Shown here: positions 1-32,000 of the stretch, piece by piece
Layout of the letters: the number at the start of each line of letters is the position of its first letter
Position numbering within the stretch: the stretch's first letter is position 1
Origin: Candidatus Velamenicoccus archaeovorus
Lineage (GTDB): Bacteria; Omnitrophota; Gorgyraeia; Velamenicoccales; Velamenicoccaceae
Assembly (NCBI RefSeq): GCF_004102945.1
Contig: NZ_CP019384.1
Location: 1,740,001 to 1,772,000 of the forward strand
Reading direction: 5' to 3'
DNA length: 32,000 nucleotides
Made by a program: the position numbers and the translations under genes
The notes under the pieces: model-generated
Databases searched by the model: none
The model's input: the letters and a program-made list of their open reading frames with translations, nothing else
Told to the model about the DNA's origin: nothing

Positions 1-1242
1 CGCACCGATCACGCTGTCGAGGCCGTTGCGTTTGATCTCCAGGGAACGCAGGCCCTTCTGCAGGGCTTCCTTGAAGGTGCGCCCGACGGCCATCGCTTCA
101 CCGACGGACTTCATCGAAGTGCCGAGAGTGGCGTCGGCACCCGGAAACTTCTCAAAGGTAAAACGCGGAACCTTGACGACGCAATAGTCGATCGTCGGCT
201 CAAAAGAGGCCGGGGTCTCCTTGGTGATGTCATTGGGGATCTCGTCGAGCGTGTAGCCGACGGCGAGCTTGGCGGCGATCTTGGCGATCGGAAACCCCGT
301 CGCCTTGGAAGCCAAGGCCGAGGATCGCGATACGCGCGGGTTGATCTCGATCATGACCATGCGGCCGTTCTTTGGATTGATGGCGAACTGGACGTTACAG
401 CCGCCTGTGTCGACACCGATCTCGCGGATGGCGCGGATGGCGGCGTCCCGCATCGTCTGGTATTCGGCGTCCGTCAAGGTCTGCGCCGGGGCGACGGTGA
501 TCGAATCTCCCGTATGAATGCCCATAGGATCGAAATTTTCGATAGAACAGATGATGACGACGTTGTCCTTGCGATCGCGCATCACCTCCAGCTCGAACTC
601 TTTCCATCCGAGGACCGATTCTTCCAGGAGGACCTCGTGGATCATGCTGTATTCCAGGCCGCGCGAAACAAGATCTTCGAATTCCTGCATGTTGAAGGCG
701 ATGCCGCCGCCGGTCCCGCCCAAGGTAAAACTCGGCCGGATCACGATCGGCATGCCGAGGATCTCGACGGCCTTCTTCGCTTCGTGCATGGACTTGATAT
801 TGATGCTGCGCGGCAGATCCAGACCGATCTTCTGCATGGCCTTTTTGAACAAATCCCTGTCTTCGGCCTTCTCGATCGCCTTGCGGTCCGCGCCGATCAT
901 CTGGACCTTATATTTTTTCAAGACGCCCCTCTTGGCCACCTCCACGGCGACGTTCAGCCCCGTCTGGCCGCCCAGCGTCGGCAGGAGCGCATCCGGCCTC
1001 TCCTTGGCAATGATCTTCTCGACGACCTCGGGCGTCACGGGCTCGATATAGGTCGCATCCGCGAATTGAGGGTCTGTCATGATGGTCGCGGGATTGGAGT
1101 TAACCAGGACAACCTTATAACCCTCTTCCCGCAAGGCCTTGCAGGCCTGGGTCCCGGAATAATCAAATTCGCAGGCCTGGGATATGATGATAGGGCCGGA
1201 GCCGATGATCATGATCTTCTTCAAATCTTTGCGTTTTGGCAT
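1..1242 (-). CDS. carB: carbamoyl-phosphate synthase large subunit, N-terminal part (runs off the window start)
   Basis: This gene is absent from the ORF track because it has no stop inside the window. Manual reverse-complement translation from the ATG at 1242..1240 gives [58 protein letters not shown]..., the canonical CarB N-terminus. An AGGGGA RBS is present and the start lies 22 nt after the carA stop. The plus-strand ORFs 514..1254 and 518..1051 are antisense shadows of it. Confidence 0.9.
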
Positions 1243-1264
1243 AAATTCCCCTAAAAGATGTCTG

Positions 1265-2371
1265 CTATTTCCTTCTGCCCTTCCTGAACTTCCTCATCAT
1301 CTCCGTGAAGCGGCCAAACAGGTAACCCGCGTCATGCGGGCCGGGGCCGGCCTCGGGATGGTACTGCACGCAGAACAAAGGCAGCTGTTTGTGACGTAAT
1401 CCTTCCGTCGTCTTGTCATAAAGGTTGACGTGCGTCAAGGCGACGTTCTTATCCTTGATCGATTCCATGTCCACGCAAAAACCGTGGTTCTGCGATGTGA
1501 TCTCAACCTTGCGCGTCTCCAGGTCCATCACGGGATGGTTGCCGCCGTGGTGGCCGAATTTGAGCTTATAGGTCTTGCCGCCGAGGGCATGGCCCAGGAG
1601 CTGATGCCCCAGGCAGATGCCGAAAAGCGGCACCGCACCGATGAGTTTCCTGATCTCCTGGATGGTATAATCCAGGACCGCCGGATCGCCGGGGCCGTTG
1701 GAGAGAAAAACCCCGTCGGGTTTAAGCGCCAGCACCTCTTGCGCCTTCGTCGCTGCCGGCACGACCCTCACCTTGCACCCTGCCCGGTCAAGGAGCCGCA
1801 GGCTGTTGTATTTGATGCCGTAATCAAAGGCTACGACGAAGAACTCCTTACGGCCCCCCGCCCCCGGCCAGTCGTAGGCCTGTTTGCATGTCACGTCCCG
1901 GACAAGGTCGCGGCCGACCATCACGGGTGATGCCATGACCTTAGCCTTGAGGGAAACGACATCGAAATCACGCGTGGAAAGGATCCCTCTCATGGCCCCC
2001 GAGCTGCGGATACGCCGCGTCAACGCCCGCGTATCGAGGCCCTCGGCTGCGACGATGTTGTGTTTGGCCAGATAATCCTCGAGGGACACCGAGCCCCTCC
2101 AGCTGGAGAAGATCTTCGACTTTTCTTTGACGATAAAGCCGTCCGCCCAGGGCTTGGCCGATTCGACATCGTCGCTGTTTGTCCCGTAATTGCCGATCAG
2201 GGGATACGTCATGGTCACGATCTGACCCTTGTAGGATGGATCCGTCAGGATCTCCTGATAACCTGTCATTGACGTATTAAAGACCACCTCGCCCAAGGTC
2301 TCGCCTTCTGCGCCGAAGCTTTTTGCCTCCAGCACAAAACCGTCTTCAAGCAGTAAAATAGCCTTTTTCAT
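1265..2371 (-). CDS. carA: carbamoyl-phosphate synthase small (glutamine amidotransferase) subunit
   Basis: 368 aa. It has the N-terminal CPSase small-chain motif ([21 protein letters not shown]) and a class-I GATase domain ([16 protein letters not shown]). Its start ATG overlaps the stop of the upstream gene fragment (ATGA). Confidence 0.95.
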
Positions 2372-3187
2372 GATGTCCTTTTGATGGAAGATCCTTTCCT
2401 CGCCTTCGAGCTGTCCGTCAACTCAAGGACCTTCTCTACAGCTTCCTCAGCTGTCTTGACTTCAACGACGCCAGGGATAGACCAGGACCCCAGCCCGATG
2501 ACGGGTTTTTTCATCACTGACCTATATACAAACCATCAGAGATTTTGGAAGCGCGAATTTTGGCCGCATGCCTGCCTGTCCAAGAGAGCAGGCGAGCGCG
2601 ACGACGATGGCGTACCCTTTGTGGTACGTCGAGGAGAAACAACGCAGCAGGCGGTCAAAAGACGCCTTCCCCTCTGTTCTTAATCAGGGGGCCGGACGCT
2701 TTTGGGCTGCGACTTCGTCGCTCGTCCTTGACGTAGCGCTTCGGCTACGCCGGCGTCCTCTCCTCCTCGTCTCGCTCCAAAATCGTCACGGCCAAAACTC
2801 CGATGGTTTGTATATAGGTCAGTGGGCAAACGCGATCTCGGACAACGTCCCATACTTTCCCGGCAAGGCAATCACGGCATCCGCGCAACCCGCCACGATC
2901 GTGTTGCGGGTATAGCCTAATCCGGTAGGAATCGGTATGTCAATGAAGGGATTGGCGGCATTCTTGTCTTCTGAAGGCAAGATGCCTATGGTCAAGCCTC
3001 CTCCATTCTTTGCTCCTCTGGAAACAGCCTCCATAACCCCTTTTAAACCTCCAGTAACTATTATTGCCCCCACTTTTGCCAACAATTCACCTAATTTTAT
3101 TGAAATTCCCTCCACTTTGGCATCACATGCGTGACCGCCAACAACAGCAATAATCAACCTCTTATTCCCTGATTTATTTAAAGACAT
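2368..3187 (-). pseudogene. TIGR00725 / LOG-like (SLOG Rossmann) family gene split by a 310-bp insertion
   Basis: The N-terminal piece (track ORF 2819..3226; the likely ATG is at 3187) reads ...IIAVVGGHACD...IIVTGGLKGVMEAVSRGA...GILP...ALPGKYGTLSEIAFA and then runs H-stop into the insert. The 48-codon C-terminal piece (2514..2368) reads MKKPVIGLGSWSIPGVVEVKTAEEAVEKVLEL... Deleting 2515..2824 exactly restores one 169/182-codon ORF (..SEIAFA|MKKPVIGL..). Confidence 0.8.
2515..2824. mobile_element. foldback / MITE-like element, copy 1 (310 bp, non-autonomous)
   Basis: It has perfect 23-bp terminal inverted repeats: CACTGACCTATATACAAACCATC at 2515..2537, with the reverse complement at 2802..2824. 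The interior is self-complementary almost end to end. It is homologous to 16451..16739 and interrupts a coding gene. No flanking direct duplication is visible. Confidence 0.75.
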
Positions 3188-4475
3188 AAATAAGTTTCTC
3201 GAACTCTTTTTCTTTGGAGTTGGCAAAATAAACCGTGAACTTCAAGCTCGTCCCGGCATCATTCCCCATGAGGCGGACATACCCCTGATAAGCCTGCGAT
3301 ATATCAAACTCCTTTTCACCGTTAGCCGGGATATCCCTGAATTCCCACGGGAAAGAAAATATCTTTTTGTCGTTGATATAGATGTCCAAAGGAAGGATAT
3401 CGATCTGTTGAGGGGTCGGGTTGCGTATGACCAAAAAAAACCTGTTTTCGTCTGGATAGTTTCTTTGATAATAGATATCCTCGATGCGGAACAGAGGTTT
3501 CGCTCCCCAATCGAACGACATCTTGTCGCTCTCAATAAAGGTCGTGCAGGGAAAATTAACGCCGTCCCTGAGCTCATTGATGCCGAGCGTCAGCGCATTT
3601 TTTGTCGTCCCTGAATAGTCCCCCTGGGCGCCGAGATAAGCCAGACTGACTTTCTCGCCGATGGTCGTGATCTTGACGGCCGGCCGGGCCACATCCCACT
3701 GGGCAAAGACCTTATATGTCCCTGCCGGGACTCCCTCGATGCTGTAAGGAACTTTCTGCCCCTTGATTTCCGCGGCATCGATCTTGTCAAACATCATCTT
3801 GGACGCCGAGATATAGTTGCCGTCGCCCGTGTCCTCCAAAAGATAAACATAAAGATCGCCGGAGACCCCTTTGAGAGGCGGCAAGGTCACAACGCCCGAT
3901 ATCCGGCCTTCACCTTCTCTCTTGACAGGATTCCCCTCTCCAGGGGTCTCTTGTCGCGGCGGCTTTAAAGGATGCGGCTGGCGTTCGATAAATCTTTTTA
4001 AGAAAGCGCCCTGCCCGGATCCGGGCTCGAGCTCACCGCTCGCCCATCCCCCGGCGGCAGCCTCAGGGGTCGCGCTGCCTTCTTCCTCCGAGGCGACCAT
4101 GGCCATGATATGTTCCTTGCTTGCATCGCTGGAGACGGAAGAAAAAAGGGGCTCTTTTTCGACAACAGGCACAACAGTCCTGTCGGCTTCAAAAAGAGAC
4201 AAAGGAACATAACCCCTTTCCTGATCAAATTCTTCCTCGGACGTCATCCGGTTGATATCCTCCAAGAAGATCGTCGCACGCGTCGCCGCCTCCCCCTCGC
4301 CGGAACGCAGCACAATATATTTCGGCGTCTTTTCGACGATCTTGCCGCGCATCACCGTGCCGTTTTTCAAAATAACGACCTCCGCCCAAGCCGTGATCGA
4401 TGCGCCCAAAACAACGACCGCTGCCAGGAAAAAACCGATGATATTGAATTGAAACCGCGGTTTTTTTATAAGCAC
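3174..4475 (-). CDS. hypothetical exported / membrane-anchored protein
   Basis: 433 aa. A GTG start has a GGAGA RBS 7 nt upstream. There is an N-terminal hydrophobic segment (IIGFFLAAVVVLGASITAWA), an acidic low-complexity linker and a beta-rich C-terminal half. No family was recognised. Confidence 0.7.
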   Translation of the reverse strand: MLIKKPRFQFNIIGFFLAAVVVLGASITAWAEVVILKNGTVMRGKIVEKTPKYIVLRSGEGEAATRATIFLEDINRMTSEEEFDQERGYVPLSLFEADRTVVPVVEKEPLFSSVSSDASKEHIMAMVASEEEGSATPEAAAGGWASGELEPGSGQGAFLKRFIERQPHPLKPPRQETPGEGNPVKREGEGRISGVVTLPPLKGVSGDLYVYLLEDTGDGNYISASKMMFDKIDAAEIKGQKVPYSIEGVPAGTYKVFAQWDVARPAVKITTIGEKVSLAYLGAQGDYSGTTKNALTLGINELRDGVNFPCTTFIESDKMSFDWGAKPLFRIEDIYYQRNYPDENRFFLVIRNPTPQQIDILPLDIYINDKKIFSFPWEFRDIPANGEKEFDISQAYQGYVRLMGNDAGTSLKFTVYFANSKEKEFEKLIYVFK

Positions 4476-4501
4476 AACAAGGTCTCCTTCTGCGTCAAAT
4501 T

Positions 4502-4568
4502 TTAATTTATGCGCCTGGACAGAATCCCTGCCTGCCGGCAGGCAGGGAACTTGACACCACTAGCTCCG
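4502..4568 (-). pseudogene. duplicated 3' portion of tRNA-Arg(CCG) carrying a 22-nt palindrome at the T-loop position
   Basis: Coordinates 4502..4526 repeat 4855..4879 (TTAATTTATGCGCCTGGACAGAATC). Next comes the perfect palindrome CCCTGCCTGCCGGCAGGCAGGG (4526..4547). Then AACTTGACACCACTAGCTCCG follows, matching the tRNA sequence AACTGTCACCACTAGCTCCG. There is no 5' half. Confidence 0.6.
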
Positions 4569-4811
4569 CTCCTCGTCTCTGATAAGACGGAACCCCGAGC
4601 GATGTTAAAAAATCATCCTGAAGTCTTTATTATGCCCCCGGCAGGAATCGGTCTCGTTCGGCTGCGCCTCGCTCGCCACCGGGCCGCTCACCAACTCGCG
4701 GCCCCGCTAAACGGTCGGCCTTATCCGGCCGACCAGCGGCCTCCGGTTCGATTCCCGCTCTTCTTGCCAAAAACCGCAGCTTTCCGCATCCAAGCTACGC
4801 ACACATATCCA

Positions 4812-4852
4812 TGCCCTCGGCAGGAATCGAACCTGCAAGGCCAACTCCGAAA
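4812..4852 (-). pseudogene. orphan 3' half of a tRNA-Arg(TCG)-like gene
   Basis: The minus strand reads TTTCGGA-GTTGG-CCTT-GCAGG-TTCGATT-CCTGC-CGAGGGC-A. That is an anticodon loop with TCG, the 3' anticodon stem, the variable region, a perfect T-arm and the acceptor 3' strand. No matching 5' half (CCAAC, GCCCTCG) lies upstream. The terminal 18 nt recur at 4633..4650. Confidence 0.55.
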
Positions 4853-4862
4853 TATTAATTTA

Positions 4863-4934
4863 TGCGCCTGGACAGAATCGAACTGTCACCACTAGCTCCG
4901 GAGGCTAGTGCGCTATCCGTTGCGCTACAGGCGC
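4863..4934 (-). tRNA. tRNA-Arg (anticodon CCG)
   Basis: The minus strand reads GCGCCTG-TA-GCGC-AACGGATA-GCGC-A-CTAGC-CTCCGGA-GCTAG-TGGT-GACAG-TTCGATT-CTGTC-CAGGCGC-A. This folds as a full cloverleaf of 72 nt with no encoded CCA. Confidence 0.9.
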
Positions 4935-4945
4935 ATAAAACTCTT

Positions 4946-5030
4946 TGGTGCCCCCTGCCTGCCCTGCGGACTCGTCCGCGAAGGCAGGTATCTCTACCTG
5001 TCGGTAGACAGGCATTGGGCGACGGGGGCA
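4946..5030 (-). other. GC-rich structured element with a tRNA-like acceptor end, immediately 5' of tRNA-Arg
   Basis: The minus strand reads TGCCCCCGTCGCCCAATGCCTGTCTACCGACAGGTAGAGATACCTGCCTTCGCGGACGAGTCCGCAGGGCAGGCAGGGGGCACCA. The terminal helix is GCCCCC/GGGGGC followed by A-CCA, and there are internal hairpins (GCCTGTC/GACAGGT, GCGGAC/GTCCGC, CCTGCC/GGCAGG). It has no canonical D- or T-loop. It shares CCCTGCCTGCC with the 4526 palindrome. Confidence 0.3.
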
Positions 5031-5098
5031 TTTCAAACAAAAATGTCTAATTCCTAAATCCAAATGACGAAATGAAAAAACAATAAAAAAATCTTTTA

Positions 5099-5153
5099 GG
5101 CATTAGGGATTATCGACATTGATTCGGCATTGGACATTCGACATTTGATTATC
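5099..5153. repeat. degenerate 7-nt periodic array (GNCATT units)
   Basis: The sequence is GGCATTA GGGATTA TCGACATT GATTC GGCATT GGACATT CGACATT TGATTAT. It lies directly 3' of the endonuclease-Q-like stop codon. Confidence 0.5.
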
Positions 5154-5154
5154 C

Positions 5155-6393
5155 CTAAAATAGAGATATCTGCTCTTCGGATTTCCTGACCGGCCCCTCA
5201 TCCCCAAAGACGGAAACTTTGCCGTATTCTCCGTCATAACCGGGCTCCACCTTGACGCGTCCCGCCCGCACACGGCAGATGCCTTCGGCAACCCTGGGGT
5301 GCGCTCCGCGGTCAAGCTCTTCCTGGGGGACCTTCGTCAGGATATTGAATTCCGTACCGAACCGCTGGATCATGCCGCGATATTCCTTTTCAACAGCCAA
5401 AGACCCCTTGCCCATCTGCTTGGCGTCCGCAATAATTTCGTCGAGAGGGACGAGATTTTTGTAAGGGATCGCATTATCCGGGACAAAGCCCTCCTTGCGG
5501 TCCGCCAGCTGGACAATCCTGTTCATGACGCCGATCGTCAACGGCTTGCCGCATTTGGGGCACTTATTGGCATTTTTGCGCGACTCCTCGGGGGAAAAGC
5601 GGATCCCGCAAAGCCTGTGACCGTCATAATGGTATTTTCCCTCTTCAGGGAAGAACTCGATGGTATAAAGGAACTTTTTCTTATCTTTTGTGCGCAGGGC
5701 CTCGCGGATCTCCTGGTAATCCAGCTCGCAATTGAAAACATTGGCTTCGCGGCCGATCTTCTGCGGCGAATGCGAATCCGAGTTGGATACCAGGCTGAAT
5801 CTGTCGAGGGCGCTTAACCGCCAGTTCATCGCCGGATCCGAGCTTAAGCCCGTCTCCAGCGCAAATATTCTGGGTGTCTGCTTGCCGAAGCAATCCTCAA
5901 TCCTATCGAACCCGGACATGGAGCCAAAGAGGCTGAACCACGGCGTCCAGATGTGACCGGGGATGAGGATGCAGTTCTCGTCGGCCTCGAACACGATCCT
6001 CGCCAGATCCTCAGCATCCAATCCCAGGATCGGCCGGCCGTCGCTGGAAAGGTTGCCGACACCTGAAAGCACCCTGTTGATCGCATCCACGCTCTTGAAA
6101 GAAGGCGCCAGGATCACGTTGTGGATGCGGTACGTCCGCCCGCCTTTTGAATAGATGCTCGAGACCTCGGCGGACAGGACAAAATGCACCCCCTGGTGGA
6201 CCAAGAGCCCCTTGCCCGTCGGCTCCAGCTTCGTCTTGAGCTCTTCGAGCCACAAATGGTGCGTGAAGTCGCCCGTCCCCATCAGGGATATCCCCTTGAG
6301 CTTGGCCCACTGGGCGATATGCTCGACATCCATATCGCGGCTCGTGGCCCGGCTGTATTTGGAATGGACGTGGAAATCCGCTACGAATTCCAT
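5155..6393 (-). CDS. endonuclease Q-like PHP-domain protein with a Zn-ribbon
   Basis: 412 aa. It has an N-terminal PHP metal motif (DFHVHSKYSRATS), the motifs GHIWTPWFS and NSDSHSP, and a CPKCG zinc-ribbon followed by TIGVMNR. This matches the architecture of the endonuclease Q family, recognised by eye. Confidence 0.75.
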   Translation of the reverse strand: MEFVADFHVHSKYSRATSRDMDVEHIAQWAKLKGISLMGTGDFTHHLWLEELKTKLEPTGKGLLVHQGVHFVLSAEVSSIYSKGGRTYRIHNVILAPSFKSVDAINRVLSGVGNLSSDGRPILGLDAEDLARIVFEADENCILIPGHIWTPWFSLFGSMSGFDRIEDCFGKQTPRIFALETGLSSDPAMNWRLSALDRFSLVSNSDSHSPQKIGREANVFNCELDYQEIREALRTKDKKKFLYTIEFFPEEGKYHYDGHRLCGIRFSPEESRKNANKCPKCGKPLTIGVMNRIVQLADRKEGFVPDNAIPYKNLVPLDEIIADAKQMGKGSLAVEKEYRGMIQRFGTEFNILTKVPQEELDRGAHPRVAEGICRVRAGRVKVEPGYDGEYGKVSVFGDEGPVRKSEEQISLF

Positions 6394-6412
6394 CTTCCCT
6401 CACTTCGCTCGG

Positions 6413-6536
6413 CAGAGGACAGATGACAAAACACAGATGACAGAAAAGAATTATTACCCTCTATTCTCCGCATTCTCTCGTCCCTCATCCTCTGTTATCT
6501 GTTTTCTGTTCTGTTCTCCGTCTTCTGTTCTCTGTA
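6413..6536. repeat. two inverted arrays of a CAGNNNA heptamer (purine-rich arm and pyrimidine-rich arm)
   Basis: The left arm (6413..6447) is CAGAGGA CAGATGA CAAAACA CAGATGA CAGAAAA. The right arm (6489..6536) is TCCTCTG TTATCTG TTTTCTG TTCTG TTCTCCG TCTTCTG TTCTCTG, which are the reverse-complement units. The arrays sit in the 5' leader region of the endonuclease-Q-like gene. Confidence 0.6.
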
Positions 6537-6546
6537 AACCCATATT

Positions 6547-6588
6547 CCCCGGCCTCGGCCTGCCTTTCGGGCAAGGCCAGGGCCGGGG
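6547..6588 (-). terminator. GC-rich long hairpin downstream of the Mut7-C gene (possible terminator or RNA-stability element)
   Basis: The outer stem CCCCGGCC...GGCCGGGG encloses an inner stem GGCCT(T)GCC / GGCAGGCC with a CGAAA loop on the minus strand. No U-tract follows, so its function is uncertain. Confidence 0.35.
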
Positions 6589-6645
6589 CTTGTTTCGGGT
6601 ACCTCTAAGCGGCCACAACACTCTTGCGCCCTGAAGGGCGGAGCC

Positions 6646-7104
6646 TTAGGCCGCGCAGAGTAAACTTGTAATAATTTCTTCCACATTTTCCCAGTGCGTG
6701 CCTTTCCAGTATACCCTGCGGCAGGCGGGGCAGCGCCGGAAGACATCCACGGTCTCAAAGACATACGGCGGCACTTCTTTTTCGACGACAGCCTTGGGTA
6801 TCGCGGCCAAAGGCTCGTTGCAGAGAATGCAGCGGCTGAAAAAAAGACTGCGGTCAACGGCAAGACCCAGCTGGCCCTGAAGTTCCAGTATCTGGCCTTT
6901 CAGGTCGTTGGCGTGCAGGAAAACCACGCTGCCTCCGTGCCGCCGGCCGAAACGCATATTGCGCGTGACGACGACCCGTTCCTCCTTGAGCGCCTCCAGC
7001 ATGCAGAAGGCCTTGGAACCCGACGGCTCATAACGGGCGTCGAAGCCCAGGATCCGCAGCCATCGGCTCAGCCGGCCGAGTTCCCGCGTCAGGAGAAACT
7101 TCAT
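6646..7104 (-). CDS. Mut7-C RNase (PIN-like) domain protein with a C-terminal Zn-ribbon
   Basis: 152 aa. The N-terminus MKFLLTRELGRLSRWLRILGFDA is typical of the Mut7-C/DUF82 family. The C-terminus carries CILCN...CPACRRVYWKGTHW. The gene starts 2 nt after the pyrC stop. Confidence 0.8.
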   Translation of the reverse strand: MKFLLTRELGRLSRWLRILGFDARYEPSGSKAFCMLEALKEERVVVTRNMRFGRRHGGSVVFLHANDLKGQILELQGQLGLAVDRSLFFSRCILCNEPLAAIPKAVVEKEVPPYVFETVDVFRRCPACRRVYWKGTHWENVEEIITSLLCAA

Positions 7105-7106
7105 GT

Positions 7107-8402
7107 TCAGCCCTTATGAGAAATATTCTTCGATGTATACGCGATCTTTCCCGCGCAGATGGTGCACTCCACGGCCCCTTTAAGCCTACGGCCGAGAAAG
7201 GACGAATTATTGGATTTGGACGCAAAGGCCGCCTTGGTCACGACCCATTCCCTGGCGGGATCGATAATGACGATATCGGCGCATCTGCCCGCCTCAAGCC
7301 TTCCCTTATCGATGCCCAGGATCTTCGCCGGCGCCGACGACAACAGGCGTGCCAGCTCCATCCAGGTCATTTGGTCCGATGCGATAAATTCCGACACCAG
7401 GCTCGCGCATTCCGTCTCCAGCCCCGTGACTCCGAATTCCGCATGGTCGAACTCGATATCCTTTTCACTCTCCGTGTGCGGCGCATGGTCGGAAGCGACG
7501 GCGTCGATCACGCCGTCTCTGACGGCTTGACGCAGCGCATCTCTGTCGGCCTTCGTCCGCAGAGGCGGATTCATTTTAAAATTGGGGTCGTATGTCTCCA
7601 GAGCCTCGTCCGTAAAGATCAGATAGTGCGGGGCCGTCTCGGCGGTGACAGGTTCCCCTCGTTTTTTGGCCGCGGCGATAAGATCGACACTCTCCCGGCA
7701 GCTGACGTGCGCGATATGGACCGGGCATCCGGCCCCTGCTGCCAGACGGAGGTCGCGCTCCACACGGCGGTACTCCGCTTCTTTCGGGATACCTCTGAGG
7801 CCGAGCTCCGTAGACATGAGCCCGAGGCTCATGACGCCCTTCTGGGAGAGACGCTTGTCTTCACAGTGACAGATCACCAGAAGCCCGCACTTTTTAGCCA
7901 GGCGAAAGGCCTCTTCCATCAGGCCATCATCGTCGACGGAGGAACCGTCGTCGGTCACAGCCACGGCCCCTTCGGCCTTGAGGGCTGCAAAATCCGTCAA
8001 TTCCGTGCCGGCCCGGCCTTTGGTGATGGCCGCCGCCGCAAACACATGGCTTGAGGCCGTCTTGCGCACGATCTCCTGGAGCATGCGCAGGCGCTCCGGC
8101 GAATCCATGGCCGGCGTCGTGTTTGGCATCGCCAAAACACTCGTCACGCCGCCCTTGACGGCCGCTTTCGTTCCGGTCGCCACCGTCTCTTTGTCCTCAC
8201 GGCCGGGCTCCCGCAAATGAACATGCATATCCACAAGCCCGGGAAGAACGATCTTGCCCGACGCGTCGATGACCTTCTGCGTCCCTTCCGGAATGCCCTT
8301 GCCGATCTCGGCAATAACACCGTCTTTAACCAGAATATCCGCCGCTCCGTCGACTACTGTCGCCGCGCCGATCAAGTGTCCGTTTTTAATAAGGATATCC
8401 AT
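7107..8402 (-). CDS. pyrC: dihydroorotase
   Basis: 431 aa. Amidohydrolase motifs are present: DMHVHLREPG, AMPNTTP, HCED and ASDHAPH. Confidence 0.93.
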   Translation of the reverse strand: MDILIKNGHLIGAATVVDGAADILVKDGVIAEIGKGIPEGTQKVIDASGKIVLPGLVDMHVHLREPGREDKETVATGTKAAVKGGVTSVLAMPNTTPAMDSPERLRMLQEIVRKTASSHVFAAAAITKGRAGTELTDFAALKAEGAVAVTDDGSSVDDDGLMEEAFRLAKKCGLLVICHCEDKRLSQKGVMSLGLMSTELGLRGIPKEAEYRRVERDLRLAAGAGCPVHIAHVSCRESVDLIAAAKKRGEPVTAETAPHYLIFTDEALETYDPNFKMNPPLRTKADRDALRQAVRDGVIDAVASDHAPHTESEKDIEFDHAEFGVTGLETECASLVSEFIASDQMTWMELARLLSSAPAKILGIDKGRLEAGRCADIVIIDPAREWVVTKAAFASKSNNSSFLGRRLKGAVECTICAGKIAYTSKNISHKG

Positions 8403-8413
8403 CTCACCCTAAA

Positions 8414-8450
8414 TAATGAGACTTTAAGGCCAGACCTTAAAGTCTCATTA
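8414..8450. repeat. REP-like 37-bp perfect palindrome, copy 1
   Basis: The sequence is TAATGAGACTTTAAGG-CCAGA-CCTTAAAGTCTCATTA (16-bp stem, 5-nt loop). Its last three bases are the pyrB stop codon (TAA on the minus strand). Confidence 0.85.
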
Positions 8451-9557
8451 ACTTGTTTGGCCGCTTACCGGCTCACCCGTTAACCCGCTCACCCGCTTAG
8501 TGTAATCTCTGACACTCTGACTCTCCGATACTCCGACACTCGGCCCGCCCGCCGATGATCCATCCGGAGGAACGTGGACTTCCGTCTTTGCGGGCCTTGC
8601 TCGCCTCGCCTTGCGGCTTTCATTGGCCTGGGACACCAGAAAAAGAACGGCCATGCGCACCGCAATGCCATTGGTGACCTGCTCTAAAATGACGGAGTTC
8701 GCTCCATCCGCCACTTCGCTCGACATCTCGATCCCCCTGTTGATGGGACCGGGGTGCATGACGATGATGTTCTTCTTGGCCTTCTTGAGCCGTTCCTCCG
8801 TAATGCCGAAATTCTTGAAATACTCCAGCTGCTGCGGAAAGGCGTCGCCCGAATCGCGCTCGAACTGCATGCGCAGAACATTGACGGCATCGGCTTCGGC
8901 GAGCGCCTCCTGAATGTCATGCGTCACCGAAACCCCCATCTCTCCGATGCACGGCGGGATCAGCATGGGCGGCGCACAGACGGTCACGCGGGCCCCCAGT
9001 TTCGTCAACCCCCAGATGTTGGAACGGGCCACGCGCGAATGGGCGATATCCCCGACGATAGCGACACGGACCCCCTCGATGTGTCCCAGTTTTTCCTTCA
9101 AGGTAAAGATGTCCAGGAGGGCCTGGGTCGGATGCTCGTGCCATCCGTCGCCGGCATTGACGACACTCGCCCCCACATGACGCGCCAGCATGACGGCCGC
9201 CCCGGAATAGGAGTGGCGCATGACGATCATATCGACTTTCAGGGCCTCGATGTTGCGGCCGGTATCGATCAGGGTTTCACCCTTGCGCACGCTCGACGTC
9301 TCCGTCGCGATGTTGATAACGTCCGCCGAAAGCCTCTTGGCGGCGATCTCAAACGAGATACGCGTACGGGTGGAAGGCTCGTAGAAAAGGTTCACAATGG
9401 TCTTGCCGCGCAGCGCCGGCACCTTCTTGATCGGGCGGCCGATGACCTCTTTGAAAGATTCCGCGGTCGAAAGGATAAGCGTTATCTCGCCGGCCGAGAG
9501 CTCTTTCAAACCCAGCAGGTCCTTGCGTTCCCAGGAAGGATTCCGTGTCATATTCAT
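8448..9557 (-). CDS. pyrB: aspartate carbamoyltransferase catalytic subunit with an unusual C-terminal extension of about 45-60 aa
   Basis: 369 aa. It carries STRTR, the HP.Q region, HPGP and the [10 protein letters not shown] end of a normal PyrB. A low-complexity tail follows (...[41 protein letters not shown]...). Confidence 0.92.
8461..8540. repeat. 8-nt periodic degenerate array (10 units)
   Basis: The units are CCGCTTAC CGGCTCAC CCGTTAAC CCGCTCAC CCGCTTAG TGTAATCT CTGACACT CTGACTCT CCGATACT CCGACACT. The array lies inside the pyrB C-terminal extension. A period of 8 is incompatible with a codon repeat. Confidence 0.6.
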
Positions 9558-10108
9558 GCGTCTTTCTCCAGGACTACGACCTCGTCGCGGCCTTCGGATT
9601 CCTCCAGCCGCACCTCGACGGTTTCCTTCGGCGAGGTCGGGATGTTCTTACCGACGTAATCTGCGCGGATAGGCAGCTCCCTGTGTCCCCGGTCGACCAA
9701 AACCGCCAACTGGATGAACTGCGGCCGGCCAAAATCAATGATCTCGTCTAAGGCCGCCCGCACGGTGCGGCCGGTATACAGCACGTCGTCAACAAGGACC
9801 ACTTTCTTGTCTGAAATATCGAAATCGATCTCGGTTTTATGGACGACCGGCTGTTGGGCGATAGAACTCAGATCGTCCCTATAAAGCGTGATATCGAGGA
9901 GCCCGACAGGCGGCGTCACGCCGTCCACCTTGCCGATCAAGGCCGCCAGCCTCTGCGCCAAAAACGCCCCGCGCGTGCAGATGCCGACGATGGCGATGTC
10001 TTGCGTCCCCTTGTTTTTTTCCACGATCTCATGCGCCATACGCAAAAGAACGCGGTTCAAACCGGCCTTGTCCATGATCCTGGCTCTTTCTTTCATGGCA
10101 TAATCCAT
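9554..10108 (-). CDS. pyrR: bifunctional pyrimidine operon regulator / uracil phosphoribosyltransferase
   Basis: 184 aa. It has a PRTase fold with [13 protein letters not shown] and N-terminal [12 protein letters not shown]. Its stop overlaps the pyrB start (ATGA). The true start may be the internal MKERARIM, 4 codons downstream. Confidence 0.92.
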
Positions 10109-10146
10109 TTTCCCGATATAATCCTCGACATAATCATGGATTATGC

Positions 10147-10620
10147 CTGATTACACCGATTAAAAACTGATATCACAGATTAAAAAATAAACCGCTTGAT
10201 TTGACAGCTCTTATTATTAAAATTAACCTCTAACCCGACAGGCAACCGAGAAACTTTCAAATAAGACAATATTTGATGTCCAAATACATCCGGAATATTG
10301 CCGGTGACGGCTTTTACTTCAAGAACGACTTTATTCTCTACAACTAAATCCAGCCTTAAAGAACCCACCTTTTTATCTTTAAATTTAACCTGGTAATCTT
10401 TTTCCACTGCGTATTGCAGACCTTTTTCTTCAAATGCCAACTTTAGAGCGTTGGAATATACTCTCTCATTAAAGCCGGGGCCCAATTCCGAATGAACCCT
10501 GAAACAACATCCGATAATTTTTTCAGTTAGAGAATCATCAATTCCCGCCATAAGCCCTTAACTGTTACGCCTCTAGCTTTAATCCGTGTAATCAGAATTA
10601 ATAATCTGCGTAATCGTTCT
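10147..10620. mobile_element. AT-rich gene cassette bounded by inverted paired repeats (possible small selfish element)
   Basis: Four copies of a roughly 16-nt motif, GATTAC(A/G)CNGATTA, are present. Two lie at the left end (10149..10164, 10169..10184). Two lie in inverted orientation at the right end (10578..10593, 10604..10619). The outer 18-mers CTGATTACACCGATTAAA and TTTAATCCGTGTAATCAG are reverse complements with one mismatch. The interior is visibly AT-richer than the flanks. Confidence 0.4.
10180..10551 (-). CDS. GxxExxY family protein (PD-(D/E)XK nuclease-like)
   Basis: 123 aa. The sequence IIGCCFRVHSELGPGFNERVYSNAL contains the family-defining G-x-x-E-x-x-Y motif. It is followed by DLVVENKVVLEVKA (D...E.K nuclease core). 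Confidence 0.8.
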   Translation of the reverse strand: MAGIDDSLTEKIIGCCFRVHSELGPGFNERVYSNALKLAFEEKGLQYAVEKDYQVKFKDKKVGSLRLDLVVENKVVLEVKAVTGNIPDVFGHQILSYLKVSRLPVGLEVNFNNKSCQIKRFIF

Positions 10621-10622
10621 TC

Positions 10623-10653
10623 AAAAAAACACCCGCGTCTTTGGGGCGCGGGT
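10623..10653 (-). terminator. rho-independent terminator of the glycosyltransferase/rsmI/glmS transcription unit
   Basis: The minus strand reads ACCCGCG-CCCCAAAGA-CGCGGGT followed by GTTTTTTT. Confidence 0.8.
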
Positions 10654-10791
10654 TCTCAAATTATCCTGAATATAATGCGTCATGATTCATCTCATCCTTG
10701 CCGGTTTCTCTGAACCGGCTTAAAGGCATTTCAAAAAATATAACACGCTTTAGCCGCACTGTCAAGACGATTTTCCCGCCCCCCCCTCGTC

Positions 10792-12372
10792 TTATCTGGG
10801 CATATCTTTATCTCTGCAATAGATGACCAGGGGGCTGGCGGCCATAGATCCCTGAGGCGCCCTGACAAACCCCCTTGAAGCCAAAAGATGCCTGTCCAAA
10901 GGAAGGGTGCATTCAAACAAAAGGACTTGCGGGGAAAATATTCTCAAAAAATCTTTTAAGTTATTTGAAGACAATGTGTTATGGCTCGGAAGAACAACAA
11001 TAGACCTCTCCAGGCCGATGTTGCCGACAACATACTCCGTGGTTGCGATGAGATCGTCCTTTTTCGTATGGGAAAGGACCCATTCTTTGGCCGCTTTCAG
11101 GCTTGTCTCTTTGGCATGGGCCCTGTCCTCCTGCCAGTAAACATCCAGGACGCGGACAGCCTGGTACATATTGGCAAGCAGGATGACCGCAAACACAATA
11201 TGAAAGAAAACCTTTCCGGTCCTGGGCAGGAACTTCACGCAGAAATCTCTCAAGCCCATTCCTCCGAGGATCAATAGACACGCCGCAGGCAAAAGAAGAA
11301 AACGCGTCCAGCTGAATTCTCCAATCATCATGTAGGGATAAAATCCGACGCTCGCCGCCATCTGCGCGATGGCCAGAAATAGCAGCAGCTTTTCTGCGCG
11401 GCTGCCCCGGCGCAGAATGCCGAACGCCGCCCAAAGAGCAGGAACCACAAGAACCCGCAAGATGCAAAACAGAACATAAAACATCTGCGCCGTGTTGACT
11501 CCCGCAAGGGAGGCAAAACAGCCGCCCCGCAAAAGAGGCAGGAGCGCCGGCGTCCTGTCCAGGAATATGCCGCCCGTCAGGCGCGTGGCCCAAAAATAAT
11601 TTTTGAACGCCAAGGGGTATTGAGGAAAGAAAGAGCCGTAACGCCGCCAGATAAACCCTTCCCACAACAAAAGGAGCACGGTATAGACGCCGGCAAAAAA
11701 GGCGGCATGCCTCCAGGGCCTGGCCTCGCCGGGCCGCGCCATGACCATGGCCAGGGCAAAGACGTAGGGATAAAAAACGGCGGCGGAGCGGACCAAAAAA
11801 CCAAAAAACAAGAGACCCGCCAGCCCTGTTAGAAACAACCTGTCCCACTTTTCCCTTGAAACAAACATCAGGATAGCCGAGAGGGTGACCAAGAGACTCC
11901 ACGGCTCCGTAAGAATCCTCAGCAGGGTGATCTGGGTGCAAACGCTCCCGACGAGAATAACGGATGCCCAAAAAGCCACGCCGCGGTCCCGGTATATGCG
12001 CATGGCGATCGCAGCGACAAGCAGGCCGTTGACGGCCGCCGGCACAAACCCGCCCAGAACCAGGCCCTTGAGCGAAAACCCCAGGGACAATGCCCCTGCC
12101 AGCAAAACAGACAACCCCGCATGGACAAAAGGCAGGGCCGGCGCGGCGATGCCTTTCCAAAATTGATAAACATTAAATGTGCAGAGGAATCCTTCGCCTG
12201 ACTGAAGGTGACGCGCGATATCAAGATAGAGGAAGGTATCCGAAGAATTGTTATAGACAGACGTGTCGAGGACAAAGGCCGTCAGAAAAGACGGCAAAAG
12301 GACGGCGGCCAGGCAGAGGAACAATACGAAGTAAAACGGCAGGTCCTTTTTAGAATGCGCGCGTAAGCTCAT
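10792..12372 (-). CDS. polytopic membrane protein, GT-C fold glycosyltransferase-like (ArnT/PMT-type)
   Basis: 526 aa with more than 10 hydrophobic helices over the first roughly 400 aa and a soluble C-terminal domain. The topology resembles GT39/GT83 enzymes; the family was assigned by eye only. Its start overlaps the rsmI stop by 1 nt. Confidence 0.6.
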   Translation of the reverse strand: MSLRAHSKKDLPFYFVLFLCLAAVLLPSFLTAFVLDTSVYNNSSDTFLYLDIARHLQSGEGFLCTFNVYQFWKGIAAPALPFVHAGLSVLLAGALSLGFSLKGLVLGGFVPAAVNGLLVAAIAMRIYRDRGVAFWASVILVGSVCTQITLLRILTEPWSLLVTLSAILMFVSREKWDRLFLTGLAGLLFFGFLVRSAAVFYPYVFALAMVMARPGEARPWRHAAFFAGVYTVLLLLWEGFIWRRYGSFFPQYPLAFKNYFWATRLTGGIFLDRTPALLPLLRGGCFASLAGVNTAQMFYVLFCILRVLVVPALWAAFGILRRGSRAEKLLLFLAIAQMAASVGFYPYMMIGEFSWTRFLLLPAACLLILGGMGLRDFCVKFLPRTGKVFFHIVFAVILLANMYQAVRVLDVYWQEDRAHAKETSLKAAKEWVLSHTKKDDLIATTEYVVGNIGLERSIVVLPSHNTLSSNNLKDFLRIFSPQVLLFECTLPLDRHLLASRGFVRAPQGSMAASPLVIYCRDKDMPR

Positions 12373-13028
12373 CAGAACACGACCACAAATTCACCTTTTG
12401 GCCTCGACCGCCGACGCAGCTGGTCCGCAACGCAACCGGCATCGCCGCGCAGCACCTCTTCAAATTTCTTCGTGATCTCGCGGACAACGGCAATGGGCCT
12501 CTCCCCAAGGACCTCGCGCATATCTTCGAGCGCAGACAGGATGCGGTGCGGAGATTCATAAGCAACGACGGTTGCCTTGAGGACTGCCAATTCCTTGAGC
12601 CGCTTCTTGCGGGCGGCGGATTTGACGGGCAAGAAACCCTCAAAGAAGAAGCGGTTGGCTGGAAATCCGCTGGCGGAAAGGGCGCTAATCAGGGCCGTCG
12701 GCCCCGGGATGGGTGTTACAGGGATGTTTGCGTCCAGGGCGGAGCGGATAAGGTTGAATCCTGGATCGCTGATGCCGGGCGTGCCGGCATCAGAGACAAG
12801 GGCGACCGCCTTGCCCTCCCGCAGCAACCCCATGAGATGCTCGCCGCGGACGATCTTGTTATATTCATAATAGCTGCATAAGGGTTTCTTGATGCCGTAG
12901 GCTTCGCAAAGGATCTTCGTGCGACGGGTATCTTCGCAGGCGATCAGGTCGACGGACTTTAACACCTCGACGGCGCGGTAAGTGATGTCGCCCAAATTGC
13001 CTATAGGTGTCGAAACAATATACAACAT
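12372..13028 (-). CDS. rsmI: 16S rRNA (cytidine1402-2'-O)-methyltransferase
   Basis: 218 aa. The N-terminus MLYIVSTPIGNLGDITYRAVEVLKSVDLIACEDTRRT is canonical for RsmI. Confidence 0.92.
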   Translation of the reverse strand: MLYIVSTPIGNLGDITYRAVEVLKSVDLIACEDTRRTKILCEAYGIKKPLCSYYEYNKIVRGEHLMGLLREGKAVALVSDAGTPGISDPGFNLIRSALDANIPVTPIPGPTALISALSASGFPANRFFFEGFLPVKSAARKKRLKELAVLKATVVAYESPHRILSALEDMREVLGERPIAVVREITKKFEEVLRGDAGCVADQLRRRSRPKGEFVVVF

Positions 13029-13034
13029 AAGGCA

Positions 13035-13111
13035 GTTAACGTGTTGACGTGTTAACGAGTTGACGGGTTAAAGATTTATGCGCTCGCTTATTCATACGCT
13101 CGTTTACTTAT
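13035..13111. repeat. 8-nt periodic degenerate array between glmS and rsmI
   Basis: The units are GTTAACGT GTTGACGT GTTAACGA GTTGACGG GTTAAAGA, then TTTATGCG CTCGCTTA TTCATACG CTCGTTTA CTTATTTA. The first half is related to the reverse complement of the array at 8461..8500. Confidence 0.6.
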
Positions 13112-14914
13112 TTATTCAACGGTGACCGACTTGGCTAAATTCCGCGGCTGGTCGACGTTGCACCCGCGGAAGACCGCGATATCATAGGCAAGGATCTGCA
13201 GAGGCAGGGCCACGAGAAGAGGCGAAAGGAATTCGTCCGTCTTAGGCGTATAGATCACTTCTGGCGTATGCAGGCGGATATGATGATCGCCTTTTGTGGC
13301 GATCGCAATGATCCTGCCGGAACGCGCCCTGATCTCCTGGATATTGGAAATCATCTTGTCGTAGATCTTCGATTGCACCGCGATACAGACGACGGCCCGG
13401 TATTCGTCGATCAACGCGATGGGACCGTGTTTCATCTCTCCGGCCGCATACCCTTCCGCCGGAATATAGGAGATCTCCTTGAGTTTCAACGCCCCTTCAA
13501 GGGCTGAAGGATAGTTGATGTTGCGGCCCAGGAAAAGGAAGCTGCCGAAATGGTGGTGACGAGAGGCGACTCTCTGGATCTGACTGCGGGAACGCAAGAC
13601 CTCTTCCTGCAGCGCCGGGATGCGGAGCAAAGACTTCCACGCCTGCCGGTAAGACGTCTCCGTCATCTTCTTGCGCCGCAAAGCCAATTCCAGCCCCAGC
13701 ATGTAAAAAACGCCCAACTGCGCGGTGTAGGCTTTGGTCGAAGCCACGCCGATCTCCGGCCCTGCCAGCGTATAAAAAATCTGGTCGGACTCCCGCGTGA
13801 GGCTTGAGCCGACGACGTTACAGATGGAAACGATCCTGGCGCCGTTTTTTTTGGCCTCCCGCACAGCGGCCAGGGTATCAGCCGTTTCCCCCGACTGGCT
13901 GACGGCAATGACAAGTGTCCGTCTGTCCACGAGCGGATGACGATAACGGAATTCCGAAGACAGATCCACCCAGACCGGAAGCCGTGCCAATGATTCGATG
14001 ACATACTTTCCTACCAGCCCGGCGTGGTAGGCGGTGCCGCAAGCGACGACAACGATCTGCTTGATATCGCGGGGGCACATCAACGACTTGATCTCGCGGC
14101 GGCCGCTGGAAAAAAGCTTTCTTAAAACCTGCGGCTGCTCATAGATCTCCTTGAGCATGAAATGCGGATATCCCCCCTTGCGGGCGCTCTCGGCGTCCAT
14201 CGTGATCTTGTCGAATTTGACAGGGATCTTCTTGCCGTTGGACCCCAGGACAGTCAAGGTGCGGCCGCAAAGCACGGCCACCTGCTTGTCCTTGAGGTAA
14301 ACAACGCGGCGGCAATGTTCCAGGATTGCCGGTACGTCTGAAGCGATAAACAGGCCTTCTGGCCCGTCGGCGGCAATGAGCGGGCTGTCCTGGCGCGCGC
14401 AGACAACCTTGCCGGGCTCTAAACTTGAGACGACGCCCAGAGCGAAGCTGCCCTCGACATCCTGCAAGGCGCGGATCACGGCCTTCTCGAGGTTGCCACG
14501 GTAATATTTCTCAATCAGATGGGCGAGGACTTCAGTGTCCGTCTGGGAAACAAAACGATGCCCCTGCCGCAGAAGGGCCTCTTTCAATTTCAGGTAATTC
14601 TCGATGATGCCGTTGTGGACAACCATGAACTTTTTGTCGCAACTGGCATGAGGGTGGGCATTGATGTCATTGGGGGCGCCGTGCGTGGCCCAGCGCGTGT
14701 GGGCGATGCCGACGGTCGCTTCCGGCAGGGGTCTTGTGCCGATCAACTGGACCAGGTCATGGATCTTGCCCTTTGTCTTGCGCTGGAAGACCTCTGCGCC
14801 CGAGACAACGGCGATCCCGGCCGAATCATATCCTCTGTATTCCAGCCGTTTAAGGCCGGAGAGGAGGAACGGAACAGCTTGTTTTTTCCCGACGTATCCG
14901 ACTATGCCGCACAT
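13112..14914 (-). CDS. glmS: glutamine--fructose-6-phosphate aminotransferase
   Basis: 600 aa. It has MCGIVGY with an N-terminal nucleophile Cys, two SIS domains and a C-terminal ...PRNLAKSVTVE. Confidence 0.96.
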   Translation of the reverse strand: MCGIVGYVGKKQAVPFLLSGLKRLEYRGYDSAGIAVVSGAEVFQRKTKGKIHDLVQLIGTRPLPEATVGIAHTRWATHGAPNDINAHPHASCDKKFMVVHNGIIENYLKLKEALLRQGHRFVSQTDTEVLAHLIEKYYRGNLEKAVIRALQDVEGSFALGVVSSLEPGKVVCARQDSPLIAADGPEGLFIASDVPAILEHCRRVVYLKDKQVAVLCGRTLTVLGSNGKKIPVKFDKITMDAESARKGGYPHFMLKEIYEQPQVLRKLFSSGRREIKSLMCPRDIKQIVVVACGTAYHAGLVGKYVIESLARLPVWVDLSSEFRYRHPLVDRRTLVIAVSQSGETADTLAAVREAKKNGARIVSICNVVGSSLTRESDQIFYTLAGPEIGVASTKAYTAQLGVFYMLGLELALRRKKMTETSYRQAWKSLLRIPALQEEVLRSRSQIQRVASRHHHFGSFLFLGRNINYPSALEGALKLKEISYIPAEGYAAGEMKHGPIALIDEYRAVVCIAVQSKIYDKMISNIQEIRARSGRIIAIATKGDHHIRLHTPEVIYTPKTDEFLSPLLVALPLQILAYDIAVFRGCNVDQPRNLAKSVTVE

Positions 14915-14968
14915 TAGTTTTGCCCCTATGAATAGGTGTTATTCCTTACAAAACTAACCCCGAGTGTA

Positions 14969-15002
14969 CCACAGAAATTTCGAACCGTCGAAATTTCTGT
15001 GG
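14969..15002 (-). promoter_or_regulatory. perfect 15-bp stem / 4-nt loop hairpin in the glmS 5' leader
   Basis: The sequence is CCACAGAAATTTCGA-ACCG-TCGAAATTTCTGTGG. It lies 55 nt upstream of the glmS ATG inside a 260-nt AT-rich spacer. No U-tract follows. Confidence 0.5.
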
Positions 15003-15174
15003 TGTTCACACAAGAGGTAAATAATCACGGTGCCGTAGAAACAAAGAGTCGCAGAGTGAAAAACCTTCAGAAATCTAACCGTTACTTTAATAATGAGGCT
15101 ATTCAGGACAGACCTATTTTGTCTCCCTAAGCCGTTTCCACCAACCCGTTTACTCTGACTCTTCAATACTGTCT

Positions 15175-15723
15175 TTATTTAAAAACCTCTATCCTCTCCC
15201 GCGGGGCGCCGCAGAGAGGACACTTGCCCGGGGGTTCTCCCTCGTGGGTATACCCGCAAACCTTGCACACATAAAGGGACGGATAATCCATGTCCTTTTT
15301 GGCTTCCACGGCTTCTTTGGCCTTCTGAAAAAGCTTGGCATGTTCCTTTTCCGTCTCCAAGGCCCACAAAAAAGAACGCTCGGCGTTCTTCTCGCCCTGG
15401 AATTCCGCCGTGTTTTTATAAGTCGGGTACATCTCGTTGATCTCGAAATTCTCGCCTTCCAACGCATTCGCCAGATTTTCCTTGGTGTGGCCGATGCCGA
15501 AACCGGCCATGGCGTTGACCAAAAAAGCCCCGGTCAGATCTTTGTGGACGGAAAAATGGCTGGTCGCGTGGATCTGTTCGGCGAAGGAAACGGCATGGAA
15601 AAGCTTGCCGATCTTTGGAAAACCTTCTTTTTGGGCCACGTCTCCCCAGATCTTATAGCGCATGTGTGCCTGCGATTCTCCGCCGAATGCCGAACGTAAA
15701 TTTGCCGCTGTCATGTCATGCAT
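15175..15723 (-). CDS. rbr: rubrerythrin
   Basis: 182 aa. It has a diiron four-helix bundle (E..H motifs) plus a C-terminal rubredoxin-like CKVCG...CPLCG. Confidence 0.9.
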   Translation of the reverse strand: MHDMTAANLRSAFGGESQAHMRYKIWGDVAQKEGFPKIGKLFHAVSFAEQIHATSHFSVHKDLTGAFLVNAMAGFGIGHTKENLANALEGENFEINEMYPTYKNTAEFQGEKNAERSFLWALETEKEHAKLFQKAKEAVEAKKDMDYPSLYVCKVCGYTHEGEPPGKCPLCGAPRERIEVFK

Positions 15724-15776
15724 ATTCCACCCCCCGATATCTCAAAACCAAAAAACACCACATCCTCAACAGTGCG

Positions 15777-16304
15777 TTAAAGAAGGCAACCTTCCTGCGA
15801 ATTGATGCATTTGATGCGCAGAAGCTCGCCGAATTTTTTCAAGTGTTCCCTTTCTTCGGAGAGAATTTTTGCAAAAGCCCCTTTGGCCTTGGGGTCCGAC
15901 GTCCGGGACAAACATGCTTCATAGAAAACAACGGAACGCCTCTCCATGTTCAGGGCCTCTTCCAGGGCCGTATGACGATGGTCCATCCGTGAAGCCTCCT
16001 GCAGCTCCTGAGAGGTATCAAATACCTTTGAAGAAACATACTGGACGATGTCATCCTCTTCAAAGGCATCGTCGGCGCCGCTCTTGACGGCATCCAGGTA
16101 TTTTTGGAACGTCTTCAAATGTTCTCTCTCTTCCTGAATAAGGAAGCTGATCTCGTGCCTGGCCTCCTGGTCTTTCACTTTTTTGGCCAAGTCTTCATAA
16201 AAACGTATCCCATCCTCTTCCATGCGCACAGCCACTTTGAAAGCCTGGACAGGACTGAAATCAAAGATAACGATCATTCCGTTTTTGTCGATATCTACAC
16301 GCAT
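15777..16304 (-). CDS. ferritin-like / rubrerythrin-family diiron protein (no rubredoxin domain)
   Basis: It carries two E-x-x-H-containing helices (QEEREHL, SEEREHL). The track starts at the GTG at 16316, but the ATG at 16304 has a GGAGGGG RBS 4 nt upstream and is preferred. Confidence 0.75.
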   Translation of the reverse strand: MRVDIDKNGMIVIFDFSPVQAFKVAVRMEEDGIRFYEDLAKKVKDQEARHEISFLIQEEREHLKTFQKYLDAVKSGADDAFEEDDIVQYVSSKVFDTSQELQEASRMDHRHTALEEALNMERRSVVFYEACLSRTSDPKAKGAFAKILSEEREHLKKFGELLRIKCINSQEGCLL

Positions 16305-16450
16305 GATCCCCTCCACTCTCTCTCAGAATGGTTCCGAAGAAATTAACCGCGTTTATAGAAAGCAAAGGCCCCGTTAAAACATGGATACGAGATCCTTGTC
16401 TCTAACGGGGCGCATCGCTCTGGGACAGTTTAGGCTCGTGTCCGGGAGTA

Positions 16451-16739
16451 GTCCAAGCCTATCTATGGTCTTCGGAGATTTTGGAAGAGCGGATTTTAGC
16501 CGCATGCAAGGCGCGACGACGATGGCGTACCCGCTGTGGTACGTCGAGGAGGAGCAACGCAGCAGGCGGTCAAAAGACGCCTTCCCCTTAGTTAGAAACC
16601 AAGGGGCCGGCCGCTTTTGGGCTGCGACTGCGTCGTTCGTCCTTGGCGTAGCGCTTTGGCTACGCCAGCGTCCTCTCTCCTTGTCTCGCTCCAAAATCGT
16701 CACGGCCAAAACTCCGATGAACCATAGATAGGCTTGGAC
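16451..16739. mobile_element. foldback / MITE-like element, copy 2 (289 bp, intergenic)
   Basis: It has perfect 19-bp terminal inverted repeats: GTCCAAGCCTATCTATGGT at 16451..16469, with the reverse complement at 16721..16739. The core of about 250 bp is homologous to 2538..2801 and in the same orientation. It lacks the roughly 20-nt mini-hairpin of copy 1. Confidence 0.75.
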
Positions 16740-16809
16740 AGCAGCCCTCTTTGCAATGAGCTATCGCCCGCAGGAAGTAACGCGGTCTGAGTCTCATAAC
16801 AAACTCCTT

Positions 16810-16949
16810 TCGCAGAAAGCGAAACACCTGCGCCATTCCGATAAGCGCAGGGTGTCGCAGAAAGCGAAACACCTGCGCCATTCTCCGCCACAGGGCGGAC
16901 GCTGGCGCCATTCCATAAGCGCCAGGCACGATAAGCGCGGGGTGTCGCA
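16810..16949. repeat. 45-nt hairpin unit repeated in tandem, with the second copy carrying a 45-nt nested hairpin insertion in its loop
   Basis: Unit 1 (16810..16854) is TCGCAGAAAGCGAAACACCTGCGC-CATTCCGATAA-GCGCAGGGTG. Unit 2 (16855..16949) is the same sequence, interrupted after CATTC by TCCGCCACAGGGCGGACGCTGGCGCCATTCCATAAGCGCCAGGCA. That insert itself contains the stem CTGGCGC/GCGCCAG with the loop CATTCCATAA. Confidence 0.65.
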
Positions 16950-17155
16950 ATGGGTTGTATGCATCTAGGCATAGATTATTATATCCGACAAAAATTGTCA
17001 AGTATTTTAAATGAGCGTGTGACTTATGGAGCCCAGTGAACATAAGTCACTGCGCGAATTAAACCCAGCACTAATTTTACCGATCTATTTGCCATACCAA
17101 TCTCTTCTCTTTTTTCTTTGGACCTCTCTAGGTAAAATTGGTGCTGGGTAAGCTC

Positions 17156-17200
17156 GAGCATATAACTTATGGAGGCGTTATGCCTCCATAAGTTATGCTC
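17156..17200 (-). terminator. long hairpin immediately 3' of the lipoprotein gene (putative terminator)
   Basis: The arm GAGCATA(TA)ACTTATGGAGGC and the arm GCCTCCATAAGTTATGCTC flank a 4-nt loop. The hairpin begins 4 nt after the stop. There is no clear U-tract. Confidence 0.4.
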
Positions 17201-17204
17201 TCGC

Positions 17205-17660
17205 TTATTTCTTCGCCGTCGTCATCATGTAATTGATGACGCGGTTGGAGACGCCTTCTTTCTGCAGAGTCGTTATCTCTTCTACGGAAAGGTTATAGAC
17301 GGAACCTGTCTCGGCGATCTTGGCAATGATGGCGTCATCCGTCATCCCCGACTTGGCCAGCACGATCACATCGGATATGCCCAGCTTTTCTTTTCCGGAC
17401 ATGATTTGTTCTTTGGTGCGCTTCTGGTCGATGGAATGACCGATGAGACCCCCGCCCAGCGCGCCGACCGTGCCGCCGATAAGAGCGCCTTCGACGCCGT
17501 GCCCCGACTGGTGGCCGATCACGCCGCCGGCAACAGAACCAACAAGGGCACCGCCCAACGCGCCCGTCTTGGTATTCTCGCCCATGGTGTCGCAGCCCGC
17601 CAAGGGCAGAACCAGAGCGACAGCCATAACACCGCTCATCACCATCTTTAATATCTGCAT
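17205..17660 (-). CDS. lipoprotein with a glycine-zipper domain
   Basis: The track ORF 17205..18116 is over-extended. The ATG at 17660 has a GGAGGG RBS and gives MQILKMVMSGVMAVALVLPLAGC, a signal peptide plus LAGC lipobox. GALGGALVGSVAGGVIGH...GGTVGALGGGLIGH (glycine zipper) follows. The upstream part of the ORF crosses a REP palindrome and a terminator. Confidence 0.8.
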   Translation of the reverse strand: MQILKMVMSGVMAVALVLPLAGCDTMGENTKTGALGGALVGSVAGGVIGHQSGHGVEGALIGGTVGALGGGLIGHSIDQKRTKEQIMSGKEKLGISDVIVLAKSGMTDDAIIAKIAETGSVYNLSVEEITTLQKEGVSNRVINYMMTTAKK

Positions 17661-17822
17661 ATTCCCTCCCTGGAGCCCCACGACCCGTGGGTCCTTTTCT
17701 GTCTGCCCCGGTGGGGCGACGTCCCGAACCGCCATGGTTATGCTAGCGGCCAAAGCCGCAGGCATAACCAATTCACGGGCGTAGCCCGCGAAGGCAGGTT
17801 GCCTATACCAAGGTAATTCCTC

Positions 17823-17859
17823 TAATGAGACTTTAAGGTCTGGCCTTAAAGTCTCATTA
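17823..17859. repeat. REP-like 37-bp perfect palindrome, copy 2 (inverted relative to copy 1)
   Basis: The sequence is TAATGAGACTTTAAGG-TCTGG-CCTTAAAGTCTCATTA. The loop is the reverse complement of the copy 1 loop. Confidence 0.85.
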
Positions 17860-18014
17860 TCTCCCTTTCGGCGCTGGACGGGACACAAGAACTGGCAACA
17901 ATTAACAAAAAGGCTTTTGCCGTCTTTAAGTATAGCCCACCAGAAAAAGCTTTTCAATAAGATTCCTTCTGGTTTGCGGCGCTCCAGGACAACAAAACAC
18001 TCCTTATACGGGCA

Positions 18015-18044
18015 CAAAAAAGGCTTGCCTTCTATGGCAAGCCC
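18015..18044 (-). terminator. rho-independent terminator closing the giant-gene / 272-aa-gene unit
   Basis: The minus strand reads GGCTTGCC-ATAGAA-GGCAAGCC followed by TTTTTTG. It lies about 118 nt after the 18162 stop. Confidence 0.8.
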
Positions 18045-18082
18045 TCTATGAAACATCATTGACTCCACTCGATCGTATCTCG

Positions 18083-18131
18083 TTAACCCAGAAATGGTAG
18101 ACCTTCCTCCTTCCACATAAAGGAAGGGTCT
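18083..18131 (-). repeat. conserved ~49-nt intergenic motif, copy A
   Basis: The sequence TTAACCCAGAAATGGTAGACCTTCCTCCTTCCACATAAAGGAAGGGTCT is about 80 percent identical to 19140..19187. It contains a polypyrimidine/polypurine hairpin (CCTTCC...GGAAGG). Confidence 0.55.
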
Positions 18132-18166
18132 AATGAGACTTTAAGGCCAGACCTGTTTGTCTCATT
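18131..18166. repeat. REP-like palindrome, copy 3 (right arm degenerate)
   Basis: The sequence is TAATGAGACTTTAAGG-CCAGA-CCTGTTTGTCTCATT. It overlaps the TGA stop (18162..18164) of the 272-aa gene. Confidence 0.7.
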
Positions 18167-18980
18167 TCTTCTCTTGCTTCAGGCGCTGCTCGATATCGGA
18201 AAGGTCGGACTTCTTCTCCTCTTCCCCCTGCCACTGTTCGCCTTTTTCGGGCGCCAGGGGTTCCGGCTGCATATCCTGCGAAGGGGCCTTGAAATCTTCC
18301 GTAAGATTCGACATCGTCTTGATCTGCCTCAGCCAGATGACGAAAAAGATCAATCCCAGGATGCCGAGGAAAGCCACGACGCCGACGATCAGTTTCCACG
18401 TCAGCATGGGCGAGAACCCCTTGGCTTCAACCATCAATGTCTTGGCGGACTGGAGGTCGGTCTTGACCTCGTCCAGCAACTTCAGGTTTTCCCGGTAATC
18501 GGAAATGTAGCCCCCCGGGCTGGAGTTCACGACGGTCTGCGTACGTTCAATATGGTCCAGTTTTTGGAGGATGCTTTCTTTCAAATACTTGGCCCGTTCG
18601 CGATAGTCCGTGTTTTCCAAAATCTTGGCGACCTTGTCCACTTCCGTCCTGATCGAAGAAAGCTCTTCGGCAGGAATCTTCCAGACGTCCTCCATCTCGA
18701 TCTCTACGAGGACGGACTCTCTCGGCGCCAAATCAAAATCCTTATAAACATAATAGGCGGACTCTTTGGGATCGTAAGCGATATTCAAATCCCCCATGTC
18801 CACGATATTCTCCGGCTTGACCTCCTTGGGCAGATAGGATTTGAAAGGGACTTTTCTGGATTGGGTCTCTGAAGGATTAACGACGGCGGCCCGCACGACG
18901 ATATTGGCCATGGCATCGAATGCCACAGCCAGATTTAACAATAAAAAAACCACAGCTATGCCGTATCTTAAAGCTTTCAT
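18162..18980 (-). CDS. hypothetical bitopic protein (N-terminal signal peptide, coiled-coil middle, C-terminal TM helix, acidic tail)
   Basis: 272 aa. It has the signal-like MKALRYGIAVVFLLLNLAVAFDAMA and a TM segment WKLIVGVVAFLGILGLIFFVIW near the C-terminus, followed by an E/K/Q-rich tail. No family was recognised. It lies directly downstream of the giant ORF with no terminator between them. Confidence 0.75.
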   Translation of the reverse strand: MKALRYGIAVVFLLLNLAVAFDAMANIVVRAAVVNPSETQSRKVPFKSYLPKEVKPENIVDMGDLNIAYDPKESAYYVYKDFDLAPRESVLVEIEMEDVWKIPAEELSSIRTEVDKVAKILENTDYRERAKYLKESILQKLDHIERTQTVVNSSPGGYISDYRENLKLLDEVKTDLQSAKTLMVEAKGFSPMLTWKLIVGVVAFLGILGLIFFVIWLRQIKTMSNLTEDFKAPSQDMQPEPLAPEKGEQWQGEEEKKSDLSDIEQRLKQEKK

Positions 18981-19139
18981 TCTAAAGTCCTGGGGACGCG
19001 ATGCCGGGAGTTAACGGATGCTTACCTCAAACTCCTGAATGAATCTCCCCTGGCTTTAGCCAGGGGTTTCTTTCCTGGATGACCCCGCATCGTAAGATAT
19101 CGGAAAAATCTCTTCGATATTTTTCCGATACTCGCAGGG

Positions 19140-19187
19140 TTACCCAGAAAGAGTAAACCTTCCTTCTTCCACACAAAGAAAGAGTCT
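19140..19187 (-). repeat. conserved ~49-nt intergenic motif, copy B
   Basis: The sequence TTACCCAGAAAGAGTAAACCTTCCTTCTTCCACACAAAGAAAGAGTCT is homologous to 18083..18131. The hairpin is retained with different bases (TCTTTCTT/AAGAAGGA). Confidence 0.55.
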
Positions 19188-19354
19188 GATCTCCGCCGCA
19201 TTCTGCGTCTCGATTAAGCCCGTCATCATTTTACCAATTTGGTCACATTCTTCCAATAACTCTTTTTCATTCTTCTCATCCGCACAACTCTTTACCGGGC
19301 CCATTTTCGACCGGGCCCTTATTTCCCTCGCCCTCTAAACCCCGTCATGCCTCA

Positions 19355-22300
19355 TCATGAGTACTCATACCACGTCTGCACGACAGGCTCTTCTTTGGCG
19401 ACGTTCTCAACCATCTTCTGATTCAAAAGCATGAGGGCCTTGAGCTCCTGGGTCTTGTTGCGGAGGTAATCGATGTTCTGGGCGCCCTTCTCGGAGACTT
19501 CGTAGAGCCTCTCGATATTCTGCATGTCGGTGGACGTGCTCATCTTGTGGATCTTGTCGCTCATGTCCTGGAGGACCCTGTGCACGGTCTCCATCTGCTT
19601 GCTTGCCGAAAGGATCGCTTCGGAACCGCCCTTGACGCCCGCCAATACCTCAGAGGCCTTCTGGATATTCTGCTCGACGACATGGAATGCCGCGGAAAAC
19701 GCCTCCACCTTCGACTGCATGTCTTTGATCGGCGAGACGCTGCCCAAGACCGCCGAAAGGTCGCTGGCGACGCTCTCGAGATCGTCCATCCTGACGGTCA
19801 GCGTCAGCGCATCCAGGGTCCCATAGCTGCTTTCAGAGCAGACGATGGTAAAGTCGCCTGTGCCCCAGCCGAGGACGAACGTGAGGTCGTATTCATATAT
19901 CCCTGTCGCGCCGATCTCCATCATCGCGCCCTTGCTGACCCGCTGGACGTTATTGGCGTCATAGACATCGATGACGGGAGACAAGCCGGAATACGTCCTG
20001 TACCTGATCATCAAATCCTGGCCCGAACGGACGGTGTTCTCCCGGTTGAGGATCTCGGATTTCATGGCGGTTTCCGTCAGGGTCTTGGCTTCGTCGATCG
20101 ACGTATCCAGCTTCTTCTCCGTGGCCGCCACCGTGCTGGTGGTGTGCGCCTTGATGGCCTCCTCACTGGAGGAGATCTTGTCTTTCAAGACCCCCTCTGT
20201 CTTGGCCAAGCCGGTGCCCACCGCCTGTTCTATCTTTTCGACGGAATCCGCCAGCTGCGTTGCCGTCTGGGTGAAGAATTCATACTGCAGTTTTTCGCTG
20301 CCGACATCGATGTTCGCCGTCGACGTATAAGCCACGTCATTATAGAGGATCGTCAGGGTCGCCGGATACACCTTGCCCGACTGGAAATCGGTGTTGGCGT
20401 AAATCGGGAAGACGTACATGCCGCTGTCATTGACCGTGGTGATGAGTTCCTTCCTGAGCGTCGCGCCGTCGGACTCATAGATGGTGAAGGTCGCCGCGCC
20501 CATCTGTGCCCGCTCCTCGGCCCTGGTGCCGACCAATTTACCTTTTCTTTGCAGGGAACCGACGGCGCTCAAGGAATCGTCCGCCGGGGCGTAACTATAC
20601 GTCGCAATGGCCTCCCAACTGACCTGCGCCGAAGCCGTGCTTTCCATGTAGAGCGTGACCACATAAGGATCAGTCCCTGTCTTGGGCGCCGTCCAGCTGA
20701 CGCTGTTGTCGATAAAGCCGTCTTTCTTGAAGAAGGTCGTGTAGGTCCCGTACGGATACTGCGCCGTCCGCGTGACGGGAGACGTCAGCTCGTAACCGGT
20801 GCTCCAGGCGGTGGCCGGCTCTTCGGCGCTGAGTTCCGAGAGGTGCTGGAAGGTATCAAAGTCCAGGACGTTGAATTTCACCGAAGCATAGATGATGTTA
20901 AAGGCCTCCTCGCTCATGTCGTTGACCGTCGTGTCGTCCTGGTTGGAAACGCGCACCTTGACCGTACTGGACTTTATGTCCGGCAGCGTCCACGTATAGG
21001 AATTGCTGTTGGTGAGGCCGGCGACGATGGTCGTCCAGTTCAGGCCGCCGTCCGTCGTATAGTCGAGATTCACCTTCGGGATGTAGCCGCGGGTCGACCA
21101 CGTAATGGCCTGGGGCGATTTTGCCACCCAGTTTTCCCCGCCGTTGGGGGTGATCACGGTGAAGCCGCCGCGGATCCTGAACGTCCCGTCCGTGGTGTCC
21201 GTAATCAGCGTCCGGTTGCCGTCGGTGATGCGCAATCTCAATGTCGTGCCCGTCAGCGTAGAATCGGGGATATTCCAAACGAATTTGCCGCTGTTCGGCA
21301 CGCCGCTGGCGATGATCTGGTGCGTCGCAAAGTTGTCCAGGGAGATGTCGATGATCAGGTTATTGGAGATGGACAGACCTGTCCATGTCCAGGTGACGTC
21401 TGTCGTGTCTCCCAGGACGTAAACCTCGCCCGTGCCCGTCGGAGTCATGATCGTGATGGTCGGCAAGGGGTCGATGGTGAAGGACTTGTCCGAGATATCG
21501 TAAGTCGCCGGCCGCGTGATGTCCCTGATCCTGAAGATGGCGTTCGACGTCACCGTGACCTTGTCATCCTTTATCTCCCAGAGATAGGCCCCGCTGTTCG
21601 TCACGGTCGCCAAAGAAACGAACGTCCCCTCGGCACCGCCGCTGCAAGAAACCTCCAGCGACAGGGAATCGGACACGGCCCCTTCGCTGGTCCAGGTCAC
21701 GGGCGCCTTATCGCTGATGGCCCAGATCTCTCCGCCATTGGGGCTGGTGATGGTGATCTTCGGCGGGGCGATCGTGAAGACATCGTCGGAGACATCCGTC
21801 GTCGTCGGACGGGAAATATCCGTGATCCTCACCAAATATGTCTTGGTCCCGTCGCCTCCTCCGAGAACGTCATCGGGGACCTTCCAGACATACCCGCCGG
21901 TATTGGCCACGCCAGCGGCGATGGTCTTCCAGGTCGCGCCGACATCGTTGGAATATTCCAGCGTCAGGTTGTTGGAGATGACGCCGCCGTTGTCGTGCCA
22001 TGTGATGTTCTGGTTGGTGCCCACGCGCCAGATCTCCGAGCCGTTGGGCTTGTCGATGGTGATCACCGGCGTAGGCAGGATGCTGAACGTGGCGTCCGAT
22101 TTGTCGTTGACCATCAACGGCCTGCTGTTATCGGTGATCCTGACCCTCGCTGTGGCCGAGATATCATTCACCACCGTCCAGCTGTAGGTCCCGCCCTCCC
22201 CGGAATTAGGAACGTTGTCGGCGATGAGGATGCCGTCGGTGACAAAATTGTCCTTGGAATATTCGATCTTGAGGCTGTTGCCCACGCTTCCCGTGTTCGT

Positions 22301-25300
22301 CCAGGTGATGTTCTCGGCGTCACCGACGGTGAAGAGATCCCCGCCGTTGGGCCGCGTGACCTTGAGGATCGGGTAAGCGATGGTGAAGAAATTGTCCGAT
22401 TCGTCGTGGATGGCCAGCCAGTTGCTGTCGGTGACCCTGACCTTGACCGAAGAAGAATAATCGTCGGGGATGCCGTCGCCGGTCGCCCCCCAGCCGTAAG
22501 AACCGAGGAAAGAACCGTCTTCCTGGAGCTCGCCCTTGGACACCCCTGTGGCGATGGTATGGAAATCGCTGGTGAAGTTGTCCTTGGAATATTCGATCTT
22601 GAGGTTGTTGGAGATGTCGCCGACGCTCCTGAAGGTGATGACCTTGTCTTTGGTGCCGATAGGCCAGCTCTCCCCGCCGTTGGGGGTCAAAACGCGGACA
22701 TACGGCAGGACGATCTTGAAGTTTTGGTCGGAGGTATCCACCGTTGCCGGCCTGGAGGCATCATAGATCTTGACAAGGCAGGTATTGGAAATCGTGCTGG
22801 GCACCAGCCACATATAGGAGCCGGAGTTGGCGGATCCCGACGGCAAGTTCGTATCCAGCCAGCTCGTGCCGCCGTCTGCGGAATACCGGATATTGATGTT
22901 GTCCCTCACGGCCCCCACGTCATAACCTTCGCTGGTCCACTTGATCTCCTTGACAAGGCCCGCGACCCACTCTTCGGTGCCGTTGTTGGGCGACACCACT
23001 GTGATCGTCGGCGCTTTGATCGTAAAAGGATTATTCGACGTGTCCGTGACCGTGGTACGCTGGGCGTCCGTGATCCGGACGCGCACCGTGCTGGAGAGCA
23101 CGTCCGCCACCTTCCAGGTGTAAGTGCCGGTGTTGGCCTGGCCGCTCTTGATCGTATTCCATGTCGCGCCGTCCGTAGAATATTCCAACAGCAAGCTATC
23201 GGGATTGACATACCCCCTGCTCGTCCAGGTAACATTGTAATTGCCGGTGGCAAACCAACTCTCCCCGCCGTTAGGGGTGATCACGGTCACGGACGGAATA
23301 GTGATGGTGAACACCGCGTCGGAAACGTCTGAAATCTGGGTGTCGCTCGCATCTTCGACCTTGACCAAGCACTGGCTGCTTTCTGCATCCGGTATCTCCC
23401 AAGGATAATCGCCGTCGTTGACCTGCTGGCTGTTGATCTCTGTCCAGGTAACGCCGTTATCGTCCGAATAAAGAAGCCTGATGGCCTGATAGTCGCTGCC
23501 TCCCGACTGCAATTTGGCGCCCCAGCTCTTCCATTTGATATTGAATGTTTCGCCGATGACCAGGTTTTCGGTGCCGTTGGGCGCCAAGACTTTGATGGCC
23601 GGATATCCCAAGATCTGGACAGCGGGAGAGGTCGCCGTGACCTGCGGATTCGAGTTATCGGTGATCTTTATCAAGACGCTGTCTCCGACGGCATCCTGAG
23701 GCACCATCCAGTCATAATACTTGTTTTCGTTGGAAACGCCGGTGGCGATGGTCGTCCACGTGCTCCCGTCCTTGGAGTATTCCAAGAGCAGGTCGTTGCT
23801 GATGGTCCCGTCGGTGATCCAGATGACTCTGAAATTCTCTCCGGCCACCAGGACATCCGAAGAGACAGGCGCGGTGAAGGTGACGGTCGGAGCGGCGATG
23901 GTGAAGACGCCGGACAAACCCTGGATGATCAACTGCGTATCGCGCGGCTGGCCGTTGCGGTCCGCCGGCAGGGCCGATTCTTTGACGCGGATCTTCATCG
24001 AATCCGAAAACGCGCTCGGCACGGTCCAGTTGTAGGAACCGTTGATGTCGTCGTTGGGGTTGCTCCCCACGGGCGTGCCGATGCTGACGCCGGCCGCAAT
24101 GGCATGCACATCTGAAATAAAATCGTCGTTGGAATATTCAATATCCACCGTCGGGCAGAACCAATTCTGGTTGGCCGTCCAGGAGAGGGTCTTCGTCAAC
24201 CCTTCTTTCCACACGTCGCCCTGCACGGGCGAATTGACCGTGATCTTGGGCGCCGGAACGATGGCAAACAGCTGGTTCGATGTGTCCGTGATGTTCTCGT
24301 TCAACGGATCATAGATCCTCAGGCTGACGGTGTCCGACGGCGTATTGGCGACCGTCCACGTATATATGGCCGGGCTGGGCGGCCTGTTGTTTGACACCAG
24401 ACTCCAGGTCGTCCCGCCGTTGATGGAATACTTGATCGTCAGGTCGTGCGCCAGCGTGCCCGAGGCAAACCATGTGATGCCGTGCGGTTTGCCGACCTCC
24501 CAGATCTCTCCGCCGTTGGGAGAGCTCACCTCCAGGGACAATATCCTGAAGCTGGCATCCGACTCATCGTAGACAAGAGGGAAATCTTCGGAAACGATCT
24601 TGATCTTTGCGGTCTGGCTGGGATTGTCCGGCACAAGCCAACTGTAAGTGCCTGTGTTGTTAAGATTGCTGACGATCGTGTTGGGATAGGTCGCGCCGTT
24701 GTCCGTCGAATATTGTATCTTCACCTTTCCCGTGTTGCCGTCGATCGCCTGCGCGTTCCAGGTGATCGTGGCCGTCGAGCCGGAATTTATGGTCTCACCG
24801 CCGTTGGGCGCCGTCACCGTGATGAAAGACTTGATGTATTCGACGCCCGCTTTCGTCAAGATCGGCGTATCCTGCCCCACGGAACTCAGGAGGACCCTAT
24901 ACTGGAACCACTGGTCATCCTCGGCGTCCCGGTTCAAAACATTGATGAGACTGCCGGCGGGCGCCACATAATATGTCGGATCCGTGGTCGTCGTGATGGT
25001 GACCTTGTCGAGCTCCGGTGTATAGACCCCGTCGCTGGAACTGAGATACACCCGGTACCAGAATTCTCCCTTGGGGAAAGCAGTCACGTAATCAACCAGG
25101 TGGGCCCTGATCTCCACCGAGGTATTGGCCTGGTTTAAGCCGGCGCTCACAAGAGTCCACTTGGTGCCGTCATGCCAATACCAGTTATAACCGTCGGAGG
25201 AGACTTGGTACTTGATGCTCGTATTCGTCGGCGTCGTGATCACGTCGGTGAAATCCACGAGGTTATTGTCATAGAAAACACCCAAAATCGGCTGGATCGT

Positions 25301-28300
25301 CGGATTGGTCTTGTAATAAACCTCCATGCCCGTGGGGTTGGCTGTCTCGCTGTAGACAAAACCTACGTAAGGAGCAACGGTGGCGCTCTTGTAAACCATG
25401 AACTTGTCGATAAAAATAGCGTCCTTGGCCGACCTGACCGTCGGTTTGATGGACAGGTTCGGGCCTGCCACAAAGCCGGCATTGTACGTCAGCTTGTCGC
25501 CGCTGGACAATTCAAAAACGACCTTGCCGCTCGTCGGAGGCGTCCCGCCCGGATTGTGCGGGGTCCACGTCATTTTTTCCGTGTTCCACATCGTGGCCGT
25601 ATAAGCCATGCGGATGGATTCCCAGGAAGTATAACCGTCTCCGGACTCGTCGTAGAAATAACCGTTGTTCCACATCAAGACGTTGTAGCCTGCCAGGTAG
25701 CTGGATGTCCCCTGGCTCGTCGCATATTTGGCGTTGGGGTCGCAGATGCCCACGAAATGCTGGCCGGTCTTGTTGGCTGTCTGCCAGATAACCTGCGAGG
25801 TGATATTATAATTAGGGGCCATATTTGTCTTTGCCTGCAAATAACCGTTATGCGCCACCTTGACCGCGGTGCGGCCGCCCTGGCTGGTGTCCGTCAAAAT
25901 AAAGCGCCAGATCAGATTGTTCAGGGAAATGCCGCTGTTGTTGGAGAAGGTCGCGCTGACCGACCGGGTCGTGCCGCCGACAAGGGGCGCTTCAGGCAAA
26001 GTCGGGTCCGTTGTCATCTCAAAACCGACCTGGATATTGAAAAGCGCGGCAGGCGCAGAGTCGCTGCTAAGGATAACGTTGTTATTTGAATTCAATATCT
26101 GCCACGACCAGTAATAAAGGTGCCCTTGTATCAAGCCTGCGGGCATGGTGATGGATGCATTATTGATGGTCGTCGTGGCGCCATGGGGAAGATCGAATGT
26201 GGTGCTGTCAACCTGGTCAAAAACAGCCCCTGAATCTACGTCGGTGAATTTGAAACGGAGCTTGAGGCCCTGCTGATCGTATGTCTCATTGTTGGTAAAA
26301 GTCCCTCCCAGGGTGCTGATGACCTGGCCCGGCACAACGCTCTTGACCATGAACGGGCCGGCGGTCATGCTCACCAAGCCGTAATACAAGGTAAACGGCT
26401 GGACCACATCCTGCGCCTGCACCAAAGCGCCGTTGGCCCAACGCAGCTCCCAATTCCAGTCATACGTCCGGCCGGAGATGATCCCCGAAGGGATGACCAC
26501 GTCAGTGGATGGTGTCGTCGTGCCCGTGGCGATGGTCAAGGTCGAGCTGTCCATGCCGAAGATGCTCGACACGGTCACCAGGTTGCAATACTGCGTGTCC
26601 CATTTGTCCAGCCCGCCGTCGAAACTGTCGAAGAATTCAAAGACATTGTCTCCGTTGCTCTGGCTGACGGCCGCGGGATTGCCGTAATACATATAAACGG
26701 TCTGTTTGGCCGTATTGGAAAGCGTGGGAAGCTTGATCCAGAAGCGCGCCTTCTGTTCCGTGGTGCTGAAGGTATCCAGGTAATAAGGCAGGAGCGTCGT
26801 ATCGTCGCTGTCGACAAAACGCACGTCGGACCCGTCGCTCTTGACATGGCTCCAGAAATCCTTATGGCTCTTGTCTATGTCCACAGACACCTGGAAATCG
26901 GCCAATGCCGCGTCATTGGCCGTGTTGTCGATGTTCAGCGTCTCCTTATACTGCCACGCGGAAAGCTGGGGATTGCCGCTGGTTGCCGCGGTCTCTTCCG
27001 CCAACATGTACGTGGACATGCGGTAATTGAATTCCGCGATCTTGAACACCGGCGTGATGGCTTCCGAGTAGCTGTTATAGGTGTATAAAGCGAACCTCTT
27101 GTCGCCCACCACCTGCAGGTTCCTCCAAGTCGCGCCGGGGTCCACGGCTGTCGAGCTCCCCTTGCTGCCCAGGCTGACGTAACTCGGAGAAGGGCTGATG
27201 TCGCCGGTGATCGTAACGCTGGTGCCGCCGTCTTCAAGGGCCACCAGCCTTAAATATCTCGTCGCCGCGGTATTGATGTAATATTCCTTGCCTACGCCCA
27301 CCAGGGTATCGGCGCTCTGGTAGATCTGGCCTTTGCCGCCGCCCGAATCGTCTGCCACGACGCATATCGGCTTGTCCGCGGAAACATAGGTCCGCATGCT
27401 CAAAGCGCCGGTCCCGCCGTTGGGCAGGTGTTTATAACTCTGCCCTTTGTTCAATGTCCCGCTATAGTCGCCGGTTGTGCTGTCCAGGTTGTCAATGATG
27501 ATATTGGTGCCGTCTTCATAGGCCGTCAGCGTAATGATGGAATCCGGACAGTAAAAATAATACTCCTGCATGTCAGGGGAGCGGATCTGTTCCGAAGCCT
27601 CACCGTGATTGATCAACCCTGCCATGACGGTGATGGGCTTGGTGGCCTCGATATGCCAGACTTCGCCGCGGGAATCCACCCGGTTCCAGCCAAACCAGAA
27701 ATTGCCCTTGTCGAGCGCGATGCTCTGGGTGTCGTCTCCCAGGCCGTAGTCGGTGATCGTTACCTGGGTATCGTCGTTATACGCGGTAATGATCACATCG
27801 CCGTCGTAGTTGTTCGACGGCATCCACAGCCACAGGTCATTGCCGCAAACCGTGTAAAAATCGTCGTCGTAGTAGGAAGCCGGCTCAATGGCAGAGGTAA
27901 AGATGGTGATCGGCTTCTGGGAGGTAACGTGGTAGACCGTCAGGTCGGTATCGTCATATCTTTGTTTTTCTCCGACAGCGGTAAAATCGCGGTATGACGA
28001 CGCAATGACCTGGCCTGAAGAATCCAGCTTCTCGATGGTGACACGGTTAGGCGCGTCGGTGGTGACGATGTCGAAGAAGGCGAACATGAAGGCATAAAAG
28101 TCCGTCCCGATCAAAGACTCGGCCAATGTAGGATCAGACTCTGTGGTGGCAGTTGACTTGCCGTAAAGGATGTAGATGGTCTTGGCCGCGCCCAGGGGAA
28201 TGGTCGGCACCGTGACCCAGCAGGTGGCGGTCTTTTTGTTCTTACTGAAACCGACAACGCGGTATTTCAAAGGCGTCTTTCCGTCGGAATCCACAAAACG

Positions 28301-31300
28301 GATGTCAGAACCATCGCTGGAAATATGGTTCCAGAAATCGATGTTGGCCGAGGGTACCTCGACCCTGATGGTGCAATCGGTATAGGCCGTGGCCCCTGAC
28401 GTGTTGTCTATGATGACCTTCTGACGATAGAGATAATCCTGCAGGACCTTGGAGAGCTTGGCTGTGCCGTTGCTGACCACGACCTCCGACGTATTGGCAT
28501 ATTCCTCCTTGTTGGTGAATTCATAGGGGATCTGCTGGATGCCGGCAGGCCCATACCACGGCCCCCATGTCCCCGGCTCTCCATTGTCGTCCGGCGCAGT
28601 ATGCACCTGGAAACGCACGTCGGTGCCGGCAGGCAGTGTCGCGGTCCAAGAGATATTCCTCAAACGGTTGGTGGCATAGGTCGTGTTGTACGGCGAAGAA
28701 ACCAATTCCTGGCTCAAGGGATACTTGGTCCAGCCGATGGTGACTTTATCCATTAGGGGAACCTGAGTCAAATCATAACAGAAAAATCTGATGTAGTATT
28801 GCAGGTATTGATCGCCGTCGTTGACTCCGGCATAAGCGGAAAGGTCGGCGTTCTTGACCGTCTTGTCCACATAAGACCAGGCCAGGGCGTCCGAGAGGTC
28901 GAATTTTTTGCCGGTGCGCACTTTAATGTCTATCTGGCCCAGGCCGTTGTTGACCCAGCTCACATTGGCGAGACTGGCATTGTTGCCGATCTCCTTGATG
29001 TCCGAAATATATATGCCGGATGAGAACAGGAGGTATTTCATCAAAGACGAGGTGCCGTAGCCGCTGGAGAGATAGATATAATCCCCGGTGCCCGGATACA
29101 TGGCGGCCGCCTGGCCGTTGAGGACAAAAGGCAGGTCCGGCCGCGTGTCCCAGGTATTCGTCGAAATGCAATAACGGTAGAAATAATTCGTCCCGTAGGA
29201 AAGATCGTAATTATAGGAAACAAAGTAATAGATATAGTCTCCAAAACCCGGGCTGAAAAGAACACCCCCCATGCTGGGCAGGGGCAGAGGTGCAAGCGAT
29301 TCCCAGGTGTTGTAGGCCGAGTCGCCGTCTGTCGTCGTGGTATCGGTGGTGTCCGCGTTATAACGCCAAAAAGCGACGGAGCCGCCGCCGGCCGTGGCAT
29401 ACAGATATTTATCCGTTCCCGGATTGATCAGGTTCGAACCGCGGGAAACAACGGTGGGCGTGGTCGCATATTCTTTCCAATTGTTGCCGGCGATGGAGTA
29501 GCGCCAGAACGTTATGGTTGAGCCGCCCCTCATGGCATAAAGATAGCCGTCGCGATACGCCAGGGTCTGGCCTGTGGAAAATGTGGCCGGCGGCACAGCC
29601 AGGTTCGTCCACAGGTCTGTGCTGACCGAATAGGCCCAGATATCGTAATAGCCGGTGCCCCTGGTCACATAGATATAATCGCCGGAACCCGGATAAACGG
29701 CGCGGGCATCGGTTGTAACCGACGACGGCGGCGGATTCAACGTATACCAGACGGAATTGGTGATATTGTATTTGTAAAATTCGTTGGACCCTCCGCGCAT
29801 ATAGAAGATCTCTTCTCCGGAAGGCATGGCGCAGATCTGGGAACCGTAGGAATTACTCGCCGGGAACTGGATGGGCTCATCCCACCTGTTTGTGGAGATG
29901 GAATACCTGTTGAAATTCACACCCAAGTTACCGTGGTTGACACCCAGATAAAAATACAAAAGGTCCCCTGTGCCCGGATAAAAACCGCCAGAGGTGCCGC
30001 CGACGGAGATAGAGGCGTCTGTCAGGATCGTCCATGTATTGGTGCTCAAAGAGTATTTGGCAAAATCCCTGCCGCTCCCTTTCAAGCAATAAATGAAATC
30101 GCCTGAGCCCGGATAAACCAGGCTGCCGTAATCCGAGATGGCCCATGGCGCATCAGCCAAGTAGCCCCACGTCTCGTCGTCCAGATTGAACTTGGTGAAT
30201 TTTGTGGTGCCGGACTGTTTAAGGACATAGATACCTTTATAAGAACCGCTTGAGATGATGCACATGCCGTTGCCTTCCGAATACGCCGACTCAAGCATAT
30301 TGGGCAGGGTCGTCCAGGAACCGCCGTAGGCATCGTCGTTGAATTTCAGGAAGATCGAGGAATTATAATAGCCGGGACAGACATAGATGCCGCTGGCGTC
30401 AGCCACCATCCTCGCGCTCCAGAAGAACATGTAAGGAGAAGACGCCAATTGCGTCCAGGTGCCGGTTGCCGTATTATACTTCCAGAAATTCCTCGACATA
30501 TTGCCTTCGGAAACATAGATGTAGTCGCCTGTGCCTGGATAAACCGCCCTATGCCCCGTACCAGAAGTGACAAAAGGCAGTTTTATCAGGTTGACCCATT
30601 TGTTCTGGGTGAGGGAATACTTCCAGGCATAGTTCGTGCGGTAGTTCATGAACAAATAAACATAATCCCCTTTTTTGACGACACTGCCGAAGTTGAGGCG
30701 CGATGTGGCATAAGGGGCGTTGACAATCTCATTCTTCCACTGGCCTGTGCTGAAAACATAGGTCTCGACTCCAGAGGCATATTGTGTACCGATGTGATAG
30801 AGATTTGTGTCGCTGGCGCAGGCCGCTATCTGCGTGTATTGAAAAATGGGCGCGTGAAGACTCTGCCAAGTATTGGTAGCAATATCGTATTTGGCAAAAC
30901 CCGTATAATAGAGGCTACCGTCATGGCCGTTTAGATAATAGATAGCATTCTCGCTAGAAGAATAAACAAACTTTCCGCCATAGCCTGGATACATATCCGG
31001 CAAATTTGCTTTTTGGGTCCAAGTATCGGTTGAGATTTGATAAGTCATAAATACTGTCCTAGAATTGCTGCGCAAGAAATAGATATAATCGCCCGAGCCA
31101 GGATAGACCGAGCACGCGCCATAGTAAAAATTACCAAAAGGACAGAGACTGATACTTTGCCAGGTATCGTTTTGCGGTTTATAGCGATAAAGATTATTAG
31201 TATAGGCTCCCGTGTCTTGATTGTAGCCGCCTGTGGCATAAACAAAATTCCCTGCGACCACAAGGGTGCCGCCCCAATAAGCCTTTTGCGGAAGAGGCGC

Positions 31301-32000
31301 CAGTTGTTCCCAGGCTTTGGTCGTCAGGTTATACCTGCTGAATCCATTCTGGTAATATCCCTGCATGCAATAAATATAGGTATCTCCCGGTTTATAAGCC
31401 AAGCCCCCTCCTACATAAATACCTGACGTATTGCCGGCGAAGGTGGCATCAGAAAGCCTTTCCCATTGATAAGCCACAGCTGTATTAGACGAAGAAAATG
31501 GAGTAAAGGTCAAATAATACTTATAGAAATATTTATAGCCGTTGCCTGGGATGTAGTAAATGGCATTTTCCGAAGCCACATAAACCGCATCTGCGCCCCA
31601 ATAACCGCTGGAACGGGGATATGACTCTTCGCGCCATTTTTTGGTCGCTGGATAATAGCGATAAGTCGAGCTATAGCTGTGATTGCTTAAAAGCCTGAGC
31701 TCTGTGCCGCCCCCATCAGGGTCATAAAGATACATCCGGCTGTAGATGGTAAAAGGCAAAGCAGGCATTTCGATGTCTTTGGAAAGCGTGGAGGTATAAT
31801 AAGAGCTTTCCCAAGTGTCCGAAGAAATATAATACCTTGCAAAATACCTGCTGCCGCCGTTCCAGGCGTAGAGATAATCCCCTGTCCCGGGCCACACCAC
31901 ATCCGAATACCATGACAAGGCAAACGGGCAATTCTGCAAGCTGACCCACGCGTTGGAAGAAGCATTCACGTCGAATTTGGCAAACGAGGTCGAACCGCCG
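19355..32000 (-). CDS. giant multidomain secreted/surface protein (more than 4,214 aa, N-terminus outside the window)
   Basis: This is a single uninterrupted frame. The track start at 31969 is only the first in-window GTG. The frame stays open to base 32000 (..GGSTSFAKFD|VNASSNAW..), and those residues continue the blade repeat. See the findings for the domain map. Confidence 0.9.
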   Translation of the reverse strand, partial: GGSTSFAKFDVNASSNAWVSLQNCPFALSWYSDVVWPGTGDYLYAWNGGSRYFARYYISSDTWESSYYTSTLSKDIEMPALPFTIYSRMYLYDPDGGGTELRLLSNHSYSSTYRYYPATKKWREESYPRSSGYWGADAVYVASENAIYYIPGNGYKYFYKYYLTFTPFSSSNTAVAYQWERLSDATFAGNTSGIYVGGGLAYKPGDTYIYCMQGYYQNGFSRYNLTTKAWEQLAPLPQKAYWGGTLVVAGNFVYATGGYNQDTGAYTNNLYRYKPQNDTWQSISLCPFGNFYYGACSVYPGSGDYIYFLRSNSRTVFMTYQISTDTWTQKANLPDMYPGYGGKFVYSSSENAIYYLNGHDGSLYYTGFAKYDIATNTWQSLHAPIFQYTQIAACASDTNLYHIGTQYASGVETYVFSTGQWKNEIVNAPYATSRLNFGSVVKKGDYVYLFMNYRTNYAWKYSLTQNKWVNLIKLPFVTSGTGHRAVYPGTGDYIYVSEGNMSRNFWKYNTATGTWTQLASSPYMFFWSARMVADASGIYVCPGYYNSSIFLKFNDDAYGGSWTTLPNMLESAYSEGNGMCIISSGSYKGIYVLKQSGTTKFTKFNLDDETWGYLADAPWAISDYGSLVYPGSGDFIYCLKGSGRDFAKYSLSTNTWTILTDASISVGGTSGGFYPGTGDLLYFYLGVNHGNLGVNFNRYSISTNRWDEPIQFPASNSYGSQICAMPSGEEIFYMRGGSNEFYKYNITNSVWYTLNPPPSSVTTDARAVYPGSGDYIYVTRGTGYYDIWAYSVSTDLWTNLAVPPATFSTGQTLAYRDGYLYAMRGGSTITFWRYSIAGNNWKEYATTPTVVSRGSNLINPGTDKYLYATAGGGSVAFWRYNADTTDTTTTDGDSAYNTWESLAPLPLPSMGGVLFSPGFGDYIYYFVSYNYDLSYGTNYFYRYCISTNTWDTRPDLPFVLNGQAAAMYPGTGDYIYLSSGYGTSSLMKYLLFSSGIYISDIKEIGNNASLANVSWVNNGLGQIDIKVRTGKKFDLSDALAWSYVDKTVKNADLSAYAGVNDGDQYLQYYIRFFCYDLTQVPLMDKVTIGWTKYPLSQELVSSPYNTTYATNRLRNISWTATLPAGTDVRFQVHTAPDDNGEPGTWGPWYGPAGIQQIPYEFTNKEEYANTSEVVVSNGTAKLSKVLQDYLYRQKVIIDNTSGATAYTDCTIRVEVPSANIDFWNHISSDGSDIRFVDSDGKTPLKYRVVGFSKNKKTATCWVTVPTIPLGAAKTIYILYGKSTATTESDPTLAESLIGTDFYAFMFAFFDIVTTDAPNRVTIEKLDSSGQVIASSYRDFTAVGEKQRYDDTDLTVYHVTSQKPITIFTSAIEPASYYDDDFYTVCGNDLWLWMPSNNYDGDVIITAYNDDTQVTITDYGLGDDTQSIALDKGNFWFGWNRVDSRGEVWHIEATKPITVMAGLINHGEASEQIRSPDMQEYYFYCPDSIITLTAYEDGTNIIIDNLDSTTGDYSGTLNKGQSYKHLPNGGTGALSMRTYVSADKPICVVADDSGGGKGQIYQSADTLVGVGKEYYINTAATRYLRLVALEDGGTSVTITGDISPSPSYVSLGSKGSSTAVDPGATWRNLQVVGDKRFALYTYNSYSEAITPVFKIAEFNYRMSTYMLAEETAATSGNPQLSAWQYKETLNIDNTANDAALADFQVSVDIDKSHKDFWSHVKSDGSDVRFVDSDDTTLLPYYLDTFSTTEQKARFWIKLPTLSNTAKQTVYMYYGNPAAVSQSNGDNVFEFFDSFDGGLDKWDTQYCNLVTVSSIFGMDSSTLTIATGTTTPSTDVVIPSGIISGRTYDWNWELRWANGALVQAQDVVQPFTLYYGLVSMTAGPFMVKSVVPGQVISTLGGTFTNNETYDQQGLKLRFKFTDVDSGAVFDQVDSTTFDLPHGATTTINNASITMPAGLIQGHLYYWSWQILNSNNNVILSSDSAPAALFNIQVGFEMTTDPTLPEAPLVGGTTRSVSATFSNNSGISLNNLIWRFILTDTSQGGRTAVKVAHNGYLQAKTNMAPNYNITSQVIWQTANKTGQHFVGICDPNAKYATSQGTSSYLAGYNVLMWNNGYFYDESGDGYTSWESIRMAYTATMWNTEKMTWTPHNPGGTPPTSGKVVFELSSGDKLTYNAGFVAGPNLSIKPTVRSAKDAIFIDKFMVYKSATVAPYVGFVYSETANPTGMEVYYKTNPTIQPILGVFYDNNLVDFTDVITTPTNTSIKYQVSSDGYNWYWHDGTKWTLVSAGLNQANTSVEIRAHLVDYVTAFPKGEFWYRVYLSSSDGVYTPELDKVTITTTTDPTYYVAPAGSLINVLNRDAEDDQWFQYRVLLSSVGQDTPILTKAGVEYIKSFITVTAPNGGETINSGSTATITWNAQAIDGNTGKVKIQYSTDNGATYPNTIVSNLNNTGTYSWLVPDNPSQTAKIKIVSEDFPLVYDESDASFRILSLEVSSPNGGEIWEVGKPHGITWFASGTLAHDLTIKYSINGGTTWSLVSNNRPPSPAIYTWTVANTPSDTVSLRIYDPLNENITDTSNQLFAIVPAPKITVNSPVQGDVWKEGLTKTLSWTANQNWFCPTVDIEYSNDDFISDVHAIAAGVSIGTPVGSNPNDDINGSYNWTVPSAFSDSMKIRVKESALPADRNGQPRDTQLIIQGLSGVFTIAAPTVTFTAPVSSDVLVAGENFRVIWITDGTISNDLLLEYSKDGSTWTTIATGVSNENKYYDWMVPQDAVGDSVLIKITDNSNPQVTATSPAVQILGYPAIKVLAPNGTENLVIGETFNIKWKSWGAKLQSGGSDYQAIRLLYSDDNGVTWTEINSQQVNDGDYPWEIPDAESSQCLVKVEDASDTQISDVSDAVFTITIPSVTVITPNGGESWFATGNYNVTWTSRGYVNPDSLLLEYSTDGATWNTIKSGQANTGTYTWKVADVLSSTVRVRITDAQRTTVTDTSNNPFTIKAPTITVVSPNNGTEEWVAGLVKEIKWTSEGYDVGAVRDNINIRYSADGGTSWLDTNLPSGSANSGSYMWLVPSTISNTCLVKIYDASRPATVDTSDQNFKIVLPYVRVLTPNGGESWPIGTKDKVITFRSVGDISNNLKIEYSKDNFTSDFHTIATGVSKGELQEDGSFLGSYGWGATGDGIPDDYSSSVKVRVTDSNWLAIHDESDNFFTIAYPILKVTRPNGGDLFTVGDAENITWTNTGSVGNSLKIEYSKDNFVTDGILIADNVPNSGEGGTYSWTVVNDISATARVRITDNSRPLMVNDKSDATFSILPTPVITIDKPNGSEIWRVGTNQNITWHDNGGVISNNLTLEYSNDVGATWKTIAAGVANTGGYVWKVPDDVLGGGDGTKTYLVRITDISRPTTTDVSDDVFTIAPPKITITSPNGGEIWAISDKAPVTWTSEGAVSDSLSLEVSCSGGAEGTFVSLATVTNSGAYLWEIKDDKVTVTSNAIFRIRDITRPATYDISDKSFTIDPLPTITIMTPTGTGEVYVLGDTTDVTWTWTGLSISNNLIIDISLDNFATHQIIASGVPNSGKFVWNIPDSTLTGTTLRLRITDGNRTLITDTTDGTFRIRGGFTVITPNGGENWVAKSPQAITWSTRGYIPKVNLDYTTDGGLNWTTIVAGLTNSNSYTWTLPDIKSSTVKVRVSNQDDTTVNDMSEEAFNIIYASVKFNVLDFDTFQHLSELSAEEPATAWSTGYELTSPVTRTAQYPYGTYTTFFKKDGFIDNSVSWTAPKTGTDPYVVTLYMESTASAQVSWEAIATYSYAPADDSLSAVGSLQRKGKLVGTRAEERAQMGAATFTIYESDGATLRKELITTVNDSGMYVFPIYANTDFQSGKVYPATLTILYNDVAYTSTANIDVGSEKLQYEFFTQTATQLADSVEKIEQAVGTGLAKTEGVLKDKISSSEEAIKAHTTSTVAATEKKLDTSIDEAKTLTETAMKSEILNRENTVRSGQDLMIRYRTYSGLSPVIDVYDANNVQRVSKGAMMEIGATGIYEYDLTFVLGWGTGDFTIVCSESSYGTLDALTLTVRMDDLESVASDLSAVLGSVSPIKDMQSKVEAFSAAFHVVEQNIQKASEVLAGVKGGSEAILSASKQMETVHRVLQDMSDKIHKMSTSTDMQNIERLYEVSEKGAQNIDYLRNKTQELKALMLLNQKMVENVAKEEPVVQTWYEYS
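20894..24826 (-). repeat. about 13 tandem Ig-like beta-sandwich repeats (~100 aa each) within the giant ORF
   Basis: The recurrent pattern is [IV]T.(P)NGGE.W..G....ITW...G......I.YS.D.G.TW..IA..V.N.G.Y.W.VP...S....VRI.D......D.SD..F.I. It resembles the Kre9/KNH-like N-terminal Ig-like domain class (by eye). Confidence 0.75.
26650..26950 (-). other. DUF2341-like module 2 of the giant ORF, followed by FEFFDSFDG and a LamG/ConA-like region
   Basis: The sequence is ...IDNTANDAALADFQVSVDIDKSHKDFWSHVKSDGSDVRFVDSDDTTLLPYYLDTFSTTEQKARFWIKLPTLSNTAKQTVYMYYGNP... Confidence 0.55.
28140..28445 (-). other. DUF2341-like module 1 of the giant ORF
   Basis: The sequence is ...IIDNTSGATAYTDCTIRVEVPSANIDFWNHISSDGSDIRFVDSDGKTPLKYRVVGFSKNKKTATCWVTVPTIPLGAAKTIYILYGKS... 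Confidence 0.55.
29039..32000 (-). repeat. about 20 Kelch-like beta-propeller blades (~48 aa each) at the N-terminal end of the giant ORF
   Basis: The recurring signature is YPG(S/T)GDYIY...G(G/S)......F.(K/R)Y.....(T/N)W..L...P. Examples are VYPGSGDYIYFL, VYPGTGDYIYVSEG, VYPGSGDFIYCLKGSG, FYPGTGDLLYFYLG, VYPGSGDYIYVTRGTG and MYPGTGDYIYLSSGYG. Confidence 0.7.

Follow-up and report, generated by a model that had tools for sequence, protein, structure and literature searches.

A family of small, transposase-less mobile elements with a covarying Y-shaped fold in Omnitrophota

Two element copies and a split gene in the window

Two copies of a repeat element lie in the same orientation within the window, the 32,000-nt stretch of Candidatus Velamenicoccus archaeovorus DNA that was analyzed. 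Copy 1 sits inside a minus-strand gene of the SLOG-cluster4/TIGR00725 type and copy 2 in an intergenic spacer on the upstream side of a rubrerythrin-like gene. In the features given here, P1 denotes the terminal stem formed by the two arms of each copy.

2368..2514, minus strand: C-terminal part of the SLOG gene (48 codons); its ATG (2514-2512) directly abuts copy 1
2515..2824, plus strand: copy 1, 310 bp, defined by repeat comparison, fold, and profile match
2515..2546, plus strand: copy 1, P1 5' arm (inverted repeat I3), partner 2793-2824 (alignment columns 8-39 with 317-348)
2547..2671, plus strand: copy 1, left domain; the helix GGAAG.C/G.CTTCC closes an internal stem and the hairpin 2610-2629
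2691..2792, plus strand: copy 1, right domain, helices 7-10, with the hairpin 2732-2749
2793..2824, plus strand: copy 1, P1 3' arm; it supplies the in-frame stop TGA (2819-2821, minus strand) at which the upstream part of the split gene ends
2825..3226, minus strand: N-terminal part of the SLOG gene (Pfam PF18306; ORF 2819-3226 including the element-borne stop)
15777..16316, minus strand: rubrerythrin-like gene
16451..16739, plus strand: copy 2, 289 bp
16451..16482, plus strand: copy 2, P1 5' arm (inverted repeat I13), partner 16707-16739
16483..16586, plus strand: copy 2, left domain, with the hairpin 16525-16544
16606..16706, plus strand: copy 2, right domain, with a near-invariant helix (16615-16628 with 16683-16696) and the hairpin 16647-16664
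16707..16739, plus strand: copy 2, P1 3' arm (inverted repeat I13)

Positions and strand are as given in the original prediction, which was made from the sequence alone, and the conserved blocks that it quoted are all present, each exactly twice in the window against a shuffling expectation of 0. Across 312 aligned columns the copies share 89% identity, and the family profile, which detects no third copy within the window, scores them at 224 and 195 bits on the plus strand versus 76 and 57 bits on the minus strand. As had been described, side hairpins keep their stems with altered loops, and differences between the copies are mirrored from one arm to the other, leaving arms that are paired yet different. 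The reported perfect arms of 23 and 19 bp correspond to 23 perfectly matched nt inside 31-nt arms of 94% complementarity in copy 1 and to 19-nt arms of 100% complementarity in copy 2. A 21-nt insertion (2572-2592) is specific to copy 1, being missing from its orthologs and from copy 2. The immediate flanks (CA...TG for copy 1, TA...AG for copy 2) bear out the absence of a target-site duplication at these two copies, and no transposase was found among 20 window ORFs scanned against Pfam.

The N-terminal part of the split gene matches positions 2-113 of the 151 in PF18306, and joining the C-terminal part extends the match through position 138; intact homologs of 171 aa exist. Differences in the gene between lineages fall mostly at third codon positions, and both halves are still under purifying selection. 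Three alleles occur at this site: intact (L124), filled (the window, L001, and L131-133), and reduced to a 16-nt arm remnant (L125-130), with flanks 99.75-100% identical between L131 and L124. Two clades that are only 81-84% identical share this insertion and its arm lineage, while one of them is also polymorphic for the intact allele; this requires either allele exchange or site-specific insertion. The intact allele reads GCC-CTGAAC-ATG, containing neither TA nor TWA, and the filled allele lacks these six nucleotides. Simple cut-and-paste does not predict such a site.

Fold and covariation of the family

A scan of genomes with a gapped 25-nt motif identified at least 117 loci, nearly all in Omnitrophota MAGs, with at least 13 copies in JAZDPL01 and at least 8 in CAZVUE01. 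Elements are about 270-310 bp long and consist of a terminal inverted repeat of about 30 bp (P1) and a non-palindromic core with two separate stem-loop domains, this core being common to subfamilies with different ends. Short derivatives have multiplied: one MAG carries, on several of its contigs, versions of about 160 nt from which precisely the left domain is missing. Fragments are found as well. No Rfam family matches the element, nor did we find sequence similarity to any described repeat family or a match in the literature. The family is an undescribed, phylum-wide group of small transposase-less mobile elements of Omnitrophota.

Folded singly, the window copies are far more stable than shuffled sequences (copy 1, -159 kcal/mol, z = -11.2; copy 2, -163 kcal/mol, z = -11.7). 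The earlier proposal that the left half pairs with the right half along nearly the whole length is reproduced in these single-sequence folds, but the alignment of 82 copies favors another shape. An end-to-end rod pairs 76.3% of alignment cells with a covariation score of 0.277 and poorly supported interior helices, versus 94.4% and 0.546 for a Y-shaped fold of the terminal stem and two separate domains. The supported fold is therefore Y-shaped and three-part, with the rod confined to single-sequence folds.

The covariation itself is real and strong. Compensatory changes on both sides affect 63 of the 82 consensus pairs in the 82 copies, and the score of 0.546 compares with 0.18 for shuffles and 0.09, about sixfold lower, for slid partners; none of 500 shuffles reached the observed values. 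Helices 2-6 of the copy 1 left domain have each changed on both sides, and two compensated pairs distinguish the window copy from its orthologs in L001 and L131. In the arms, a hexamer lying between conserved boxes takes 24 different forms among 35 copies and is the perfect complement of its partner in 28. The claim that pairing rather than sequence is kept over much of the arms and internal hairpins is upheld for the family. Other parts are conserved in sequence: the unpaired stretches AAGGCGCGACGA and GAGGAGCAACG across copies and a right-domain helix (2700-2713 with 2769-2782 in copy 1; TTTTGGGCTGCGAC / GTCTCGCTCCAAAA), the near-invariance of which partly reflects ascertainment by the search motif.

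Termini, target duplications, and proposed mode of movement

The original prediction also held that the arms lack a family-specific terminal sequence and that no target site is duplicated. These premises fail at the level of the family. Across more than 100 copies the termini are fixed within subfamilies: TA|CTGAG...CTCAG|TA, GGGGTTG...CAACCCC, AGTGCCCCC..., and GTGTTGCC.... In the largest (G-run) subfamily, 20 of 52 copies are flanked by a direct 3-bp duplication, 11 by TTA/TTA and 9 by TAA/TAA, with no mixed TTA/TAA pair; identical flanking 3-mers of any kind occur at 21 of the 52, where shuffles give a mean of 7.7 and a maximum of 15. In the subfamily of the window, 19 of 30 copies have TA on both sides. 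Fixed terminal repeats with target duplications are what the original prediction had named as the mark of a plain MITE. Fixed termini, TTA/TAA duplications, TA flanks, and filled, empty, and remnant alleles together indicate a MITE-type DNA transposon, and we consider it likely that the family represents non-autonomous DNA transposons (MITEs), multi-copy and spread through Omnitrophota, with a covarying folded core. The lack of a clean duplication at the window's own copies counts against this model, as does arm pairing whose quality is the same in all genomic contexts.

Movement would proceed by cut-and-paste and depend on a trans-acting DDE transposase of IS5 / PIF-Harbinger type. The putative enzyme would read a short terminal box and an inner AATAA...TTGG box, leaving the stretch between them free to vary provided the arms still match. 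Duplications of TTA/TAA (TWA) or TA by subfamily are a trait shared with Tourist-like MITEs (PIF/Harbinger) and the prokaryotic IS5 family (IS1031, IS427, and ISL2 groups). Duplications of 0, 2 (TA), or 3 bp are reported for Harbinger/IS5 relatives (PMC12730594), and a preprint (10.64898/2026.06.07.730766) reports IS5-family transposases from Omnitrophota. Unlike in those systems, the copy 1 insertion site lacks TA and TWA, and no cognate transposase or larger, full-length element with matching ends was found in the window or in the roughly 850 kb of sequence surrounding other copies.

Among bacterial MITEs, bcr1 of the Bacillus cereus group, ERIC, and Correia are likewise short, transposase-less, multi-copy, and strain-variable, with terminal inverted repeats, target duplications, and long stem-loop folds, and compensatory base-pair changes preserving a cruciform-like RNA structure have been reported for bcr1 (Delihas 2011, PMC3184786). 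The Omnitrophota family differs from these in its larger size (270-310 bp), in its hosts (Omnitrophota and a few neighboring MAG labels, among the matches listed), in a Y-fold core that spans subfamilies differing in termini and duplication (TA or TWA), and in its oriented, flush placement in operon junctions. Integron attC sites are likewise recognized by fold rather than by sequence and occupy the gap from one gene's stop codon to the following gene. Their motif order, however, is RYYYAAC...GTTRRRY rather than GGGGTTG...CAACCCC, and our family lacks cassette arrays and a nearby integrase and is about twice the maximum attC length.

Possible selection on the core and alternative explanations

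Most copies are intergenic and flush in operon junctions, with the upstream stop codon at or within the element end in 35 of 54 copies and an orientation bias of 42:12 relative to flanking genes (p = 5e-5). Between lineages, copy 1 keeps 92% identity against 62% at their 4-fold degenerate sites, and the copy 2 ortholog in L057/L106 is 97.9% identical, a sharp peak next to a gene with 43.5% identity at such sites. Orthologous copies also resemble each other more than paralogs within one genome. Together with multi-helix covariation, conserved unpaired stretches, and a core common to subfamilies with differing ends, these features would fit a core whose main function is that of a structured RNA, either a small RNA gene family or an operon element acting in cis, maintained by the host, the inverted-repeat shell explaining only its arrival. 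We regard this as possible though doubtful, given that no promoter-like or terminator-like sites were found inside the elements, both strands fold equally well with a weak wobble asymmetry (159 versus 110, for pairs predicted on both strands), and fragments and deletion derivatives occur. Between L017 and L080 the element (94.4%) is no more conserved than its flanks (94-96.5%), and recent allele exchange could equally give the identity peaks.

A second, similarly tentative explanation is a plain selfish MITE with no selection on structure. Template-switch correction of quasipalindromes is established (the Ripley model; the E. coli thyA hotspot), and repeated perfecting of imperfect repeats in this way would copy a change in one arm to the other. 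Pairs that are about 90% Watson-Crick and nearly strand-symmetric, arm pairing quality independent of genomic context, and the hypervariable complementary hexamer between conserved boxes are all compatible with this, while clean loss of a whole domain and the arm remnant point to hairpin formation at the DNA level. It leaves unexplained the deep conservation of the unpaired core across subfamilies, the orientation bias, and resident copies evolving severalfold more slowly than 4-fold sites, and arms are perfect in just 8 of 106 copies. In the MITE model that we favor, arm matching and hairpin covariation are probably upheld both by selection on a folded single strand and by such template switching, which corrects imperfect inverted repeats as they are replicated.

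The leading idea of the original prediction, mobilization as single-stranded DNA by HUH/Y1 enzymes (as for an IS200/IS605-type PATE or a RAYT-mobilized REPIN), accommodates structure kept over sequence in much of the arms, the lack of a nearby transposase, and window copies without duplication. IS200/IS605 elements are not known to carry terminal inverted repeats or to duplicate their target; their hairpins are subterminal, and insertion takes place 3' of a fixed tetra- or pentanucleotide. Because the inverted repeats here run to the very ends and one subfamily duplicates TTA/TAA, this route is disfavored, and in the further absence of any guide-type arm-to-flank relationship or Rfam HEARO or IS605-type match we hold it to be highly improbable. 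REPINs and their REP units, which carry a conserved 5' GTAG, share hairpin repeats, compensatory stem changes, intergenic location, and high copy number with our family, but are at most about 100 bp long and make no duplication, whereas the Omnitrophota elements duplicate their target and have longer arms and a large non-palindromic core. Also highly improbable is an intron-like sequence removed from transcripts, an idea raised by the in-frame point at which copy 1 splits a conserved gene. Precise excision of 2515-2824 yields a SLOG protein that is in frame and matches Pfam without a break, and selection persists on both halves. Relative to intact alleles, however, two codons (CTGAAC, Leu-Asn) are absent, so that excision would not give back the native protein; the 16-nt remnant in DNA leaves the gene split, most copies lie between genes, and Rfam shows no match to group I or group II introns. 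The termini, duplications, and alleles speak for a MITE-type transposon rather than an HUH element, an intron, or a known RNA family.

The core may be a structured RNA gene that spreads, but the element as a whole bears the mobility signature of a DNA transposon. The orientation bias, the flush placement in operon junctions, and the conservation of resident copies far above neutral flanking sites go beyond a plain MITE. An additional, transcript-level role of the core in the operons that harbor it is suggested by its conserved unpaired sequences, the biased orientation, and the slow rate at which resident copies evolve.

The window copies and the wider family

Both copies of the element lie where the original prediction placed them and in the same orientation, and all of the conserved blocks quoted for them are found in each copy. 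The window contains:

2515-2824, plus strand: copy 1, 310 bp, inside the SLOG-cluster4/TIGR00725 gene
2572-2592: private 21-nt insertion in copy 1, CTGCCTGTCCAAGAGAGCAGG
16451-16739, plus strand: copy 2, 289 bp, in a spacer near a rubrerythrin-like gene
10180-10551: ORF of the PD-(D/E)XK nuclease family
19355-31969, minus strand: 4204-codon ORF rich in internal repeats, some about 300 nt and others about 600 nt long

Across 312 aligned columns the two copies share 89% identity. Their two longest conserved blocks each occur exactly twice in the window, where shuffles give an expectation of 0, and a family-profile search of the window finds no third copy. Because the profile scores are 224 and 195 bits on the plus strand, compared with 76 and 57 on the minus strand, the orientation of the element is clearly defined. 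Paired terminal arms are present as described, with 23 nt of perfect pairing in copy 1 (within arms of 31 nt and 94% complementarity) and 19 nt in copy 2 (100% complementarity), and each copy folds with an energy about 11 standard deviations better than that of its own shuffles. No promoter or terminator of its own was found in either copy. The 21-nt insertion, which forms a small hairpin of its own in the left domain of copy 1, is missing from copy 2 and from the orthologues of copy 1 at L001 and L131. Coding potential was considered and rejected, as six-frame translation yields only accidental open frames; one frame is partly open, yet stops and frameshifts interrupt it in other copies.

The neighborhood comprises a pyrimidine operon (pyrR, pyrB, pyrC, and carA), glmS, rubrerythrins, and the giant repetitive ORF, with no transposase among 20 ORFs scanned against Pfam, in agreement with the original prediction. 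The giant ORF, whose repeats fall into families D1-D3, D5-D9, D11-D14, D16-D18, and D20, probably encodes a member of the set of giant surface proteins known from Ca. Velamenicoccus archaeovorus. GC content falls to 0.41 near 10001-11000, the region of the nuclease-family ORF, and AT skew rises to as much as +0.30 over 11001-12000, within a 526-codon ORF lacking a Pfam match.

Exact 22-mer scans gave no genome match, no viral match, and a single metagenome match, L001, the orthologous locus of copy 1. Five further copies, which had been called as genes, were found in a protein database through translation of an accidentally open element frame; one of these exactly occupies the gap that separates the stop codon of rplN from the start codon of rplX. 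A gapped motif derived from distant copies, TTTTGGGCTGCGAC-N50-62-CGCTCCAAAAT, then retrieved at least 117 genome loci, nearly all from Omnitrophota MAGs among the matches listed, with at least 13 copies in one MAG and at least 5 to 8 in several others, again among the matches listed. We analyzed 106 non-identical copies. A few of the listed matches bear other taxon labels, and at least one is probably a mis-binned duplicate: L106 (JBAZLD010000060.1, binned as “Candidatus Babeliales”) shares 100% identity over 200-nt flanks on each side with L057 (JAQUOM010000122.1, an Omnitrophota MAG), a contig that bears the copy 2 orthologue. The Babeliales label is probably a binning error, and the remaining non-Omnitrophota labels (Saccharibacteria, Planctomycetia, and Elusimicrobia) may be errors too. 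Three of the six profile matches that the search motif did not choose are partial copies (left half or middle only) near full ones, at L072 5602-5765, L063 284-400, and L112 36-212, so that decaying fragments coexist with intact elements.

Searches matched the family to no Rfam entry. Rfam returned only a tRNA for the window, and at or near the gathering score Rfam 15 returned only tRNAs, with no group I/II intron, HEARO/omega RNA, or ribozyme, for 16 loci covering all subfamilies; a relaxed-threshold E-value search with copy 1 gave only a chance snoRNA match (E = 1.9). We found no literature linking Omnitrophota with MITEs or such an RNA motif, and the family is undescribed in the searchable literature. 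The intron RNA treated in a 2026 Velamenicoccus paper is a 23S group I intron and not the present element.

Consensus fold and covariation

The consensus fold obtained with RNAalifold from 82 full-length copies has three parts: a terminal stem (P1) formed from the element's two arms, a left domain, and a right domain, each domain with an inner hairpin. The left domain is closed by GGAAG.C/G.CTTCC, and the right domain is based on a near-invariant TTTTGGGCTGCGAC/GTCTCGCTCCAAAA helix. Standard pairs fill 94.4% of cells in this fold, and in 63 of 82 pairs both partners have changed (1450 cells). Its covariation score of 0.546 compares with 0.18 for shuffles, none of 500 reaching the observed value, and with about 0.09 when partners are slid by 1-3 columns. 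The covariation of paired positions noticed between the two window copies is real. The accompanying claim that the left half pairs with the right half from end to end does not survive: the corresponding rod, which is the minimum-energy fold of copy 2, is paired at 76.3% over the same 82 copies, and its helices besides the shared P1 reach 70-80% pairing, many of their pairs having changed at just one of the two partners.

Compensation is also apparent at finer scale. In the G-run subfamily (GGGGTTG...CAACCCC ends, the largest), a hexamer between two conserved boxes takes 24 forms in 35 copies, and its partner is perfectly complementary in 28 of these. Between the orthologous copies in the window and at L001/L131, there are five arm differences, including two fully compensated pairs; by our own arithmetic, the chance of both right-arm changes opposing changed left-arm positions is about 0.009.

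Transposon ends, target sites, and alleles

Arms of about 30 bp reach the element ends in every copy. The original prediction held that no family-specific terminal sequence exists; instead, each subfamily has fixed ends:

TA|CTGAG...CTCAG|TA: the CTGAG type, to which the window copies belong
GGGGTTG...CAACCCC: the G-run subfamily
AGTGCCCCC...: third subfamily
GTGTTGCC...: fourth subfamily

Common to all subfamilies are an equal arm length and an inner AATAA...TTGG box. The predicted lack of a target-site duplication is consistent with the bases that flank the two window copies, CA...TG (copy 1) and TA...AG (copy 2), but does not hold for the G-run subfamily. There, the outer 3-mers are identical in 21 of 52 copies, compared with a shuffle mean of 7.7 and maximum of 15. 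The pairs TTA/TTA (11 copies) and TAA/TAA (9 copies) occur, and TTA/TAA never does (0 of the 52), which identifies a direct duplication rather than an extension of the inverted repeat. Among CTGAG-type copies, 19 of 30 have TA on both sides. Duplications of 3 bp (TWA) or 2 bp (TA) are those expected of IS5/PIF-Harbinger, Tourist-like elements, and duplications of 0, 2 (TA), or 3 bp have been reported for Harbinger/IS5-lineage transposases (PMC12730594).

At 270-310 bp and with no transposase gene, the elements fall within the MITE size range (less than about 400 bp), and the dispersal of copies, like the occurrence of filled alongside empty sites among related genomes, is also as expected of MITEs. 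Further empty sites at rplB-rpsS and L099 are diverged and fit TA/TAA targets, though imprecisely. Derivatives of about 160 nt, found on several contigs of one MAG, keep the arms and right domain and have lost exactly the left domain. In about 850 kb of loci, no larger element flanked by arm-like sequence and no autonomous partner was found. The element is short, has terminal inverted repeats around a core, duplicates its target, is without a transposase, and forms a stable stem-loop, as the definition of a bacterial MITE has it. Like bcr1/ERIC-type structured MITEs, it shows compensatory changes that preserve the fold, as precedented in bcr1 (PMC3184786). We class the family as a new, unusually structured MITE with an ordinary transposon shell; what sets it apart is a co-varying core common to its subfamilies, a niche at operon junctions, and conservation in place.

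Other known systems fit less well. Core motif order, compared by eye only, does not fit integron attC sites (GGGGTTG...CAACCCC in the element versus RYYYAAC...GTTRRRY in attC). IS200/IS605 elements and REPINs lack terminal inverted repeats and duplications, carry subterminal hairpins, and insert 3' of a fixed short motif. Here the inverted repeats extend to the very termini and the G-run subfamily directly duplicates its target, which disfavors the HUH/Y1 mobilization suggested in the original prediction and argues against an IS200/IS605 PATE or a REPIN.

A separate, TA-flanked, 38-nt near-perfect palindrome, TAATGAGACTTTAAGG-CCAGA-CCTTAAAGTCTCATTA, occurs three times in the window and was not found at the other loci:

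8413-8450: exactly fills the pyrB-stop/pyrC-start junction
17823-17860: second copy
18131-18166: between two minus-strand ORFs

At 7 of its first 9 bases the palindrome agrees with the end of the CTGAG-type arm. It may represent a mini-derivative consisting of arms alone, or else a separate REP-like family.

The SLOG-cluster4/TIGR00725 gene (2368-3226, minus strand) is divided into two ORFs of 135 and 48 codons in alleles with the element or a 16-nt remnant. The ORF at 2819-3226 (minus strand) covers the first 113 of 151 domain positions; when the 48-codon ORF, which begins at 2514, is joined to it, the match continues up to position 138. Close relatives encode an intact 171-aa protein containing ...EIAFALNMKKPV..., and three alleles can be distinguished:

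Intact (L124): GCC-CTGAAC-ATG
Filled (window, L001, L131-133): GCC-[CACTGACC...GGTCAGTR]-ATG
Remnant (L125-130): 16-nt arm residue TCCATATAGGTCAGTA, gene still split

The filled L131 and intact L124 have flanks that are 99.75-100% identical, and of the four positions at which they differ, two are no more than 22 nt from the junction. The window and L001 clades are only 81-84% identical, yet they share the same insertion and arm lineage. The six native bases CTGAAC, which contain no TA or TWA, are missing in the filled allele. Simple cut-and-paste does not account for this loss, and recombinational allele exchange or some site preference is needed. An excised intron is unlikely, as the junction lacks two native codons and most copies are intergenic. 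Changes in the C-terminal fragment fall mainly at third codon positions, also between two split alleles, so the SLOG gene apparently works in two pieces; the sequence suggests that its protein either functions in this divided form or is re-initiated at the abutting ATG.

Maintenance of the structure and position in operons

Relative to co-directional neighbor genes, the orientation of the elements is biased 42 to 12 (p = 5e-5). The upstream stop codon lies at or within the element end in 35 of 54 cases, and a downstream start follows within 25 nt in 27. From this position inside operons, the elements are predicted to be co-transcribed with their neighbors. Host selection on P1 for translational coupling finds no support: arm mismatches average 2.08 at tight operon junctions and 2.36 elsewhere (p = 0.71), and of 27 cases only 7 have a Shine-Dalgarno-like motif within the arm. 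Nor do the arms act as target guides, since the best hexamer match to the flanks scores 4.63 versus 4.55 in shuffled pairings, and the whole-arm score of 14.3 versus 13.7 is raised by one contig-end slicing artefact.

The two strands differ by only -1.8 kcal/mol in folding energy. A G-U excess of 271 versus 115 arises largely from RNAalifold's choice of pairs and shrinks to 159 versus 110 for pairs predicted on both strands; among arm mismatches, 103 are of the G-T type and 63 of the A-C type. Near-equal strands, a weak G-U excess, arms unrelated to flanks, and pairing independent of context fit replication-templated inverted-repeat correction no less well than they fit selection on individual copies at the RNA level.

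Unpaired parts of the core stay conserved between subfamilies whose ends differ, and orthologous copies are more alike than paralogues of one genome. Identity at copy 1 is 92% where fourfold sites of carA are at 62%; at copy 2 it is 97.9%, with identical arms, where those of the adjacent gene are at 43.5%. Core conservation, the 42:12 orientation, and conserved resident copies are not explained by a neutral repeat. On the other side, one closely related pair shows no excess conservation of the element, and recent allele exchange could mimic conservation peaks. L042 and L092 were rejected as an orthologous pair, their flanks failing to align (about 40% identity).

We tentatively entertain, as a possibility short of an even chance, that the two-domain core represents a functional structured nucleic acid of a new class. 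It would most likely be RNA acting in operon transcripts, carried in by a transposon shell and afterwards retained by the host where copies reside. A functional core would explain why one co-varying core is found in subfamilies with different ends, and the 97.9% identity of a resident copy beside a gene saturated at silent sites.

Omnitrophota are uncultured, ultra-small, often host-dependent bacteria with compact genomes, and to our knowledge almost nothing has been described of their repeats. In this family, a folded insert of 270-310 nt sits exactly between the stop codon of one gene and the start codon of the next in essential operons, ribosomal-protein and pyrimidine operons among them, and at least one copy lies inside a gene that appears to work as two pieces. 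Copies within the S10/spc ribosomal-protein operon are found at L002 3001-3273 (rplN|rplX) and L077 (rplB|rpsS). Such repeats will break assemblies and produce false “hypervariable” coverage signals in Omnitrophota genomes. “Hypervariable” coverage windows are reported to hold ribosomal-protein operon content in 67% of Omnitrophota chromosomes having such windows, by a mechanism left unresolved there (2026 preprint 10.64898/2026.06.07.730766), and multi-copy repeats in these operons could be among the sources of this signal. Should the core act at the RNA level, it would be a new phylum-wide structured RNA; otherwise, the family would offer a clean natural system in which to tell selection on structure apart from replication-templated inverted-repeat correction.

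Follow-up and report, generated by a model that had tools for sequence, protein, structure and literature searches.

A 4,548-residue modular protein of Candidatus Velamenicoccus archaeovorus as a candidate partner-anchored fibre with an exchangeable body

The giant gene, its partner and their expression

The window, that is, the whole stretch of 32,000 nucleotides analysed, was found to belong to the chromosome of Candidatus Velamenicoccus archaeovorus LiM (CP019384.1, phylum Omnitrophota), with exact matches for 8 of the 8 window proteins tested; the original prediction had only guessed at Omnitrophota and named the right phylum. One minus-strand frame (19355..31999) contained 4,214 sense codons, ended in a stop at 19355-19357 and showed no stop up to base 31999, being cut only by the window edge as originally described. 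The complete protein (P0233; BU251_08370 / QAT17732) was 4,548 aa long and agreed with all 4,214 window residues (0 mismatches), and its additional 334 N-terminal residues, with the signal peptide among them, fall outside the window. The accession QAT17732 was given to the giant gene by gene order, between QAT17731 and QAT17733. A scan for the N-terminus in the genome collection without the LiM genome gave no match. The gene is distinct from the 39,678-aa ORF of LiM.

The mature protein had a mass of about 492 kDa, a pI of 4.65 and a composition rich in Thr, Ser and Gly. The sole Kyte–Doolittle window above 1.6 in the 4,548 aa covered residues 37-60 and was followed by SFA/AD, with cleavage predicted after SFA64. 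The true N-terminus, whose recovery had been recommended, thus carries one Sec-type signal, and no further hydrophobic segment is present in the product. Moreover, a classic signal peptide was observed at the start of all seven complete family members. Catalytic domains were not detected, and the gene contained no nucleotide-level tandem repeats and no near-identical DNA repeats. The neighbouring gene encodes a 272-aa partner (BU251_08365 / QAT17731, 18162..18980, minus strand; exact match), and no convincing terminator was found between the two genes. The predicted layout of the partner (structure model, pLDDT 85) consisted of a signal helix, a small beta-sandwich, a three-helix bundle, a transmembrane helix and a disordered charged tail; a fold search against the PDB gave generic or non-significant matches only.

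The frame is real, under selection and expressed. Compared with the LiM gene, GCA_041890195.1 showed 98.8% nucleotide identity and 0 indels, with 96 synonymous and 24 non-synonymous codon differences. A JGI relative was 97.7% identical at the protein level across 3,666 aa with no frame breaks, and altogether the frame was kept without indels and in the same arrangement in three further independent assemblies. The LiM genome is closed, and its authors state that it was confirmed with PacBio HiFi data (PMC12583861). The protein was also detected in published metaproteomes, a check that had been proposed. In the examined rows of Table S1 of Lonsing et al. 2025 (PMC12583861), QAT17732 had a TPM of 80 and riBAQ values of 705/100/398 ppm, and only 6 of those approximately 245 rows ranked above it in the 10kS fraction. 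The same rows gave riBAQ values of 490/136/448 ppm for the partner and 424/76/429 and 659/141/492 ppm for the products of two small genes upstream, so that the four proteins were near-equimolar by this measure. The enrichment of QAT17732 in the large-cell over the free-cell fraction (705 vs 398 ppm) was modest and came from a single dataset.

Domain architecture

Residues are numbered here as window aa 1-4,214, the full protein having 334 aa before window aa 1, and all features lie on the minus strand. The protein is composed of the N-terminal signal, about 24 Kelch blades, two DUF2341 modules, 13 Ig-like units and a 512-aa tail. Kelch-type beta-propeller blades occupied aa 1-994 (29018..31999), as judged by Pfam, PDB Kelch domains and a self-built HMM. 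Kelch_6 (PF13964) matched with an E-value of 6.3e-23 and 80.4 bits (cutoff 25.3) and Kelch_1 (PF01344) with 29.8 bits (cutoff 20.1), which places the region in the Kelch-repeat family, and PDB Kelch domains matched it with E-values down to 1e-15. The self-built HMM found 19 blades in the window part, close to the 20 originally estimated, and 22 in the full-length protein, spaced by 42-63 aa apart from two double-length gaps. The full protein should accordingly hold about 24 blades, or roughly four propellers.

The beta-rich region that follows (aa 995-1228, 28316..29017) was conserved in collinear orthologues, with 61-65% identity to L016. It had earlier been read as two beta-sandwich-like modules, but neither Pfam nor PDB gave a family match. 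Two copies of DUF2341 (PF10102; 1.5e-43, 147.6 bits, cutoff 23.4) were located by Pfam and the self-built HMM at aa 1229-1301 (28097..28315) and aa 1722-1802 (26594..26836). Both modules had been recognized before, at positions about 50 residues too low, and the domain was found in 8 of the 8 orthologues scanned. Between the two copies, four diverged units of about 90 aa ending in K(P/R)(I/F) (aa 1302-1640, 27080..28096) were delimited by motif and hhalign; the motif recurred at aa 1360, 1452, 1541 and 1632, and adjacent units showed weak profile–profile similarity (E 4e-4 to 9e-3). This stretch was the best conserved relative to L016 (79% in the bin from residue 1351). Thus the repeats that the original prediction saw here are retained, but their IgGFc-binding label found no Pfam match.

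A profile search of the middle region against the PDB gave nothing. Neither the whole protein (Pfam, E<=0.01) nor its middle region (E<=0.1) matched IgGFc_binding (PF17517), PEGA (PF08308) or Laminin_G (PF13385/PF02210), and the LamG/ConA-like and PEGA-like labels given earlier find no sequence-level support in this protein. In the region after the second DUF2341 copy (aa 1803-2397, 24809..26593), Laminin_G_3 occurs only in the relatives L028, L032 and L008. Thirteen tandem Ig-like domains (aa 2398-3702, 20894..24808) matched Pfam Kre9_KNH (1.6e-17). The self-built HMM counted exactly 13 units of this type, each at E<=1e-24, in line with the approximate count made before. The array might form a stalk of roughly 45-50 nm.

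The tail (last 512 aa) was modelled by AlphaFold (m780f500e73c0, pLDDT 75.6) as beta-sandwiches and helices with no barrel, in agreement with the alternating beta and helical segments ending in ...VVQTWYEYS that had been described from the translation. Its first part (aa 3703-4060, 19820..20893), type A-like by identity, comprised three predicted beta-sandwiches and one helix of about 80 residues. The second part was a terminal helical module of type B (aa 4061-4214, 19358..19819), assigned by identity, C-terminus and match to the partner type, and the C-terminus ...NKTQELKA...VVQTWYEYS was near-invariant. Fold searches of the tail against PDB and viral structures yielded nothing beyond generic beta-sandwiches or matches without significance. 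Weak labels of the SpiroCoCo and "FlgL-like" kind, which scored far below their cutoffs in the tail, were rejected as coiled-coil noise.

The known sorting and secretion classes were also tested. LPXTG/sortase, PEP-CTERM, GlyGly-CTERM and T9SS C-terminal domains were not found with Pfam, or with NCBIfam on the whole protein and the tail, where only weak coiled-coil models appeared at E<=1; the C-terminus ...VVQTWYEYS is without a transmembrane segment. Pfam gave no match to Autotransporter, IAT_beta or HemolysinCabind, which leaves the protein outside the autotransporter, inverse autotransporter and RTX-T1SS classes, and none to SLH or a known S-layer family domain or to PilY1/Neisseria_PilC, which sets it apart from SLH-anchored S-layer proteins and PilY1/PilC tip adhesins. 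A search of the 18 kb downstream of the giant gene likewise revealed no pilin genes. Dockerin (PF00404) and TSP3 (PF18884), which mark the archaeovorin/dockerin-type giants, were absent at Pfam E<=0.01. West-Roberts et al. 2023 define giant genes by a length of >30,000 aa, many transmembrane regions and, in most cases, a divergent SecA DEAD domain, whereas the present protein has 4,548 aa, one hydrophobic segment and no SecA_DEAD Pfam match. The absence of sorting, barrel and RTX motifs noted from the translation was therefore confirmed, and no characterized anchoring or secretion family among those tested fits this combination of an export signal and adhesin-type modules.

The tail-plus-partner family and the LiM chimera

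The tail was found at 47 genome loci, nearly all of them in Omnitrophota, and in about 38 of the 47 a partner homologue lay directly downstream, so the pairing of giant ORF and 272-aa partner that had been suggested for comparison is widely kept. The complete tail-bearing ORFs at these loci measured 2,069-3,646 aa, others running past the 10-kb flank, and library proteins with the full tail at the C-terminus reached about 6,900 aa. Paralogues had their own partners, as in UBA6210 (L022 and L051) and V. archaeovorus (L054). The locus scan was made from the tighter alignment A3, A2 being too diverse: the 16,828 matches of the A2 profile do not measure family size because A2 carried Ig-repeat columns, and only those spanning the whole profile at their C-terminus were usable. 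The giant protein has all the marks of the family: a Sec signal, a tail ending in ...NK[TS]QELKA...[VI][TV]Q[TA]WYEY-x and a partner of about 220-300 aa directly downstream. The tail marks out an Omnitrophota-wide family of 2-7 kaa proteins with a partner homologue next door, which is new here. Other members carry Laminin_G_3, GLEYA/PA14, Big_1 and BNR, and type B members gave weak Big_1/Invasin_D3 matches. Upstream of the tail gene in L006, a "204-aa" ORF proved to be a wrong-frame artefact of two real genes of 95 aa and 173 aa; no homologues of these were found in other loci, few of which include upstream sequence.

Two types of cassette were distinguished. In type A, the tail gene is followed by the partner, Peptidase_MA_2, F-ATPase and then PilB-like ATPase/T2SSF genes in at least 15 loci; in type B, seen in 8 loci, the partner comes next and glmS after it. 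At its type B (glmS-side) locus, the LiM gene carries a body of type A. The genes flanking it were 88-97% identical to those of L051 and L014, and the gene body was unrelated to theirs, while the head of the protein was 57-79% identical to L016. The tail changes type along its length: aa 3703-4060 showed 50-80% identity to type A tails vs 8-35% to type B, and aa 4080-4160 showed 58-88% to type B vs 18-30% to type A. Bins of 40 aa placed the recombination switch zone at aa ~4040-4080 (19760..19882, minus strand), where the third beta-sandwich is predicted to give way to the terminal helical module, and the AlphaFold model showed a low-pLDDT linker at tail residues 370-390. In addition, nucleotide identity to L051 and L014 climbed toward the stop (47, 61, 74, then 80% for L051). 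Rate variation was rejected as the cause of the gradient, and recombination preferred, because the switch between the types is reciprocal and sharp.

The type of the terminal ~135 aa equalled that of the partner in 35 of the 35 other loci (36 of 36 with the window), whereas the preceding 195 aa were discordant with the partner type in the window and three other loci. Segment types were taken from a leave-one-out, reference-based classification; a two-cluster hierarchical classification was dominated by outliers. Judged by sequence identity, the LiM gene is a chimera with its switch point in this zone, and terminal module and partner type co-segregate. A distance of 0.1-0.4 kb separates the terminal module from the partner gene, and the co-segregation may therefore reflect genetic linkage and not physical fit. 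By its own terms, the original prediction would have been refuted by a lack of conservation in close relatives. Such a lack was indeed seen in the closest other species (UBA6210, L014), which carry an unrelated gene body at the same locus, but the whole architecture is retained in distant Omnitrophota and in relatives at strain level (97-99%). This pattern shows cassette replacement and not an artefact.

Proposed role, alternatives and comparison with known systems

We propose that BU251_08370 encodes an abundant, Sec-exported, non-enzymatic modular fibre or adhesin, anchored by its partner and with an exchangeable body, and put the probability of this reading at about 0.6; we infer its surface location, physical docking, adhesin role and ligand. 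The N-terminal two thirds (about 24 Kelch blades, two DUF2341 and the associated beta modules) would form a distal binding head, and the thirteen Ig-like domains would form the stalk, a layout suggested by domain order. The terminal helical module of ~135 residues might dock with the three-helix-bundle ectodomain of its cognate single-pass partner (272 aa), which would hold the fibre at the cell envelope. Tail and partner would then be a conserved Omnitrophota anchoring cassette that carries grafted bodies of widely differing make-up. At the glmS-side locus of the LiM lineage, recombination at the last domain boundary would have put a type A body in the place of the type B one, and for that reason the resident terminal module would still fit the resident partner. 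Such a fibre would probably serve to attach the cell to its prey or host, and an exchange of bodies would alter the binding specificity. LiM is an epibiotic predator, and "symbiotic" ATPase/T4aP loci have been described for Omnitrophota (PMC10066038). Moreover, links of DUF2341 with type-IV-pilus-like systems and with large proteins of the cell surface have been described (PMC11809585, PMC4858521).

The protein might instead be a structural coat or S-layer-like component that builds the "velamen" jointly with its partner and the products of the two small upstream genes, and not a target-specific adhesin. We consider this unlikely, although the high abundance is no less compatible with a coat protein than with a specific adhesin: 705 ppm molar is very high for 492 kDa, and would be about 1% of the metaproteome mass by our estimate if the abundance-weighted mean protein is ~35 kDa. 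The acidic pI, the Thr/Ser/Gly-rich composition and the near-equimolar neighbours point the same way, and LiM has been called a "coated coccus" (PMC10066038). However, the literature attributes the coat to the 39,678-aa ORF (PMC10066038), no SLH or known S-layer domain was matched in Pfam, and beads on a string with propellers at one end resemble a fibre and not a lattice former. Whole-body exchange between loci is also more typical of specificity determinants, and the coat and adhesin roles are not mutually exclusive.

Display on a type IV pilus as a tip adhesin, PilY1-like in function, in place of anchoring by the partner, is improbable. PilY1 has beta-propellers, as does the giant protein, type A cassettes stand directly upstream of the F-ATPase/PilB-like/T2SSF genes, and a secretin lies 8 kb upstream in one relative only (L006). 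DUF2341 is in addition annotated as belonging to type-IV-pilus-like systems, and pilus loci of archaea encode large proteins that contain it (PMC4858521, PMC11809585). However, the LiM gene lies outside a pilus locus and the pilus link holds only for type A cassettes elsewhere; the signal is of the Sec type and not a prepilin-type N-terminus, and PilY1/PilC was not matched in Pfam. Furthermore, the molar abundance equals that of the membrane partner, far too high for a tip protein, and the strictly conserved neighbour is this transmembrane partner and not minor pilins.

The predicted topology of the partner (signal, ectodomain, transmembrane helix and positive-inside C-tail) suggests an inner-membrane protein. 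In a diderm cell, the 492-kDa fibre would therefore have to cross the outer membrane, and no T1SS, T5SS, T9SS or sortase signal for this passage was found. Both points would suit a periplasmic or intermembrane scaffold that the partner keeps at the inner membrane and that does not reach the cell surface. Such a scaffold is nevertheless very improbable, as lectin- and adhesin-type domains occur throughout the family, whole-body replacement among close relatives is hard to square with a housekeeping periplasmic role, and the estimated length of stalk and head would exceed the width of the periplasm. An assembly or annotation artefact in the long ORF or its A/B junction has a negligible chance: long repetitive genes are easily mis-assembled and pyrB in the same genome record is flagged as a pseudogene, but the closed genome with stated HiFi confirmation (PMC12583861), the three independent assemblies, the strong synonymous excess, the lack of near-identical DNA repeats and the detected peptides all stand against it.

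The partner-anchored fibre shares its phylum and organism with the giant ORFs of Omnitrophota, which are large, repeat-rich, poorly annotated and proposed to attach to prey (10.1101/2023.11.21.568195; PMC10066038; 10.64898/2026.06.07.730766), and its family likewise often stands beside type II secretion or type IV pilus genes. However, such ORFs are catalogued from >20 kb, >=10 kaa or >=30 kaa upwards, so a "giant ORF" of the Omnitrophota kind, as the original prediction had it, is right for the phylum but not for the size of 4,548 aa. Catalogued members have many transmembrane helices, SecA-DEAD, dockerin/TSP3 or multi-enzyme domains, whereas the present protein has one N-terminal hydrophobic segment and none of those domains. 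The giant-ORF literature examined did not mention the conserved tail, the partner gene or the two-locus cassette structure, and no paper in the collection searched combined "Omnitrophota" with "Kelch". Large DUF2341 proteins known from Patescibacteria and from type IV pilus loci of archaea (PMC11809585; PMC4858521) are similar in that DUF2341 occurs in proteins of >4,000 aa from ultrasmall host-dependent prokaryotes, with a proposed role in adhesion and a type-IV-pilus-like linkage, represented here by type A cassettes. They belong to different phyla, an FhaB-type or autotransporter partner is lacking here, and the Kelch array, 13-unit Ig stalk, helical C-terminal module and dedicated transmembrane partner are not described in those studies.

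LPXTG adhesins, RTX/T1SS adhesins (LapA) and intimin/invasin share the logic of a binding head, a tandem Ig-like stalk and a terminal anchoring element. In contrast, the LiM protein showed no LPXTG, RTX, T1SS signal, beta-barrel or LysM element, and its anchoring appears to depend on the helical module and the dedicated partner. The "mosaic adhesive trimer" fibres of Bdellovibrio, reportedly described by Caulton et al. in 2024, are said to be trimeric coiled coils of a few hundred to ~1,500 aa with a conserved anchoring end and exchangeable binding ends. They are alike in working, as the fibre family of a predator, and no sequence or fold relationship is expected; in LiM, globular domains strung together over 3-4 kaa form the variable part, and anchoring appears to involve a separate membrane protein.

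A wider reading, which we hold tentatively and regard as possible rather than probable, is that terminal module and partner constitute an undescribed phylum-wide anchoring system of Omnitrophota, in which multi-kilobase adhesin bodies can be swapped between loci or lineages by recombination at one domain boundary, which would allow a predatory nanobacterium to switch its prey specificity. If true, the LiM gene would amount to a domain swap made by nature, from which the interface can be mapped. For prey attachment and recognition by ultrasmall Omnitrophota, attention has so far been on proteins of >10,000 aa, which are almost impossible to study. BU251_08370 is more tractable: its organism is the only member of the phylum in enrichment culture, its product is among the more abundant proteins in published proteomes, its family occurs in dozens of genomes, and its candidate anchoring interface is small (~135 residues and a 272-aa partner). 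From the natural chimera it can be predicted which partner a given set of residues has to fit, and if body exchange changes binding specificity, the cassettes would mark prey range across the phylum.

The giant gene, its expression and its domains

Translation of 19355-31999 (minus strand) gave 4,214 sense codons and a terminal stop, and the frame was otherwise open up to the window edge. The database representative P0233 (4,548 aa) was identical at 4,214/4,214 positions and added the 334 missing N-terminal residues; thus the giant frame, originally predicted to be uninterrupted and truncated by the window alone, is real in sequence and cut by the window only. Eight proteins of the window were matched exactly by proteins of Ca. 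Velamenicoccus archaeovorus LiM (CP019384.1), in agreement with the lineage guessed earlier. The LiM accessions increased with the window coordinate and the next gene past the frame was BU251_08375, so the giant gene corresponds to BU251_08370/QAT17732. Its 272-aa neighbour, the partner, is BU251_08365/QAT17731 (18162-18980, minus strand). In a second assembly, GCA_041890195.1, the giant product was called at 4,547 aa, with 137 substitutions and no indels across 11,274 nt, and the codon differences within the gene comprised 96 synonymous and 24 non-synonymous ones. These substitutions were clustered at 28980-28250 (codons about 1007-1250) and 23750-23000 (about 2750-3000), where two 250-codon bins accounted for 33 and 37 of the 120 codon differences and several others for 0-3, which suggests small strain-level recombination patches within the gene.

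Copies 93-98% identical were found on two JGI metagenome contigs, and in one of them (L006) the frame was unbroken at 97.7% identity across 3,666 aa. No nucleotide-level tandem repeats were found in the gene. Lonsing et al. 2025 (PMC12583861) reported that PacBio data confirmed the LiM genome. The metaproteome check was positive, as Table S1 of that study gave QAT17732 a TPM of 80.1 and riBAQ values of 704.6/100.3/398.0 ppm in three cell fractions, and only six of about 245 rows of the table outranked it in the first fraction. Accordingly, an artefact was excluded by the assemblies free of indels or frame breaks, the PacBio-confirmed genome, the peptides and the absence of tandem repeats. The giant protein is produced in quantity.

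The full-length N-terminus was ...RVMRPGVLGLVLAGMFVLGQAVLCINMSFA|ADQ, and this was the only part of the protein with a hydrophobic 19-mer above 1.6 on the Kyte-Doolittle scale. The segment was read as a Sec signal, possibly with an over-long, mis-called n-region. The computed mass and pI of the mature protein were about 492 kDa and 4.65, respectively. Pfam matched Kelch_6/Kelch_1, DUF2341 (two copies) and Kre9_KNH-type Ig-like domains. With iterated self-built HMMs, 22 Kelch blades were detected from full-length residue 182 to about 1,350, which together with two double gaps indicates about 24; the DUF2341 copies lay at window residues 1229-1301 and 1722-1802, and exactly 13 Ig-like units at 2398-3702. 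These components agreed with the predicted domain map, whereas its mid-protein residue numbers were about 50 too low. The four predicted units of about 90 aa did carry a recurring K(P/R)(I/F) motif, and adjacent units showed weak profile-profile similarity (E 4e-4 to 9e-3), but their proposed IgGFc-binding likeness was not supported. IgGFc_binding, PEGA and Laminin_G were undetected in the protein by Pfam, so that the PEGA-like domain and the LamG/ConA-like region suggested earlier were likewise unsupported at sequence level. Laminin_G_3 was strong in three relatives (L028, L032 and L008) in the same region as the putative LamG part.

The 512-aa tail, modelled with 22 homologues (pLDDT 75.6), consisted of two beta-sandwiches, a helix of about 80 residues, a third beta-sandwich, a low-confidence linker and a helical C-terminal module, consistent with the alternating beta and helical tail expected. 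Fold searches with the tail returned just generic beta-sandwich arrays (TM about 0.15). As predicted, no LPXTG, T9SS, PEP-CTERM, autotransporter or RTX match was obtained in Pfam or NCBIfam, nor any for SLH, dockerin or SecA.

The tail family and its two cassette types

The tail search returned 22 proteins with 37-61% identity; those named were all from Omnitrophota, and most were cut by contig ends. The C-terminal end of the tail was near invariant (...NK[TS]QELKA...[VI][TV]Q[TA]WYEY-x). A genome scan with tail-end motifs gave 47 loci, nearly all in Omnitrophota MAGs, where the tail-bearing ORF was 2,069-3,646 aa if complete and at least 3,822 aa if it exceeded the 10-kb flank; database proteins with the full tail at the C-terminus spanned about 2,060-6,900 aa. 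A classic signal peptide was present at the start of all seven complete tail-bearing ORFs. One locus (L047, NZ_JAAEQH010000022.1) carried a tail-family gene and partner on a contig assigned to Gammaproteobacteria and labelled Neptuniibacter sp. MAG; its near-duplicate from the same study (L048) was labelled 'PVC group bacterium'. The likeliest explanation is a binning error, not an occurrence of the family beyond Omnitrophota.

A homologue of the 272-aa partner directly followed the tail gene in about 38 of the 47 loci, and a few more were found by tblastn. Where a genome had two giant copies it also had two partners, namely UBA6210 (L022 and L051) and V. archaeovorus (the window and L054). 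The partner had 82 homologues and no Pfam domain. Its model (pLDDT 85) comprised a signal helix, a small beta-sandwich, a three-helix bundle, a TM helix and a disordered charged tail, with no significant match among solved structures in the fold search.

Two cassette types were distinguished. Type A comprised the Ig-containing members, with Kelch, DUF2341 and LamG in their heads, and at least 15 loci had the order giant gene, partner, Peptidase_MA_2, F-type ATPase and PilB-like ATPase/T2SSF. This is the same arrangement as the co-located 'symbiotic' F-ATPase/type-4a-pilus loci described in Omnitrophota by Seymour et al. (PMC10066038). In one type A locus (L003, 11-8396, on a contig shared with L036), the gene calls divided the giant gene in two, giving a 2,421-aa product and, across a gap of 70 nt, a 349-aa product with the tail. 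A frameshift or a sequencing error could explain this, or the gene may be genuinely split, with the anchoring tail as its own polypeptide. Type B members lacked the type A domains, with weak Big_1 and BNR matches only, and their heads were mutually homologous (33-93% identity). Eight type B loci had the order giant gene, partner and glmS, and beyond glmS the syntenic loci tested continued with lipoprotein, rubrerythrin, rsmI, pyrR and pyrB genes, as in the window.

A type A body at a type B locus

The window neighbourhood was type B, its flanking proteins being 88-97% identical to those of L051 (UBA6210) and L014, yet the gene body was type A. Compared with the collinear type A orthologue L016, the giant protein showed identities of 57-79% in the head, 37-45% in the stalk (59% in one bin) and 37-50% in the tail. 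In 40-residue bins, identity over window residues 3,560-4,040 was 50-80% with the closest type A tails, against 8-35% with type B. Residues 4,040-4,080 were equidistant from both types. Over residues 4,080-4,214, identity with type B was 58-88%, and that with type A only 18-30% at 4,080-4,160. The switch coincided with the position of the linker that joins the third beta-sandwich to the terminal helical module in the model. Nucleotide identity to L051 climbed toward the giant-gene stop (47, 61, 74 and 80%) and stayed at 76-91% in the coding sequence of the two genes that follow. The GCA_041890195.1 assembly had the same chimeric arrangement, and one 42,424-bp JGI contig carried the tail-family locus L005 and was also represented in the 90%-identity clusters of the window's neighbour proteins. 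Because eight loci, including the closest relatives, have type B beside glmS, the V. archaeovorus lineage has, by parsimony, swapped a type B body for a type A body.

The second V. archaeovorus cassette (L054; 194-14687 of GCA_041890195.1 contig JBEEQD010000102.1) held a type B gene that was intact (3,180 aa) and 94% identical to L019, and a 274-aa partner; the last 60 residues encoded by this type B gene closely resembled those at the C-terminus of the giant protein in the window. Response regulator, Phage_rep_O and MerR-like genes and a large serine recombinase followed this partner, which suggests a mobile-element-like neighbourhood.

Three features of the type B flank were also recorded. 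Between the rubrerythrin-like and lipoprotein genes, 16320-17200 (about 850 nt) contained no convincing ORF, had no Rfam match and was poorly conserved in syntenic relatives. It contained two perfect repeats, one direct and 29 nt long (16810-16838 and 16855-16883), the other inverted and 19 nt long (16451-16469 and 16721-16739), as well as a hairpin (17155-17203). The small GenBank ORF QAT17729, placed there by gene order, had the highest TPM (2,618) in about 245 rows of Table S1 and no peptides in that table (PMC12583861), and the region may give rise to an abundant RNA not yet described. In addition, pyrB (8448-9557) appeared in the CP019384.1 protein list under nothing but its locus tag (BU251_08315), which implies that it is flagged as a pseudogene; the ORF was intact here (369 aa, OTCace_N and OTCace domains), with a low peptide signal in the same table (0.9/0.26/8.7 ppm). 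Moreover, a composition shift at 10000-13000 (GC down to 0.48, AT skew up to +0.13 to +0.24) covered the 526-aa ORF BU251_08330 (10792-12372), which had no Pfam match and the UniRef name 'Glycosyltransferase RgtA/B/C/D-like domain-containing'. Among the flanking genes it was the most divergent in distant syntenic relatives, at 41-43% where its neighbours had 71-82%.

Proposed docking, export and a likely attachment role

Each locus was classed by the closeness of its tail segment to loci with A-type or B-type partners, its own locus being left out. The terminal 135 residues agreed with the partner type in 35/35 other loci and the window, while the preceding 195 tail residues disagreed in the window and three other loci (L038, L040 and L049), indicating that the helical end and the partner are never separated. 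Furthermore, the partner, the giant protein and upstream-encoded 173-aa and 95-aa proteins were near-equimolar in all three fractions of the published proteome table (PMC12583861). Supported by both results, we infer that the terminal helical module docks onto the three-helix bundle of the partner, which would hold the giant fibre on the envelope. Alternatively, close genetic linkage of the terminal module and the partner gene would account for the co-segregation.

Just upstream of the giant gene, three co-oriented genes (L006 6074-9359; BU251_08375, _08380 and _08385 in LiM) encoded a 726-789-aa paralogue-like protein and the two small proteins. The former had a DUF2341 domain, a signal-like hydrophobic segment at its N-terminus and, judged by eye, C-terminal resemblance to the Ig-like units of the giant protein. 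The 95-aa TM plus coiled-coil protein and the 173-aa signal-peptide protein were listed at 659 and 424 ppm (PMC12583861), had no homologues in the other loci fetched, and may be further parts of the giant protein-partner envelope complex. The partner resembles an inner-membrane protein, and the Pfam and NCBIfam searches of the giant protein showed no signal for outer-membrane translocation. Further upstream, L006 124-5685 encoded a secretin (Secretin, Secretin_N, STN) 8 kb from the giant gene, a TPR protein, a histidine kinase with a LuxR-type response regulator, an IS200-like transposase and an HTH protein. The secretin could be relevant to outer-membrane passage, and the transposase to the arrival of the type A block.

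The original view of a mosaic surface-type giant protein encoded by a real gene was essentially right. The protein is likely a cell-surface attachment fibre, with the body setting binding specificity. This role would fit the export signal without a catalytic domain, the propellers and DUF2341 here and LamG, GLEYA/PA14, Big_1 and BNR elsewhere in the family, the 13-unit Ig stalk, the large amounts made by an epibiotic predator, the link between type A cassettes and a pilus locus, and the exchange of whole bodies between close relatives. The main rival, a coat or S-layer-like protein, is compatible with attachment. A pilus-tip protein is disfavoured by the abundance, the Sec-type signal and the existence of the partner.

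Giant Omnitrophota ORFs are known and have been linked to T2SS/T4P flanks (10.1101/2023.11.21.568195; PMC10066038; 10.64898/2026.06.07.730766), and a large surface-type protein in this phylum is unsurprising as such. However, published definitions start from >20 kb or at least 10 kaa, and those ORFs have many TM helices, SecA-DEAD, dockerin or multi-enzyme content, whereas the protein here has 4,548 aa and none of these features. The nearest documented parallel is DUF2341 in very large Patescibacteria proteins and archaeal pilus loci. The literature search found no paper combining 'Omnitrophota' with 'Kelch'. In the literature covered, which did not include Kizina et al. 2022, neither the tail nor the partner was described, and the same applied to the two-locus structure and the LiM chimera. 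The conserved anchor-plus-partner cassette, together with a natural chimera that maps its likely interface, offers a tractable entry to Omnitrophota-prey attachment, and strong expression in the only cultured representative adds to this tractability.
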